Assembly: GCA_947501605.1 (NCBI GenBank)
Contig: CANMWZ010000012.1
Location: forward strand, 42,795-106,794
Direction of reading: 5' to 3'
DNA length: 64,000 nt
DNA from: Planctomycetota bacterium
GTDB taxonomy: Bacteria; Planctomycetota; UBA1135; UBA2386
The translations under genes were made by a program, and so were the position numbers. The notes under the pieces are model-generated. The model worked only from the letters and a program-made list of their open reading frames with translations, was not told the origin of the DNA and did not search any database. This document shows, one piece after another, positions 1 to 64,000 of this stretch; the stretch's first letter is position 1, and every line of letters begins with the position of its first letter.

Positions 1-351
1 GCGCGCGGCAATGAGCTGCTCCGGGGATGCCCCTAGCAGAAGCAGGTCCTTGGCGATCCCCGCAACTCTGCTGTAGCGCGGCTCAGCAGCGAGAACGTGG
101 ACGCCAGCGATGCGGTCCTTCGGCAGGAGCTCGAGCAGCACTTCGGCACTGAGCACGGAGGCCGCGACGATCCGGCGCGGGGCGCTGGCGATGGTCGCGG
201 CGTTGATTGCGCGCGGGAACGGTGCGTCGATGCGCTCTGTCAGCTCAGCGGGAACCGTGTGCGTCCCGGCCTCTGCCCCCGGCGCGGTCGCCATTGCGAT
301 GCCGCACCCCAAGACGGCGAGCATCATGACGTGGCCTGGACGAAGGGGCAT
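1..351 (-). CDS. Periplasmic substrate-binding protein, cobalamin/iron-chelate (BtuF/HmuT-like) class; 5' part only, runs off window start
   Basis: Not in the ORF track (no stop in window). Manual translation: MPLRPGHVMMLAVLGCGIAMATAPG...APRRIVAASVLSAEVLLELLPKDRIAGV...ASPEQLIAAR, matching the PxRIV...E.L..L...RI.GV...E.L.A pattern of class III binding proteins. Start may be 327. Confidence 0.7.
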   Translation of the reverse strand, partial: MPLRPGHVMMLAVLGCGIAMATAPGAEAGTHTVPAELTERIDAPFPRAINAATIASAPRRIVAASVLSAEVLLELLPKDRIAGVHVLAAEPRYSRVAGIAKDLLLLGASPEQLIAAR

Positions 352-736
352 TCGCGCATCATGGCTGCGGGCACGTTGCGAGGAAATCGGCGAGAGCAGG
401 CTTCGAGGTCGGAAACGGAGACGGGGACGGCTATTCGCCACAGCAGATCCTCGAGGTCCCGCCACCGGCAACGGTGGAAGACGAGCGCATCACGATCGGC
501 AGGCTCGCGCAATGAGGGGCCGTCGGTGGCAAGCCGTCGATTCGGATCCATGCGCTACTCGTGGGTCGGTGCCGATGGCTGGATCCAGGTCCTGGACCTA
601 CCCTCCTGCCGGCTTTGGGCCCGGTCGACCTACACGGCAACTGGTCGCGCTGCGAATGCACCTCGCCTACTTCGCCGTCAACTGTGGGTTGCGCCATGGC
701 GCTGCGTATCGCAGGCCACCTCTCGTTGCCTTACTC

Positions 737-1918
737 ATGCCGATACTCCCACGCACCCTCGCCTCCTTCCTCTGTAGCGCCGCCGCGATCTCCCAGGGGA
801 ATGCCGGCTATGCCGACCTGAGCTTCCAGAACCCCACGGCTCAAGGCACGGCCACCTTGACTGCTACCGTCTACTACCCGGCCATGGCGCCGGGCCGCGA
901 TGCTCCTCTGCTACCGCGGGCTGGTGGTCATCCCGTCGTGGTCTTCTTGCACGGACTCAACGTTCTCGGCCGTGGCTACGGTGCCCTTGGTCAGCGGTTT
1001 GCCGAGCAGGGCTACGTGGTGGTACTCGGCAACACCGCTCTGAGCTCAGCGACCACCCAGATCAACGACGGCATCGCCATGTTTCCGGCACTGGTGCAGG
1101 CCAACGGTCAGGCAGGCCATCTGCTGCAAGGGGCCTTGGACATGGGCCGAGCGGCTGTCTCCGGCCACTCGATGGGCGGCTCGTCGACGTGCGGCGTCCT
1201 GGCGGCCAATCCGGGCTATCGCGCGGGCTTCTGTTTCTCGCCTGGAGTGGCGCCTGCTGCCGCCCAAGTACACGTACCCATGGGAATCTGCCACGGCACC
1301 GGCGACACGTTTCTCGACTGGCAGACCTTTGGCGTCGCGCTCTACCAAGGGCTGGTCAATGTGCCGGTACTGAAGTTCTTCTACGTGCTCGGCCAAGACT
1401 GCACGCACGGCAACGTCGCCGGCTACACCCAGAACAACCAGATCGACCTCGACGTGTTCGCCGCGTCGAGCCAAGTAGCACTCGGGTTCTTCGACCGCTT
1501 CCTTCTCGACGACGCGGCGGGCCTCGAATCTGTGATCGGTCCGACAGCACGCGCAGAAGCGCGGCTGTTCCAGTTGGACACCGCAATCTACTCGCCGCAA
1601 CTCTGGGTCGTCGGCAATCCGCGACCGGGGCAAACCGTGACCTTCACCACCGCCGCCGCCCCTGGCCCCGCCGCCTTGTTTTGCGCGCTGGCTGAAGGCA
1701 ACTGGCCCACGCCCTTTGGCACGGCGTTGCTCGACCTCACATCGCTGATCGAGGTTTCGACCGGCGTGGCCGGCATCGACCATCTCTGGCTGTCGCCGCT
1801 GACGATCCCCAACGACGCTGCGCTGGTCGGCCTGCAGCTTCCCTTCCAGGGCTTGGCTACCTCGGAGCTTGGCGCGTTTCAGGTGACCGGTATGGTGCGA
1901 GTGCAGGTCCTGCCCTGA
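737..1918 (+). CDS. Secreted alpha/beta-fold hydrolase (chlorophyllase/dienelactone-hydrolase-like) with C-terminal beta domain
   Basis: Start reassigned to ATG 737 (signal peptide MPILPRTLASFLCSAAAISQ). VVVFLHG, nucleophile elbow GHSMGG, candidate Asp (GTGD) and His (CTHG). Confidence 0.8.
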   Translation: MPILPRTLASFLCSAAAISQGNAGYADLSFQNPTAQGTATLTATVYYPAMAPGRDAPLLPRAGGHPVVVFLHGLNVLGRGYGALGQRFAEQGYVVVLGNTALSSATTQINDGIAMFPALVQANGQAGHLLQGALDMGRAAVSGHSMGGSSTCGVLAANPGYRAGFCFSPGVAPAAAQVHVPMGICHGTGDTFLDWQTFGVALYQGLVNVPVLKFFYVLGQDCTHGNVAGYTQNNQIDLDVFAASSQVALGFFDRFLLDDAAGLESVIGPTARAEARLFQLDTAIYSPQLWVVGNPRPGQTVTFTTAAAPGPAALFCALAEGNWPTPFGTALLDLTSLIEVSTGVAGIDHLWLSPLTIPNDAALVGLQLPFQGLATSELGAFQVTGMVRVQVLP

Positions 1919-2121
1919 CGAAGACCATGCGGTGGATCGGGCCTTGGGCGCCGCCGCAGTCACCAAGCACCGCAAAAACCGCGACCGCGCGCTGCTAGGT
2001 CATCGTTCGCGACTTCACCATAATTGGGTAGCACCTCCGCTGTGGCAGCGGACCCGCGGTCCATGCTTGCCCGCACGACCGACTCTGCGGCCTCGGCCCC
2101 TACTCCAAGGCTCCACTCACC

Positions 2122-3186
2122 ATGCGCTTCCGCTTTGCCGTGCCCCTGCTCATTCTGTTCGTCGCCGTTGCTTGGCTGAACTGGCCCAGCACTTCGGCAC
2201 CAACGCATGGCCCTCTGATCACCGTCGAGCGCGGCTCCATCATCCGCCGTGCCATCGCTTCGGGGCAGGTCGATCCGGTCCAGGAAACCCAGGTCAACAC
2301 CCAACTGACCGGGTTCGTACGCACGTTGCACACGCAGCTCGGCAAGAAGGTGTCGGCCGGTGAGCCTCTGGCCGAGGTGTGGCCGGCCTTGACCGAACAG
2401 GACCTACTGCGCGCCGAACGCGGCCTGCAGCAAGCGATCGAAGGGGAAGAGGCGGCGGCCGAGTTCCACGAGGGCCAACACCTGCTCGCGAGCATGACGC
2501 GGTTTCTGCAGGGCCAGAAGAACCTCGATCGCATGCAACAATCGGCGCAGCGCGGGCGGCGAATGGCCGAAGAGTCGCTGAAGTTGCTCCGCGAGGGCAA
2601 GGTCGAGATCGACGGTCGACTCGTCGACTTCGTGGTCCGCGCGCCGGTCGCCGGCCACGTGCTCCAGCTAGTACGGCAGGGCGATCCAATCACGCCGGCG
2701 AGCAGCTATGGCCTGGGCACTGTACTCGCGGTGATCGGAGACCTCGATCGTCCCGTGTTCCGCGGCACGGTCGACGAAATCGACGTTGGCCGGCTACGAA
2801 CGGGAATGCCCGCAAGCGTGACGCTCGGTGCGTTGCCGGGCGTCGTGCTGACCGGAGCCGTCGTCGAAATCGGTCTCCGAGCACGACGTCAAGACAACGC
2901 GGCGTTGTTCGATGTGCGCATCCAACTCGAGCCCCGAGCCGACGTGATGCTCCGCGCCGGCTACAGTGCCGTTGCCGAAGTCGAGGTCGCCCGCGTCGAT
3001 GAGGTGTTGGTGCTCCCCGAACGCTGCTTGGTGCATCGAGGCGGCGAGTCGTTCGTCACACTGCTGCAGGCCGATGGCAAGACTGAGGAGCGCGCCGTCA
3101 AACTCGGACTCGGCGACGGCCTGCGGATCGAGATCGTTGACGGCTTGCCGGCCGACGCTCGCGTACTCGAGCCCCTCGTGCGCTGA
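2122..3186 (+). CDS. Efflux periplasmic adaptor subunit (MacA/HlyD family)
   Basis: N-terminal TM, lipoyl-like halves (GKKVSAGEPL, VRAPVAGHV, GDPI), VDEIDVGRL..GM, C-terminal VKLGLGDG..IEIVDGL. Confidence 0.9.
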   Translation: MRFRFAVPLLILFVAVAWLNWPSTSAPTHGPLITVERGSIIRRAIASGQVDPVQETQVNTQLTGFVRTLHTQLGKKVSAGEPLAEVWPALTEQDLLRAERGLQQAIEGEEAAAEFHEGQHLLASMTRFLQGQKNLDRMQQSAQRGRRMAEESLKLLREGKVEIDGRLVDFVVRAPVAGHVLQLVRQGDPITPASSYGLGTVLAVIGDLDRPVFRGTVDEIDVGRLRTGMPASVTLGALPGVVLTGAVVEIGLRARRQDNAALFDVRIQLEPRADVMLRAGYSAVAEVEVARVDEVLVLPERCLVHRGGESFVTLLQADGKTEERAVKLGLGDGLRIEIVDGLPADARVLEPLVR

Positions 3187-3188
3187 GC

Positions 3189-4427
3189 ATGCGTGCGCTC
3201 GCCGACACCCTGCACGAACTGTTGCGCGATCTCGGCGCACAAAAGTTGCGCACCGCACTGTCTCTCCTGGGCATCGCCTGGGGCACGCTGGCGACGGTGC
3301 TCTTGCTGGCGTTCTCGTTCGGGTTCGAGGAGCTGTTCGTCGAACGCGCACGCGGCCTCGGTGACGGCCTGACGATCGCTTGGCCGAACCGAACGACGCT
3401 GGCCGCGCGCGGACTGCCGGCTGGACGACTGCTGACCATCCGTCGCGACGACGTGACGGCGGTGGCTGACGAGGTGTCGTCGTTGCAGAGCATGAGCGCC
3501 GAGTACGCGCTCACCGAGCGCGTGCGCATCGGTGGAACGGTGCATCGCGTGCCGCTCTCTGGTGTAGACCCTCAGTTCGCTGGGCTCCGTTCGCTGAGGC
3601 CTGCCGGCGGAGGTCGATTCCCGAACACGCGCGACTCCGAACTGCGCGCCCGCGTCGTGTTCCTCGGCGATTCGCTGGCCAACACGTTGTTCCCTCGACA
3701 AGACCCGATCGGGCGCACCGTGACGCTGCACGGTTTGTCGTTCACCGTAGTCGGCGTGTTGCAATCGAAGCTGCAGGACAGCGACTACGGTGGTCAGGAC
3801 AAAGACCGAGCGTGGATTCCGGCGACCACGTTCTTGGCGGTGTTCGGCCAACGCGGCATCAGCAACTTTGTCTTCCGCGCGATCGACGCCACGAAGCAAG
3901 AAGAGTGCACGCGGAGCGTGATCGCCGCGTTCGCACGACGACTGCAGTTCGACCCGAGTGATCGCGAAGCCCTGTCCATCTGGGACACGACCGAACAGCG
4001 ACGGATGCTGTCGTTCATCTTCCTCGGGTTTCACACGATGCTTGGAATCGGTGGAGTGTTCACGCTGGTGGTCGGCGGTCTCGGCATCGCGCATCTGATG
4101 CAGCTGATGGTGCGGCGGCGCACCGTCGAGATCGGCCTCAAGCTCGCGGTCGGTGCCGAACCAGCCCGCGTTCGCAATGAATGGCTCTTGCAGGCGCTCG
4201 CCTTGGTGCTCGCCGGAGCCGGCGGCGGACTGTTGTTCGCCATCGCTGCCATCGCCGCAGTACGCAGCTCTCCATTCACCGCGCAAGTCGGCATGCCCTT
4301 CGTACCATTGCCGCTCGCCATCGCCACCGCTGCACTGTTGGCCGGTATCGCGTTCGTCGCCGGTTACTTGCCGGCCCGAACCGCATCGCGCCTCGATCCC
4401 GTCAGCGCACTGCGAGGTGGCGGATGA
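3189..4427 (+). CDS. ABC transporter permease (MacB/FtsX family)
   Basis: KLRTALSLLGIAWG, periplasmic domain, RRTVEIGLKLAVGA, PARTASRLDPVSALR. Confidence 0.9.
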   Translation: MRALADTLHELLRDLGAQKLRTALSLLGIAWGTLATVLLLAFSFGFEELFVERARGLGDGLTIAWPNRTTLAARGLPAGRLLTIRRDDVTAVADEVSSLQSMSAEYALTERVRIGGTVHRVPLSGVDPQFAGLRSLRPAGGGRFPNTRDSELRARVVFLGDSLANTLFPRQDPIGRTVTLHGLSFTVVGVLQSKLQDSDYGGQDKDRAWIPATTFLAVFGQRGISNFVFRAIDATKQEECTRSVIAAFARRLQFDPSDREALSIWDTTEQRRMLSFIFLGFHTMLGIGGVFTLVVGGLGIAHLMQLMVRRRTVEIGLKLAVGAEPARVRNEWLLQALALVLAGAGGGLLFAIAAIAAVRSSPFTAQVGMPFVPLPLAIATAALLAGIAFVAGYLPARTASRLDPVSALRGGG

Positions 4428-5654
4428 ACGAGTTCTTGGACCTGCTCGGCGAGACCTGGAGCAACCGCCGACGGCTCATGCCCGCCGTGATCGGTCTCTG
4501 CTTTGGCACGCTCGGACTATCGATCCTGCTCGCGTTCGGCGACGGCTTTGACACCGCGATGAACAGCGCTCTAGGGCGCTCAGGTGAAACGATGATCCGC
4601 TGGTTCGGCGGCACCACTTCGCGGCCGTTCCGAGGCCAGCCCGCAGGACGCCTCGCGGCCTTCAGTCCGAGCGATGTCGAGTTGTTGCGCAGCGCACCCG
4701 GCGTCCTTGCCGCCAGTCTCGAGACTGGCCTCAATGCCCGCGTGGTCGCCGATGATGGGACGCGCAGCGCCAATCCGTACATCGCCGCGGTCGGTCACGA
4801 ATGGCTGCTGGTGCGTCGCCGCGCGGTGGAGCCGGGCGGCCGCTTCTTGTCACCTCTGGACGAAGGCGATCGGCGGCGTGTTGCGGTAATCGGCGCCGAG
4901 CTCGCGCAGCAGTTGTTTCGCACTGAAGCCGTCGTTGGCCGAACGGTGCGCGTGTTCGAGCAGCCTTTCACCATCGTCGGCGTACTCGGTCAACAGACGC
5001 AGTTGATGCAGAGCAACGGCGACGATGCCGGCAAGCTGTTCGTGCCGTTCCGCACCGTGGCGCCGCTGCGCGGTCTGCGCGCGCCCCAAGTGGTCATGAC
5101 GCGGATCGACAACGCCCTGCTTGCGCGCGAGCGCGAGGCCCAGCAGCGCGTGTTGCTGGCCAACCGCCTGCAATGCGACCCCGCCGACGTCGCCGCCTTG
5201 CGCGTGTCCAATCACGCGATCACGGCGCGCGAGATTCGCGGCATCCTCACCGGCACGCGCGTGTTCCTCTTCGTCATCGGCGTGCTCGGTCTGCTGGTCG
5301 CCGCCATCGGCGTCGCCAACATGACCATCGTGCTGGTGGAAGAGCGCATCCCCGAGATCGGCTTGCGCATGGCGTTTGGCGCCACACCACGGCAGATCCG
5401 GCGGCGCCAACTCGCCGAGACGCTGGCAATGGTCGGCATCGGCGGCGGCGGCGGCCTGCTGCTCGCCGCCGCGTTGTTCTGGGGCGTGAATCAACTGCCA
5501 TTCGACCCGATCGCGAAGGGCTACCTCGGCGAGCCGGTGTTGTCCGTGACGACGTCGCTGACCATCGCCGGACTGCTCGGCCTCTGTGGCGGCATTGCCG
5601 GTTGGCAGCCGGCCGTGCGCGCCGCCAATGTGCAACCCGTAGAGGCCCTGCGTC

Positions 5655-5662
<8 letters not shown>
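4424..5662 (+). CDS. ABC transporter permease (MacB/FtsX family), second copy
   Basis: Start ATG 4424 in an ATGA overlap with the upstream stop; GVANM..LVEERIPEIGLRMAFGA; PAVRAANVQPVEALR. Confidence 0.9.
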
Positions 5663-6353
<691 letters not shown>

Positions 6354-6525
6354 TGCGAGGCCTCACCGAAGTGAGTAGGGCTGCAGCCGCCGAGAATGAC
6401 CGCGGCCAACGAACGCCGACTCGCACGGCTGTCTCTGCAGTAAAGACGCCGATTGTCGCGGTACCCACCCACCAGGGGCAGCAGCAGGCTCACGGCGCTC
6501 GTTCACGACTCCTTCGCCTCGTCGA

Positions 6526-7596
6526 TCACCGCCGTCCACGACGGACCCGCGGAACCAACGATTGATCGATCGGCGTGCGCGACACCAGCACGCTGGTGAC
6601 GCCGGCGGCGCGCGCGTGTGCGCATTGTGCGCCGACGTCCGCATCCACACTCCAGCCTTCGACCACTGCCAATAGCGACTCGCCAAGCAACTCGCGCGCA
6701 TGCTGCTTCTTCTCGCGCGCGCGCAGGTGCTCGATCGCAAACTCGACCCAACCGGCGGTGCCACCAAAGCGCGGCAAGTCGCGACCGAACGCGCGATAGG
6801 CCAGCAGGAGCGCCACCTGCGGCGCGGCGGCACGGAGCGGGGCCCACTGCGCGTCGAACTCGCGCCAGCACGCACCGCCGTAGCAGCCGACGCCGTGGCA
6901 GGCGCCGTCCTTGACCGTGTCCGCCTCCTCGCACTCGGTGACCCATACCGGGATCACCAAGCTCTGCGGCACCATGGCCGCCACTTCGCACACAAAGCGC
7001 GCCGCCGCGTCGTTGCCGAGCGGAGTTGCACTGCGAAGGGGTACGCGACCGCCGAGCGTGTAGTCCGTAGCCCAGCGGCACAGCACGTTGCCGCAGCCGC
7101 ACGCGGAGGGCGGGCCCTGCAAGTCGTTGAGAAACACGAAGTCTGCGGGCGGTAGCGCAGCGAGGCGCGCGGCGAGTCGATCTCGCTGCACGGCGAAGAC
7201 CTCGGCATAGGCAATCGGCACCCACGGCCAGGCCTGCACGACCTCGCCCACAGCCAACGCATGCGCCCCGTGCTGTTGTTGCCACTCCTCGTGGCCTTGC
7301 AAACTCGCGACCCACTCGGGGTGCGCATTGGCCAACGCTTCGTCGCGGCCAATCTCAAACCAATAGCCAAGCTGCAGGCCCTGGCTTCGCACCTGCTGCG
7401 CCGCCGCCAAGACTGCTTCGTCGGTGCTCTGTGCACCGACTACCAGCACCACCGTGTCGAGCGGAGCAGCAACGTCGACGAGCGCGCGCGACCAGACAGC
7501 GCCCGGCTCGATCAGCTCGCCGTACTTGAGCGCGCGCGGTTGCGGCGACACCAAGCACGCCGCGAGCAGCGTGGGGGCGAGCAGCAAGGTCCGCAC
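6526..7596 (-). CDS. Cys-rich hypothetical lipoprotein, possibly glycoside-hydrolase-like TIM barrel
   Basis: Lipobox LAAC; HPEW, DFVFLND, CGCGNVLC and a second Cys cluster; starts 2 bp after the DUF3179 gene stop. Confidence 0.6.
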   Translation of the reverse strand: MRTLLLAPTLLAACLVSPQPRALKYGELIEPGAVWSRALVDVAAPLDTVVLVVGAQSTDEAVLAAAQQVRSQGLQLGYWFEIGRDEALANAHPEWVASLQGHEEWQQQHGAHALAVGEVVQAWPWVPIAYAEVFAVQRDRLAARLAALPPADFVFLNDLQGPPSACGCGNVLCRWATDYTLGGRVPLRSATPLGNDAAARFVCEVAAMVPQSLVIPVWVTECEEADTVKDGACHGVGCYGGACWREFDAQWAPLRAAAPQVALLLAYRAFGRDLPRFGGTAGWVEFAIEHLRAREKKQHARELLGESLLAVVEGWSVDADVGAQCAHARAAGVTSVLVSRTPIDQSLVPRVRRGRR

Positions 7597-7598
7597 GA

Positions 7599-8579
7599 CT
7601 ACTTCTTCGCCTCGTCCGTCGACGGCGGCTCAACGTGCACCGCGGTATCCGGATGCTCGGCGACCCAGGCAAACCACTTGCACTGCACGCTGTCGACCCA
7701 GGTCAACTCCTCGCCGCGCAGCAATCCGTCGATGCCGCGCCCGGCGATCGACCAACGCGTGCTCGTGTTCTTGTCCTTGAAGGGCGCCGTCACAGGGGCG
7801 ATGCCGTCGACGCCGAACTCCAGCTTGGCATCGCCCTTGACGGCGCGAAACGCCGTCGCTGCGCGGGCCGCGTCCTGCACGAACACCGCCACGCTGATGC
7901 CGCCGACCTTGTCCTGCAACACTGCGCACGGCGGCAGCTCGCTCAAGGGGAACGCCATGCACTTGCCATTGACCAACACACCGAGCACCGGAGCCTCGGC
8001 CGGCAGGCGCGTGTCGATGGCTCCGCGCGTCGCCACGCTCGCGAGCTCCGGCTCTGTCGGCAACTCGACGACGGGGTAGCGCTTGCCGTCGAACAGGTCG
8101 TAGGCGGTGGATTCGGGGTGCAGCGAGAGCCAGTGGCCCCACGTAGTGGTCAGGCTTGGAATGCGCGGCAACTGCTCCCCGTTGCGCGGACCTGCGATAC
8201 CGCGGCCCGTGAGCGCGGAGAACAGCGTTCCGTCCTCGTGCTTCACGACCATCACGCCGCGCCGCCATCCGTGGAATGAGTAGCCGTAGGCCTTCTCGTA
8301 GGCGGCGACGTAGCCGCCGTCCGGGTCGTAGAAGAACAGGCCGTAGGTATCGTTGACCACGCGTGGTCCGGCCAAGAAATGGCGCAGTGGCGCGGCCCCA
8401 CCGTTGTGGCGAGCGCGGATCCAGGCGATCACTGGGTCGCCCGTCGACACGAAGCCCTTCTGGTGCTGCGTGATGACATACGAGCACGGCGGCTCGTTCA
8501 GGGCCGCGCAGGGTGGGCAAGCGGTGATCGCTTCTGGATCTTGCTGCAACAGCAGCGTGAGCATCAGGGTCGTTAGCAT
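7599..8579 (-). CDS. DUF3179-like exported protein
   Basis: Start reassigned to ATG 8579. Two copies of the DUF3179-type motif (GTLFSALTGRGIAGPRNGEQL...TTWGHW...HP and TRWSIAGRGIDGLLRGEEL...WFAWVAEHPDT); N-terminal CPPC. Confidence 0.7.
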   Translation of the reverse strand: MLTTLMLTLLLQQDPEAITACPPCAALNEPPCSYVITQHQKGFVSTGDPVIAWIRARHNGGAAPLRHFLAGPRVVNDTYGLFFYDPDGGYVAAYEKAYGYSFHGWRRGVMVVKHEDGTLFSALTGRGIAGPRNGEQLPRIPSLTTTWGHWLSLHPESTAYDLFDGKRYPVVELPTEPELASVATRGAIDTRLPAEAPVLGVLVNGKCMAFPLSELPPCAVLQDKVGGISVAVFVQDAARAATAFRAVKGDAKLEFGVDGIAPVTAPFKDKNTSTRWSIAGRGIDGLLRGEELTWVDSVQCKWFAWVAEHPDTAVHVEPPSTDEAKK

Positions 8580-8700
8580 GGTGCCTAGCAGATCCGACAA
8601 GCGTAGCGACGACCCAGCTCGGCGCAGCGTCGGCACCCGGCAGCGATCCGCGCTCGAGCACGGGCCGCCGCCGTGTCGAAGGGCTCTTGCAGCGCACCGA

Positions 8701-9600
8701 TCACAACGGCTGGCTTCGGCCTGTCCGCCGTACCGTCGTACTCGCTGGCAATCCGCGCTGCCGCTGCGCAATCGCCAGCAGGGCCTCGTGCACCTCGTCG
8801 ATCGTGCGGGCCAGGGTCGACGTGCCGGCCGTGAGGCCCACAACCGCGCGGCCATCGAACCATTGGTCGTCGAGTTCGCTCGCCCGCTCGATGTGCAATG
8901 CCGGCACACCCTGTTCGGCCGCACTTGCAACCAACTGCTTCGTGTTGTTCGAGTTGTGACCGCCTACCACGACCAACGCATCAATCCTCGGCAACAGCGC
9001 TCGCAACGCGTCGACTCGGGCCTTGGTCGGGCTGCAGATGGTGTCGGCGAAGTGCACCACGGCGTGCGGGTTTGCCGTGCGAATTGCGGCCAACAGCTGC
9101 TCGGCGACATCGACTTGGGTGGTCGTCTGGCAGACGACCCCCAGGTGTGCATCCGGCCAAGTCGCGACATTGGCGGCCGTGGTGACGACGATTGCATCGG
9201 TCAAGTCTTCGATGATGCCGAGGACCTCGACGTGATCGCGCTTGCCGAGCACGACGACGCGGCAACCTTGCCGTTGCAGTTGCTGCGCCGCCGCGTGGGC
9301 CTTCTGCACGAGGGGGCACGTGGTGTCGATGAGTTGCTTGCCAGCGGCCTCGAGTCGCGTTCGCTCACGCTCACTGATGCCGTGCGCAGTGACCAGCACG
9401 ACGGGCTTCTCGGGCACCTGGCGCTCACCCTCAGGCGACCTTGTGAAGCCGCGCCGGTCGAGGTCGCGCAAGACCTCGGGGTTGTGCACCAACTCGCCGT
9501 GGATGGTGACGGCCGTCGGAGCCGAAACCTGATCGAGTACGTGCAGGGCATCGCGCACGCCAAAGCACATGCCGAGTTCTTCGGCTCGCAGGATCTTCAT
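8701..9600 (-). CDS. ispH: 4-hydroxy-3-methylbut-2-enyl diphosphate reductase
   Basis: GMCFGV, ELVHN, TAHG, DTTCPLV, HVEV, QTT, DTIC, VVGG.NSNNT, GLTAGTST; three Fe-S cysteines present; GGAG RBS before ATG 9600. Confidence 0.95.
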   Translation of the reverse strand: MKILRAEELGMCFGVRDALHVLDQVSAPTAVTIHGELVHNPEVLRDLDRRGFTRSPEGERQVPEKPVVLVTAHGISERERTRLEAAGKQLIDTTCPLVQKAHAAAQQLQRQGCRVVVLGKRDHVEVLGIIEDLTDAIVVTTAANVATWPDAHLGVVCQTTTQVDVAEQLLAAIRTANPHAVVHFADTICSPTKARVDALRALLPRIDALVVVGGHNSNNTKQLVASAAEQGVPALHIERASELDDQWFDGRAVVGLTAGTSTLARTIDEVHEALLAIAQRQRGLPASTTVRRTGRSQPL

Positions 9601-9623
9601 CGCGTTCTCCATGGTCGGTATCT

Positions 9624-9640
9624 GCTTGGCATTGCAAAGT
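9624..9640. promoter_or_regulatory. Putative operator, ACTTTG-N5-CAAAGT-like imperfect palindrome upstream of ispH
   Basis: + strand GCTTGGCATTGCAAAGT; matches the site at 10692-10708. Confidence 0.55.
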
Positions 9641-9683
9641 TTCACTCCGTGGTGCTGCAGGAGGTGAAGTGACAAGGTCGGCG

Positions 9684-10070
9684 TCACGCCGGCTGAAAGC
9701 CGTCGGGGTCGCTGCGCTTCTTTGCCCTGGACGACTTGGCCGCCTCATTGGCGTCGCTGACTACGGCACCGAGGACGGCGACGTAGTCGAGGAAGCGCTT
9801 GCGTCCGACATCGGTCAACCGGCAGAGCGTCTGCGGCCGCTTGCCTTTGAAGCCTTTCCAGATCTCGACCAGTGCAGCGTCTTGAAGCACGGTCAGATGG
9901 CGACTGAGGTTGCCGTCGGTGAGCTGGCACAGCTCCTTCAGATCCGTGAACAGCACGCCTTCGACGCGGGCCGCGAGTGAGGTCAGGATGCCGAGGCGGG
10001 CCTTTTCGTGGATGACGCGATCGAGTCCGTCGTAGGCGTAGCGGCCGGTCGATTGCTTCTTCTCGGTCAT
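9684..10070 (-). CDS. Winged-helix transcriptional regulator (MarR-like, HTH_34 type)
   Basis: Start ATG 10070 in ATGA overlap; LDRVIHEKARLGILTSL...FTDLKELCQLTDGNLSRHL...K.F.GKRPQT..RLT..GR. Confidence 0.9.
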   Translation of the reverse strand: MTEKKQSTGRYAYDGLDRVIHEKARLGILTSLAARVEGVLFTDLKELCQLTDGNLSRHLTVLQDAALVEIWKGFKGKRPQTLCRLTDVGRKRFLDYVAVLGAVVSDANEAAKSSRAKKRSDPDGFQPA

Positions 10071-10675
10071 GCGAGTTCTCCATCGCGCTCGAGCTGCCAG
10101 TAGAGGATTGCGCTCAGCACGAGTTGCCCGAGGGTGAACGGAACGCCCATGGCCCACGGTTCGAGTGCTTGTTGGCCGAGCCACAAACACGAGGTGCCGC
10201 TGAGCAAAAAGAACGCGCCGACGACGAATCCAAGGCCCGGCAACAGGCGCCACGCCGCCAGGATGCCGAGACCGAACAGCATCTGCCACAGACCCGGCAA
10301 CAACCACAACTGGTCGCCCAGCCGAGTCGCCACAAAGGTCGTGAGGGCGGCGCCCGCGAACAGTGCCGGTGCGAACTGCTCCCACGCCAGCAGCGTCGTG
10401 GCGCTGGCCAAGGTGCCGCTGCTGCGGCGCACGCGGAAGGCCATCTCCATCGCTGCCGCCACCATCGAGGTGACCGCGCTGCCGACCCATAGGATCAGAT
10501 ATCGCATCGGTTCGGCGGTTGGGTCAGCGATCCAACAACTCTGCGCGAGCGCAGCGATGAGGGCGAGGACCGCTGAAAACGCCACGGGCACGGCGCGCAA
10601 GCAGCGCAACCGTTCGGTGCGCGCGAGCTGGGACCGGATCACTGTCAGTTGGTCGATGGCGTCGCGAAGTTCCAC
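10067..10675 (-). CDS. Multi-pass membrane protein co-transcribed with the wHTH regulator
   Basis: GTG 10675 preceded by GGAGG; about 6 hydrophobic segments; ELRDAIDQLTVIRSQLAR N-terminus. Confidence 0.75.
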   Translation of the reverse strand: MELRDAIDQLTVIRSQLARTERLRCLRAVPVAFSAVLALIAALAQSCWIADPTAEPMRYLILWVGSAVTSMVAAAMEMAFRVRRSSGTLASATTLLAWEQFAPALFAGAALTTFVATRLGDQLWLLPGLWQMLFGLGILAAWRLLPGLGFVVGAFFLLSGTSCLWLGQQALEPWAMGVPFTLGQLVLSAILYWQLERDGELA

Positions 10676-10691
10676 GGGCAAGAGCCTCCAG

Positions 10692-10708
10692 GCTTTGTGC
10701 AGCAAAGT
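10692..10708. promoter_or_regulatory. Putative operator, ACTTTG-N5-CAAAGT-like palindrome overlapping the -10 box
   Basis: + strand GCTTTGTGCAGCAAAGT. Confidence 0.6.
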
Positions 10709-10731
10709 AGATGGCCGTGCAATGGTGTCAA
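10704..10731 (-). promoter_or_regulatory. Sigma70-type promoter for the membrane protein/wHTH operon
   Basis: Minus strand TTGACA-16 nt-TACTTT; AT-rich hexamers stand out in this high-GC DNA. Confidence 0.6.
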
Positions 10732-10947
10732 GTACCTGGATCGTCGCCAGCGGGCCGGCCCGCTGGGCTCTTGTCCATCGTGCGCCCGGCTGCGAGCTCA
10801 GCGTTGCGCTTCCGCCACTCCGCACTGCAACACCGACCAACGCGCACGGCCGGCGCCGCCCAGTTGGGGGTCGCGATTCGCCGTGTTTGCTCCTCCCCGA
10901 TCCCGCGCGTTGCGTCCCCCCATTACGCTTCGTCGCTCGTGCTTCGC

Positions 10948-13900
10948 ATGCTCCGTCACCGCCAACGTCTGGTTCTCGCGCTCCTGCTTGCGCCATCACT
11001 CGCAGTCCAAGACCCTGCGGCGTCGATCCCGGTCCGGGTCACGGCAACGGTGGACCCCAGCTCGATCGCGGTCACCGGCAGTGCGCGCCTGCAGCTGCAC
11101 TTCGTCGCCGAGGAAGCGCTCGATCGGCCACTCTCCGTACGCATCGAGCTGCGCCGCGGTGGCCGCTCCTTTCTGCGCCGCGACCACACGCCGCCCGTCG
11201 CCACCAAGCAGTGGACCAAGGGCAAACCCGTCGACTACGCGATCCCGTTGGTGTTCCGCACCCAGCCCGCCGGCGTGAAAGCAGGCGACACCGTCGAGGT
11301 ATGCCTCGGGTTCTTCGATCCCGCCATCGACAAGGTCGTGCCGGGGCTCGCATCGTCCATCGGCAGCGACGGCATGGCAGCGGTGGCCAGCTTCGTGTTC
11401 CCCGACTTGTCGGCAACACCCGATGCCGCGGCCGTCGACGCCGTGATCGCAGCCGCCACCGCACTCGCCGCGAGACAACCCCAGGACGCCTGGGATCAGC
11501 TCGAATTCACCTTCCGGCGCATCGACGACTACCCGCTGAAGGACAAGCTGCAGAAGGCGCTCGCCGCGGTGGGCAAGATGCCGCCGGCGCCGCTTACGTT
11601 CGAAGAACACGACATCGTGCAAGGCCGCATCCGTGAGGAACGCGCGCGCTACCTGCGCCAGGTCGCCGGTCGCATGCACGATCGCGGCAAGCTGCTCGGC
11701 GCCCTGTTGCTGCTCGACGACGTCGGCGGCGCGCTGCAAGAGGACGCCGACCGCGCCGTGCTCGGGGCGCTTGGCGACCAACAGCGCGTTTCTCAGGATC
11801 GCGACGGCATCGTCGCCAAGGTCTTCGCACTCGACGACGCGCAGGACCGCGAGCTCAAGCAGCTCGACGCCAACACCCCAAAGGGGCAAGCGCGCTTCGA
11901 GGTCGCGACGAAGATGGCGAAGGACCGCAGCAAGCGGGCCGTCGCCCGTGAGCTGATGCGCACGCTCGAGTTCACGCCGGAGCTGCGCCAAGAAGCCGAG
12001 GTCGCGCGGGCCGCGATCGAGAAGGCCTGGCTGGACGACGTCCCCGCCGAGGAGCGCGTCGAAGCCGAAGCCGCCATGAATCACCCATGCTGGGCGCGAA
12101 CTGGGCAGCGCGTCTCCCATCGCTTCGTGCTGATCGGCCCGCAGCAACTCGTCGACGGCATCGTCGACGACAGCCTGCTGCGCTTCGACCTCGCCTACCT
12201 CTACCTCACCGATCTGTTCGGCCGCGTGCCCAACCCCGATGGCGATCGCGTCACCGTCTACTGGAAGGAACTGTGGGAGTTCGGCGGTGGCGTCGGTGGC
12301 GGCAAGATCATCGACATCGGCAACGCGGATGCGACGCAGAAGGCGCTGCGCGTCGACAACGGCCTGCTCTACCACGAGCTGACCCACTGCATCGACGACA
12401 CCGCACCGGTCTACGGCGGGATGCACGAAGGACTCGCCGATTTCGGCGCCGCCGTCGCGATGACGGAACTCCATCAGGTTGCCGGCGGCCGCGCCGCCAT
12501 GGGCTTGGCGGCACGCGCGTTCTTGCAGGACTACCTCGATCGCGATCTCGAGTACTGGCGCATCCCCAACTACGGGCCCAGCGCCGGCTTCTTCCTGCAC
12601 TTCATCACGACGTACGGCAAGAGCGGCGACGGCTACCGCTGGCAGTTGTATCGCAAGTTCTTCCGCGACTACCGCGCGTGCCCCATCAAGGACGCGCGCA
12701 CGCCAACGCTGGCTCGAGCTTTCGCGTTCCATCTCTGCGAAGCGTTCGGTGATCAGGCACTCGACGATCTCATTCGCTTCCGTTGGCCGCTGCTGCCGAG
12801 CGATCTCGCCGCAATTCGGCTCGAGCAGACAGCCGCCAAGAAGACCGCGCTCGGGCCGACTCTCGAAGACTCCCCCGGTTCGCCAGTGCCGCGCGATCGC
12901 ATGGCCTCGCGCCTACAAGCGGAGCGCGCTGAGCTTGCGGACCACACCCAGGAGCTCGGCGTCGTTCGCGACTGGTGGATCATCGGCCCGTTTCGCAAGC
13001 AAGGTGTCGATCCCGACACCTTCCGCTTCCCACCAGAAGTCGAGGTCGACCTGAAGGCGCGCTACGAGAGCATCAATTCCAACCCCACCTGGCGGAAGCC
13101 CGGACCCAAGCCCGTGACGGTCGATGCGACCGGCTGGCTCGCGTTTGACTTTGCCTACATGGACGACAGCGCGATCTACGCGCTGACGCACGTCGCATCC
13201 GACAAGGAACAGGAGGTGTCGTTCCACCTGCGTGCCGACGACGACGTCACGCTGTTTGTCGACGACGAACTGATCGGCAAGCATGACCACGCCCGCGGCC
13301 CGCTCGGACCGTGGCGTCCTGACTGGCGCGTGCAGCTGCCGGACGCAGTCCGCTTTGCCGTCAAACTGAGGAAGGGCCGCAACAAGGTGCTCGTGAAGGT
13401 CAAGAACACGTCCGGGCCATCGGGCCTGACCCTCGCCATCGCGCAGCGCAATGGTCTACCGCTGCCCGGTTGGAGCACAGACCTCGACGAACCGACCAAG
13501 CAGCTCGCGGCGGTCGAGTTGCCCGACGGCCAGAAGTGGCCATCTCGGTTTCGTGTGCGCTTTGACCAGACCGGAGCCCACCGAAAGCTGGACCCGACGG
13601 TCGGCAAGTGGCGCGTGCGCAATGGCGCGCTCGAGGGCTTCGCGACCGAACGCGAAGTCGAGTGGCGCAAGTACACCGTTCGCCCCGGCTTTCCCAAGGA
13701 CTCGCCCTCCAACCTCGCTTGGCTTCCCGAGAAGGCAACCGAACAACTCGACGCTTTCCGTCTGGTTGTCGAGTTGCCGGCCGACAACGCCGCGCCGAAG
13801 GCCTGCGTCATCGTGCAGGGCGACGGCCAGCGCGATGCCCTGTGCGGTCTCACGCTGATCCTCGAGCCGCACGACGACAGGGTTCGTGCCTACATCGAAC

Positions 13901-14142
13901 GCTACGACTTGCGTATCCACATGTCAGACCTCGTGCCCTTCACCAAGGACGGCAAGAAGTCGGTGGAACTCGAACTCACGTATTGGGCCAAGCGACTGTC
14001 GGTAAAGCTCGGCGGTCAGGTGTTGTTCGACCAAGCACCGCTGCTCCCGATCCCGGGCAAGACACGGATCGGGATTGCGACGTGGGGAGAGCAACTGCGC
14101 GTCGAGTCCATCGAACTGCGCGGGCCCTCGCGCACCAAGTGA
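10948..14142 (+). CDS. Large exported modular zinc metallopeptidase-like protein (HExxH...E) with PA14-like and lectin/DUF1080-like C-terminal domains
   Basis: Signal peptide from ATG 10948; LYHELTH followed by HEGLADF; WWIIGPF...RADDDVTLFVD...LRKGRNKVLVKV; GKWRVRNGALEG. Confidence 0.65.
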   Translation: MLRHRQRLVLALLLAPSLAVQDPAASIPVRVTATVDPSSIAVTGSARLQLHFVAEEALDRPLSVRIELRRGGRSFLRRDHTPPVATKQWTKGKPVDYAIPLVFRTQPAGVKAGDTVEVCLGFFDPAIDKVVPGLASSIGSDGMAAVASFVFPDLSATPDAAAVDAVIAAATALAARQPQDAWDQLEFTFRRIDDYPLKDKLQKALAAVGKMPPAPLTFEEHDIVQGRIREERARYLRQVAGRMHDRGKLLGALLLLDDVGGALQEDADRAVLGALGDQQRVSQDRDGIVAKVFALDDAQDRELKQLDANTPKGQARFEVATKMAKDRSKRAVARELMRTLEFTPELRQEAEVARAAIEKAWLDDVPAEERVEAEAAMNHPCWARTGQRVSHRFVLIGPQQLVDGIVDDSLLRFDLAYLYLTDLFGRVPNPDGDRVTVYWKELWEFGGGVGGGKIIDIGNADATQKALRVDNGLLYHELTHCIDDTAPVYGGMHEGLADFGAAVAMTELHQVAGGRAAMGLAARAFLQDYLDRDLEYWRIPNYGPSAGFFLHFITTYGKSGDGYRWQLYRKFFRDYRACPIKDARTPTLARAFAFHLCEAFGDQALDDLIRFRWPLLPSDLAAIRLEQTAAKKTALGPTLEDSPGSPVPRDRMASRLQAERAELADHTQELGVVRDWWIIGPFRKQGVDPDTFRFPPEVEVDLKARYESINSNPTWRKPGPKPVTVDATGWLAFDFAYMDDSAIYALTHVASDKEQEVSFHLRADDDVTLFVDDELIGKHDHARGPLGPWRPDWRVQLPDAVRFAVKLRKGRNKVLVKVKNTSGPSGLTLAIAQRNGLPLPGWSTDLDEPTKQLAAVELPDGQKWPSRFRVRFDQTGAHRKLDPTVGKWRVRNGALEGFATEREVEWRKYTVRPGFPKDSPSNLAWLPEKATEQLDAFRLVVELPADNAAPKACVIVQGDGQRDALCGLTLILEPHDDRVRAYIERYDLRIHMSDLVPFTKDGKKSVELELTYWAKRLSVKLGGQVLFDQAPLLPIPGKTRIGIATWGEQLRVESIELRGPSRTK

Positions 14143-14268
14143 CGAGAACTAGAGACCATGCAAGAGCTCGTCCGCGGTCAGAAGGATGCCGACTTCTTCG
14201 AGCACCACAGCCATCGCCTTGCCAGCACCAGGTAGTTGCCGGTCGACGCCGCGCGAGAACTGCGCGCT

Positions 14269-15672
14269 TCACGACAGCACAGCACGCACGACGCGACCGT
14301 GCACGTCGGTGAGTCGAAACTCGCGACCCTCGTAACGAAACGTCAGCCGTTCGTGATCGAAGCCGAGCAAGTGCAGCAAGGTCGCGTTGAGGTCGTGCAC
14401 GTGCACCGGGTCGGCGACCACGTTGTAGCCCAGTTCATCGGTGGCTCCGACCTGAGCCCCCGCGCGCACGCCGCCGCCCGCAAGCCAGGTGACGAAACAG
14501 CGCGGATGATGGTCGCGGCCGAAGCTACCGTCCTCGAGCTCGCCCTGGGCGTAGACCGTCCGACCGAACTCGCTGGTCCAGACCACCAGCGTGTCGTCGA
14601 GCATGCCGCGCTGGCGGAGGTCGATCAGCAGCGCCGCCGTCGCACGATCGATGTCCGCGCACTGCCGCGGCAGGTCCAAATCCAGGTTGCGGTGTTGATC
14701 CCAACCGCGATGGTAGATCTGGACGCAGCGCACGCCGCGCTCCAGCAGTCGCCGCGCCATCAGCGCATTGTTGGCAAACGTGCCCCGCGTCATCACCTCC
14801 TGGCCATAGAGCGCACGAACGTGCTCCGGCTCGGACTCGAACGCGACGAGTTCTGGCACCGCCATCTGCATGCGGAACGCCAACTCCGCTTGCTGCTGCC
14901 GCGCCGCGATGCCGGGATCGAGATAGCGCTCGTGAGCTGCCGCGTTGAGTTCGGCCATCGCTGCGAGTTGCTGGCCGCGGTTCGCACGCGTGATGCCGGC
15001 TGGGTTCTGCAAGAACAGCACGGGATCGCCCTGACCGCGCAGCAACACCCCCTGGTGCTCTGCCGGCAGAAAGCCTGCGCCCCACAATCGGTGATAGAGC
15101 GGCTGATCGACCTTGGGCCCGCTCCATGAGGAGTGCAGCACGACAAAGGCAGGCAAGTCGCGCGCCTCGCTGCCCATCGCCCACGCGAGCCACGCACCAA
15201 AGCTCGGGCGCCCCGACTGCTCTGAACCGGTCTGCAGCAGATTGATCGCCGGTTCGTGGTTGATGGCGTCGGTATGCATCGAACGCACGATCGCCAGTTC
15301 ATCGATGACTTGGGCCGTGAACGGCAGCAAGTCGCTGATCCACGCGCCGCACCGCCCCCGTTGCGCGAAGGCGCGCCGCGTGTTGACGATGCGAAGTCGC
15401 TTCTGACTCGAGGTCATCGTCGTGATGCGTTGGCCTTGTCGCACCGAGTCCGGCAAGTCAGATCCGTGCCAGCGCGCCAGTTCTGGCTTGTGGTCAAACA
15501 GGTCGTGCTGCGAAGGTCCGCCCGACATGTGCAGGTAGATCACGCGGCGCGCGCGCGCGGCAAAGTGCGGCAATCGCCGTGGCTCATCGCCCAGTCCGAA
15601 GAATGCGGCGCCTGCCGTCGCGAACACGGACCTCGCCAAGAACGTCCTGCGGTCCGTTACGGGTGCGTCCAT
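14269..15672 (-). CDS. DUF1501 domain protein (Tat-exported, sulfatase-like)
   Basis: DRRTFL Tat motif, MSGGPSQHDLFDHKP, GWDQH, SEFGRT, GRDHHP, HVHDLNATLLHLLG. Confidence 0.92.
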   Translation of the reverse strand: MDAPVTDRRTFLARSVFATAGAAFFGLGDEPRRLPHFAARARRVIYLHMSGGPSQHDLFDHKPELARWHGSDLPDSVRQGQRITTMTSSQKRLRIVNTRRAFAQRGRCGAWISDLLPFTAQVIDELAIVRSMHTDAINHEPAINLLQTGSEQSGRPSFGAWLAWAMGSEARDLPAFVVLHSSWSGPKVDQPLYHRLWGAGFLPAEHQGVLLRGQGDPVLFLQNPAGITRANRGQQLAAMAELNAAAHERYLDPGIAARQQQAELAFRMQMAVPELVAFESEPEHVRALYGQEVMTRGTFANNALMARRLLERGVRCVQIYHRGWDQHRNLDLDLPRQCADIDRATAALLIDLRQRGMLDDTLVVWTSEFGRTVYAQGELEDGSFGRDHHPRCFVTWLAGGGVRAGAQVGATDELGYNVVADPVHVHDLNATLLHLLGFDHERLTFRYEGREFRLTDVHGRVVRAVLS

Positions 15673-15673
15673 G

Positions 15674-18169
15674 TCAGTTGCGATGCAGCGCTTCGTCGAG
15701 CGACAACAGCAGGTTGGTGAGCACCGTCCACGCCGTCAGTTGCTCCGTCGCTGTCGTCAGCGTCGGGTGCCGATCGAGCAGGCGAAGACAGGTCGCTGTC
15801 TCCGCCGTCGTCGGTTCGCGCTGCAGCACGGTGCGGAAGGCAAAGTGCACCCGAACCACGTCATCGTCGCTCGCCGCAAGACACCGTTCGGCAAATGCGC
15901 GCGCCGCCTCGACGAGGCCTTCGTCGTTCCACAGGGCGAGAACTTGCAGCGGCGTGTTGGTCACTTGGCGTTCGACCACACAGTGCTCGCGACCCGGCGC
16001 GTCGAAGATCGACATGAGGGGTGGCGGGGCCGTGCGCTTCCAAAACGTGTAGAGGCTGCGGCGATGCAGCGCGTCGCCGGTGTCGGCCGTGTAGCGCTCG
16101 GTGTTGCTGCCCGGAAACGCGACGGCCTCCCAGATGCCCGGCGGCTGCGAGATACGCACGCTCGGCCCACCGATCGTCGGCACCAGCAAGCCGGCGATGG
16201 CCAGCGCCTGATCCCGAATCGACTCGGCCGGCAGACGAAGGCGCGGCATGCGCATCAGGTAGAGGTTGTCGGGGTCCCGCTCTAGCTGCAAGGGCTGCAC
16301 GCGCGACGACTGTCGATAGGTCGCCGAGGTCACCAGCAGAGTGTGCAGGTGGCGCTCGTCAAAGCCGCTGTCGCGAAACTCGCAGGCCAGCCAGTCGAGC
16401 AGCGCTTCGTGACTGGGACGCGCGCCGAGAACGCCGAAGTCGTGCGGCGTTGCGACCAGCCCGCGCCCGAAATGGCGCTGCCAGATGCGGTTGACGGCGA
16501 CGCGCGCGGTCAGCGGATGGTCGCGATCGAACAGCCACGCGGCGAGCGCACGACGGTCCGCTGGCAACGAGGCCGGCAACGGCGGCAAGAAGCTCGGCGT
16601 GCCGGGAGTCACGCGTTCGCCGTGCAGGTCGTAGCGCCCGCGCAGCAGCACGTGCACGGCTCTTGGCTCAGCCAAGTCCGCGCTGACCATGCACTGCGGC
16701 AGAGCAGCATCGAACGCGGCGAGCGCCCGCAGCGCGTCCCGCAGGCGCTCGGGCTGCGCCGTCAACTCCGCCGCAGTTGCGTGGATCGCGAAGCGACCGA
16801 TGAGATGCCGCGCATGCACCGACTGGTGGCACAGACGAACTTCGATCGTCGTCGTCGCTGCAGGCAACGGCGCCGCAAATGCGACCTGCAGGTGCATCGG
16901 TTCGTGCCGGCCTTGCACAGCCCATCCGGTGGTCGCATCGCCGTCGATTGCACGCATTGGCTCGTGGCCCTCTTGCGCGTAGTCGGCATCGGCGGTCGCC
17001 AGCGCGATGCGCTGCGGTTTGCCCTCGACAGAGGCGAACACTGCAAGCTCACAGAGCACGAAGTTGCCGTTGTCGGCGCGACCTGGACCGCGTTCCGGCA
17101 GACTGTCGTCGGGCAAGACCGAAAGCCGCAGCGCACGCACCGCGGCAAAGGAACCGGTGGCGCGCACCACGTAGTCCGCGCGCTCCGGCACCGCCCCGGT
17201 CGCCACCAGGGACCCATCGTCGCGCGCTGCAAACGGCGTTGGGCCAACGGCCGCGAGATCGAGCCGTTGCCACCCAAGGCCATCAAACCCGGCCTGCGCA
17301 GCGATCACCGCCGCATCGAGACGCTGGCGTTCGGCGACTTCGTGGACCCGCGGCGCCGGGATCGCCGGCGCCGGCGCGAGGTCCCCACCATCGTTGCCGG
17401 CCTCGGCGAAGGACGCGAAGTAAGCCGACAAGCGGTAGTAGTCGCGCTGCGACAGTGGATCCGACTTGTGGTCGTGGCACTGCGCGCAGCCGACCGTCAA
17501 CCCGAGCAAGGCCGTGCCAAAGGCGTCGGTTCGGCTCTTGGCATAGAGGACGAGGTACTCCTCCGGGATCAGCCCGCCTTCGTCGGAGCTCGGGTTGTTG
17601 CGCAAGAACCCGCTGGCGATGCGCTGCGCGGTGGTCGCGTTCTGCAACAGGTCGCCGGCGAGTTGTTCGGTGACGAAGCGATCAAACGGCATGTTCGCCA
17701 GCTGGGCGTCGAGCACCCAATCGCGCCAGCGCCACAACGAACGCACTTGATCGCGCTGCATGCCGTGAGTGTCGGCATAGCGAGCAAGGTCGAGCCACAG
17801 GCGCGTCGACTCCTCGGCTGCCGCTGGCGACGCGAGCAACTGCTGCACGACGCGTTCGTGGGCATCGCTGCTCGCGTCGAGTTGAAACCTCTCGAGGTCG
17901 GCGAGAGTCGGCGGCAAGCCGGTGAGGTCGAAGGTTACACGCCGCAGCCACTCAGCCCGAGACGCCTCGGGCGACGGCGACAAACCGCGACCAGTGGAAC
18001 GCGCAAGCACGAAGCGATCGACGTCATTGCGGGACCAGTCGTCCGCAGCTCGGGTCGCGAGGTCGACCTTTGGCACCGCGGGGCGAACCGGCGGCACGAA
18101 AGCCCAGTGCCGTTCTTGGGCGCCTAGGCCTGTGACCAACAGACTGGCGATGAGGAGGCGAGCCGCCAT
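15674..18169 (-). CDS. PSD1/PSCyt2 (DUF1549/DUF1553) planctomycete cytochrome-c-like protein
   Basis: HWAFVPP, LRRVTFDLTGLPPT, WLDLARYADT, EQLAGDLL, CAQCHDHK, HPLTARVAVNRIWQ, TNTPLQ; discoidin-like insert. Confidence 0.92.
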   Translation of the reverse strand: MAARLLIASLLVTGLGAQERHWAFVPPVRPAVPKVDLATRAADDWSRNDVDRFVLARSTGRGLSPSPEASRAEWLRRVTFDLTGLPPTLADLERFQLDASSDAHERVVQQLLASPAAAEESTRLWLDLARYADTHGMQRDQVRSLWRWRDWVLDAQLANMPFDRFVTEQLAGDLLQNATTAQRIASGFLRNNPSSDEGGLIPEEYLVLYAKSRTDAFGTALLGLTVGCAQCHDHKSDPLSQRDYYRLSAYFASFAEAGNDGGDLAPAPAIPAPRVHEVAERQRLDAAVIAAQAGFDGLGWQRLDLAAVGPTPFAARDDGSLVATGAVPERADYVVRATGSFAAVRALRLSVLPDDSLPERGPGRADNGNFVLCELAVFASVEGKPQRIALATADADYAQEGHEPMRAIDGDATTGWAVQGRHEPMHLQVAFAAPLPAATTTIEVRLCHQSVHARHLIGRFAIHATAAELTAQPERLRDALRALAAFDAALPQCMVSADLAEPRAVHVLLRGRYDLHGERVTPGTPSFLPPLPASLPADRRALAAWLFDRDHPLTARVAVNRIWQRHFGRGLVATPHDFGVLGARPSHEALLDWLACEFRDSGFDERHLHTLLVTSATYRQSSRVQPLQLERDPDNLYLMRMPRLRLPAESIRDQALAIAGLLVPTIGGPSVRISQPPGIWEAVAFPGSNTERYTADTGDALHRRSLYTFWKRTAPPPLMSIFDAPGREHCVVERQVTNTPLQVLALWNDEGLVEAARAFAERCLAASDDDVVRVHFAFRTVLQREPTTAETATCLRLLDRHPTLTTATEQLTAWTVLTNLLLSLDEALHRN

Positions 18170-18443
18170 CGACCCAGCGTAGCGGCACTGGCGCGCGACC
18201 GGTCACGCGGCGGTGTTCGGACCTGCGATGTCCGGCAGCCACCCGATCGATTCCCTGCTTCGGCACGCCGAGTTCTTGCGGCGTCTGAATCGACGCTTTC
18301 CTCGCCTGCCGCGCTGACCACGCGACCGCTCTCGCCGCCGTTCCCGTGCTCGCCGAAGTGGTACGCGGCGGTCAAGCTCTGGATGCAGTGACTGGCGCGC
18401 AAACGACGCCCGCACGGCTGGGACTCGGTATGTTCTGCCGCGC

Positions 18444-18692
18444 ATGTCGCACGCACCGCCAGCTAAGAGCCCACCATCGGGCGCGCCCAATCGACACAAG
18501 ATGGTACTGCTGACCTGGATGGGAATCTGGCCAACGATCACGACCGTGCTCTGGCTCTTGCTGCCACACCTCCTGCCGCACTTCCCGCTGCCGGTGGTCA
18601 CGCTGATCGTCACCGCGATCGTGGTGCCGTTGATGGGCTACGTGGTCATGCCGTTCTTGCTGCGGCGGTTTGGGGGCTGGGTTCGGCAGTGA
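18444..18692 (+). CDS. Small 2-TM membrane protein resembling the membrane tail of ABM-fold membrane proteins
   Basis: PNRHKMVLLTWMGIWP...VPLMGYVVMP...FGGW. Confidence 0.65.
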   Translation: MSHAPPAKSPPSGAPNRHKMVLLTWMGIWPTITTVLWLLLPHLLPHFPLPVVTLIVTAIVVPLMGYVVMPFLLRRFGGWVRQ

Positions 18693-18795
18693 CTGCAGGA
18701 GTCGGCGAATCGCGCGCGGTGCCGCGTGTGCTGCGCGCGCCAGTCTGTGGCCGCCCATTCGCCCAGCGAAGCCCCTCTCGGTTACCCTTCGCCCG

Positions 18796-19608
18796 ATGGT
18801 CCGCACCGAAGTCCACCGCATTACTTCCGGCACTGGGTTCCGGCTCGCCGATCACGATCCGCGTAGCACCAAGGCCTTCGATGGCGACAAGGCTGCGGCG
18901 CTCGAGCACCAGGCGCGTTGCAACGCGCGGCTCGAAGCCCTCCAAGAAGCCATGTACGCCGAAGGTCGCCAGCGCCTACTGGTCGTGCTTCAGGCAATGG
19001 ACGCTGGCGGGAAGGACGGCACGATCCGCAGTGTTTTCGACGGCGTGAATCCCCAGGGCGTAACGGTCAAGTGCTTCAAGAAGCCGACCGAAGCGGAGCT
19101 CGCGCACGACTTCTTGTGGCGCGTCCATCCGCATGCTCCGGGCCAGGGCGAGATCGCGATCTGGAACCGCAGTCACTACGAAGATGTGCTGGTCGTACGG
19201 GTTCACAACCTCGTGACCAAACCAGTCTGGCATCGCCGCTACCACCACATCGCCGCGTTCGAACAACTGCTCGTCGAGGAGGGCACCGTGGTCCTCAAGT
19301 TCTTCCTCCACATCTCCAAGGACGAGCAGCAGCAACGGCTGCAGGAGCGCATCGACAACCCGGCGAAGCGATGGAAGTGGAACGACGGCGACCTCGCCGA
19401 ACGCCAGCATTGGGACGACTACCAGAGCGCCTACGAAGACGCGATCGCGGCAACGAGCACGAAGACCGCACCGTGGTACGTGGTTCCCGCCGATCGCAAC
19501 TGGTACCGCAACCTCATCGTCTCCCAGGTTCTGGTCGAGACGCTCGAAGCGATGAAGATCGGAATGCCAGAAGTGGATCCGAAGATCGCCAGCATCCGCG
19601 TCGAGTGA
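18796..19608 (+). CDS. ppk2: Polyphosphate kinase 2 family protein (probably class III)
   Basis: QAMDAGGKDG Walker A, FKKPT..ELAHDFLWR, NRSHYEDV, KFFLHISKDEQ, APWYVVPAD; start ATG 18796. Confidence 0.93.
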   Translation: MVRTEVHRITSGTGFRLADHDPRSTKAFDGDKAAALEHQARCNARLEALQEAMYAEGRQRLLVVLQAMDAGGKDGTIRSVFDGVNPQGVTVKCFKKPTEAELAHDFLWRVHPHAPGQGEIAIWNRSHYEDVLVVRVHNLVTKPVWHRRYHHIAAFEQLLVEEGTVVLKFFLHISKDEQQQRLQERIDNPAKRWKWNDGDLAERQHWDDYQSAYEDAIAATSTKTAPWYVVPADRNWYRNLIVSQVLVETLEAMKIGMPEVDPKIASIRVE

Positions 19609-19761
19609 GCGAGTGCCGTTCGCTCGACATGTTGGCGCCGGATCATCGACGGCCTCGCGGCCAACCTCGCAGCGGTATCAGCCGATGGCAGCAGTCGCCC
19701 GACTCTCGCTGCGACACCAGACCCATGGACCTCGTCCGGCGCAGGCACAGAGCGACCGCTC

Positions 19762-21864
19762 TCAACCGCGCAGCTTGTCCAACGGCAGATCGCGCTTGTT
19801 GAGGTAGAAGTCGATCCGTTCGTACTCCGTGTGCGTCTTGCGCTCGGCGACTTCGGCCATGGTCTTTGGCGGTGGCACGATGACCTTGTCGCCCGGCTTC
19901 CAGTTGACCGGCATCGCACAGCCGTGCTTCTCTGACATCTGCAGGCCGTCGAGCAATCGCAGCAGTTCGTCGCAGCTGCGACCGACGCTCATTGGGTAGT
20001 AGACCAGCGCGCGAATCGTCCGCTTGGGATCGAGCAGAAAGACCGAGCGCACGGTCGCCGTGCTCGAAGCGCCGGGATGCAGCATGCCGTAGGCCATCGC
20101 GACCTTCATGTCGAGGTCGGCGATCATCGGGTACTTGATGGCAACACCGAGGATGTGCTCGAGGTTCTCGATCCACGCAAGGTGACTGTGGACCGAGTCA
20201 ATGCTCAGTCCGATGAGCTTGGTGTTGCGCAGGGTGAACTCTTCACTGCGCCTTTGGAACTCGGTCAACTCGGTCGAGCACACCGGCGTGAAATCGGCCG
20301 GGTGGCTGAACAGCATCACCCATTTGCCGTCCTGCCATTTGCTGAAGTTGAGTTCGCCGTGGGTCGTAATCGCGGTGAAGTCGGGGGCGAGATCGCCGAT
20401 GCGCGGAATGCCGCCACTCGTGGTGCAGGTGTCCATTTTGGGCTCTTGGTTTGGATGCTCAGGCGTCACTGTGCGTGAATGAGTCGGGGGAAACGCGGCG
20501 AGCCAACCGGCCATGCCGCCTTCAAGATCACTGGGTTGCTCGTGTCCGTGCTGCACCGCGATCGTGGCAGCAATCGTCGAGCGATAGCCGCTCTGACATT
20601 GAAACACGAGCGAACGGTTGCGCGGCAACTCGCCGATGCGCGACCCGAGGCTGCCGAGTGGGATGTGCACACTGCCGGCGATGTGGTTCTGCGCGCGCTC
20701 ACCCGCTTCGCGAATGTCGACCACGAGCGGCGGTGCCGGCCCGTCCAGCACCGCGGCAAGTGCCGGCGGCAGCAGGCGGATGAGGCGAGGCAATGCTCGA
20801 CCTCGCCCGAGCGCCGCCGCCTCAGGTGCAGCGAGGACTCCGTGCACGAGGTCGAAGCCGATGCGAGAGAGCCGCATCACGGCTTCGCGTTCGCGGCCGA
20901 CATCGGCGATGACGACGATTGGACGCGCGCCATCGACAAGCGCGCCGACCCAACTCGCGAAGCGGCCATCGAGTCCGATGTGGATGCTCCCGCGTACAAA
21001 ACCGGCGGCCAACGCATTGGGATTGCGCACGTCGAGCACCGTCATTCCCTGCTGCTGGCAATCGAGCAACTCGGCCATCGACAACGGTCGCAAGCGCGTT
21101 GCGATGGTCGAGTCGAGCGTCGGGAGTTGCTCGCGGTTCTTGGCTGCTGCCCGCGCGAAGTACGCTGGCGCCGGTGGTAGGTCCTTCACCGCCAGGTCGA
21201 CGAACTCTTGCGCGCTCATCGGTCGCAGCATGCAGTTGCCGGTGCGCTGTGCGCCGATGGTCGAAACGCGGTCCTGGCTGAGGTTCTTGCCACAGGCAGA
21301 ACCGGCGCCGTGCCCGGGGTAGACCAACGTGGCGTCAGGCAACCGCAACAACTTGTCGTGCAGCGACGCGTGCAGCCTTCGCGCGAGGTCGTGCGCCGTC
21401 ACCCCGCTCGCAGCCATGAGGTCGGGCCGGCCGACATCACCGAGGAACAAGGTGTCGCCGGTCAGCACCGCGACGGGTTCGTCGCCGTGATCGAGATCGT
21501 ACACGGCAAAGCACACGCTCTCCGGCGTGTGACCCGGCGTCGCCAGCACGGCGATGCGCAGCGCGCCGAACTGAAGCGCTTGGCCATCGGTCAGTGGTTG
21601 GTAGTCAAAGTCAGTCCGTGCGCCAGCACCGAGATGGATCTTGGCGCCCGTGCGTTGCTGCAGTTCGAGATGGCCCGCCACGAAGTCAGCGTGCACGTGC
21701 GTCAGCAGCACGTGCTCGATGCGCAGACCAAGAGCCGTGGCCCGCTCGACGTACTCATCGACGTCGCGGCGCGGATCGACGATCACAGCAATGCCCGTGG
21801 ACTCGTCGCCGAGCAGGTAGGAAGCCTGCGAGAGGCACGCGAGATACAACTGCTCGAGGATCAT
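19762..21864 (-). CDS. CstB-like persulfide dioxygenase (MBL fold) + two rhodanese domains fused to a Prx6-type peroxiredoxin
   Basis: THVHADF, TPGHTPE, TGDTLF, PGHGAGSACG; pseudo-rhodanese; active rhodanese CQSGYRS; then FSHPADFTPVCSTE. One uninterrupted 700-codon frame with an internal ATG at 20436. Confidence 0.85.
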   Translation of the reverse strand: MILEQLYLACLSQASYLLGDESTGIAVIVDPRRDVDEYVERATALGLRIEHVLLTHVHADFVAGHLELQQRTGAKIHLGAGARTDFDYQPLTDGQALQFGALRIAVLATPGHTPESVCFAVYDLDHGDEPVAVLTGDTLFLGDVGRPDLMAASGVTAHDLARRLHASLHDKLLRLPDATLVYPGHGAGSACGKNLSQDRVSTIGAQRTGNCMLRPMSAQEFVDLAVKDLPPAPAYFARAAAKNREQLPTLDSTIATRLRPLSMAELLDCQQQGMTVLDVRNPNALAAGFVRGSIHIGLDGRFASWVGALVDGARPIVVIADVGREREAVMRLSRIGFDLVHGVLAAPEAAALGRGRALPRLIRLLPPALAAVLDGPAPPLVVDIREAGERAQNHIAGSVHIPLGSLGSRIGELPRNRSLVFQCQSGYRSTIAATIAVQHGHEQPSDLEGGMAGWLAAFPPTHSRTVTPEHPNQEPKMDTCTTSGGIPRIGDLAPDFTAITTHGELNFSKWQDGKWVMLFSHPADFTPVCSTELTEFQRRSEEFTLRNTKLIGLSIDSVHSHLAWIENLEHILGVAIKYPMIADLDMKVAMAYGMLHPGASSTATVRSVFLLDPKRTIRALVYYPMSVGRSCDELLRLLDGLQMSEKHGCAMPVNWKPGDKVIVPPPKTMAEVAERKTHTEYERIDFYLNKRDLPLDKLRG

Positions 21865-22091
21865 GGCTAGCGAGGCATCTAGAAGACTGTCACGTTAGCG
21901 AACAGGCCGTCGGTTGCGATCTGCCCACACTAGAAGTGGTTTCACAACAAGCCGGCGAGCGAGGCCGAGCAACGAAGGCCGCGGGCAAGGAGCGAGTTCG
22001 CAGCAGCCTCCGTGAGCACCGCGGAGAACTCGCGACGCCGCCACCGGCATGCGAGCTGGCCCTAGAGCCTCGTCGTAGTGTTCGCGGCGCT

Positions 22092-23249
22092 CTACTTCTT
22101 CTCTTCCGGCACCGGGAAACCTGCCGGCAACTCCACTGGCCCGTTCTCCACGTCGCCGCTCCCGGGAAGGTCCGCCAATAGCACCGTCATCGACACCGGC
22201 GCGTCTTCGCGCTTCTTCTGCACGCGCATCCCCACGGCGTCGCCGGCCATGCGTGCGCCGATCAACATCTGCAGGTGCGCACCGTTGCGGATCGCAATGC
22301 CGTCGATGTCGACGATCACATCGCCCTTGCGCAGCCCGGCCTGTGCCGCGACGCCATCTTTCGGCGTGCCACTCAGGCGCGCGCCAGGACCCAAGTGCGC
22401 CGGATCGAGCGTGACCCCGAGCCAACCGCGCTGCAGTCGTTCGCCCTGCTTCATGCGTTCGATCAGCTCTGGGATGTCGGCGATCGTCGAGCAAAAGCCG
22501 ATGCCCGAGTCGTACCACTCCACACCGGCATCGCGACCCGATGGCGACAACGGCACCGCGAGACCCAGCACCTTGCCCTCGACGTCGACCACCGCGCCGC
22601 CGTAGTTGGCGGGTGACGTGTAGGCGTCAATCTGCAAGGCGCGACCAAACTGCCGCTTTTGGGCGCTGACGATCCCGAAGTGCACCGTCGGCTCGTCGCT
22701 AGCGAACGTCCGGCCCAGCACGAACGCCCACTGCCCGACCCGCACATCCTTCGGATCGACCAGTTGCGCAACCGGCAGACTCGTTGCCTCGATCTTGAGC
22801 AGCGCCATACCGCGGCTGGTGTCCTCGCCCTTCCGCACCGCATGGAAGGTCTCGCCGCCAGGAATACCGACCAGGATCGTGGTCGGGTCGTAGTTGAGGC
22901 AGAACCGCGACACCAGGATCCAGCCGTCCGCGCCAACGATCAGGCCCGTGCTCTTGCCTTGCGATTGATGGAAGCCCGGGTCCTTCAGCGGCAGGTTGCC
23001 TTTGCGATCGGGATTGGCCGGCGGCTTCGGCACCGGTCGCGGTTGCGCTGGAGCTGTCGAGTCGACGGGCCCGTCATCGCCCAGAACTCGGCGCGTGCCG
23101 CCAAAGGTCTCGATCGTCACGACCCACGGCGCGGCGTGTTCGACCGCCGCCCGGAGCACGGGCTGTAGACGCACGAACTCGTCGAGGTCCGCGCGCTGTT
23201 GCGCACTCGCGAGAGCGCCGAGCACGACGGCAACAAGCCACCGCCTCAT
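22092..23249 (-). CDS. HtrA-like trypsin+PDZ protein, catalytically degenerate
   Basis: Signal peptide, STGLIV, VRVGQW...GR, DAYTSPANYGG (Ser->Tyr), GWLGV PDZ. Confidence 0.85.
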   Translation of the reverse strand: MRRWLVAVVLGALASAQQRADLDEFVRLQPVLRAAVEHAAPWVVTIETFGGTRRVLGDDGPVDSTAPAQPRPVPKPPANPDRKGNLPLKDPGFHQSQGKSTGLIVGADGWILVSRFCLNYDPTTILVGIPGGETFHAVRKGEDTSRGMALLKIEATSLPVAQLVDPKDVRVGQWAFVLGRTFASDEPTVHFGIVSAQKRQFGRALQIDAYTSPANYGGAVVDVEGKVLGLAVPLSPSGRDAGVEWYDSGIGFCSTIADIPELIERMKQGERLQRGWLGVTLDPAHLGPGARLSGTPKDGVAAQAGLRKGDVIVDIDGIAIRNGAHLQMLIGARMAGDAVGMRVQKKREDAPVSMTVLLADLPGSGDVENGPVELPAGFPVPEEKK

Positions 23250-24337
23250 TGCTTGTCCTCCGCGAGTTCAAGGTCTCTCTGCATCACCTTGGTGCCGCGC
23301 TTCCAGGTCAGCATGACCTTGTCGCCCGGTTCGAACTTCTTCAGCACGTCGTCGAACTCCTTGCAGCTACGTACCGAGTAGTCGCCGATGCGGACGATCA
23401 GGTCGTCCGGACGCAGCCCGATCGCCGCCGCCGGCGAATCGCGCTCTGCACGGTCGACGTAAGCGGGCGGCGAAGCCCGGCCAGCCTGGCGAAACAACAC
23501 GATGCCGGTGCGCACGGGGCGCCGATCGCTCTCGGTCACCTCGCGCAAATCGCCGTTCACGTGCTCGCGCAGGTACGGCAGCAGATCGCGCGACGGAATC
23601 GCAGCCGACAGCATCGTGTTGGTCTCCTTGCTCTCGAGCAATCGCATGTTGAAGCCGATCCAACGGCCGTCGAGAGCAAATAGCCCGCCGCCGTAGTGGC
23701 CCGGGTTGTTGCACGCGTCAGTCAGGATCAGATCGCCGTCGTACTGCACGTCGGCGAGACGAAAGCGCAATGCCGTGTTGGCCCTGCCCACCACGATGCC
23801 GAACGTCGCTGAGACCTTCTCGGAGAACTCCGCAAGGCGGAAACAGTTGCCAAGCGACACGACGAAATCGCCGGTCCGGTAGAGCGGCGCATCGCTCTCG
23901 TCGGGCCAGATCGGGTGCAGCAGACCCTGGCATTGCTCCGGGTCGATCTTGAGCAGACGCACGCCGAGTTTGCCGTCCTCGGGCAGCACTTGTGCGTCGT
24001 GCACCGAACCGTCGTAGAGCACCACACGCGTCCGTTCCTTTTGCACCAACACTTGGTCCAACGTCAGCACGTGACCCTTCGCACTGACGACGATGCCCGT
24101 CGCGTACGGAGTGATCGTCGAGAGGCCTGAGGCGCCGTGCACCTTGACGATGCTCGGCAGCAGCCGGTCGATCGCGCTCTCGACCTTGGTCGCCGGCGCG
24201 CGCTCGGCAAAGGCGTAGCTCGCGTGCACATCCGCGGACTGCGCTTCCGCAGGCGGCTTCGTTGCATCGGGCAAGTTGGGTTCCCCTTGCGCCGCGAGAT
24301 CTGTCAGGGCCAGGAGTAGAACGAGGTACCTCTTCAC
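23246..24337 (-). CDS. HtrA-like trypsin+PDZ protein, catalytically degenerate
   Basis: GTG start in GTGA overlap; ATGIVVS..GHVLT, DACNNPGHYGG (Ser->Tyr), SPAAAIGLRPDDLI PDZ. Confidence 0.85.
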   Translation of the reverse strand: MKRYLVLLLALTDLAAQGEPNLPDATKPPAEAQSADVHASYAFAERAPATKVESAIDRLLPSIVKVHGASGLSTITPYATGIVVSAKGHVLTLDQVLVQKERTRVVLYDGSVHDAQVLPEDGKLGVRLLKIDPEQCQGLLHPIWPDESDAPLYRTGDFVVSLGNCFRLAEFSEKVSATFGIVVGRANTALRFRLADVQYDGDLILTDACNNPGHYGGGLFALDGRWIGFNMRLLESKETNTMLSAAIPSRDLLPYLREHVNGDLREVTESDRRPVRTGIVLFRQAGRASPPAYVDRAERDSPAAAIGLRPDDLIVRIGDYSVRSCKEFDDVLKKFEPGDKVMLTWKRGTKVMQRDLELAEDKQ

Positions 24338-26121
24338 TGCGGCCTCCCGAACACGGAGTCTTCGACTTGGACGTCGGTCGCGTAGCTCGCCACTCGCCAA
24401 CCGCGGTCGAACACGCCGTCGCGGATGACGCGAACACTGCTGCCATCGCAATGCAGTTCGAGCTTCTCGCGGCGCACGGGATCGCGCAGCGAACAGCCCG
24501 CCGCACTGCCGTCGGCGAACAGAAAGAACTCGAGTTCCCCGTCGCCTGGGAGCGAGTAGCGGTAGGCCGGGCGGCCGAGCACGTGCACGCCGCCGAGAAG
24601 AAGCGCCTCATCGAACCGCTCGCCGCGATCACAGCCGATCCACAGCAGTGGATTGCAGCGCACGAGCCGTTGCAGCAACGCGTCGCCTTCGACATTGGGG
24701 TCGGCTTCACTCCGCGTGCGAAGGAAACGCACGCCATCGCGGTCCATCGCGGTGGCTTCGCGCGCCATGTCGCGCACTATCGACCACTTGGCGCCGTCGC
24801 GGTCCGCGAATGCGAGTGTGACCGTGCGCTGCGCCGTGGGCGATGTCGCGCGCGCCCTCATCGCCTTGGTGGCGAGCTGCCGTTCGATCAGACTGCTCAG
24901 GCGCTCAGTGTCCGTTCGCGCATCCTTGCTGCTGCCGGTGTCGAGACGCGCCAAGCGGATGTCGACGAAGCGCTCGTCGCCAAAGCTGTTGTCGACGTTC
25001 TCTGGGCGATAGCCGAGTTCGATCCAGGCTCCCGCCGGCAACACGCCGATGCGCGTCGCCAGTTGGTTGGCCGAACGCACATCTTCGCCTTGGAAGTGCA
25101 CGATCTCGTCGCCGAGCTTGATGCCAGCGACCGCGGCGACCGAGTCCTTGTAGAGCTGCTGCACGAAGACACCGTGCCGCTCGTCGCCGTTCTTCGTCTT
25201 CTTGAACCAGGCACTCAGGTCCAGCGTGCCGTGCTCCGCGTGGCGACCGGCGAGCAGGTCGGGCAAGAAGTTGCGCACCTGATTGCACGCGATCGCAAAG
25301 CCGACGCCGACGTTGACGCGACCGCGATCCCCGAGCGAGATGCGGCCGTTGATGCCGATGACTTTGCCGTCCTCGTCGAACAGCGGCCCCCCCGAGTTGC
25401 CCGGATTGATCGCTGCATCGACTTGGATGCAGTCGGGATATACCAGCATGCGATTGCCCTGGCCTTCCTGGTACCGATGCGTGCCGGAGACGATGCCAAA
25501 GGTCACCGTCGGCGTGAAATCGGTCGCCAGCAAGAACGGGTTGCCCATGGCAAACACCGTCTGGCCGACGAGCAGCGCGTCCGAATCGCCGAGTTCGCAG
25601 CAGGGCCAGGTTTGGCCGTCGAGCTTTGGCAGCAGCCGCAGCACCGCGAGATCGCTGCCGGGATCGACACCGAGCACCACGGCTTCATAGAGCTCGCCGT
25701 CCGGCAGACCGACCTTCTTGTTGCGCCAGTGGTTCGTGCCGGATGGCCAGTGCTGCTGCTTCCACGCGTCCTGCCAGTCGCTGACGAATCGGTTCTCGTC
25801 TTCGCTGCTGGCTGCGGGATTGGCGGCCTTGAAGGTCTGCAAGGCTTCGGCCGGCGGCGCCGGCGGTGCGGGCAGCACCTTGTCCTTCGGCGTCTTGTCG
25901 TTGGTGTCGGCACCACCGATGACGTGGAAGTTGGTCAGCACATAGCCGCGAGGGTCGATCACGACGCCGCTGCCGCCGCCTGGGGCTTGCATGTCCATCA
26001 CCGAACACACGGCGGGAGCACACCGGGCAATGACTTCGACGCGGCGTTGCTCCGCGACACGCACGGCGGCGACCGAAGGGTCTTGAGGCCAGAGCGCGAT
26101 CAACAACGACAACACCAGCAT
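24334..26121 (-). CDS. HtrA/DegP-like serine protease with PDZ and C-terminal extension
   Basis: GSGVVID, LTNFHV (His), SDLAVL (Asp), DAAINPGNSGGPL (Ser). Confidence 0.92.
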   Translation of the reverse strand: MLVLSLLIALWPQDPSVAAVRVAEQRRVEVIARCAPAVCSVMDMQAPGGGSGVVIDPRGYVLTNFHVIGGADTNDKTPKDKVLPAPPAPPAEALQTFKAANPAASSEDENRFVSDWQDAWKQQHWPSGTNHWRNKKVGLPDGELYEAVVLGVDPGSDLAVLRLLPKLDGQTWPCCELGDSDALLVGQTVFAMGNPFLLATDFTPTVTFGIVSGTHRYQEGQGNRMLVYPDCIQVDAAINPGNSGGPLFDEDGKVIGINGRISLGDRGRVNVGVGFAIACNQVRNFLPDLLAGRHAEHGTLDLSAWFKKTKNGDERHGVFVQQLYKDSVAAVAGIKLGDEIVHFQGEDVRSANQLATRIGVLPAGAWIELGYRPENVDNSFGDERFVDIRLARLDTGSSKDARTDTERLSSLIERQLATKAMRARATSPTAQRTVTLAFADRDGAKWSIVRDMAREATAMDRDGVRFLRTRSEADPNVEGDALLQRLVRCNPLLWIGCDRGERFDEALLLGGVHVLGRPAYRYSLPGDGELEFFLFADGSAAGCSLRDPVRREKLELHCDGSSVRVIRDGVFDRGWRVASYATDVQVEDSVFGRPQ

Positions 26122-26160
26122 CGCGACTCCGTCAGTTCGGGGATTCGGTCGTTCGGGGGG

Positions 26161-27390
26161 TCACTTCGGCGCGACAGTCGAGGTCTGCAGTACACGCGCT
26201 TCTGCGAAGGCACACAGGTCACCCAGATCGAAGTCGTTGCCAAAGTCGGCTTCGAGCGTGAGTTCGCGGCAACGCGCCAGTTGGAGGTGGATCAACCGCG
26301 GCTGCGAACCAGGTCCACTCAGCGTCACCTCGAACAACAGCTTGCCATCCGTGAGCACGCGGAAGATCGCGTGGGCCTGTGGGCCGGAACGTTCGTCGAA
26401 ACCGAGGACCGCCTCGAACACGTCGTAACGGCCACCGAGTTCGAAGGTGAGGCGCGTGCGCGGCACCATCACGAGGCCACGCGCGTAGGTCACGCCACCG
26501 AGCACGATTCCGGGGCCGGCCGGTGACCGATCGACAGTCCACGGCCAGACACGATCGAACGCAGCAGTTTGCTCCACCCTTGGCTGCATCGATGAGAGCC
26601 ATGCGAGCTTGTCGCTCTGGACGTCGAGGCCGAGCAGGCGCGAAGCGGGCACTTCCAAGATCGCGCCTTCGTCAAGCTGCAGCTTCACGCTGGCACCAAT
26701 CGCCAGCAGCTTGCCAAAACAGACTTCGCCTCCGGCCAACGAAGCTTGCACACGCGGCGCCGGCAGGCGATCCGGCGCGAAGCCAGTGTTCTTGCCGAAC
26801 ACGATCGCAGCCACACTGTTGTCACCTCGCAGCGGAAACTCGTAACTCGAGCCACGGAGGTCGAAGTGCACGTTGCCGTCGCGCACGGCCTCGATCGTGA
26901 CGCCAAATCGCTGCGGGGCGCCGTCCTTGACCACGTACAGGTAGTCGCGGTTCTCATCGGGCTCCTTGCGATCGGCGGTGAAGGTCTGCGGATCGTTGGC
27001 GCGCGAGCGCACGGCGGCAACCGTGGTCAGTGGCACTCGAAGCTCGCCCCCGGACGCCAGCTCGATCAGCAGCTGATTGGGTGTTGAGGCAGTGGCGGCA
27101 ACACCGTCGATCCTGGTAGCCGGCAACAGCGAGCCCGATCGCAACCACACGCAGAAGTTCGCCTTCGCCGGCGCTTCGACCCCGGCGGCGTCGAGCCGCA
27201 AGGACATCACGTCAGCAAGTGCGATCGTCTCAGCGCCGATCTGTAGCTCGTTGGCGTCGCCGACGACGATGCCAGTCAGCGTGCGACCGTCAATCGTCAC
27301 GATCGTGGCAGCCGACCCCTGCGCAGAAGCCGAGGCAAGGCCAAGCGCGACGCAGGCCGCAGCGACCGAGTATGTCCGTGCGCGCGTCAC
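26161..27390 (-). CDS. NPCBM/NEW2 domain exported protein
   Basis: GTG start in GTGA overlap; C-terminal LGGVTYARGL.M.PRT.LTF.LGG.Y..FEA.LG.D...FRV..DGK...L.L..DFG; N-terminal small beta repeats. Confidence 0.8.
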   Translation of the reverse strand: MTRARTYSVAAACVALGLASASAQGSAATIVTIDGRTLTGIVVGDANELQIGAETIALADVMSLRLDAAGVEAPAKANFCVWLRSGSLLPATRIDGVAATASTPNQLLIELASGGELRVPLTTVAAVRSRANDPQTFTADRKEPDENRDYLYVVKDGAPQRFGVTIEAVRDGNVHFDLRGSSYEFPLRGDNSVAAIVFGKNTGFAPDRLPAPRVQASLAGGEVCFGKLLAIGASVKLQLDEGAILEVPASRLLGLDVQSDKLAWLSSMQPRVEQTAAFDRVWPWTVDRSPAGPGIVLGGVTYARGLVMVPRTRLTFELGGRYDVFEAVLGFDERSGPQAHAIFRVLTDGKLLFEVTLSGPGSQPRLIHLQLARCRELTLEADFGNDFDLGDLCAFAEARVLQTSTVAPK

Positions 27391-28424
27391 TTGCCGTTGT
27401 TGCCCGTGCCAAGCTTCTTGTAGTAGCCCTCGAGCAGCTTGCGGTACTGCGGCGGCAGCTTCGTCTGCACCTGCGATTCGATCTGCTTCCGATCCTTCTC
27501 GGGCATCGGCCCCCATCGGTCGGCGAGGCTGACGCGCTTCTCGAGGTTGCCGATGCGGCCTTCGCCTTCGGTCAACGCACTCTGCGTCGCGGGGTTGTTC
27601 GAGGGACCATTGCCATTCGGCGGACCACCGGACTGCTTCTCTTGCTGCTCGTACATCTCGATGAGCTCGCTGAGCTCTTCGATCATCTCCTTCTGCTCGA
27701 CTTGGATCGGTTCGTTGGTCTTCTGCTTCTTCAGGTCGCGCCCGACCTTCTTCATGCGGTCGGCGAGCACGTGGAGCCGACTCTCTTGCTGGCGCTCTAG
27801 TTCAGCGACGCGCTGCTGCGCCGTAGCCCGGAAGCGTTCACTCGCCTGAGGAAACCATTCCATAAACGCGCGGAACCGCGGCAAAGCCAAATCGCCGCGA
27901 GGGATCTCCGCCAGCGCCTGGGCATAGAAGAAGGCCGTTTCGCCATCGAGCGGCGTCAAGTTGATATCGAGCTGGAAGTACTCGTTCAGGATTTCGACCG
28001 CGCGCTCGGGGTCGTCACTGTCGAGGAACAGTCGCGCCATGTGGTAGCGCACATGGCCGCCGAGCACCGTATCGGAGTCTTTGGCGAGGATCTCAGCGAG
28101 CGCGAGCACGGCCTTGGGATCCCCGTCCTCACCGAGCCTGACCGCGGCGTCGAAGTCCTTGCGCAAAGCGCGCATCAGAGCATCGGCAGCACGTTCGACG
28201 CCGACCTCGCCGACCTCGCGGGTGAACTGCTCCAACTGCGCGTCAGTGGCGCCGAGCTTCTTCGCATGCGCCTCGTAGGCCGCGCGATCGAATGGACGAA
28301 AGGGGCTCTGCACCGCCGGTGCCGAGGCCGCGGGCTCGTCCTGCGCGCGCAACACGCCGAACAGCGACGATGGTGCAAGACACAGAAAGGCGAGCGCGGC
28401 GGTCAGCTTGCTCGAAAGCGTCAC
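27387..28424 (-). CDS. Exported TPR/helical protein with C-terminal P.YR.L.E.YY motif
   Basis: Signal peptide, TPR-like helices, WGPMPEKDR...LPPQYRKLLEGYYKKL; GTGA overlaps on both sides. Confidence 0.75.
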   Translation of the reverse strand: MTLSSKLTAALAFLCLAPSSLFGVLRAQDEPAASAPAVQSPFRPFDRAAYEAHAKKLGATDAQLEQFTREVGEVGVERAADALMRALRKDFDAAVRLGEDGDPKAVLALAEILAKDSDTVLGGHVRYHMARLFLDSDDPERAVEILNEYFQLDINLTPLDGETAFFYAQALAEIPRGDLALPRFRAFMEWFPQASERFRATAQQRVAELERQQESRLHVLADRMKKVGRDLKKQKTNEPIQVEQKEMIEELSELIEMYEQQEKQSGGPPNGNGPSNNPATQSALTEGEGRIGNLEKRVSLADRWGPMPEKDRKQIESQVQTKLPPQYRKLLEGYYKKLGTGNNGK

Positions 28425-30313
28425 TTGCCCTCCTCGGCGTTGTTCTCCTGGTTGAGCTTGGTCGCAAGCTTGCGCGTGAGATCACGGACCTTCACCTGCT
28501 TGCCCGAAAGCTCGACCGCCTCCGCTCTCCCCTCGTCGGTGTCGCGCATCTCAGCGGGCATACCTTCTTCGTAGTCCTTGGTGCGCTTGTTGACGCGCTC
28601 TTGCAGGTAGCGGACGAGCTTGAGTTCGGCCGAGATCGGCACGAGCTGAGGCTGTCCGTTGCACTGACCGGGCTCACCGCCGCCTTCGCGCTGTTCGATG
28701 GCCTTGCGCAGCGAATTGATCAGCAACTCGAGCGTCTGCTCGACCTCGAACTGACGCTCCTGCACCGGCTTGTCGGTAGCGTTGCCACGGCAGCGCTTCC
28801 CGACCTCGCGCAATTGGTCCTTGAGGTCGGAAACGATCTCGGGGAACACGGCAGTGGTGCCTTCTTCTTCGAGCAACTTCAGCGCATCAGAGGCCTCGAC
28901 CTCGAGGTCCTGCTCGCCGGACGCGACGGCCTGGATGCGCGACTGCAGGGCAGCGGGCAGCCCACCGTCGGCAGTCAGCACCTGGGCGCGTGTCTTGTCG
29001 AGCGTCTTGGTCTGCAGCGATAGTTCGCGCTGCTTGGCCAGCATCGCCGTGAAGCGCTCTTCGAGTGCGCGCAGCACTTCGTCTTGCAGTTGCTGCCGCA
29101 GTTGGTTGATCGCTTCGTCGAGCTCGTCACGGGCCTTCTCGAGGTCTTCCTTGGCGTCCTGCTGCTTCTGTTTCGCCGGCTTGTACTCCTTGAGCTGACC
29201 CGCGGCGGCCTTCTGCTTTGGCACCGCCTGCTGCACCGACTTGCGACCAGGCGTCGGTTGACCGTCCTGGTTCTCGCCATCTTGCTCGGACTTCTCCATC
29301 TTCTGCGCGAGGGTGTCGGTCGCGTGCTGGGTGTCGTCCTGGCGCTTGGCCTGCTGGTCGAACGGCAGCTTCTCGAGTTCGCGGCGTGCCTGATCGGCCA
29401 TCGCTTCGAGCTCTTTGACGGTCGACTTCAGTTGCTCGATCGCCTGATCCTGGTCCTTCAGCGACGGCTCGGCGTACTTCTGGTCGAGCTGCTGTTGTGC
29501 CTTGCTCATCGACTGCGCCGCGCTGCGCGCGCTGTTGCCCGACTTCGACGACGAACTCGGCGATGGCTTCGACGGCTTCGCTTCGCCGTCCTTCGGAGGC
29601 GCCGACTCCGAGGGCATGGCCAGTTCGGCGGCCTTCTTGTCGAGTTGGTCAAGGTTCTTGCCGAGCTCTTCGGTTGCAGCCTTCAGCTCGTTCTCCTTCT
29701 GCGCCAGCGGCTTGGTCGCCTCGCCGACGGCCTGCAGGCCGAGCGCATTGGTCTGCTGGCGCAACTGCTGCTGTTCAGCGAGCAGTTGTTCGGTGGCGGC
29801 CTTGGCTTTTTGCACTGCTTCGAGCTGATCCTGCAAAGCCTGCGTGCGTGCCGATGCATCCTTCTCGGCCGCCTGATCCTTGACCAGCTGGTCGACTTCA
29901 CCGCGATAGCCCTTCAAGCGCTCGAGTTGTTCGAGCAACTTGGCGAGGTCGAGGTTGCGGTTTTGCAGCAGGTCGAGCAGTTGGACGAGATCGGCACGAA
30001 CGGACTGCATGCGCTCGAGCGCGGCGTCCCACTTCTGCTGATCGAGCAGCGTGCGCACCTGGCCCATCGCGTCCTGGATCTTCTTCTCCTGCGCCAGCGT
30101 GAGGCCCGCGCGCACGAGCTTCACGTCGTCCTGGTTGCCGGCCTTCGTGAGGTAGGCGTGCAGGCGCTGCATGCTCTCCGTCAGCTCACGGAAGCGTGCT
30201 TCGGCAGACTGTTGCTGCTGCGCCACGGGCGGCGGGTCTTGCGCGAGCAACGCCTTAGTCGGAGCCGAGGCGAGGCAGATCGCCGCGCATGCCAATGCAA
30301 AGAATCGTCTCAT
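28421..30313 (-). CDS. Exported Gln/Glu-rich long coiled-coil protein (DUF4175-like)
   Basis: Signal peptide, long heptad-rich Q/E/K stretches, LVPISAELKLVRYLQERVNKRT. Confidence 0.75.
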   Translation of the reverse strand: MRRFFALACAAICLASAPTKALLAQDPPPVAQQQQSAEARFRELTESMQRLHAYLTKAGNQDDVKLVRAGLTLAQEKKIQDAMGQVRTLLDQQKWDAALERMQSVRADLVQLLDLLQNRNLDLAKLLEQLERLKGYRGEVDQLVKDQAAEKDASARTQALQDQLEAVQKAKAATEQLLAEQQQLRQQTNALGLQAVGEATKPLAQKENELKAATEELGKNLDQLDKKAAELAMPSESAPPKDGEAKPSKPSPSSSSKSGNSARSAAQSMSKAQQQLDQKYAEPSLKDQDQAIEQLKSTVKELEAMADQARRELEKLPFDQQAKRQDDTQHATDTLAQKMEKSEQDGENQDGQPTPGRKSVQQAVPKQKAAAGQLKEYKPAKQKQQDAKEDLEKARDELDEAINQLRQQLQDEVLRALEERFTAMLAKQRELSLQTKTLDKTRAQVLTADGGLPAALQSRIQAVASGEQDLEVEASDALKLLEEEGTTAVFPEIVSDLKDQLREVGKRCRGNATDKPVQERQFEVEQTLELLINSLRKAIEQREGGGEPGQCNGQPQLVPISAELKLVRYLQERVNKRTKDYEEGMPAEMRDTDEGRAEAVELSGKQVKVRDLTRKLATKLNQENNAEEGK

Positions 30314-30324
30314 GGGTCGTGCTC

Positions 30325-32643
30325 CTACTTGTCCTTGTCCGGCTGTTCACCACCCGATGGCTTGATGGCCTCGGGCTTCGACGGCTGAGCAGGCTTCTGG
30401 AAGATGCTCTCGCCAGCGGCCTTGATCTTGTTTTCGACTTCGCGGATGGCGGAGTCCTCGACTTTTATCACGCCGCGCAGTTGCTCGATGAGGCCCGCGA
30501 GGGTCTCGACCTGCTCCATCACTCGGAGAATCGCTTCGAGGCGCCGCAGGATCTCGGCGTAAGCGTCGACCGCAGCGCCCCTTAACTCCTCATCGCCGGT
30601 GTCGGCGAAAGTCGCAACCGCGTGTGCGCTGTTCGGGAAGGAGGCCTTCCCCAAGTCGAGCAGGGGCACGGCCGTCAGCGCCTCATACTCGCGCACCTTG
30701 CTGGGCTCCCAGATGCGGTTGTTCTCGTACTCCCAGAGGATGCGCTGGTACAGATCCGCGGTGAAGGCCGCGCGGCGACCGAGCGTTTGCTGCCGCGCTG
30801 CCAGTTGTTTGAACTGCAATCGCGCCTGCGCGGCTCGGGAGTCGTTGGCCTTCGGACTCAGGGTTTCGCGCAGCGCCAACAACGCTGCCGACTCTTCGTC
30901 GCGCACCTTCTCCAGCTCCATCCGCTGTTCGACCTGACGACGACGCAGTTCGTCGACAAGCTTCTCGCGCGTGACGACGCGAAACGCAAAGGCCTCGCCC
31001 TTGCTCGTATGCGGCTCGCCAGGACCGAAGTTGTCGGTCGCGCAGAAGCGCAGCGACAGCAACATGCCAGGCCGTACCTCGTTGCTCGGATCCTCTTCCG
31101 TCTGCGGCTTCGGGTTGCGCTGCATCACATCGAGGATGCCCGTGGTGTCGTAGCGGACGCTGCCCGGTTCGAGCGCGTCGGCGAGGGCCATCTCCATCGG
31201 CACGAACGGGAGCTCCAGGGGCGGCGCAACTGCGGACTGTTCGGTCGCAGTCGGCGCCTTCGCTTCCGGCGCGTCGATGACGGCGCGGAACTCGGCTGCG
31301 ACCTTGGTCACGCCGAAGTCGTCCTTGCACTTCAGCTCGCCCGGGATGCGCACCTGAGCAGTGACCAACGGGCCGATGCCGCGCAGCTTGAACTCCACGC
31401 TCGGAGCCTTGTCCTCGACCATGCGCACGAACAGCTTTGGTGGAGTTGCGGCGCCAAGTTGATCGGTGTCGATCACATCGATCGTCAAGAGACCACCGGC
31501 CTCGGGGGCTACGGCGCCCGAGAAGACCATCGCGTCGGCATCGAGCTCCAGCGGCAGCTTCGTGTCGGCCAGCAACGCAAACGCGGACGCCAGCTTCTTG
31601 TGACTGGTGCCACGCAGGCGCAGCTGGCTGCCGCGGACGATGCGGAGTTCGCCCTCCGTCGGCGGCACGTCCTCCGGCTCCTTCTGCATGTATGACGGGA
31701 AGACGATCTGCAGCGTGACATTCTCGATGCGCGGGCGAGCGACGATCTCGATGCGCAGCGGCGTCGAGATCCCGTCGCCTCCTTCGGCGACGATCGTCGC
31801 GTTTTCGAGCAGCGTCTCCATCGTCAGCGTGAACTCGCCGTCACCGGTGCGACTCATCGGCTCGTACGCGGTATCGCCGTTCGCAAACGTACTGCGCAAG
31901 TGCACCTGCTCCGGCAGTTCGCCCGCGGCGCGCACGATGATGGTCAGCGGGTCGCCCTGCGGCAGTCGCCTCACACCCTCGCCGACGTCGGCGAAGTGCA
32001 GTTGCGTGTAGCGCGGCCACTCGACGCTCGACAGCATCAGATTGCGCTGCGCCCAGAGCTGCAGCGCCGCGCCCGAGGCAAGGCCCCAGACGACGAATAC
32101 GAGCCCGATACCGACGAGGGCCGAAGTCGCACGCCGCATGCGGCCTGCATCCAGCGCCTCCGCGAACGGCATAGCCGCGACGCGGGCCTCGACGTCGACC
32201 ACGACGGCGCGCATCAGCTCCCGCGACTCGGTTACGCGGCGCTCACCGCTCAGCGACCGCTCGAACTGCATCGAGCTGATGAGCGACTGTCGCAGGCCGG
32301 GTGTCTGGCGTTCGACGGCCAGTGCCAGATCGTCGTCCCCGAGTTGCACCCGCAGTGGCACGACGAGGCGCTGCCACACCGTCCGCGCCACGAGCACGAG
32401 GAACACGCACAACAGGACAGCGCGGACCGGCGTCTCGAGCCGCAAGGTGCGATCGGCAGCAAACGTCAGCGCCGCGTAGACGAGGAGTGCTGCGACGACG
32501 TAGGCCGACGACTCGGTCCACACCGCCACTCGAATCTTGGCCCGCAGCAACGCGAAGCGGAAAGCAGCAACGCGCAGCACCGAACTGGCCGGGCCGGGGC
32601 CTTCGTGCTCGCGTGGCACCAGCGGCGGAGGGGCGGCGGTCAT
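30325..32643 (-). CDS. Membrane-anchored Ig-like + coiled-coil protein (DUF4175-like)
   Basis: ATG 32643 in ATGA overlap; about 3 N-terminal TMs, WPRYT, PSYM, DKAPSV, DDFGV, ATDN, helical C-terminus. Confidence 0.75.
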   Translation of the reverse strand: MTAAPPPLVPREHEGPGPASSVLRVAAFRFALLRAKIRVAVWTESSAYVVAALLVYAALTFAADRTLRLETPVRAVLLCVFLVLVARTVWQRLVVPLRVQLGDDDLALAVERQTPGLRQSLISSMQFERSLSGERRVTESRELMRAVVVDVEARVAAMPFAEALDAGRMRRATSALVGIGLVFVVWGLASGAALQLWAQRNLMLSSVEWPRYTQLHFADVGEGVRRLPQGDPLTIIVRAAGELPEQVHLRSTFANGDTAYEPMSRTGDGEFTLTMETLLENATIVAEGGDGISTPLRIEIVARPRIENVTLQIVFPSYMQKEPEDVPPTEGELRIVRGSQLRLRGTSHKKLASAFALLADTKLPLELDADAMVFSGAVAPEAGGLLTIDVIDTDQLGAATPPKLFVRMVEDKAPSVEFKLRGIGPLVTAQVRIPGELKCKDDFGVTKVAAEFRAVIDAPEAKAPTATEQSAVAPPLELPFVPMEMALADALEPGSVRYDTTGILDVMQRNPKPQTEEDPSNEVRPGMLLSLRFCATDNFGPGEPHTSKGEAFAFRVVTREKLVDELRRRQVEQRMELEKVRDEESAALLALRETLSPKANDSRAAQARLQFKQLAARQQTLGRRAAFTADLYQRILWEYENNRIWEPSKVREYEALTAVPLLDLGKASFPNSAHAVATFADTGDEELRGAAVDAYAEILRRLEAILRVMEQVETLAGLIEQLRGVIKVEDSAIREVENKIKAAGESIFQKPAQPSKPEAIKPSGGEQPDKDK

Positions 32644-35150
32644 AGGAGGTTGAACCTCTTGCGCAGTAGCCACTCGAGCGAAAGCGCGATCAGCAAGATC
32701 GCGACGGTGATCCAGCCGTCCCAGATCGCGTGCGGCGTGCGGTAGGTGTCCGTGGCGCTGCGCGAGGGGATCTCGCCGAGCGCGGCGAACAGAGCCGCTG
32801 GGGTATCGAACAACCGACCGCCATTGGCGGCTGCGATCGCAGCAAGTTCGGATCGATCCACCGGACCCTCGCTCTCGATCTGGGCGGGGACCACCTGGAA
32901 CGGCACTTCCACACTCTTGCCGCCCGCCGCCAGCGTTCGCAGCCGGTAGACACCGAGTTGGTCGGGTCGCAGCTGCAACTGGTAGGAACCGGGCACCTCG
33001 GCGACCGGCTCGAGCTTCAGCGGTTCGAGTTCTTTGCCCTCGCGTTCGAGCAGCAGCTCATACGTCGGCGACACCAGCGGCTGCATCTGTTCGTCCTTGG
33101 CGTCGACGGTGATCGTCAGCGCGTCGCCGAGCTCGACCTTCTCGTCGCTGATGCGCAGCTGGAGGCGGCTGTTGCCGGCGTGAATGCGGCCGTCGAACAA
33201 GAAGCGGATGCCCTTGACCCACAGACGGTCGTAGGCGTCCTCGAACAACGAACGCCACCGATAGGTCTCGTCGATGCCGCTGAAGATCACGCGCCCTGCT
33301 CCCACGAAGTGCGAAGCCACGAGCGGCATGCCGCGGCCATCGCGCTTCAGGCGAGGATCGCAGTTCTCGTGCACCACGAGCACGGTTGCGGCGGGCTTGA
33401 GTTGCTTGACCGGGAACGCCAGGTGGAAGCCCGGGAGCCGCGACCACATCAAGCGACACTGCTCGCGAGACTCGGTGATCCGCGTGATCTTGCTGGCGAC
33501 GCCGTCCTCGCCCTCGGGAGTCAGCGTGTAGGGATAGAGCCTCGTATGCGCGAGCCCAAGACCGAGGTTGGCGACACTCTCGGCGTAGACGAGATCAGGA
33601 ACGATCGGCAGCAGATCGACGAGCGACTTGGTCGGAGAGGTCTCTTTGAACGAGTCGATGGCGAACTTCTCGCCAGCGATCCACCACAAGCCGCAGCCAT
33701 TCTCGAGCACGTGCTTGCGCAGCAACTCGCAGAATGACGGTGTCAGCTTGCTGGCGTCCGGATCGATGGCGATGACCACGTCGAACGGGTCGAGCTGCTT
33801 CTCGTCGACTGGCAATGCGTCAAGACGCACCCCTTCGTCACCGTCTTGAGGAAAGTTCGGATCAGCGCTCTGCAGCCAGCAGCTGACATCGATCGTCTTG
33901 TCGCGAATCAGCAAGTTGCGCAGGATCTGGAACTCGTGGTTCGAACCGCCCGCAAGCAACAGCACGCGCGCTCGTTCGCCCAACACTTCGACCGGCAGGT
34001 TCTTCTGATGCCGCTCGGGGGCGGGCGGTTCGCCGCTCGGCGGTTCGATCACGGCGCGGTAGACAAAGCGTCCAATCTCCACCGAAGTGATGTCCTTCCA
34101 CTCGACGACGGCTTCGCTGACGGCGCCGCCCACTTCGAGTTGCTGCGTGCGCACCACCGACTCAACGCCCTCGGCGTCGGTGCGCAGCAGGCGGATGGTC
34201 ATCGGCATGGCGTCGTAGCCCTGCGCGACAACGGTGGCGCGGACTTCAAACGGGTCCTTCTGAAACACCTTCTCTGGCGCCTCGAAGTGGCCGATTGCAA
34301 CCGTCTGCGTCGCCGACGAATCGCCGATGCCGAGCACGAAGGTGTGCGGCACCTTGCGCTGATTGAGCATGCGCGCAATCTCGGCGGCCTGCGGGCCCGC
34401 GTTGCGCCGGCCGTCACCCAGAATCACGACTGCGGCGATCTCCGAGTTGCGGCTCTTGTCGAGCGCCGAACGCAGGGATCCACCAAGGTTGGAGTAGCGG
34501 CCCTTGGCGGCGATCGCGGCAACATCGAGGCGCGGCGGCGAAAGCCTGCCTTGGTCGTCGCGCGGCGCCGCAGTACTCGAGCTCGAGGCGCCATTGGCCG
34601 GCGCCAGCAAGGGCAACGCATCGATCCCCGACGAATAGCCGTAGAGCATCACGTCGTTCTTGGCCGCAAGTGCGCGGGTGAGCGCGCCGTCATCGTGCGC
34701 CAGCAGCGCCTTGAGCAACTCGATACGCGGCACCGATGCGGGCTCAGCGATCCCGATGCTGCGCCAACCGTCAGCCAGCGCCCGGACTTCGTCGCGGCGG
34801 TAGGGATCGAGCTGTTGCATCGACTGGCTGGTGTCGGCCAGCAGGATTGTGGTGCCGGGGCGCGTGTCGTGCTTCACCGCCACGAGATTTGGCTCCAGCA
34901 ACAGCAGCGCGGCCGCGAGCACCGCGAGTCCGCGAAGGCTCACCAGCATCAGGCGTTGCCGCGAGGTCAGGTTCTTGCCATCGCGCCGGTAGACGAAGCT
35001 GACAAACAGCACCAGCAGCAACAGCAACAACAGCACGGCGAGGCCGAGGCCACCGCCGGGGAAGCTGGCGAACTCAAACTGCATCTCGACACCATCGGTG
35101 GCGATGCCTTGGAGGTTGGCGATCCAGCGGAGCAGTTCCTGCATGGTCAT
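32640..35150 (-). CDS. Membrane-anchored vWA protein with GATase-like domain
   Basis: Start reassigned to 35150; N-terminal TMs, MIDAS DTSQS and ILGDG, GAGRV....DETYRWR, C-terminal TM EWLLRK. Confidence 0.8.
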   Translation of the reverse strand: MTMQELLRWIANLQGIATDGVEMQFEFASFPGGGLGLAVLLLLLLLVLFVSFVYRRDGKNLTSRQRLMLVSLRGLAVLAAALLLLEPNLVAVKHDTRPGTTILLADTSQSMQQLDPYRRDEVRALADGWRSIGIAEPASVPRIELLKALLAHDDGALTRALAAKNDVMLYGYSSGIDALPLLAPANGASSSSTAAPRDDQGRLSPPRLDVAAIAAKGRYSNLGGSLRSALDKSRNSEIAAVVILGDGRRNAGPQAAEIARMLNQRKVPHTFVLGIGDSSATQTVAIGHFEAPEKVFQKDPFEVRATVVAQGYDAMPMTIRLLRTDAEGVESVVRTQQLEVGGAVSEAVVEWKDITSVEIGRFVYRAVIEPPSGEPPAPERHQKNLPVEVLGERARVLLLAGGSNHEFQILRNLLIRDKTIDVSCWLQSADPNFPQDGDEGVRLDALPVDEKQLDPFDVVIAIDPDASKLTPSFCELLRKHVLENGCGLWWIAGEKFAIDSFKETSPTKSLVDLLPIVPDLVYAESVANLGLGLAHTRLYPYTLTPEGEDGVASKITRITESREQCRLMWSRLPGFHLAFPVKQLKPAATVLVVHENCDPRLKRDGRGMPLVASHFVGAGRVIFSGIDETYRWRSLFEDAYDRLWVKGIRFLFDGRIHAGNSRLQLRISDEKVELGDALTITVDAKDEQMQPLVSPTYELLLEREGKELEPLKLEPVAEVPGSYQLQLRPDQLGVYRLRTLAAGGKSVEVPFQVVPAQIESEGPVDRSELAAIAAANGGRLFDTPAALFAALGEIPSRSATDTYRTPHAIWDGWITVAILLIALSLEWLLRKRFNLL

Positions 35151-35160
35151 CTCGGGCCGC

Positions 35161-37407
35161 TCAGCGGCGTCCGAACCTCCAGGCCAGAAGGGTCTCGAGC
35201 AGCAGCGCGAGCAACATGCCAAACCCGAGCAGGCGCCACAATTCGCCCTCGCTGCCACCACTCCCGAGGCCCGCGCTCTCGTCGCGGAACGTCACTCGAT
35301 CGTGTATCTCGGGCGGGAACACCCGCGTGAAGTCCGCAGTCGCAAGGCGCACGAGGCGGCTCTCGAAGATGTCGGGATTGCGGGCAAACACGCGCGTCTC
35401 GACCGTGCCGGAGTGCAGTCTGAGTTGGACGTCGTAGCAGCCGAGCGACGTGAGTTCGGCCATCGGCAGCGCCAGCTCCAGTGCGCGCGGGACGGACTCG
35501 GCGGTCGTCGTCGGGCTCGTGGCCGGCGAAGCGACTTCGGGCAGCGTTGCCGTCAGCGTCCGCTCGTCACCATCTTCGGCCAACGCCCGTACGACGACGT
35601 CGGCTTCGTAACTGCCCGGATCGAGTTGCAGGCGGTAGATGCCATCGGGCTGCAGGTTCCGGCTCGCGAGTTCACGGGGGCGGCTGGCAAAGCGGTGCAC
35701 CTGGTGCGCCATCACCACATTGGCGTCGGTGTCCGGCCAATTGGACCAGTGCTTGTCGGCCGAGAACGCGAACAGCACGACTTCACCGCCGCCGCTGCCG
35801 AACGTGCGGGTGACGATTGCCGGCGGGCCGTCCGCATCGCGCATGCGCGCGAGAACCGCGGCGTTGGCACTCCGCTCCTCGACGATCGTGAGGTAGCGCT
35901 TGGCCAGCACGGCATTGTCGATCAACAACTGCAAGACATCGCCGATCTTGCCGCAAACAGGATGGCTCTGATCGGTCAAGACGACGTGTTCGCGTCGATC
36001 CGGGTCGCCGGCGATGTCGCCGAGCGGCAGCGGCAAGAGGCCCTGCCCGCCACGCCACATCGCGTCCGTGTAGCGAACCGGGTCGACCTGCGCACCGACG
36101 AAGATCGCGATGCCGCCACCAGCGGCCGCGAACCGTTCCAACTTCTCGACCGTGCTGCGCGGCGGCACCGGCACGTTGCACAGCCAGATCATGTCGAACG
36201 GAGCGAGGTCGAGTTCGGCGAGCGAACTCTCGGCGACGACCTCGGCCGCGATCCCCGACGGTTGATCGCTGCCCGGGTCGAGCGCGACCTGCAAGAACAG
36301 CGTTTCGCCGCCTTCGCCGTCCTCGGGCTCCCCATCCACGAGCAACACGCGCGAACTCGGCAGCACCGGCAACGCGAGCGCACGGCGGTCATCGACCAGG
36401 TAGTGGTCGACCGCGACGAAGGACGCCTCGACCCGATGATCGCCCGGCTGGTGAAACGTGTGCACCACTGCGACCGAGACGCGTTCACCGGGCGCGAGCG
36501 GCGGCAACGGGCGCGCAACGCGGGTCTTGCCGTCGACCTCGATCGCGAGCTCACCGGCTGCCGTGGCATCGAGACCGAGGTTCTGCACATCGATCGCGAG
36601 TTCGACCGGTACGCCCGCCGTCGCCAGACGATCGACGCACCGGACCGCGACGATCGCGAGGTTGTCGGCGTCGCGCGAACCGACACCCGTGGCGTGCAGG
36701 TGTTCGTTCTGCGGATCGAAGGCTGCAATCGTCTGCAGCAACTTGCCGCGTGGCTTGTCGTCGTCGCCGATCCAGTCGATCGCCCGGAGGTCACCGACGA
36801 GGTAGTAGTCGTTACGACTGGCCTCCTTCATCGCCGTCGCGCGGGCGCGGGCATCGTGGAGGACGCTGCCAAAGTCTGCCGTGCCGTCGCCTACCCGCAT
36901 CTCCGCCAGCACTGCCCCGACCCGGCGTTCGAGATCTTCGCCAACTCGCTGCGCCCACAAGTCAGGCTGCGCTGGTCGGCTCGCCCGCAGGATCGACAAC
37001 AGGTCCCCACTGCGCGAGTCGGCGAGGGCTGTCACGAGCTGTCTGACCTGGTCCTGCGCCTTGTCCCAGAGCGCAACACTGCCACTCCGCTGGCGCATCG
37101 AGGCGGTGTCGTCGAGCACGACGACGTGGTGCGTGACCGTCGAAACGAGACCACCGCCACCGAGTTGGGGCCGCGACACCAGCATCACCAACAGCAGCAC
37201 CGCCAGTGTTCGCAGCAACAGCACGAGCCATTGCTCCATGCGCAAGCGCTTGCGGTTGCGCTCGAGAGCCTTGAGCAAGTACTCCATCGCAGCCCACGAC
37301 ACCTGCTGGAACCGTCGGCGATTCAGCAGATGGATGAGGATAGGCACTGCCGCGAGTGGCACCGCCCAGAGCAGCATCGGGTTGAGGAATGAGAACGCGA
37401 AGATCAC
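35161..37407 (-). CDS. BatA N-terminal domain + vWA + CARDB/GATase-like membrane protein
   Basis: FLNPMLLW...PILIHLLNRRR...WAAMEYL (BatA double-TM), VLDDTASM, WSNWP, C-terminal TM ELWR...LLET. Confidence 0.88.
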   Translation of the reverse strand: MIFAFSFLNPMLLWAVPLAAVPILIHLLNRRRFQQVSWAAMEYLLKALERNRKRLRMEQWLVLLLRTLAVLLLVMLVSRPQLGGGGLVSTVTHHVVVLDDTASMRQRSGSVALWDKAQDQVRQLVTALADSRSGDLLSILRASRPAQPDLWAQRVGEDLERRVGAVLAEMRVGDGTADFGSVLHDARARATAMKEASRNDYYLVGDLRAIDWIGDDDKPRGKLLQTIAAFDPQNEHLHATGVGSRDADNLAIVAVRCVDRLATAGVPVELAIDVQNLGLDATAAGELAIEVDGKTRVARPLPPLAPGERVSVAVVHTFHQPGDHRVEASFVAVDHYLVDDRRALALPVLPSSRVLLVDGEPEDGEGGETLFLQVALDPGSDQPSGIAAEVVAESSLAELDLAPFDMIWLCNVPVPPRSTVEKLERFAAAGGGIAIFVGAQVDPVRYTDAMWRGGQGLLPLPLGDIAGDPDRREHVVLTDQSHPVCGKIGDVLQLLIDNAVLAKRYLTIVEERSANAAVLARMRDADGPPAIVTRTFGSGGGEVVLFAFSADKHWSNWPDTDANVVMAHQVHRFASRPRELASRNLQPDGIYRLQLDPGSYEADVVVRALAEDGDERTLTATLPEVASPATSPTTTAESVPRALELALPMAELTSLGCYDVQLRLHSGTVETRVFARNPDIFESRLVRLATADFTRVFPPEIHDRVTFRDESAGLGSGGSEGELWRLLGFGMLLALLLETLLAWRFGRR

Positions 37408-37417
37408 TGGCGCCGAC

Positions 37418-38470
37418 TCAACGTTGGTAGATGGGGACGAGAGCGAACGGCAACTGCAGGATCGTCAGCGCGATGGCGGTGCCGAAGACCGGACCGCAAC
37501 CATCGCTCTCCCACGAACCATCCTTGCGCTGCAAGCGCACGAGATAGGGTCCGATCTTGGCGAGGTAGTCGTCCCAGTCCTTACCGCCGCGCTGGTACAG
37601 CGCCTGCGAGAAATAGAGCTGCGTGTAGAAGTGATGGCCCGTCGTGTCGGACGTCGGATTGACGTTGCGCATGACGTACTTCATCGCCTTGTCGACGAAC
37701 GGCTGATCGTCGTAGAAGCCGGCGTTGTAGAGCACGGCGACGCCGGCAGCGCTGATGGCGGGCCGGCTGGAGCCGCGCGATCCGAGGCTGTAGCTGATGC
37801 CGCCGTCCGCGTTCTGGCACTTCTTGATGTAATCGACGGCACGATCGATCGTCTTCTTGTCGACGACGATGCCGTCCATCCGACAGGCGCGCAGCGCTTG
37901 CACTTGCGTGACCGTCACGCTGCCTTCGTCACCACCTGAGTCGGGCGTGTAGATCCAACCGCCGGCGCTCGACTGCGCGCGCTCCACCAGCTTCACCGCC
38001 CGCGTCAGCACGCCCTGAAGTCTCTGTTGGCGCTGCGCGTCCTCTTCCATGCCATAGACCGACGCGAGATACAGCAACGCGAAGCCGTGCCCGTACATGT
38101 TCCGGTTCTCGGTCGACATGTCGGTGATGACGCCAGTCTGCGGATCGGCCTGCTTCATCAAGAACTCCATCGACTGGCGCACTTCGCGCCAATGCACGCC
38201 GCGGGTGGGCGTCGATCCCGATGCGACCAGAGCCATGCCAGCAAGGCCGGTCATCGCGGTGGGATACGTGCCGTGACCACCAGCGTTGCGCCACGAGCCA
38301 TCGGTCGACTGGTTGCGTTTCAAGTACTGCAGCCCGCTCTGGATCGAAGTGTACATCTCGCGCGAGATGCCGCGCGGCAGCAGCTCTGGGACCGCTTGTG
38401 CCCTAGCAGTTGCGCCGAAGAGCAGGATCGTGGCGAGAGCAGACACAGCGAGTGCATGTGGCGTCGTCAT
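37418..38470 (-). CDS. Exported prenyltransferase/squalene-oxidase repeat (alpha-alpha toroid) protein
   Basis: ATG 38470 in ATGA overlap; QW-like repeats QSTDGSW, QSSAGGW, QNADGG, QRKDGSW; MYGHGFA; LPIYQR-like end. Confidence 0.88.
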   Translation of the reverse strand: MTTPHALAVSALATILLFGATARAQAVPELLPRGISREMYTSIQSGLQYLKRNQSTDGSWRNAGGHGTYPTAMTGLAGMALVASGSTPTRGVHWREVRQSMEFLMKQADPQTGVITDMSTENRNMYGHGFALLYLASVYGMEEDAQRQQRLQGVLTRAVKLVERAQSSAGGWIYTPDSGGDEGSVTVTQVQALRACRMDGIVVDKKTIDRAVDYIKKCQNADGGISYSLGSRGSSRPAISAAGVAVLYNAGFYDDQPFVDKAMKYVMRNVNPTSDTTGHHFYTQLYFSQALYQRGGKDWDDYLAKIGPYLVRLQRKDGSWESDGCGPVFGTAIALTILQLPFALVPIYQR

Positions 38471-41235
38471 TGCTTGCCCTCCATGTAGCGGTAAAGGAGC
38501 TGTTGCTCCTGCTCGAGTGCAGGTAGGTCGTTCAGGGCGCGCGACACGTCCATTCGGGCGAGATGCCATGCGAGGCGAACGCGGCGGTCGGTGACCAACG
38601 GCTGCATGCGGTCGAGTGGCGCGAGCGACCTCACGGCTTCGGTCACCGACAATTCACGCGCGTAGTCGATGGCGAGAAGACTCGCACGTTCGCGGTCGGC
38701 TGGCGTGGCGTTCGAGCTGGACGCAAGGTCGGCGACGAGCGCATCGAAGGCATCTTGCTTGCGGCCCACCTGCACGAGGTAGCGCGCACGCTCTTCGACG
38801 GTCCCACTGCGAGCTGCGAGTTCGTTCAACGCCGTCGCACTGCTGTAGAGCTCGATGCCGGTTGCGTAGCAGACTGCGAGCCATGGACCGGCTGAGAACA
38901 GGTTGTTGGGCCCAGCGAGCGGTTCGTCACCGAGGCCAAACGACGGCAGAGTCAATCGGTTGAACGCAGCAGGCCTCTTCACATCCAGCACGAGCACTTC
39001 GCGATCACTCGGCAGCAAGACAAAATCGCCAACCACGCAGCCGCGCCCAGGCCATCGCGTCAATCGTTCGCTGGGGCGCGGGATCTCGATCGACCAACGA
39101 ACGATGCCCGTCGCGATCTCGATGCCGACGAGATGGTCGCGCAAGTCACCCGAAGCCTCCGCGAACAGCAAGGGTCCGCTCACGCCGAGGAGGTAGCGGA
39201 TCTTGCCGTAGGGCGCGTAGCGGGAGGTGCCGTCGAGCATCCAGACGGGATCGCCACTAGCGCCGTCGAGACAGAACACCATGTCGGTGTCGCAGGCCGC
39301 AAACACCACCGAGCCGCCGATCTCGAAGATCGCGCTCGGCAAGAAGCCTGGAAGGTCTGCCTCCGAGAAGGCACTGCTGAAGCCAAACGGTGAGTTGCCG
39401 TTCTCGCGCTTCCGTTTGGCCGGCCGTCGGCGCAGCGGGTCGTCCCGCTCGTACTTGCGGATCCATCGCAGGTCGCCAGCAAACGCGTCGACGGCACCGA
39501 CGGCACCGGCGTTGGTGAGCATGTAGGCGAGGTTGCCGATCACGTGCACGCGGGCGCCCGGCGCCTTGAAGTAGCTCGTGCCGCCGCCGTGAATGCGGGT
39601 GTGCCACAACGGCTCGCCGGTGCGCCGGTCGAGGCACTGCAACTCGTAGGCGCCGTTGCGCAGTGTCGGTACGAGCAATCGTTCGCCGAACAGGGTCGGA
39701 GCGGCGAGGAAGGTCACGTCCGCAAGGCCGTCGTCGCCGGCGCAGAAGTCCTTCGTCGACCACGCGCGTTGGCACTCAGGCTTGCGATAGGCAACGATCT
39801 CGTTGAGCTTCAGCGGATCGACGCTTTGCGTGACGCGGTTGTAGCCAAGGACCGCGTAGTAGCGCTCTTGGTCCTCGACCGGCGCCATGAGCGCAAAGTC
39901 GTATGCCGGCACTCGTGGACGCGGTCGCATCTCCTGAGGCTTTGGCGGCAACTGCTCGCCGTCGCCTTCGACTTGCAGCACGCCCGAAAACGACTCTGCG
40001 ATGCGCAGCCGGAAGTTCTCGAGAAACAGCGTGCGAGGCAAAGCCGCACCGCCGCCACTGAATGCGACCTGGGTGCCGACGCCGTACTTCGACCCCGGCG
40101 GCGCTGAGTTGGCAACGGTCTCACTGCCAAACATGAAGATCGAGTCGCTGCCGCGTCGGTCCTTGATCGGTTCGTAGGGATTCGACCCGGCGAAGCGATA
40201 GACCCACATGGGTAGCAGCGTGGTGCTCGCCTCGGTGAGCCACTCGATGTTGGCGCCCGGTTGCAACGCCGTGGTCGCCGGCTGCGCGTCGCTGGTCGCA
40301 AAGAGCGGGTGCTCGGGCAACTGACTCACGGGCTGCAGCTCGCCCATCAGGCGCAGCGACTCGTCGGGGAAGTCCGCGGCGATCTTGCGCGCCGCATCGT
40401 TGGCCGCACCAATCTCGCCAGCAAGACGAAGGCACAGTGCGATCTTGAATCGGCACCACAGCGGCGAGATTCCCAGCTTGGCCAGATTGGCCGCCGGATA
40501 GAGCTCGAGAACATCGCGTAGCACCTGAACCGCGGCGCGGTATTGGCCAGCGTTGAGATGGCGGTCGGCCAGCACCTGTTGCGCCGTTCCGGCTGCGAGA
40601 GTCGGAAAGTAGCGCAGCGCCACCTGCTCGAGGTCGCGCAGCGAACCGCTGGTCTGCGCCTGCGCCAACATCTCGCCAGCTACCGCCTCGAACAGGCTTT
40701 GATAGAGTTCGATCCCGGTCGCGGGCATCGCCGCGAGGTACTCCTGGCACAGTCGACCGGCAGGGCGATAGACGCGGCCGTCGGCAGAAAACACTGCCTG
40801 CCGCGGGTCGATGGCCGCCGCGTCGGCCGCCGGCGGAGCGGGCGCTTCGCCCTCGACTGGCGGCTTGCGCTCACCTTCCGCGGCTTCAGGCGCTGACGGT
40901 GCGGGCGTGGGCGTCGCCTGGGTCTCGCCTGCTTCGAGCGGCATCGCCTCCAGGGTCCGCCCCTCGACCACGGACTGCAGCACCTGGATCGCGTCGGCGA
41001 AGCGCTCCTCGGTCAAGAACTGGCGTGCGCGCCGAACGAAGCGGTCGAGGTTGGGGCTCTCGAACAACTCGACCGGCGGGCCGGAATCGCCAGTCTCGTT
41101 GCCGCTCTCCGGCGCCTGAATTGCCCCGCCCGCGCGCCCGACCTGGATTCGCAGTTGCTGACCGCGCACATCACTGCCCAGCAGAGCGGCGACGGCGCAG
41201 AGCACAGCCGGAACGGGCGGCAATAGGAAAATCAC
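38467..41235 (-). CDS. Exported TPR + PQQ-like beta-propeller protein
   Basis: GTG 41235 with CAGGAG RBS; TPR-like N-terminal half; CLDRRTGEPLW, AVDAFAGDLRW, CLDGASGDPVW, IATGIVRW blades. Confidence 0.8.
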   Translation of the reverse strand: MIFLLPPVPAVLCAVAALLGSDVRGQQLRIQVGRAGGAIQAPESGNETGDSGPPVELFESPNLDRFVRRARQFLTEERFADAIQVLQSVVEGRTLEAMPLEAGETQATPTPAPSAPEAAEGERKPPVEGEAPAPPAADAAAIDPRQAVFSADGRVYRPAGRLCQEYLAAMPATGIELYQSLFEAVAGEMLAQAQTSGSLRDLEQVALRYFPTLAAGTAQQVLADRHLNAGQYRAAVQVLRDVLELYPAANLAKLGISPLWCRFKIALCLRLAGEIGAANDAARKIAADFPDESLRLMGELQPVSQLPEHPLFATSDAQPATTALQPGANIEWLTEASTTLLPMWVYRFAGSNPYEPIKDRRGSDSIFMFGSETVANSAPPGSKYGVGTQVAFSGGGAALPRTLFLENFRLRIAESFSGVLQVEGDGEQLPPKPQEMRPRPRVPAYDFALMAPVEDQERYYAVLGYNRVTQSVDPLKLNEIVAYRKPECQRAWSTKDFCAGDDGLADVTFLAAPTLFGERLLVPTLRNGAYELQCLDRRTGEPLWHTRIHGGGTSYFKAPGARVHVIGNLAYMLTNAGAVGAVDAFAGDLRWIRKYERDDPLRRRPAKRKRENGNSPFGFSSAFSEADLPGFLPSAIFEIGGSVVFAACDTDMVFCLDGASGDPVWMLDGTSRYAPYGKIRYLLGVSGPLLFAEASGDLRDHLVGIEIATGIVRWSIEIPRPSERLTRWPGRGCVVGDFVLLPSDREVLVLDVKRPAAFNRLTLPSFGLGDEPLAGPNNLFSAGPWLAVCYATGIELYSSATALNELAARSGTVEERARYLVQVGRKQDAFDALVADLASSSNATPADRERASLLAIDYARELSVTEAVRSLAPLDRMQPLVTDRRVRLAWHLARMDVSRALNDLPALEQEQQLLYRYMEGKQ

Positions 41236-41472
41236 GGCTCCTGTCGAGGGTTGCGGAGGGGTCGAGCAGCTGGATCCGAGGAGGGGTCGGCGAGTTCTCC
41301 TCGATCCAACGGCGCAATCGCCGGGAGGGATCGGTTTGCAATCTACGTCAATCGCCCCCAACCGGCGAGGCTCGCAGACCGTTTCTGCCAGTCAGCCGTC
41401 CTGGGCTAGCATCCAGACCGAGCACAGGCACGGATTCTTCCGCGGCTTTCAAGACAGCTCGAACCGACCATC

Positions 41473-43734
41473 ATGATGCCGCGCAACCCGAAGGCAGTTC
41501 GTTTCCTGTTCCCGCTGCTGTTGGTCGGTGCCGTCCGCAGCCAGGAATGGAGCGACGAACAACTGGTCGAAGCGTGCAGCGCCTTCCAGTCGGAGTCATT
41601 GCCCGAGCGCTTGGCGCAGATCGGGTCCCTGGTGCCAAAGCAACAGGAAGCGCGCTCCGCAATAGTGGCTCGGATCCACGGCGACCACCGTGAGTACATG
41701 CTCAAGATCGACCGACTGGTCACTGAGCTAACCGATTCTCGGTGGACCGTTCGAGAACAAGCCGAACGGTCCCTGATCGAAGTCGGTGCCAGGGCGACGA
41801 CCACGTTGCAGCAACGAGTTGAACAAGCACAACTCGTCGAGGAACGCATGCGCTGCCGTCGCATCCTCGACGCCATCTTGGCGCGCGGCACGGCCGACGA
41901 AGAGCGACAACTGCGACTCCTTCGCGGCCTGGTCGCGACCTCGGCCTACATGAAGTCGGACGAGCGCATGCTGCGATCGCTGCGCTCTGCGCTCGGGCAC
42001 ACTGACGCGTCGATCGTGGACGCAACGATCCGCTCGCTGGGCCTGCACGGCGGCGACGACGAAGCCGAGGCGGTGTTTCAGCTGCTCGATTGGAGAGGCG
42101 GCGTCTACCGCGCGAACGTGCTCAACGCTCTAGGACGAATGCAGACGCCGCGCTCACTAGCGCTGTGCACGCAGTTGCTGACCGATGGCAAGCTGTCCCG
42201 CAACGAACAGTGCAACCTCGTGTTCGCATGCCAGACTCGAAGCGATGCCGCCACGTTGGTCGAACTACTGCGCACGAGTAGCGACCCAGTCGTTGCCGCC
42301 GGCACCAAACTGCAATTGCCGACTCCTGAGGCCGCGCCGACGAGAGTCAGCCTGATGCTCGCCAACCGAACCGCCCTCGAAGGCACCTTCGAGGGATTTG
42401 GCACCGACCACACGAACGTCGGCAATGCGGTAGCTGGTTTGCCCGTGGCGCAGATCTCCTTCAGCGATGCCGACATCCTCGACTTCCCCGAGCACAAGGC
42501 CGAACCGTCGACCGATGTGCGTGTGTTCTTGAGCCAGGGCAGCCTCGTCACCGGCAAGCTCCAGGCGATCGACAAAGCGACCGTTCAACTTCTGTCGCCA
42601 ACGTTCGGTGTGCTCAAGCTGGCGCGCGCTGGCCTGCAAGGCATCGCCATCGACCCGGAACTGGACCGGCTGGTGGGCGCGTCCGTTGACTACGATCGCG
42701 TTCGCCTGCGCAACAACGAGCTAGTCGAAGGAACCGTCGATCGACTCGACGGCAACTCGCTCGCTGTCACGCTCGCGACCGGGGGCACGAGATCGATCCC
42801 GCTGACCGAGATCGCGGGCTTCCTCACCATTCGCCCTGCGTCTCCTGAGCCCGACAACTCCTCGTACGCGCGCGCAGACTTGGTGAACGGCGACCGCATC
42901 CTGGGTTTCGTCGTCGGCGGCACGCGGTCGCACGTGACGTTCTCGGTGCCGTTGCTCGGTGCAACCGTCGTTCCGATCGCCTCGCTGATGCACGTCGAGA
43001 TCGGCGTTGGCGGCGGCGCGATGTGGGGCTTCACCGTCATTGCTGACTACAGCGACAATCGCGTCTTCGAGGTCGACGACCAGGGCCGTGAGGGGTTCAA
43101 GATGGACGATGTCTTTGGCGCCTGGGACATCGAGTGCCTCGACAACAGCAACCTGCTGATCACCGAGTTCCCGGTGAGTCGCGTGCAGGAAGTGAATCGC
43201 AAAGGTGAGGTCGTGTGGTCCTATGACGATCTCAAGAACCCGTACGACGCCGACCGCCTGCAGAACGGCAACACGCTGATCGCCGACACCTTCGCTCTGC
43301 GCGTCATCGAGGTGAATCCCAAGAAGGAGATCGTCTGGACCTACGACAAGGACATCCGGCCCTTTGACGTCGAACGGTTGACGAACGGCAACACGCTCAT
43401 CTGCGATGTGCTGAAGGACCGCGTCATCGAGGTTTCGCCCGCCGGCGAGATCGTCTGGGAGCTGAAGGGCATGAACAACGTGCACGACGCCGACCGGCTG
43501 CAGAATGGCAACACGTTGATCACTCTGCGGTCAAAGGGCTCGGTGCTCGAGGTGGACCGCGACGGCACAGTCGTCTGGGAACTCGAAGCACTCAACTCGC
43601 CAAGCGACGCCGATCGCTTGCCCAACGGACACACGCTCGTCTCCGAAAACGGGGTCGTGCGCGAGTTCGACCGTCGCAAAAACGTGGTGTGGCGACGCGA
43701 AGTCAACTGGGCCGTCGAAGCCAATCGCTACTGA
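41473..43734 (+). CDS. Exported HEAT-repeat + small beta repeats + beta-propeller protein
   Basis: Signal peptide, L.DSRWTVREQA HEAT-like repeats, four L.NG..L.G-type repeats, 40-aa DADRLxNGNTLI blades. Confidence 0.8.
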   Translation: MMPRNPKAVRFLFPLLLVGAVRSQEWSDEQLVEACSAFQSESLPERLAQIGSLVPKQQEARSAIVARIHGDHREYMLKIDRLVTELTDSRWTVREQAERSLIEVGARATTTLQQRVEQAQLVEERMRCRRILDAILARGTADEERQLRLLRGLVATSAYMKSDERMLRSLRSALGHTDASIVDATIRSLGLHGGDDEAEAVFQLLDWRGGVYRANVLNALGRMQTPRSLALCTQLLTDGKLSRNEQCNLVFACQTRSDAATLVELLRTSSDPVVAAGTKLQLPTPEAAPTRVSLMLANRTALEGTFEGFGTDHTNVGNAVAGLPVAQISFSDADILDFPEHKAEPSTDVRVFLSQGSLVTGKLQAIDKATVQLLSPTFGVLKLARAGLQGIAIDPELDRLVGASVDYDRVRLRNNELVEGTVDRLDGNSLAVTLATGGTRSIPLTEIAGFLTIRPASPEPDNSSYARADLVNGDRILGFVVGGTRSHVTFSVPLLGATVVPIASLMHVEIGVGGGAMWGFTVIADYSDNRVFEVDDQGREGFKMDDVFGAWDIECLDNSNLLITEFPVSRVQEVNRKGEVVWSYDDLKNPYDADRLQNGNTLIADTFALRVIEVNPKKEIVWTYDKDIRPFDVERLTNGNTLICDVLKDRVIEVSPAGEIVWELKGMNNVHDADRLQNGNTLITLRSKGSVLEVDRDGTVVWELEALNSPSDADRLPNGHTLVSENGVVREFDRRKNVVWRREVNWAVEANRY
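43021..43731 (+). repeat. Intragenic 120-nt (40-aa) tandem repeats encoding propeller blades
   Basis: Equivalent GAC codons at 43126, 43246, 43366, 43486 and 43606; e.g. gacgccgaccgcctgcagaacggcaacacg vs gacgccgaccggctgcagaatggcaacacg. Confidence 0.8.
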
Positions 43735-43759
43735 GCAGCGCGCTCACTCGACCGTGGCC

Positions 43760-45463
43760 TCACTGCGCAAAGACACTTGCGAGTTCCGTGGGCACGCCGA
43801 GAGCGCGGACTTGGGCCGCCGCCGCGTCCATGCCTTCGAGGTCGGCATTCACCGCGGCTTCGCAGAACAGCAGAACGCAACGCCGTAGCGGCGATCGGGC
43901 CTCGTCTTCCGTAGCGAGCGACATCCACGGCCGCGCTGCGGCCGGCCCATCGCTCACGAGCACCTCGATACCGCGCCGCCAACCCTCCGCGGCTAGTCGC
44001 GGTTGCAGTTGTTCCCACTCGCCGCCAGCCCCGGCGATCGCTTGCGCGGCATCCAGATCCTGGCGGAAGTGCTGCCACCATTCCCACTGACCTGCGGGGA
44101 CATCGACGCCGACCACGTCGGCCTGAGCCCGCGCGCCGGCGAGATCGCCGTTGTAGAAACGATGTGCGGCGCGTTCGTACGGCCACGCCCGATACCAACT
44201 CCATCCGCCGGCGACCATTGCCAACAACACGACGGCGGCAATGCCACGGCGAAGGTGCAGCCCGCGCAACGCGAAGCGTGCTCGGAACCGAGGATCTTCG
44301 GCGAAACGCCGCAGCAGGCTCACCCGCGCAGTCTCGCTCGGATGCAGCGTTGTCGCGTAGTGCGGCTCGCCATGGACCACTTCGCCCACGCGAGACAGCG
44401 CGTTGATGCACGGCTCGGCACCGCCGAGTGCGATGGCCGAAAGCACGTCCGCCTCGTGCTCGAATCGATGCGAAACCCTGCGCAGTACCCACCAACCGCC
44501 TAGCGCAACCACGGCTGCTGCTGCGATGCCCCACGGCAACGACAACTCGTCGAGCGGCAGCTGTTGCAGCAGGTTGGTCAGCAACAGGGGCGAGGCAACG
44601 AACAGCGCCAGTAGAAGCGCCGGATGGCCCGCTTGCGCATGCCCCACCTCATGGGCAACGACGCCGCGCAGAGCCTGCAAGTCCAGTATCGCCAGCAGGC
44701 CATCGGTGAGCACGAGGTAGCGAGGCCACGGAAGCGGACCGATCATCAGCGCATTGACCGTGCGAAGCCCGCTGTCGAGGAACATGACGGCACTGCCGCG
44801 GAAGCCGAGTGCCGCCGCCGTCGCGCGCAGTTCGGTGCCAACAGGCTCCGGCAGTCGCCGCGACAGACCCAGTGCTACGCGAAACACCAGCGGCAGCAGA
44901 ATGCCCATGCACAACACGAACACGAGAGTTCCGATCGTGAGACCCGTGCTGGTCCCGACGACAAACGAGTAGAGCGATCGGTTCTGCCGAATCACGTCAC
45001 CAAGAATGCCGAGCAGCAGCCACGGCAACGTGAAGAGACCGACGAACGCGAACCGGTTGCGCAACATCGCGCGCAGTTCGGACGCCCCCTCGAGCGCTGC
45101 TATCAATCGCACTTCGCAGACGACACGCATCGTCTCGGCAACAAGCAAGGGAACCAACAACAGGGCAAGGTGCGCGAGATGGCTGCTTCCGGCCCACGTC
45201 TCAGCAACATCGAGATAGCCGAGCGGCGCGAGAAAGATGGCGTAGCAGGCAGGGAGCATCGCCGGCGCCAGCCGTGCCAATGCACGCCCCGTTCGTCCTT
45301 CGCGAGCGCGGTGAGCGAGGATCGTCAGGACCATCGGAACGGCGAGCAACGGCAGTCCGAGGAGTGCCAGCAGCGCATTGCCCGAGCCCGGCAGGACGAC
45401 GAACGCCTCGCGCGCGAGCAACATGACCACGAGCGAGAGGGCATACGCGAATGGAATCGACAA
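43760..45463 (-). CDS. M48 family (HtpX/Ste24-like) membrane metalloprotease with helical C-terminus
   Basis: Multiple TMs, VNA, LTDGLL, AHEVGH, EHEAD, LHPS...R. Confidence 0.85.
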   Translation of the reverse strand: MSIPFAYALSLVVMLLAREAFVVLPGSGNALLALLGLPLLAVPMVLTILAHRAREGRTGRALARLAPAMLPACYAIFLAPLGYLDVAETWAGSSHLAHLALLLVPLLVAETMRVVCEVRLIAALEGASELRAMLRNRFAFVGLFTLPWLLLGILGDVIRQNRSLYSFVVGTSTGLTIGTLVFVLCMGILLPLVFRVALGLSRRLPEPVGTELRATAAALGFRGSAVMFLDSGLRTVNALMIGPLPWPRYLVLTDGLLAILDLQALRGVVAHEVGHAQAGHPALLLALFVASPLLLTNLLQQLPLDELSLPWGIAAAAVVALGGWWVLRRVSHRFEHEADVLSAIALGGAEPCINALSRVGEVVHGEPHYATTLHPSETARVSLLRRFAEDPRFRARFALRGLHLRRGIAAVVLLAMVAGGWSWYRAWPYERAAHRFYNGDLAGARAQADVVGVDVPAGQWEWWQHFRQDLDAAQAIAGAGGEWEQLQPRLAAEGWRRGIEVLVSDGPAAARPWMSLATEDEARSPLRRCVLLFCEAAVNADLEGMDAAAAQVRALGVPTELASVFAQ

Positions 45464-45466
45464 GTC

Positions 45467-46513
45467 TCATCGCCCCTTCGCAGCTTCCGCCGGCTCAGGA
45501 AATGCACGCTGCAGCAGTGGCAGGAACCGCGGATCGGCACGCAAGGCAGCGAGCTCGGGATCGGTGTCGAAGAGCGCTCGCGGCAACTTGCGAACCGGAT
45601 CGACGTTCGCTGCGACCTGCAAGTCGACGCAACGCCCCAGTGCGACGAAGCCGGCATCGACACGCCCGGCAAGCGCGTTGTAGCAAGCTCCCCAGTACCA
45701 GTCGGTCGGTAGCAGCTCGTAGTTACTTCGCTCGGCAATCGTCGTCATCGCACCATGGGTCGTCGCAGCGCGCCGGTTTTCCTGCACGCGGTACCACAGG
45801 TTGGAAAGCTCGCGGAAGGCGAGAATCCGGTCTTCGGCATCGCCGTCGGCACTGTCCTTCTGCAACTGCGCAGCACGCGCTTGCACGTACTGCTTGCGGC
45901 CCCACTGCCACGCGAGGCACGACAACGCGAAGCGAAGGTCCTCGGGTTCGCCCTCAATGTTCTCGACGATGTCGGTGACGCCGAGCAGCAACTGCGGGTC
46001 AGGAGGTGTCGCTTGCAGGTCTGCAATTGCGGGCACCAACGTCACGCGCTGCGTGTCTGGGAGCCAAAACGGTGTGTGCAGGAGCCACTCGAAAAGCAAC
46101 TTCGAGGCAAAGGGCTGCAGCGCGTCGAGCATTGCGTACTGGCCGCGATAGACCACACCGCTGCGACGCTTCTGTTCGATGAAGCCAAGCAGCACGTCGG
46201 CGGCGAGAGCGCGCGTGCCCTTGCTGCGCGGACTCTCGTCGTCGACAGCGAGCGCACGCAGCCGCTGACCCAGCCACGGCAGCGAACGATCTGGAGTGCC
46301 GAGCAGTGCCTCCACGGCGAGTTCCTTCTGCGCCGCGTCACTCTGGTCGGAGGCCAGGAAGGCCTCGACAACGGCGGTGAAGGTGTCTGCAGGTGGGTCC
46401 TGGGGCCGAACTCGCGGGGACACTGGCGGCGCTGACGCGTCCGACTGGTGCAGAGCACCGAGTGCTGCGATCACCATCGTGAACGATGCCAACGGCCGCC
46501 ACACGGCGTGCAT
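45467..46513 (-). CDS. Hypothetical exported helical/TPR protein
   Basis: Start reassigned to 46513; C-terminal YWGACYNALAG...DPELAALRADPRF, a TPR-end-type motif. Confidence 0.65.
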   Translation of the reverse strand: MHAVWRPLASFTMVIAALGALHQSDASAPPVSPRVRPQDPPADTFTAVVEAFLASDQSDAAQKELAVEALLGTPDRSLPWLGQRLRALAVDDESPRSKGTRALAADVLLGFIEQKRRSGVVYRGQYAMLDALQPFASKLLFEWLLHTPFWLPDTQRVTLVPAIADLQATPPDPQLLLGVTDIVENIEGEPEDLRFALSCLAWQWGRKQYVQARAAQLQKDSADGDAEDRILAFRELSNLWYRVQENRRAATTHGAMTTIAERSNYELLPTDWYWGACYNALAGRVDAGFVALGRCVDLQVAANVDPVRKLPRALFDTDPELAALRADPRFLPLLQRAFPEPAEAAKGR

Positions 46514-46518
46514 GAGGG

Positions 46519-47235
46519 CTACGAAGTGCTCCGCGGCACGGGATACAGTGGTCCGGATCCCACCGGTGCAAACGCTGCGGCGAACATCGCGCGAACAACG
46601 ACGTCCATCGGCACCCACTGCGACGTGTCCGCACCCGGCATCGCTGCGCGATTGCTCGGTGTGTCGATGGTGCTGGGCACGATTGCGGCGGCTCGCACTC
46701 CGGTCCCCACGAGTTCTGCTGCAAGTGCTCGCACCCACTCGTGCAGAGCAGCCTTGCTGGCGAGGTAGTTGGCGACACCCGCGCCGCCCAAACCAACGCC
46801 GGCGCTACCGACACAGACGATGCTGCCAAGGCGGCGCTGCTTCATGGAACCGACCATGGCCCGGGCCAAGTTGGCGACCGCGAACAGGTTCGCTGTCATC
46901 AAGTCTTGCAGATCGCCAGTCGAATCACGGCCGATCTCGCTGGCAGCAAATGCGCCATTGCAGCACAGCAATGCGTCGATGGGTCCGAGAGCATCGTTGG
47001 CACCCTTCGCAAAGCCGGCGGCAGCTTCGCCATCGACATCCGGCACGCACCCGACAAGGACTGACTTGGTGCCGAACTGCGCTGTGGTTTTTTCGACCTG
47101 CCACGACTTGCGCACGGCAATGGCAACACGAGCCCCCGCCTCGAGTGCGTAACGCACCACTGCACCACCGACTTGGCCCGATGCGCCGCCGACGACCAGA
47201 ACCTTGCCAGAGAGGGACGTTGGATCTTGGGTCAT
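46519..47235 (-). CDS. SDR family oxidoreductase
   Basis: GGASGQVG, VGS, YLASK, PSTIDTPSNRAAMP. Confidence 0.9.
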   Translation of the reverse strand: MTQDPTSLSGKVLVVGGASGQVGGAVVRYALEAGARVAIAVRKSWQVEKTTAQFGTKSVLVGCVPDVDGEAAAGFAKGANDALGPIDALLCCNGAFAASEIGRDSTGDLQDLMTANLFAVANLARAMVGSMKQRRLGSIVCVGSAGVGLGGAGVANYLASKAALHEWVRALAAELVGTGVRAAAIVPSTIDTPSNRAAMPGADTSQWVPMDVVVRAMFAAAFAPVGSGPLYPVPRSTS

Positions 47236-47281
47236 GACGGGCGATGCGCGCTCTCGCATGGCCAGCGCTGTGCGCGCTGGC

Positions 47282-47851
47282 TCAGAACTGGACCTTGACG
47301 ACTTTGCGCTCTTCGGCCGCTTCGACCTCGAAGAACTCAGCGAGCTTGAAGCCCGACATGTTGGCGATGAGAGAACCCGGGAACTGCTCGCAGGTGTTGT
47401 TGTAGCGCATCACCGAGTCGTTGTAGGCCTGGCGAGCAAACCCGATGCGGTTCTCGGTCGAGGTCAACTCTTCCTGCACCTGCAACATGTTCTGGTTCGC
47501 TTTGAGCTCGGGATAGTTCTCGGCCACCGCGAACAACTGACGCAGCGAGCCTGCCAACGCGCCTTCGGCCTTGACGAGGTCACCGATGTTCCCGGCGTTG
47601 CGGAAGTCGACGCAGGTCTGGCGAGCCTTGATGACCGCTTCGAGCGTCTCGCGCTCGTGCTTCATGTAGCCCTTTGCGGTCTCGACCAAGTTTGGAATGA
47701 GGTCGTAGCGACGCTTCAGCTGCACGTCGATCTGGCTCCACGAGTTCTTGGTCTCGTTACGCCGACTGACCAGCCCGTTGTAGGTGCTGATCCACCACAT
47801 GACGAGCACGAGGCCGATGGCGAGCGGGATGATCCAAACGAGGTTCTCCAC
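47282..47851 (-). CDS. lemA: LemA family protein
   Basis: N-terminal TM, WSQIDVQLKRRYDLIPNLVE, ENYPELKA, TENRI.FARQ.YN. Confidence 0.96.
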   Translation of the reverse strand: MENLVWIIPLAIGLVLVMWWISTYNGLVSRRNETKNSWSQIDVQLKRRYDLIPNLVETAKGYMKHERETLEAVIKARQTCVDFRNAGNIGDLVKAEGALAGSLRQLFAVAENYPELKANQNMLQVQEELTSTENRIGFARQAYNDSVMRYNNTCEQFPGSLIANMSGFKLAEFFEVEAAEERKVVKVQF

Positions 47852-47908
47852 TAGGGTCTCCTGAGCAGGGCGACGAAGGTGTGCGGATCGGGCAGAGAGG
47901 GTCAGTAT

Positions 47909-48727
47909 TCAGATCAACAGGCCGATCTCACCGCAGAAAACCGTACTTGCCGGCCCCGCGATGACAAGGGACCGCTCTTTCTTGACGACGCGAAGTTGGC
48001 CCCCGCGAAGGTGAACCAGGACCTCAGGGCCGCGCACCAGACCGAGCTCGAGTGCACACAGAGCCGCCACGGCGGCGCCCGTGCCGCACGCTAGCGTCTC
48101 GCCGCTGCCGCGCTCGAACGTCCGCTGGAACAGGCTCCCATCGTTGCGGATCTGCACGAACTCGACGTTGACGCCCCCAGGAAAATCCCGGTGTTGCTGC
48201 ATGCGTTCACCCAAGACGCCGACCGCGAACTGCTCGGGATCGGAGTCGAGCATGACTACTGCATGCGGGTTGCCGGCGTCACCGCGCCGGTACTCCACGC
48301 GACGACCGCACACCTCGATCGACCGCGGGGCCACGTCAATTGTGACCAGGCCGAGGTCGGCGTGGACGGCAACGAGCGCACCGCGTTCGTCGCGCTCGAG
48401 GCGCACGTCGCGAACACCGGCGCTCGTCTCCACCGCGAACTCGTCACTGGCGACATGACCGTGGTCGAACGCCAAAGCCGCGAGACAACGCAGGCCATTG
48501 CCGCACATCGAGCCCAGCGAGCCGTCGGCATTCCACATCGCCATCGCAACGGCAGCCGTACGGCTTGGGCGCATCACGATCAGACCGTCCGCGCCGATAC
48601 CGAAATGGCGATCCGACCATGCGCGTGCGAGCTGGGGCGCGCGTGCCAACGGGAACTCGTCGCGGATCGCATCGACGAACACATAGTCATTGCCCGCTCC
48701 CTCCATCTTGGTGAAGGGGATCCGCAT
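47909..48727 (-). CDS. dapF: Diaminopimelate epimerase
   Basis: FTKMEGAGND, RHFGIGADG, NADGS..MCGNG, GNPH, NVEF, ERGSGETLACGTG. Confidence 0.96.
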   Translation of the reverse strand: MRIPFTKMEGAGNDYVFVDAIRDEFPLARAPQLARAWSDRHFGIGADGLIVMRPSRTAAVAMAMWNADGSLGSMCGNGLRCLAALAFDHGHVASDEFAVETSAGVRDVRLERDERGALVAVHADLGLVTIDVAPRSIEVCGRRVEYRRGDAGNPHAVVMLDSDPEQFAVGVLGERMQQHRDFPGGVNVEFVQIRNDGSLFQRTFERGSGETLACGTGAAVAALCALELGLVRGPEVLVHLRGGQLRVVKKERSLVIAGPASTVFCGEIGLLI

Positions 48728-50109
48728 CACACGACCTCGAACCGATCGCCTTTCTGCGGGACCTCGACCTTGCTGAACCCGTGGTCGCGCAGTTTTTGGG
48801 CATACGATTCGGCCTGTGGACCCTCGCCGTGCACGACGAACACTTGCCGGCATGTCTTGCGCAGATGGCCGGTCGCCGCGAGCAGTTCTTCGTAGTCTGC
48901 ATGGGCCGAGAACCCGGGCATGAACGCGACCTTGCAGGCGACGTCGTACTCGTCGCCATAGATGCGGACGCGCTCCCAGCCGTCGAGCAACTTGCGGCCC
49001 AGGGTCCCCTGCGCCTGGTAGCCAACCAGAAGCAAGCAGTCCTCCTTTCGCCCGACGCTCTGCTTCAGGTGGTGCAGGATGCGGCCGGCCTCGAGCATCC
49101 CCGAGGCGGAGACGATGATCCCCCGCCGCATTGCGTTGAGGGACTTGCTCTCCTCCATGTCGGCGACGTAGCGCACGCCGTCGAAAAAGAAGGGGTTCTC
49201 GCCGCGTTCGAGGATCGCGCGAGTCTCGCGATCGAACAGCTTGGGATGGCGTGCCATGATACTCGTCGCTTCGCGGCTCATCGGTGAGTCGACCCAGATG
49301 GGCAGCTTGGGGATGAGACCCTTCGCCATCAGTTGCCCGAGATAGAGCACGACCGTCTGCGTGCGGCCGACGGAGAATGCGGGGATCAGGATACGCCCGC
49401 CGTCCTGTTGCTCTCTGTTGATGATGCGCATCAACGACTCCCGCATGTCGATCTCCTTGTCATGCAGGCGGTCGCCATAGGTTGACTCTGTGATCAGCAC
49501 ATCGCAGCGTTCGATGCGGTCCGGATCGCGGAGGATCGGTAGGTTCTTGCGACCGTGATCGCCCGTAAACACGATGCGGCGCTGCTTTCCTTCGTGGTCC
49601 ACGTCGAGTTGGACGATCGCGGCACCGAGGATGTGGCCCGCGTCGAGAAACTCACAGCGCACGCCGGGTACGACCTCGAACGGGTGGCGATAGGGCACCG
49701 GCCGCACCAGTTTGAGCGTTTCGGCAACGTCCATCTCGTCGTAGATCGGCTCGATGTCCTGGCCGTGCTTGCTCAAGTAGCCGAGGTCCTGCGCCTGGAT
49801 CTTGGCCGCGTCGTACAACATCAAGTGCAACATGTCGGCCGTTGCCTCGGTGCAGTGGATTGGGCCGCGGAAGCCGTCCTTGACCAGCTTCGGAATCGAG
49901 CCGCAGTGGTCGATGTGCGCGTGCGAGAGCACGAGCACGTCGACCAGAGTGCCGGCGATGGGGAGGTTGCGATTGGCAGCCTCGGCAATCTTGCGCGGGC
50001 CCTGCACCATGCCGCAATCCAGCAGGATCTTGGTTGGCCCCACCGTCAGCAGGTGTTTGGTGCCGGTTACATGGCGGGCGGCGCCGAGAAACTGGAGCGC
50101 GATGGTCAT
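48727..50109 (-). CDS. MBL-fold beta-CASP RNA-processing nuclease
   Basis: FLGAARHVTG, LDCG, SHAHIDH, AGHILG, ESTYG, PAFSVGR, SAHAD, VHGE. Confidence 0.92.
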   Translation of the reverse strand: MTIALQFLGAARHVTGTKHLLTVGPTKILLDCGMVQGPRKIAEAANRNLPIAGTLVDVLVLSHAHIDHCGSIPKLVKDGFRGPIHCTEATADMLHLMLYDAAKIQAQDLGYLSKHGQDIEPIYDEMDVAETLKLVRPVPYRHPFEVVPGVRCEFLDAGHILGAAIVQLDVDHEGKQRRIVFTGDHGRKNLPILRDPDRIERCDVLITESTYGDRLHDKEIDMRESLMRIINREQQDGGRILIPAFSVGRTQTVVLYLGQLMAKGLIPKLPIWVDSPMSREATSIMARHPKLFDRETRAILERGENPFFFDGVRYVADMEESKSLNAMRRGIIVSASGMLEAGRILHHLKQSVGRKEDCLLLVGYQAQGTLGRKLLDGWERVRIYGDEYDVACKVAFMPGFSAHADYEELLAATGHLRKTCRQVFVVHGEGPQAESYAQKLRDHGFSKVEVPQKGDRFEVV

Positions 50110-51023
50110 GAGCGGAGGCCTTTCACTCGTTCGCTGTTCTTGAAATGGAGCTTGGCGATGCGACCCATCAATTCTCGGCCGCCGATCGCGAACGCGCGCT
50201 TGGCGGCGACGTCAACCGGCGCCCCACCGCCCTTGTGCAAATCGGTGCCACTCTCGGCCTCGCACTCCTGAAACCCCTCGACGAAGCGCACGCGCGCGAC
50301 AACGCTGGCGGCTCCCACGACGGGATGGGCTTCGGCGCGCGGCACCTGCACGAGACGTCGAGGCGGCTTGCCACACCTGGTCGCAAGCCGCGTGCGAATC
50401 AGGCTCTCGTCGGCGAAGCGGTCCACGATCACTGCAGCATCCGGATGGCGCATGAGCAGGGTCGCAATCGCGTCGGCATGCAGATCGGCAAGCACGTGGT
50501 TGACGTTCTTGGCTTCGGACCAGCGCGCGTTGTAGTCCACGGGCATCAGCACGCGCACTTCGCAGTCGAAGCTGCGTTCGATCAACTCTGCCATCGGAAA
50601 CATGCGCTGATCCGAGAGAGTCTTGCTGTCAGCGACACCCATGGCCTTCAGCTCTGTGCTCTTGGCTGGTTCGACGTAGACCGATGCGACGACGAGCGGA
50701 CCGAAGAAATCACCCTTTCCAGCTTCGTCGGAACCGATGGTCGGCATGTCGAATGGAAGGTCGGGGTCGCCGTCATCGCGCGGCTTCGAAGGCGCCGCCG
50801 CGGAGCCGACGAAGAACTCGTTGACGAAGCTGTCGAGTGACTTGCCTTGGAGCACGATCTTGCCGCTCGTGTAGCACACGAGGCTGACGCCCATCGCCTT
50901 GACTGCGTAGCGCGCATGATCCACGTGGCGCCATTCTGCATCCGGCGGCAAGGCTGCACGAAGGTGCTGCTCGAGCGCTGCCGCGGCGCGCGCATCGAGT
51001 GCGAACACCTTCGTCGTCGTCAC
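50106..51023 (-). CDS. rnhC: Ribonuclease HIII
   Basis: N-terminal TBP-like YTSGKIVLQG; IGSDEAGKGDFFGPL, DSK, VDRF, AASVVAR, KLHFKN; GTG start in GTGA overlap. Confidence 0.9.
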   Translation of the reverse strand: MTTTKVFALDARAAAALEQHLRAALPPDAEWRHVDHARYAVKAMGVSLVCYTSGKIVLQGKSLDSFVNEFFVGSAAAPSKPRDDGDPDLPFDMPTIGSDEAGKGDFFGPLVVASVYVEPAKSTELKAMGVADSKTLSDQRMFPMAELIERSFDCEVRVLMPVDYNARWSEAKNVNHVLADLHADAIATLLMRHPDAAVIVDRFADESLIRTRLATRCGKPPRRLVQVPRAEAHPVVGAASVVARVRFVEGFQECEAESGTDLHKGGGAPVDVAAKRAFAIGGRELMGRIAKLHFKNSERVKGLRS

Positions 51024-51325
51024 GTCTTCACCGTGACGGTCCGACTGGACATGGTCAGTGGCAAGATCAGCGGGAACAACAGCAAGTCCGTGAACGAGAA
51101 CTCGGTCTCGATCGTGTAGCTCGTCAGGTTGTTGGCGATGTTCTGCGCGTTCACCTCGTTGAGGCGAACGAGGCCGAAGAAGATGTAGTACTGACGAACC
51201 GTCGTCTGACCGATCCCGGTCGGGCCGAGGCCGACGATGTGCTCGTGCGCGACACAGCTGACGCACGGAAGAAAGCAGAACGCAGCGGCCAGTGGCCAGC
51301 GCCGACGAGTTGCAGGAAGACGCAC
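51020..51325 (-). CDS. Small Bor/Iss-like lipoprotein
   Basis: Lipobox-like CVSC; HEH.VG.G...QYYIFFGL...IETEFSF.D...SRTVTV. Confidence 0.6.
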   Translation of the reverse strand: MRLPATRRRWPLAAAFCFLPCVSCVAHEHIVGLGPTGIGQTTVRQYYIFFGLVRLNEVNAQNIANNLTSYTIETEFSFTDLLLFPLILPLTMSSRTVTVKT

Positions 51326-51364
51326 GGTGCCGTTGTAGCGCGAGGCGCTGCTTCGGGCATCGGG

Positions 51365-52504
51365 TTAGTCTGCTCGTGGTGGCCCATCCCGATCTGGAGC
51401 GTGGAAGGGGGAATCGCCGAGCTCGTCGTCGGACCAGTCGTCGCGGGGCTCTTCAGCCAGACCGTGCGGTCCGTCATCGACCTCACCGGCGATCGACTCG
51501 CTCAAGGCACGCAAGTCAGACTCGTGGTCCGGCGAAGACTCCGCGTGTTCTGCCGCCTCGACGCCTCGGGACCCGGAGATCGCACTCGTCGCCGCCGCAG
51601 CCAGTTGATTCTGTTCGTCGAGGTCGGCCCGCCGCAGCCGTTCGCGCGCGGCGTTGTCGACCCTAAGTCGCTTGATCAGCGCCATCGCCAGCAAGGGCAG
51701 TGTGAGCACCATAGAGATCGAGAAGAACTGCTCGAGCAACGATCGCCACGCAGCACCAGAGCCGTGGACGACGTGCTCCCGCCACGCTTCCTGCAGCGCG
51801 GCGGTCGGGCGGTGAGTGGCGGCGACGAGCGCGCGATCGAACGAGGTTTCGTCATCGACCGCGGCAGCCATGGCGACCAGGGTCTTGATGTCGTACTCAC
51901 GCTGGAGCCACGACACGAAGGAGTAGCTCTGCGCGTAGGCGATGCCGAGCATGTGCCGCCCAGACGGAAACACCGCCTCGAGATCGGAGAACGGGATCAA
52001 CTGTCCAGTCGCGGCACGCCAGACGATCATCTCCTCGCTGGCGCCGAGATAGGTGTCGTTGGCTAGCACCTGCGCCAAGCCTTCATGAAACCAGCGCGGG
52101 AGCCGACCGCCGTGACGGCCACAGTGTTGGTCGAGCAGTTCATGCACGATTTCATGCATGACCACCGGCCGAAGGCCGCGCCCGTTTGCTTTGGTCTCGG
52201 CAAGCAACAGGTGGATCTCGTGGCGCGCGAGCAGCGCGAAGCCCGGCGAGCCCTCGTGGTGCATGGCTTGGAGTGACTTGGGTAGCTCAGCCCCGGATTC
52301 GTGGACGATGACGCGAAACGGCTGACGCGGGGCACCGGGAAAAGTCGCACGTAGGGCTAGCAGGCACGGCCCGATCTCTGCCTGCACCGCGGCGATCGAC
52401 TGCGGAGCGACATCCGGACTCGCTGCGGATACGGTCACGCGGCCGCCGGACGGATCTTGCGTCCAGCAGCAAAGCAGCAACGAGAGAATGCCCGGCAGGA
52501 TCAT
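51365..52504 (-). CDS. Peptidase MA-like exported metallopeptidase with C-terminal TM
   Basis: HEIVH, PRWFHEGLA, AYAQSYSFV; TM followed by acidic tail. Confidence 0.8.
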   Translation of the reverse strand: MILPGILSLLLCCWTQDPSGGRVTVSAASPDVAPQSIAAVQAEIGPCLLALRATFPGAPRQPFRVIVHESGAELPKSLQAMHHEGSPGFALLARHEIHLLLAETKANGRGLRPVVMHEIVHELLDQHCGRHGGRLPRWFHEGLAQVLANDTYLGASEEMIVWRAATGQLIPFSDLEAVFPSGRHMLGIAYAQSYSFVSWLQREYDIKTLVAMAAAVDDETSFDRALVAATHRPTAALQEAWREHVVHGSGAAWRSLLEQFFSISMVLTLPLLAMALIKRLRVDNAARERLRRADLDEQNQLAAAATSAISGSRGVEAAEHAESSPDHESDLRALSESIAGEVDDGPHGLAEEPRDDWSDDELGDSPFHAPDRDGPPRAD

Positions 52505-52569
52505 GCGCGGGCGCCGTCATAGGCCCGCTTCCCACACCGGAGAAGCCCGCTAACAACAACGAGCGAACG

Positions 52570-52935
52570 ATGAAGACCTGGCAAGTGCTCCTTCCTGTTC
52601 CCTGTGTCCTGGCTCTTCTGGCGATGGTGCCGCAAGACCCCCAGGGCACTCAGGACCCCTCGGTCACCGACGTGTCCAACGTAATGCAGGTTTCGGAACT
52701 GCAGTATGTCGACCTGCAGGGCAAGACGAGTGTGGTGCCATCCCGCAACGTCTTCGAGGTGCGGTTGCTCGAAGACACCGAGCGCGGCATGCGGATCGAG
52801 ATCCTCTACGACAACGGTGATTACTCGCTCATCGACGCACAGGCGATGCACATCCTGCGCAGCGGCAAGGACCCGATGGACGTCCGTTTTGTTCGCAGCG
52901 CGCGATCGCGCATGCGCTTCCCGAAGATGAAGTGA
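52570..52935 (+). CDS. Small exported hypothetical protein
   Basis: Signal-like N-terminus, beta-rich body, coding-like codon usage. Confidence 0.6.
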   Translation: MKTWQVLLPVPCVLALLAMVPQDPQGTQDPSVTDVSNVMQVSELQYVDLQGKTSVVPSRNVFEVRLLEDTERGMRIEILYDNGDYSLIDAQAMHILRSGKDPMDVRFVRSARSRMRFPKMK

Positions 52936-53060
52936 CACAGCTTGGTGGCGGCGGGAGCCAGTGACATCGGTGCTTGGTGAGCGCTGTGTCGCGGACTTCA
53001 CCACCTGGTGCGCGAACGTCGAAAAGCGTTCGCAGGATCAGGTCGGCTCCCAGGATCGAA

Positions 53061-54227
53061 ATGTCCACAACGTCACATCGCCACCGCCAGAGACTCTTGA
53101 CCCGCAGCGACCTCATCGAGCTCTCGGTGGCGGAGGATCGCATCCTGACTTGGCTCGGTAACGGCGAGCTCGTGTGCGTCGGCGAACTGACGGACGAGGC
53201 TGCTACCGACGAGGTCTACGCGGCGACCGCGGACTCCTTGGGCGACCAGTTGCAACTGCTGTTGCAACAGCACGGACGCAACGAGGTGGTCCTCGACCTC
53301 GAGACCGTTCGCACCCTGCTCGCAGATCAGGAAAGTGACCGGCGCGAGCATGGCGACAGCAGCAGCAACGAGCCTTCGTCCGAGACAACTGCGGAGGACG
53401 TCATCGCTGAACACGGAGCTGAAGAAGCACTGGACGTGACGATCGAGAACATCTCGTCAGCGATCGAGAACCTGATCGAAACCAGTGACCACCTGCCGGC
53501 GGACCTTCGCGACGACGCCAGCGAGAATGCACCGCTGGTGCTCACAGACAACCTCGACGAGGGCACGGACATCGTCGAGCAAGCAACCCACGCCGCGCCG
53601 CTCGAAGTGATCCCGACCGAACCCACCCCGCTTGTGCGGCCAGCCGTCGATGCACATCGTGCTGCACCGGTCAGAATCGCCGCTTCGGCAGCCCAGGTTC
53701 TGCCACAGACGATGGCGTCGGTGCGGGGAGCAATGCCGCCGTCGGTTCCATCGCTGACGATCGACCTGCAGCCCTTGCTCGAGTCGATGCAGCAGATTCA
53801 CCTAGCTCTCCTGACGCTCGGTGAGCGACCGCAACCGCAGTTTGACGCGACACCAATCGTGTCGGCTCTCGATCACGGCATCCGCTCGCTCAACCAACAC
53901 ATTGCAGCCGCCGGTGACCGGACCACCGTGAGTGAGGGTCTTGGGCAGTTGCACAGTGCCATCGTCGCCGGCAATGCCGCCCTCGCGGAGTCGATCCTGA
54001 CGCTTGGGCAGCGAATGGAAGCCGCTGTGCACGCGATGTTGTCGCGAAGCCCAGTGGCTATCGCCGCACGCAGTTTTGACGCCACGAGCGGTATCGCCGC
54101 CGCCACCATCGCCGCTGGCTGGGCGTCGTCGATGTGGCTCTATGGCAGTGACACGCGTCTTGCGCTCTCCGTGCTCGTCTGCGCCAACCTGGTTGGCTGC
54201 TGTGCGCTCTTGCTACGCCGCCGTTGA
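53061..54227 (+). CDS. Acidic hypothetical protein with two C-terminal TM segments
   Basis: Long ORF in an otherwise unassigned gap; start uncertain (ATG 53061 chosen). Confidence 0.55.
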   Translation: MSTTSHRHRQRLLTRSDLIELSVAEDRILTWLGNGELVCVGELTDEAATDEVYAATADSLGDQLQLLLQQHGRNEVVLDLETVRTLLADQESDRREHGDSSSNEPSSETTAEDVIAEHGAEEALDVTIENISSAIENLIETSDHLPADLRDDASENAPLVLTDNLDEGTDIVEQATHAAPLEVIPTEPTPLVRPAVDAHRAAPVRIAASAAQVLPQTMASVRGAMPPSVPSLTIDLQPLLESMQQIHLALLTLGERPQPQFDATPIVSALDHGIRSLNQHIAAAGDRTTVSEGLGQLHSAIVAGNAALAESILTLGQRMEAAVHAMLSRSPVAIAARSFDATSGIAAATIAAGWASSMWLYGSDTRLALSVLVCANLVGCCALLLRRR

Positions 54228-54241
54228 GAGGGAGTCGGCAT

Positions 54242-56638
54242 TCAGTCGCGCGGGTGCGTCGGGCTCAGCAGGTTTGCGAGCAGGCGGACACTGCCTGGGT
54301 GCAGTTTCTTCAGCTGCCGCCACAACGATAGTGCGCAGTACACGAACTCGCCGTTGCCAGTTCGTGCATAGAGCAGTGCCGAGCGTTCCGGCGGCAGCCC
54401 TGGGTCGTTGAGTTCGAGCACTTCCTCGTACTCGCTGGCATAGACCGAGGGAAAGTAGAGCCCGCGCTCTTGCTCCCATCCATCCCAGTCGCCAGCCCGA
54501 ATCGCGTTCGGTCGCGTCAACAGACAATGCTCTGGTGCGAGTAGCCGCACCGGTGCATCGGCACGCGTCACGCGACCACGACCGATCTCGAACGGTTGGA
54601 ATGGCGCACCGCGGAAGCCCTCGCCCGGCGGCTCGTACTCAACGTCCTTGTGGTAGAAGACCACCAGTCGCTTGCCGCGTTGAGAGCAGAACTCGAGCAG
54701 GCGGCGGAAACTCTGCCGCGCCTGCGGCCGATCTCGCAGCGCGCGAACGTCGACCACAATCGTGTCGAACTCGGCGAGATCACCGACCGCAAGATCGATG
54801 TCGCTCAGGCCCGCCCAGTGCAGACCGAAGCCACCTGCACCGATGACGGAGGTCAGGGCATCGTCGAGGCTGCGCACGACTCCGACGCGCAAGCTCGGGT
54901 CGATCTCGACGTCGACCTTGTGCACCGGCAGAACGACGCGATTGTCGCCGAGCGAGATTCGCACGCGATCTACACCGGATCCTCGATTCTGCGGGGCACG
55001 TAGCGAGAACTCGAAGATGTCACTGCGGACGGTGTCGAGAGCCACCTTCGTGCGCGGCCCTTCGATGCGATAGCCGGCAGATGCTCGCAGGTCCAGATCG
55101 CCGACGACGGGAGACGCCGAGTGGCGTTCGGCCTTCACCGTAAAACGCACTTCTTCGCGCGAGGCCGGCAACAGCAGCATGCGCGGGACAACGGTCAGCT
55201 GCACTGGCGGCTTCAGGTCCACTGGCACGTTGACGATGGCGGGTAACTCGAGCGACCCGAGTTGCATCGAGAATCGGAGCTGCACTGGTGGCACGAAGCG
55301 GTCGCCCCGAAAGCGCGCGTCGAGTGCCTCGCCATCCGCGGGTTCGGTGCGGGGCACGCTGTAGGTCACAACCGCGTGAAGACTGCTCGTCGCTGCAATC
55401 GCAGTGCTATCGCCGTCGATTGGATCGAGACGCGCCAGTCCACGTTCGGCGCTGACGCTCACGCGATCGATGGCGCGTGGGCCGCCGACGCGGACGTGCA
55501 CGTCGAACTCGAGTTCTTCACCTGGTACTGCTGCTGCTCCAGGTCGCGCGGTGACCTCGACCTGGATTGCGTCAGCGTGGCGTACCACGTCGAGAACGGC
55601 ATCAAGGCGACGATCGCGGCGATGCGCGGCATCGGTGCCGGGGGTGCAGGACAGTGACCGAAGCTGCTCGGCGACAGCGATCGCTGACTCGATGCCGGCA
55701 GCATCCGCCTTGTCCCCGCGCAAGCCGGCCAGAGCATTCTTCAGGGACAGACGCTGTGACTCGGAAAGTGCTAGCTGGCCCGCGTCGAGCAATGTCGGCA
55801 CGCCGTCGAACAACGACGAGGGTCCCGCATGAAGGGGCAAGGGAACCGCGGCGAAGCGCGTGTGCGACTCGAACAGCGATCCGATTGTCGAAGGGCGACC
55901 GGGACTCACGTGGTTGCGCAACAGCACGTCGTAGGCAAGCCGCCGCCACGTTTCGCCGCGGACGGCGTCGAACTCGTCGGCCTGGAGTGCAAATGCGACA
56001 GGTGCCGGGCTACTGGTCGCTCCGAGGAACAGCGTGCGCACGCGATGTGTCTGAAGCTGCGGCAGGAAGTTCGCGTCCGCGGCGAGTGCGACGGCCTCAG
56101 GCAGGACATCGGCCAAAGCGAGGTCGTGGCCGTGCGTCTCCTCGCCGTGGTGCGTGCTCATCACAACGTCGGGGCGGATCGTTCTCAGCAGGCGTACGAC
56201 TTCGCGAACGGTTTCTTCGCGGCCCCACTCTGCGAACGTCTCGGCGGCCGTACGGCGAAAGCCGCGATCTGGACGATCGAGATACCAGACGTCGCCACCG
56301 AAGCTCGCACAGCCAGCTTCGGCTTCCATCGTTCGGATGCGCTCGAGTTCGTCGCCAGTCTCGGGCCCCAGACTGTTCTGGCCACCACCACCGCGTGAAG
56401 CAAGGAGCACAGCGACCCGCGCGCCGAAGTGGTAGCGAAGGTAAACCGCAGGCAGCACGTAGCGGTCATCCGGGTGCGACGCGACCAGCAGCACGAGCGC
56501 GTCGTTGTTGGCGTCGAGTTGCGCCTGGTGCAGTGCAACGGCACCACTCTGCGTTCGACCCTGCAGGTCAGACCATCGCTGCGCGGGCAGCGCAGTGCAC
56601 AGAACGAGGAAGAGCGGCAGCGGCTTCTTGTGGCGCAT
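54242..56638 (-). CDS. PIG-L/LmbE family deacetylase with Ig-like and GATase-like domains
   Basis: Signal peptide from ATG 56638; SHPDD, RGGGGQN..GPE, IRTME, RPDVV, HGH; WDGWEQERGLYF. Confidence 0.85.
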   Translation of the reverse strand: MRHKKPLPLFLVLCTALPAQRWSDLQGRTQSGAVALHQAQLDANNDALVLLVASHPDDRYVLPAVYLRYHFGARVAVLLASRGGGGQNSLGPETGDELERIRTMEAEAGCASFGGDVWYLDRPDRGFRRTAAETFAEWGREETVREVVRLLRTIRPDVVMSTHHGEETHGHDLALADVLPEAVALAADANFLPQLQTHRVRTLFLGATSSPAPVAFALQADEFDAVRGETWRRLAYDVLLRNHVSPGRPSTIGSLFESHTRFAAVPLPLHAGPSSLFDGVPTLLDAGQLALSESQRLSLKNALAGLRGDKADAAGIESAIAVAEQLRSLSCTPGTDAAHRRDRRLDAVLDVVRHADAIQVEVTARPGAAAVPGEELEFDVHVRVGGPRAIDRVSVSAERGLARLDPIDGDSTAIAATSSLHAVVTYSVPRTEPADGEALDARFRGDRFVPPVQLRFSMQLGSLELPAIVNVPVDLKPPVQLTVVPRMLLLPASREEVRFTVKAERHSASPVVGDLDLRASAGYRIEGPRTKVALDTVRSDIFEFSLRAPQNRGSGVDRVRISLGDNRVVLPVHKVDVEIDPSLRVGVVRSLDDALTSVIGAGGFGLHWAGLSDIDLAVGDLAEFDTIVVDVRALRDRPQARQSFRRLLEFCSQRGKRLVVFYHKDVEYEPPGEGFRGAPFQPFEIGRGRVTRADAPVRLLAPEHCLLTRPNAIRAGDWDGWEQERGLYFPSVYASEYEEVLELNDPGLPPERSALLYARTGNGEFVYCALSLWRQLKKLHPGSVRLLANLLSPTHPRD

Positions 56639-56795
56639 GTTCAATTGGCCCGCGCACACCGCAGGTTGCGTCGCAAGGACCGGACGACCAAGCGCCCAGA
56701 GGAGCATCCTTGCAGACAGCAGCCAGGATACCGAAGCGCCGCGTCCGGGGAGAACCACCGGTCGCGGCGCGCGCATTAATCCTGGCTGCGAGCAA

Positions 56796-58670
56796 TCAGA
56801 AGTTTCGCATTGTCGCGCCGACCGCCACGCCAGCAGCAACCATCGCACCCAGCAGCATCATGACCTCGGGGCCAAATGGGCCCGTCGTCGTGGACAGGTA
56901 GCCGTTTGCGTCAGCCTTCAAGTAGCTCAGCGAGCCGTAGAGGTGCTTTGTCAGAGTCGAGCTATCCGGCAGCATCTGCCAGTCGAAGGGGATGTCTTCG
57001 CTGGGCGGCAGGAATGCAACCAAGCTACTGACCGTCTGGTAGCCGCTCTCGAACTGCGTCTTCCAGTCGGTGAAGGAGATGCTCTGCACGCCTTCGGGGA
57101 GCTTCTCGGCGTAGGCCGCGAACTCCTTGTTGCCGCGGATGTCGGTCTTCGGGTCGTCTTCAGTGCGATCCATGCGCTGGAACGCGCGGCGGATGTCGCT
57201 CGCCGAGAAGGAGGCGACCATATAGCCCTTGTTGAACGCGAAGCTCGGGTTGATCGACTCGAGCGGGTTCATCGGCATGCCCTGCATGTCGATGTTCAGG
57301 CGAATTTGGTAGGTCTTGACGCCGCGCTTCTCTGCCTCTTCGAGCTCGACTTGGCCGTCGCTCATGGCCGAGAGGCTCTTCAGAACCTTGACGATCTTCT
57401 GCTCGTCATTGACCTTGATAAGGAAGGCCATCTCCGGAGGAGCCGTGATGCCCGCAAGCGGAAGGGACCACGTGATCATCGAATCGCCAACCGCGCCGAA
57501 CAGGTCGTCGCGCAGATTGAATCCGATCTGCTTCTCCATCGCCGCGAGATGCGCCATGGCCTCTTCGGCGAACTTCGGGTCGTAGGCACGCATGGCGCCG
57601 ACGATCCCCTCGTAAACACTCATCGGTTCGATGGTCATTGCCGAGAAGTTGACCGCGTCCTTGGGTACCCACTTGAGGAAGCCCATGTCGACGGTCTTGT
57701 CGCCACCAGCGAAGATGCCCTTTCGCTCAGGCGCAGGCACCGCCATGTAGGTGGTCGAGACGGCGCGGCCGTTCTGGTAGCTGCTCGAGCTGGAGACCGA
57801 CTTGAGGGCACGGACACCCAGTGCATCGAGGGCCCGGCCGATACCTTCGACGTCGACTTCCGCCATGTCGGGGTTCATTTCGACGGCGATCTCGAGCGCC
57901 TGCATGGCGAAGTCGAGCATCGGATCAAGGCGCATGAACATCTCGACTTCCGTGCCATCGGTCGTGATGTGCTTGCTGCCGTTCTTGTAGCGGTCAGTCG
58001 CGGCGAGCACTTGCGTGCCCTTCTGCATGTTCTCGACGGTGCTCTTCACGTCCCCAAGCAAGGTGCCGAGGATGACGCCGTTCTTCACCATGGCGACGTT
58101 GAGCGCCATGGTCATCCCAGGCGGCGCGATCTTCGGCTTGAACGTGAGGATCTTCGTCTCACCAGCGAGCGACTCGCTGCGCTCCATCTCCCCGGTCTGA
58201 GAGAGCATTCCCATGCCCATCTCCATCAGCGAGAACCACTGCTGCGCGGTGTCGCCGAACTCCAACTGCAGCATCAAGCCAATCGTCGGCATTGGACCCG
58301 CATCGCCGATCGCCATCGACATCCGCGTCAGCGCAAACGAGGCACCCTTGACTCGCAGTGCCATCAAGCCACTCGGGTCGATCGGCATCTGCCCCTGCTT
58401 GTGCATCTCCTTGGCCTGATCCATGGCCTTCTGAATCTGCTGCGCCACCATCTCACGGGCGTCTTGGACGAAGTTCTGGACCTCTTGCTCATGCCACATC
58501 TTGGCCAGCGGCATCGACCCGAACTCGGCCATCGATGCGTCGAGGTCCGGCATGCTCATCGCCATCACGGTGTCGGCGGGCAGATAAGGCAGCATCGAGG
58601 GCTGCTGGGCGACACCAACCGCGGCGAAAGCGCCGAGAATCGGGAGGAGCATCAGTGGGTTCTTAAGCAT
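56796..58670 (-). CDS. Exported hypothetical protein (DUF3352-like) with C-terminal TM
   Basis: Signal peptide, YLPADT, WVPKDA, C-terminal hydrophobic anchor. Confidence 0.65.
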   Translation of the reverse strand: MLKNPLMLLPILGAFAAVGVAQQPSMLPYLPADTVMAMSMPDLDASMAEFGSMPLAKMWHEQEVQNFVQDAREMVAQQIQKAMDQAKEMHKQGQMPIDPSGLMALRVKGASFALTRMSMAIGDAGPMPTIGLMLQLEFGDTAQQWFSLMEMGMGMLSQTGEMERSESLAGETKILTFKPKIAPPGMTMALNVAMVKNGVILGTLLGDVKSTVENMQKGTQVLAATDRYKNGSKHITTDGTEVEMFMRLDPMLDFAMQALEIAVEMNPDMAEVDVEGIGRALDALGVRALKSVSSSSSYQNGRAVSTTYMAVPAPERKGIFAGGDKTVDMGFLKWVPKDAVNFSAMTIEPMSVYEGIVGAMRAYDPKFAEEAMAHLAAMEKQIGFNLRDDLFGAVGDSMITWSLPLAGITAPPEMAFLIKVNDEQKIVKVLKSLSAMSDGQVELEEAEKRGVKTYQIRLNIDMQGMPMNPLESINPSFAFNKGYMVASFSASDIRRAFQRMDRTEDDPKTDIRGNKEFAAYAEKLPEGVQSISFTDWKTQFESGYQTVSSLVAFLPPSEDIPFDWQMLPDSSTLTKHLYGSLSYLKADANGYLSTTTGPFGPEVMMLLGAMVAAGVAVGATMRNF

Positions 58671-58800
58671 GTTGGTTCTAAGTCTTTTTGGCGTCGTTGG
58701 TTCTGTTTGTCGTTGGCGATTCGCCGGAGTCTGGCGGACGGGCTGGCGTGCGCAGTAGACGAACGCGTATCGAAACCGTCACCCGCGGTGGAACTCAAGC

Positions 58801-59997
58801 CTAGCGGAGCTTCTTCTGCAGGTACTTCTCGACCTCGTCCTGCTGCTTGCCGAGGACCGCTTGCAGTGTTTTCACCGCCTTCTCGATGGCCGGCCCCTTC
58901 TCCTGTTGAAAGGCCTCTGTGATTGCAACCATCGCTGCCGTGGCGTCCTTTTCGCCGCCCGCGGTGCAGTAGTCGATCAACAGCCCGGCCTGGGTCAGGT
59001 TTGAACTGATGGCGTCCGGTTCCATGTCGCCGTCGATGCTGTAGCCCTTGAACCACTTGTCGAGGTTCTTCATGCCACCGGCTTTCGCCATCGACTGGCA
59101 GAACCATGTGCCCGTGTTCGCGGTTTCGAAACGGCTCCCGAGAGACGCCATACCGTGGAGAAACCACATGGGTACTTCGCAGTCGCTCGAAACGCAGAGG
59201 CCATTGACGTAGGCCAAGCCAACGGCGTGTGGCACGTAGTAGGGGCCCCAACTCTCGTCCCACATACAGACCGCGGGGCGCAACTCACTCTGGTTCTGCA
59301 AGTTCACCTTCGCTTCTTCGCGCGCGAGGAAGGCGCCATAGGCCGAGGTCTCGTCACCGATGCGCTTGCCGTAGTCTACGAACTGATCCTGGGTGGCTGC
59401 GACGATGATTGTCGGCCGCGAAGTTGGCAGTGGCTCGGAAAGGCCAACAACGGGTCGCAAGCGGGTGATCGCGCGGTCTGCGTGTTCGCGAAGCGCCTCG
59501 ATCTTCGCGATCGGCAGCGTGCTGACCAGCACGTAGTACTGCGTCGTCAGCACCCAAGGCTGGTCGATCTCAGAGTGGAACTTGTCTGCGTCCTTCTCTT
59601 CGACCCAGCGCTGATCCGGACCGATTGGAAATGAACGGCCCCGCGCGCGGTCGAGTGCGTCTGCGGCAATCAGCTCACCGGTGATGGGGTGGCGGACTTT
59701 GCCTGCGCTCATCGCGCGGTATTCGTCCTTCGTCACTCGCTGGTTGTCGAAGTGAAAGAGGCCCCGCTTCGCATCCGCGACATGATCCTTTGCGACCCAC
59801 TCCCCGCCGACTTCGACAAGTCCCTTCGCCTTCATCTCCTCGGCCCTTTTCGCAGCTTCGGCCTTGGCTGGCTCCTGCTCACTCTTCGCCGCGGCTTTGG
59901 TTGCCTCCTTGGGCTTCTGTGCTTCCTTTGCAGGCTTTTGCGCGTCGAGCGAACTGACGAAGAACGACAGCAGGACGATGCAGAACTTGGATCGCAT
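58801..59997 (-). CDS. Exported hypothetical protein, degenerate peptidase-MA-like
   Basis: Signal peptide, GLVEVGGEWV-type repeats, HAVGL...PMWFLHGMA in place of HExxH...PxWFxEG. Confidence 0.6.
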   Translation of the reverse strand: MRSKFCIVLLSFFVSSLDAQKPAKEAQKPKEATKAAAKSEQEPAKAEAAKRAEEMKAKGLVEVGGEWVAKDHVADAKRGLFHFDNQRVTKDEYRAMSAGKVRHPITGELIAADALDRARGRSFPIGPDQRWVEEKDADKFHSEIDQPWVLTTQYYVLVSTLPIAKIEALREHADRAITRLRPVVGLSEPLPTSRPTIIVAATQDQFVDYGKRIGDETSAYGAFLAREEAKVNLQNQSELRPAVCMWDESWGPYYVPHAVGLAYVNGLCVSSDCEVPMWFLHGMASLGSRFETANTGTWFCQSMAKAGGMKNLDKWFKGYSIDGDMEPDAISSNLTQAGLLIDYCTAGGEKDATAAMVAITEAFQQEKGPAIEKAVKTLQAVLGKQQDEVEKYLQKKLR

Positions 59998-60073
59998 GTG
60001 GCTGGCTCGCGGGTGGATCGCGGTGCGGGACGTTCTGGCGGAACCGACTCGGTCGCGAAAGGGGCGCAGTGGC

Positions 60074-60664
60074 TTACTGGACCGAGCGCCTATTGTCAGG
60101 GGCGAATCGCTGCCAGGAGTCGAGCCGCTGACTCGGGCGCAGGTTGACGTAGGGAGTCCAGCGCGGGCGGCATGGCGGACGAAGCAGGCGTAGCCCTGTT
60201 TCCTTGAGTGACCGGTCGGCTTTCCGCGCGTTGCAGGTCACGCAGGCCAACACGCAGTTCTCCCAGGTGGTTCGGCCACCGCGCGACCGAGGCATCACGT
60301 GGTCGACACTCAACCGGTCCGAGCTCGTCTGACGCCCGCAGTACTGGCAAGTGAAGTCGTCACGCAAGAACAGGTTGCGGCGGGTAAACGGTGCCTCGTG
60401 GCATGGCACACGGTCGTAGCCGCGCAAGACGATGACCTCTGGAACGGGAATCCGCAGCGACGGCGACCGCACGAACAGCCTCGTCGGCGGCTCGAGGAGC
60501 CTCACCCATTCTTCGAAGCCGTAGATGGCGAGGGTGTCGGGAGCGACTACGCGAGCAACGTCACGAACGAGCATGCACAGGGCTCGCCGAGCAGTCGTGA
60601 CGTGAATGGGCATCCAAGAACGGTTCAGCACGAGAGCGGAACGCTCCAGCAACTGCGCTCGCAT
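60074..60664 (-). CDS. HNH endonuclease (McrA-like)
   Basis: ALVLNRSW, TRRNLFLRD, CQYC, DHVMPRSRGG..WEN...CVTCN. Confidence 0.92.
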   Translation of the reverse strand: MRAQLLERSALVLNRSWMPIHVTTARRALCMLVRDVARVVAPDTLAIYGFEEWVRLLEPPTRLFVRSPSLRIPVPEVIVLRGYDRVPCHEAPFTRRNLFLRDDFTCQYCGRQTSSDRLSVDHVMPRSRGGRTTWENCVLACVTCNARKADRSLKETGLRLLRPPCRPRWTPYVNLRPSQRLDSWQRFAPDNRRSVQ

Positions 60665-60757
60665 GGCATTCTCGGTCTGGTGCATCGCCGTATCCGCCGT
60701 AGTCCGGCGACAGTCTAGTCCCGACCTTAGATGCGGCAATGCCCCCTGATTGGTCCG

Positions 60758-60786
60758 TTGCCCCGAGCCGTGCATCTGGCTACAAT
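60758..60786 (+). promoter_or_regulatory. Sigma70-type promoter
   Basis: TTGCCC-17 nt-TACAAT, ending 38 nt before ATG 60825. Confidence 0.5.
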
Positions 60787-60824
60787 CGCGCGGTTCCACC
60801 CGCGCCCACCTGCTTCTCCAGCGC

Positions 60825-61256
60825 ATGAACTTGAATTTTGCCATCTGCGGCTTGCTCTCCGTCCTGCTCGCGTTCGGTTTCGGCGCCTGCCAGTCCGTCG
60901 AGACGGATCACAGTGGTGACCTCGGAACGTCGGCGGTCCAGTTTCAGGATCTTGCCGTGCCCGCCGGAATGAAGCTGGTCGAGCGCTTCCACGAGAGTCA
61001 CTCCCGCGAAGCTGGCGGTTGGCGCTACGGGCACTTTGAGTACATCGGTCAGACGACCCTGCAGGATGCATGCGCGCACTTGCTGGATCGAATGCCGCAG
61101 CACAACTGGCAACTCTCCACCGACGATGCATCGCAGGTAGCAGTGCGACACCTGCAGTTCAAGCGGGGCACCTACGTGGTCGACTACCGGCTCGAACGCA
61201 TTGACGGCGAGACGCACATGGTCATCGACTACGACACCAAAGTCGAAGGCCGCTGA
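60825..61256 (+). CDS. Hypothetical lipoprotein
   Basis: Lipobox FGAC; QFQDLAVPAGM. Confidence 0.7.
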   Translation: MNLNFAICGLLSVLLAFGFGACQSVETDHSGDLGTSAVQFQDLAVPAGMKLVERFHESHSREAGGWRYGHFEYIGQTTLQDACAHLLDRMPQHNWQLSTDDASQVAVRHLQFKRGTYVVDYRLERIDGETHMVIDYDTKVEGR

Positions 61257-61277
61257 CCTTCTACCCACCATCTCTAC

Positions 61278-62477
61278 ATGACTGCCTCACCTCCACAGGG
61301 CCTCGCAGGCTCCTCGGCTCCTAGTGCCATCGAAATCCTCTGGGAACGCTATAAGCGCCTTGTCCAGGCTGCTTTCTGGCTACTGATCCTAGGCATGCTT
61401 GGGTTTTACGGCCTGAAGTACTACCAGCAGACTCAGCTCAACAAGAAATGGGGGGAGTTCTCCGCTTCGACGCTGCTGAGTTCGACCTACAGCCCAGTGA
61501 ACGGCGACCCACGCAATGCCAGTAGCTTTGAGGCTGTCGGGACGATGCTCGACGAGTTGCGAGACACCCCGGAGGCGCACTTTGACAGCGCCTTGGCCAA
61601 GGCGGACGCCGCACAGAAGCCCTACCTGCTCTGGCTGAAGGCCTGCCGGGCCGCCCGTGTCGGCGACCTCGATGTGGCAACCAAGGCTGTGGCCCTGCTT
61701 AAGGCTGAGTATCCCAAGCACCCGTTGTGCGCCGAGTCGGGCTTTCCCGTCCAGGTTCGGCAGCGTGTCGAGAAGCCGGATACCGAAGTCAAGAAGCCCG
61801 AGGCCAAGGACGAGGAACCGGAACTGAAGCCAGCCCTTGCCGGCTCATCAGTCGAGTTGCTCCTCCAGAACCTCAAGGCTGCCAAGGAGTTCGTGGCGCC
61901 AACGCAGTTTGTGCAGCCGACCATTCCTGCCGATGCGCCGCGCTATCGGATCAGCCTTGAAGGCGAGTACGGTGAGTTCGTAATCGCACTAATGACCGCG
62001 AAGGCACCGAAGACGTGCGCCAAGTTTGAGGAGTTGGCCGCCCAGGGCTACTGGGAGGGCGTCAAAGTCGACGAGATCGTCCGGCCTGGCTCGCGGCGCA
62101 ACCGCTTCATGGAGCCGACACGCGAGTTCCACTTCGGCTTCGAATCGACCAAGACAGAGGCGAACCGCACGGACTGGGACACATCGACGGCCAGTAAGGA
62201 AGAGCGCACGGTCGAGGAGTTCACAGGCCTGAGCCACTTCCCGGGAGCCGTCGCGGCGCGCATGCGAGACGGCAAGTCGGAAGTGGACCGCCTCTACATC
62301 TGCGAGTCGGACTCTCCGAGCCAGGACGAACAACGCCAGGTGTTCGCGTTCGTCGTCGAAGGCCTCGAGTCGGTTCGCAAAGTCTGCGACGCCAGCTACG
62401 ACCGATCCGAGGACGAAGAGATGGGCCGCGGCCGTCCCGCCGAGAACATCGCGGTAAAGTCCGTCAAGAAGCTCTAG
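61278..62477 (+). CDS. Membrane-anchored protein with degenerate cyclophilin-type PPIase domain
   Basis: N-terminal TM; GEFVIAL...APKTC.KF..L...GYWEG, HFPGAVA, VFAFVVEGLESVRKV. Confidence 0.7.
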   Translation: MTASPPQGLAGSSAPSAIEILWERYKRLVQAAFWLLILGMLGFYGLKYYQQTQLNKKWGEFSASTLLSSTYSPVNGDPRNASSFEAVGTMLDELRDTPEAHFDSALAKADAAQKPYLLWLKACRAARVGDLDVATKAVALLKAEYPKHPLCAESGFPVQVRQRVEKPDTEVKKPEAKDEEPELKPALAGSSVELLLQNLKAAKEFVAPTQFVQPTIPADAPRYRISLEGEYGEFVIALMTAKAPKTCAKFEELAAQGYWEGVKVDEIVRPGSRRNRFMEPTREFHFGFESTKTEANRTDWDTSTASKEERTVEEFTGLSHFPGAVAARMRDGKSEVDRLYICESDSPSQDEQRQVFAFVVEGLESVRKVCDASYDRSEDEEMGRGRPAENIAVKSVKKL

Positions 62478-62493
62478 CGCAGTTCGGGGTTCC

Positions 62494-62518
62494 GCCGGTC
62501 GCGTGTTGCGCGGCCGGC
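62494..62518 (+). terminator. GC-rich hairpin after the cyclophilin-like gene (possible terminator, no U-tract)
   Basis: GCCGGTCGCG-TGTTG-CGCGGCCGGC: 10-bp stem with one G-U pair. Confidence 0.35.
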
Positions 62519-62675
62519 AGTCGAGCCCGGCGTAAGGGGGAGCAGGGGAGGATGCCGCTGGGCTATTGCGACCAGCGTCCGGAGCGCCCACACCGAGATT
62601 GCGGCGGAGCCAGGGGGGCAACAGTGTGTAAGTACACTGCAGCCAACATCCTACGCCCCCACTTACCGCTACGGT

Positions 62676-63638
62676 TCAGCTCTCTTTGAGCCGCGCGTAG
62701 ATACGTTCAAACTCCTCCCGCCCGGCACATGTGATCTCAATCACCGAGGACCTGCGGCCGTACTTGACCTTGATGCTCGTGCTGAAGGTCTCCATCAGCG
62801 TCTCCTCGATCTCCTTGAGCCACGCGGCTTTCACTTGCGATGCGTTTCGTCTCTTGGCGGGAGAACTGGCTGGCAAGCCGACAGCGTGCTGTCGGACCAG
62901 CTCTTCAAGGGCGCGCACCGAATGCGACTGTCGAATGACCTCGTCCGCGAGCTTAGTCTGCAGCTGTGGATCCTTGATCGCGAGCAGGGCTCGGGCATGC
63001 CCCATCGACAATGTTCCACGTGAAACATGCTGTTGGACCTCCGGGGCCAGGTCGAGCAATCGCATGAGGTTGGCGACGGTGGAACGATCCAAACCCACTC
63101 TCTGTGCAACCTCTTCCTGCTTCGCCCCCAGTTGCGCCTGAAGCTGTCGGAAAGCCGTAGCCTTCTCGATCGCGTTAAGATCCTCACGCTGGAGATTCTC
63201 AACCAGTGCGAAGACGGCAGATTCCTGGTCGGTTGTGGCGCGAAAGATGACCGGGACTTCGACCAGGCCAGCCAGCTTTGCCGCCCGCCAGCGTCGTTCA
63301 CCGGCCACGATCTGCATGCTCGTGCCGACTCGCCGCGCAAGGATGGGCTGCAGGACGCCGCTTTCCTTGATCGACTGAGTCAGTTCCGTGAGGTCGCTCT
63401 GGTCGATGTCTGTGCGAGGCTGGTAGGGATTGGCAACAAGGCTGCCAACCGCCACCATGAGCAGCTCGCTACCGGGAACCACCTGGGCCGGCAGTGTAGC
63501 AATGGGCTCAGCCGGTCTCGTCTCCGATGGACCAGCGACCAGCGGTGCCTGCGGCGCTGCTGGCGCCGGCGGAGTCACCCCGCGGTTCGAAGGTGACAGG
63601 AAGAAATCGAGACCTCTACCGAGCTTGCGGTCCACCAT
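62676..63638 (-). CDS. parB: Chromosome partitioning protein ParB
   Basis: LGRGL, NPYQPR, GVLQPI, IVAGERRWRA, ENLQREDL, HTH, GHARALL. Confidence 0.97.
   Translation of the reverse strand: MVDRKLGRGLDFFLSPSNRGVTPPAPAAPQAPLVAGPSETRPAEPIATLPAQVVPGSELLMVAVGSLVANPYQPRTDIDQSDLTELTQSIKESGVLQPILARRVGTSMQIVAGERRWRAAKLAGLVEVPVIFRATTDQESAVFALVENLQREDLNAIEKATAFRQLQAQLGAKQEEVAQRVGLDRSTVANLMRLLDLAPEVQQHVSRGTLSMGHARALLAIKDPQLQTKLADEVIRQSHSVRALEELVRQHAVGLPASSPAKRRNASQVKAAWLKEIEETLMETFSTSIKVKYGRRSSVIEITCAGREEFERIYARLKES
63012..63027. promoter_or_regulatory. parS centromere site inside parB
   Basis: TGTTCCACGTGAAACA, a 15/16 match to the TGTTTCACGTGAAACA consensus. Confidence 0.88.
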
Positions 63639-64000
63639 CGCACACCTCTCTGATCAATTCGCCGTAGCAAAACGCTGCTTTCGAGCCGGGAGCATACTGG
63701 AAGACGGACACCCCATGGCTTGCGGCTTCGACAAGAGCCGAGTCGCGCAGGATGACCGTCTCAAACACCACATCCTTTAGGTGGGCCCGAAGGCTTGCGA
63801 CGACCTCATTGCAGATCTGTTCGCGCGTATCCACCATGGTCGCCACGACGCCGAGAAGCCGGCAGCTGTCCTTCGCACTCTCGAGGGTGGCGAGGATCTG
63901 CGACAAGCCATGCATGGCGAGGAACTCTGCCTGCACTGGTACCAGAACCTGCTGACACAACTGCAAGCCAGCCCGACCCCAGGCATCCATCCGCGGCGGG
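63616..64000 (-). CDS. parA: ParA/Soj ATPase, 3' part (5' end beyond window)
   Basis: PP, VLVPVQAEFLAMHGL, GVVATM, I.R...L.EA.SHG; directly upstream of and overlapping parB. Confidence 0.9.
   Translation of the reverse strand, partial: PPRMDAWGRAGLQLCQQVLVPVQAEFLAMHGLSQILATLESAKDSCRLLGVVATMVDTREQICNEVVASLRAHLKDVVFETVILRDSALVEAASHGVSVFQYAPGSKAAFCYGELIREVCDGGPQAR

Follow-up and report, generated by a model that had tools for sequence, protein, structure and literature searches.

An enlarged MoxR-DUF58-BatA/vWA envelope operon of Planctomycetota, a candidate periplasmic protein-remodeling machine

What Bat/MoxR-DUF58 operons do has been an open question for more than two decades. Bat operons (Bacteroides fragilis batA-E, Borrelia BB0170-BB0176, Leptospira bat) and MoxR-DUF58 (MRP) clusters, of which Rhizobium RL3499-RL3502 is reportedly one, share with the locus described here a BatA hairpin, paired MIDAS vWA membrane proteins and a TPR subunit; in other lineages the planctomycete operon resembles them also in carrying MoxR and DUF58 in cis. 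The present locus, 11 genes in a window (the whole stretch of DNA that was analyzed) of 64,000 nucleotides from a Planctomycetota bacterium, is a MoxR-DUF58-BatA/vWA ('Bat') envelope operon in enlarged form; an earlier sequence-only reading had proposed an undescribed machine, and the core proves instead to be a variant of a described module. It differs from the described operons in having no Pfam or NCBIfam match to a BatD/SH3-type subunit (the g8 product carries small beta repeats that have no family assignment), in the Ig-GATase-like-Ig arm inserted in each vWA protein, in the extra three-gene DUF4175-like stalk, toroid, propeller, NPCBM and swappable HtrA/thioredoxin head, and, here, in having no ATPase genes in cis. 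We tentatively favor the view that the operon encodes an inner-membrane-anchored, ATP-driven periplasmic protein-remodeling machine.

Layout, conservation and transcripts of the operon

All 11 open reading frames lie on the minus strand, as the sequence-only reading had it, with six 4-bp stop/start overlaps reading ATGA (38467-70, 32640-43, 23246-49) or GTGA (28421-24, 27387-90, 24334-37). The remaining four gaps of 10, 10, 11 and 39 bp agree with the 10-39 bp that it gave, one 10-bp gap becoming 16 bp if an alternative ATG at 35144 is used. The genes and a divergent neighbor are:

38467..41235, minus: g1, 922 aa, exported TPR and PQQ-type beta-propeller protein (Pfam PQQ_2, E 1.8e-11; weak TPR_6)
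37418..38470, minus: g2, 350 aa, exported (alpha/alpha)6 toroid, squalene-hopene cyclase-related (model, 1gsz alignment, motif counts)
35161..37407, minus: g3, 748 aa, BatA hairpin-vWA (DxT/SxS)-Ig-GATase-like-Ig-TM (PF07584, E 1.3e-17)
32640..35150, minus: g4, 836 aa, 2TM-vWA (DxSxS at 106)-Ig-GATase-like-Ig-TM (structure model)
30325..32643, minus: g5, 772 aa, protein with three TM segments, a cytoplasmic loop and periplasmic Ig-like and helical parts (hydropathy, Atlas)
28421..30313, minus: g6, 630 aa, exported coiled-coil with Gly-rich Cys/Sec linker
28661..28663, minus: Cys551 codon (TGC) in the g6 linker, within which orthologs have an in-frame TGA
27387..28424, minus: g7, 345 aa, exported TPR-like and helical protein with G/S/Q linker and DUF4175-like C-terminal motif
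26161..27390, minus: g8, 409 aa, exported, repeated small beta domains and NPCBM (PF08305, E 1.7e-21)
24334..26121, minus: g9, 595 aa, HtrA protease with PDZ, intact His66-Asp157-Ser243
23246..24337, minus: g10, 363 aa, pseudo-HtrA with PDZ, Ser replaced by Tyr215
22092..23249, minus: g11, 385 aa, pseudo-HtrA with PDZ, PxNYGG, Tyr216 at the serine position
41473..43734, plus: divergent gene, 753 aa, exported HEAT/beta-repeat protein

The domain labels assigned earlier hold, through Pfam for g1, g2, g3, g8 and g9-g11 and through the structure model for g4, the Pfam search giving no match for g4, g5, g6 and g7. The statement that every product is exported or anchored holds for g1-g8, in which hydropathy places three hydrophobic segments each in g3, g4 and g5 and an N-terminal one in g1, g2, g6, g7 and g8; g9-g11 fall below the hydropathy cut-off, their N-termini being hydrophobic over a short length only, so that their export is presumptive.

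Among 20 relatives fetched (picked for long contigs among 28 g7-positive relatives) the g1-g11 order is intact in 13, colinear to the contig end in 4 and rearranged in 3; because it is intact in 13 of 20, the arrangement is not due to chance. The synteny survey that had been proposed thus came out in favor of a conserved gene order, which is also largely retained in many other families of the phylum: at 20 phylum loci picked on g10, g9-g10-g11 are adjacent in 19 and g6-g7 lie upstream in 17. Gene g1 is ahead of g2 in 19/20 relatives and at loci L050, L054 and L155, and g2 is duplicated in 4/20 relatives. The divergent gene keeps its divergent position in 18/20 relatives; its product matches the N-terminal part of g8 (HH 98.2) and is a possible accessory subunit.

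No sigma-70 promoters were found at the locus (0 vs 1.3 expected), and the 10 terminators found against 11.7 expected are uninformative. The locus is present in metatranscriptome libraries of three studies, with 8 of the 10 gene junctions bridged by RNA contigs among the 32 pieces listed (there are 153 further pieces) and the g8/g9 and g9/g10 junctions unbridged among those listed; given the flat depth in X1/X2 and possible DNA carry-over, the RNA contigs show no single transcript.

The membrane core and its motor

In g3 a BatA double-TM domain precedes a vWA domain with MIDAS (PF07584, TIGR02226; also a CARDB match). Proteins g3 and g4 are full-length paralogs (HH probability 99.7) that both have a MIDAS, its residues in g4 being invariant in 47 sequences. 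Conservation in g3 is 73-80% for the hairpin and basic cytoplasmic loop vs 39-50% for the outer domains; the cytoplasm-facing BatA part is thus the most conserved region even without an ATPase in cis, and Glu58 of its loop is invariant in g3 and kept in 11/11 MoxR-linked BatA homologs. The g4 structure model (pLDDT 87.7) reads vWA-Ig-GATase-like-Ig, an arrangement made uncertain by its pTM of 0.65, and its structural matches include BatB (3ibs, Z 15.7, the best vWA match) and 2gk3 (Z 22.3). The vWA structures align to two parts of the model, residues 1-180 and about 700, and residues ~765-797 are predicted from the model to complete the vWA fold right before the last TM segment. The GATase-like domains have the class I glutamine amidotransferase fold; g4 has no invariant Cys or His, and g3 has Cys410 in 82% and His482 in 95% of sequences, figures that do not imply a triad arrangement.

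MoxR and DUF58 genes are absent in cis from the window and present in cis in orthologous operons and in a paralogous operon on contig C20. One or both occur in cis at 9 of the 20 g10-picked phylum loci and at L050, L054, L144 and L150, and in the 13-gene full form of genome G138 MoxR-DUF58 sits between g2 and g3; the connection to MoxR that had been drawn from this operon is upheld. Here the pair is most likely supplied, judging from phylogeny, by the C20 operon: among the genome's own six MoxRs that of C20 alone falls in the clade of in-cis MoxRs (95/87), and a C20-type DUF58 is found in 38/41 relatives, with DxSxS in 11/11 checked. The g3 and g4 vWA domains had been cast as MIDAS adaptors for MoxR; they are predicted to be periplasmic, a topology demonstrated for the BatA-vWA protein BB0173 in the work reported as PMC5700661, and so cannot be adaptors for a cytoplasmic MoxR. 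The likely adaptor is DUF58, absent from the operon here.

Such a core would also suit a dedicated secretion or surface-assembly system, in which particular exported proteins would be transported or assembled by the membrane core and the stalk and processed by the HtrA module as they are assembled. IFT52/GIFT is a structural match for the GATase-like domain of g4 (Z 14.5), PMC5898192 presents as a proposed secretion system an archaeal module in which MoxR and vWA+Ig are accompanied by a GldG-like flavodoxin-fold protein, RipA export is described as aided by MoxR1 in PMC12067865 (a mycobacterial interaction preprint made no mention of MoxR), and a secretin gene lies ahead of a partial operon at locus L121. 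Against this, the secretin was seen once, and the 56 neighbors scanned of 156 called ORFs include neither a channel of the outer membrane nor a cargo gene that recurs (and no glycosyltransferase or recurring regulator). We regard secretion as unlikely.

HtrA triplet, toroid, stalk and linkers

The operon had been credited with three HtrA-like products and a dedicated protease head, a description that does not hold in that form. Only g9, with trypsin fold and PDZ, has the His-Asp-Ser triad, kept in 36/36 complete orthologs; g10 and g11 are pseudo-proteases, without the catalytic serine in 32/32 and 34/34 orthologs (counts that leave out one non-operon HtrA in each survey, of relatives and of phylum loci, and one g9 truncated ahead of the serine). 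The g10 residue at the serine site is variable outside the window, g11 has an invariant PxNYGG there across orthologs, and in distant g10 proteins (n = 20) the Asp is kept in 6 and the His is one place off in 3. Both profiles match DegP/DegQ structures (E 1e-53 to 1e-64). Longer forms of g11 gave 466 matches; most of the 120 listed are 610-760 aa long and belong to trypsin and PDZ families. Active g9 and dead g10 are fused in 7 genomes, which suggests, at the level of sequence, a 1:1 g9:g10 ratio; MamO, the nearest pseudo-HtrA precedent, crystallized as a monomer according to PMC4794232, so that a g9-g10-g11 heterotrimer is not guaranteed.

The head is also optional: in four triplet-less operons a secreted CxxC thioredoxin-TPR gene (signal peptide, WCGxC) occupies the HtrA slot, standing next after g8 in 4/4 triplet-less loci with a readable next gene. 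In five genomes (G021, G012, G015, G179, G178) the triplet lies away from the core, with 0.74 Mb between g10 and g7 in the complete genome G178. These separations, the cores found without a triplet and the ATPase missing in cis would fit a co-regulated set of at least two separate complexes (Bat core; HtrA module), uncoupled from any ATPase in this lineage. However, g7 (at least 200 bits) and g10 occur together in 41/42 genomes, 34 within 15 kb (29/30 and 22 without the profile genomes), and the BatA cytoplasmic loop remains highly conserved; separate complexes seem improbable.

The g2 model (pLDDT 93.5) aligns with 1gsz (Z 27.6, rmsd 2.6, 282 residues aligned), thioester domains (Z about 20) and glycoside hydrolases being further matches; the family has invariant Tyr/His residues and a conserved C-terminal PIxQR. 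The cyclase DxDD site was placed on g2 at what we take to be its position in SHC. At that register, set through HMMER repeat anchors, 41/41 g2 proteins read x(M/T)(Y/H/F)(G/C)HG, as in the form xMYGHG; a DxDD string occurs somewhere in 17/41, the DWDD of the window protein lying on an outer helix. A class II terpene cyclase role was rejected on the protonating DxDD motif, missing at the pocket helix in 41/41, a protein prenyltransferase beta role on the zinc-ligand motif DxC(Y/F), found in 0/41, and a thioester-domain role on CxEQ, likewise in 0/41. The toroid would be an enzyme of new chemistry if the operon encoded a glycan- or lipid-modifying complex, with NPCBM and OST48-like arms positioning substrates. 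OST48/Wbp1 are the top Foldseek matches of g4 (E 2.7e-10), g8 carries the NPCBM domain, and the invariant Tyr/His and the cyclase and glycoside hydrolase likenesses point the same way; but the scanned neighbors hold no glycosyltransferase, g2 has neither the cyclase motif in register nor the other two motifs, and the swappable genes encode folding or proteolysis enzymes, making this reading decidedly improbable. In the remodeling machine that we favor, g1 is predicted to be the client-binding subunit.

Protein g5 is similar to DUF4175 proteins over their N-terminal part, with an Atlas score of 0.95 against a 1169-aa cluster in which 37% of the members are DUF4175. No direct PF13779 match was obtained for g5, g6 and g7, whose likeness is indirect, through Atlas and through a protein of 1048 aa that itself matches DUF4175 below the cut-off. 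A helix repeat is common to g6 and g7 (HH 96.5); profile comparison gave no likeness of g5 to g6 or g7, or of g1 to g7, and the lack of fused g7 forms among 8000 longer candidates is weak evidence. Complex prediction, which covered the g6-g7 pair, gave it a weak pass (score 0.56, best control 0.00; at least 72% contact agreement between runs, partner pLDDT at least 72): the mark is reached by 116/157 solved pairs vs 2/215 mismatched pairs, but scores between the mark and 0.60 come from only 18 solved pairs and from both mismatches.

The 52 distinct g6 linkers (one g6 without the anchor motif is left out) contain TGA in 14 cases, Cys only in 11 and neither in 27, the last a count against the favored model. 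Stops within g6 matches are TGA in 15/15, duplicates included (four in g5/g8 that fall where alignments end are left out), and g7 has an in-frame TGA in nine genomes, its linkers carrying Cys or TGA in some orthologs. The in-frame UGA of g6/g7 orthologs aligns to Cys, the residue encoded in the window, with downstream coding conserved; a bSECIS hairpin passes at 10/14 g6 codons vs 106/520 random codons, although these sequences are related to one another and Gly/Pro codons form pairs in any case; and SelA and SelB are present in 5/5 genomes tested. The TGA is likely to encode selenocysteine. A sensing or defense device, its flexible Cys/Sec linkers serving as bait or redox sensors and its pseudo-HtrAs gating one signaling protease as in MamO/MamE, is very improbable, since the need of MamE for a pseudo-HtrA in activation, the low-complexity linkers with variable Cys/TGA, the thioester-like toroid and the partial rescue of B. 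fragilis bat mutants by reductants (reported in PMC3557215) are set against the missing CxEQ, a stable rather than hypervariable gene content and the lack of a recurring regulator among the neighbors scanned.

The proposed machine and its relation to known systems

The remodeling machine would grip, remodel and, as needed, cut envelope proteins, using ATP through a cytoplasmic motor, MoxR-DUF58, that the C20 operon is predicted to lend. Pairing of the paralogs g3 and g4, joined by g5, would give a membrane core of nine helices; a MoxR hexamer would hold DUF58, whose MIDAS would bind an acidic cytoplasmic face (candidate g3 Glu58), and an ATP-driven pull via the last TM helices would reach the C-terminal element completing each periplasmic vWA, making the MIDAS clamps cycle in a manner reminiscent of integrin inside-out switching. 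The g5-g6-g7 products would constitute a DUF4175-like protein in three pieces, a stalk bearing g1, g2 and g8 as binding modules, and g9, g10 and g11 a heterotrimer of HtrA type that has one active site and whose dead subunits may bind substrate or gate activity; in other lineages the CxxC thioredoxin-TPR would stand in for HtrA and may act on the Cys/Sec linkers. Doubtful as yet is the full version of this scheme, in which MoxR-DUF58 would drive the periplasmic vWA clamps through the nine-helix core by integrin-like trans-membrane power transmission, bringing AAA+ remodeling to an ATP-free periplasm, with an interchangeable head (single-active-site HtrA heterotrimer, or thioredoxin-TPR on selenocysteine linkers) and one motor for two paralogous machines. 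Deletion of bat in Leptospira biflexa, for which PMC3557215 reports no growth, shape or oxidative phenotype, counts against the machine model.

By joining recognizable enzymes (HtrA or CxxC thioredoxin) to a Bat module, the variant points to protein quality control, and a single catalytic serine, a pair of MIDAS motifs and a cytoplasmic glutamate give direct handles on it. It also brings forward a possible HtrA heterotrimer encoded by three genes and two families of candidate selenoproteins. Genetics looks feasible, because complete genomes from other families of planctomycetes contain the operon and a g11-type protein has been recorded for a named species, Maioricimonas rarisocia.

Among known systems, the MoxR-vWA beta-propeller ternary conflict systems (Kaur et al. 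2020) also have MoxR, vWA and TPR/propeller near the membrane in planctomycetes; there the propeller is fused to vWA and DUF58 goes unmentioned in the available part of PMC7159879, whereas here the vWAs are BatA-anchored and gene content is stable, and a cytoplasmic conflict-type system was rejected for the operon because the architecture differs. NorQ/NorD and other MoxR-vWA pairs place a MoxR hexamer and a MIDAS adaptor on a membrane protein, the pair acting on its surface carboxylates as described in PMC9976466, and DUF58 likewise has DxSxS; the target here, rather than a respiratory enzyme, would be a dedicated core that spans the membrane and carries clamps in the periplasm, and a metal-cofactor client is not evident. 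The archaeal arCOG01314 predicted secretion module, as outlined in PMC5898192, combines MoxR and vWA/Ig with a membrane-anchored flavodoxin-fold domain; the likeness is one of architecture, the domains being fused in g3/g4 and stalk, toroid and protease being extra. With HtrA/DegP and MamE/MamO the operon shares trypsin+PDZ proteins and the pairing of active and inactive forms described in PMC4794232; unlike MamE/MamO, it has no TauE domain or magnetosome context, and many planctomycete families keep its combination of one active with two distinct dead paralogs; fusions of g9 with g10 and the invariant Tyr at the serine site of g11 are further differences.

Layout and spread of the operon

The eleven genes of the envelope operon (window 22092..41235, minus strand; g1–g11 in transcription order) are indeed same-strand ORFs with six 4-bp overlaps, as the sequence-only reading had described, and the remaining gaps measure 10, 10, 11 and 39 bp. 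Its domain calls held in Pfam for the propeller g1, toroid g2, BatA g3, NPCBM g8 and the trypsin plus PDZ of g9–g11, whereas g4–g7 have no Pfam match. Envelope targeting, proposed for every product, is seen as three hydrophobic segments in each of g3–g5 and as a signal-like N-terminus in g1, g2 and g6–g8, but g9–g11 have short hydrophobic starts only.

The expected recurrence of gene order in relatives is borne out: g1–g11 are intact in 13 of 20, colinear up to a contig end in 4 and rearranged in 3, of which G021 and G012 contain no HtrA gene within the sequence retrieved and G015 has the HtrA genes in altered order. Counting the own genome, 29 of 41 relatives carry g7, and named records near the g2 toroid come mostly from Planctomycetota assemblies. 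In a phylum sample of 251 genomes g10 was found in 44 and g7 in 105 (42 of these at 200 bits or more). Both occur in 41 genomes, no more than 15 kb apart in 34, with the remaining seven having them on separate contigs (six) or apart in a complete genome (one); the g7 profile was built with sequences from 12 of the g7/g10 genomes, and with these removed co-occurrence is 29 of 30, with 22 within 15 kb. Among 20 loci chosen on g10, the HtrA triplet is adjacent in 19 and g6–g7 lie upstream in 17. The envelope operon is real and spans the phylum.

Neighboring features of the window are:

14269-19608: unremarkable planctomycete genes, namely a polyphosphate kinase 2 and a pair with DUF1553/DUF1549 and DUF1501
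19762-21864, minus strand: same-strand 700-aa ORF immediately 3' of the operon, metallo-beta-lactamase/rhodanese joined to 1-Cys peroxiredoxin, which could be genuinely fused or have arisen by loss of a stop codon; adjoins the operon in 1 of 20 relatives
41473-46738: divergent 753-aa gene, M48 peptidase (a second envelope protease beside the operon) and 423-aa gene, flanking it in 18, 15 and 14 of 20 relatives, respectively

Proposed membrane core and motor

The g3 and g4 products are paralogs over their full length (HH 99.7), with conserved MIDAS residues and a conserved Glu in the final TM helix of each. In the predicted g4 model (pLDDT 87.7, pTM 0.65) the structure closest to the vWA domain is BatB (Z 15.7, rmsd 4.1, 187 aligned), the GATase-like domain matches 2gk3 (Z 22.3, rmsd 2.3, 204 aligned), and a likeness to OST48 lies in the GATase-like plus Ig part. 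Because vWA structures align along the model from residue 1-3 to about 700, the vWA domain is predicted to carry an inserted Ig-GATase-Ig arm, and its last element would run into the final TM helix.

The MIDAS domains had been cast as ATPase adaptors. However, in BB0173, which shares the BatA-vWA-TM plan, the vWA domain is located in the periplasm (PMC5700661); on this topology the g3 and g4 vWA domains are predicted to be periplasmic and therefore should not plug an ATPase. DUF58 carries DxSxS in 11 of 11 sequences and would suit the role of NorD (PMC9976466). Three distant loci have one more vWA gene, standing alone, within the operon or next to it (L118:7308-8540, L127:11805-13043, L129:17028-18386).

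The window operon contains no MoxR or DUF58 gene. In orthologous operons MoxR-DUF58 sits between g2 and g3 in L050, L054, L120, L144, L150 and G138, the last being the full 13-gene form, and MoxR and/or DUF58 lie at or near the operon at 9 of 20 phylum loci. The own genome (G000) has six MoxRs, one of them in a second operon:

G000:C20 about 62900-79675 (L103, L104): complete operon, paralogous to that in the window, that extends past the contig end, with MoxR, DUF58, BatA-vWA, vWA-GATase, propeller (about 1500-1800 aa), toroid and g5-like genes

In a 16-row tree only this C20 copy among the own MoxRs joins those encoded within operons (support 95/87; long-branch warnings apply to four other own copies). 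C20-type DUF58 was found in 38 of 41 relatives. The g3 BatA hairpin and basic loop are 73-80% conserved versus 39-50% for the outer domains, and the hairpin is the sole part of g3 that matches C20 BatA. We infer that the window and C20 operons probably share a cytoplasmic partner.

Proposed stalk, and the toroid

Both g5 and g6 resemble DUF4175-containing Atlas clusters (0.95, 37% DUF4175, and 0.96, 13% DUF4175, respectively). A 1048-aa Gemmataceae protein with a DUF4175 match under the cut-off matches g6 (HH 96.5, for which coiled-coil composition is a possible cause) and ends in the g7 C-terminal motif (HH 85); NCBIfam has no model above cut-off for g6 or g7. In the pairwise complex prediction proposed as a check, g6+g7 scored 0.56 versus 0.00 for the best control, with contact agreement of at least 72% and partner pLDDT of at least 72. 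The mark that this passes was attained by 116 solved pairs out of 157 and by 2 mismatched pairs out of 215. Scores of 0.60 or below among the pairs attaining it, however, come from only 18 solved pairs and both mismatched ones, so that the model weakly suggests a g6–g7 complex.

Among 52 distinct sequences of the Gly-rich g6 linker, 14 have an in-frame TGA, 11 have Cys only (Cys551 in the window) and 27 have neither. All 15 stops inside g6 matches are TGA, and conserved coding runs on for about 80 residues. A bacterial SECIS model (PMC13188914) fits 10 of the 14 g6 TGA codons versus 106 of 520 random codons, although the rows are kin and Gly/Pro codons pair; SelA and SelB were both found in 5 of 5 genomes tested. 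The main text of that review does not contain "planctomycet", "coiled" or "DUF4175". Nine genomes have a TGA in the corresponding g7 linker; in four of these it falls inside a CxxC-rich cluster, and one of the four, fully fetched, has a thioredoxin-TPR gene. Because the residue is optional, the linker Cys or putative Sec would be a modulator rather than core chemistry. The g7 linkers of L125:10806-12008 and L139-L143 contain CxxC clusters, in some cases together with one or two TGA codons, which points to a metal-binding or redox motif.

The g2 model is a confident (alpha/alpha)6 toroid, nearest squalene-hopene and monodomain cyclases. Its pocket helix reads MYGHG, with neither thioester nor zinc motifs found; invariant Tyr/His residues suggest a binding pocket, and g2 may have some enzyme activity. 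Five more toroid paralogs (24-38% identity) lie outside both operons on own contigs C31, C1, C7, C4 and C28. At L051:5342-10927 propeller and toroid matches share one stop-free frame, a possible g1-g2 fusion; the close relative L048 has them apart.

Proposed protease head, swappable slot and known systems

Three HtrA-like genes had been read as a protease head, and trypsin and PDZ domains are present in all three, but the catalytic serine is retained by g9 alone. His-Asp-Ser is kept in 36 of 36 complete g9 orthologs; the serine is missing in 32 of 32 g10 sequences, some distant copies of which retain the Asp or a shifted His, and is replaced by Tyr in 34 of 34 g11 sequences. Both serine-less copies keep DegP/DegQ architecture, and g9-g10 form a single stop-free ORF in G009, G015, G030, G037, L120, L124 and L126. 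HtrA proteins are known to assemble as trimers, so the triplet may form a 1:1:1 trimer with a single active site. Pairing of active and dead HtrAs has a precedent in MamE/MamO (PMC4794232 and PMC8833152), although MamO crystallized as a monomer (PMC4794232). The g11 proteins of other families measure about 650-700 aa and carry a second PDZ domain (L130:15975-17969, L131:1994-4075, L133:2102-4075; protein records P0002-P0120), and some source names of longer g11 proteins give an esterase-like extension.

At six loci g8 comes after a g7 of intermediate score, and the sequence retrieved there contains no HtrA genes. Two of these loci stop at or close to a contig edge; in the other four, which represent three families and gave no g10 match in the phylum search (0 of 4), the gene directly 3' of g8 encodes a thioredoxin-TPR protein that has WCGxC and a signal-like N-terminus; one locus has, in addition, a cyclophilin gene three genes further along. 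The best clue to function is that two folding-type enzymes alternate in this slot; it favors quality control.

Our best model, held tentatively at somewhat under even confidence, is a periplasmic protein-remodelling machine, ATP-driven and with a modular head. The gene inventory of the operon and its evolution are directly shown, whereas complex formation, force transmission and clients are predictions. Openly available papers on Bat, MoxR and pseudo-HtrA proteins gave no account of this planctomycete operon, its triplet or the swap. Bat function is still described as elusive in PMC3557215, and a comparable archaeal module is interpreted as secretion in section 3.2 of PMC5898192. The operon is a variant of the MoxR-DUF58-Bat kind.
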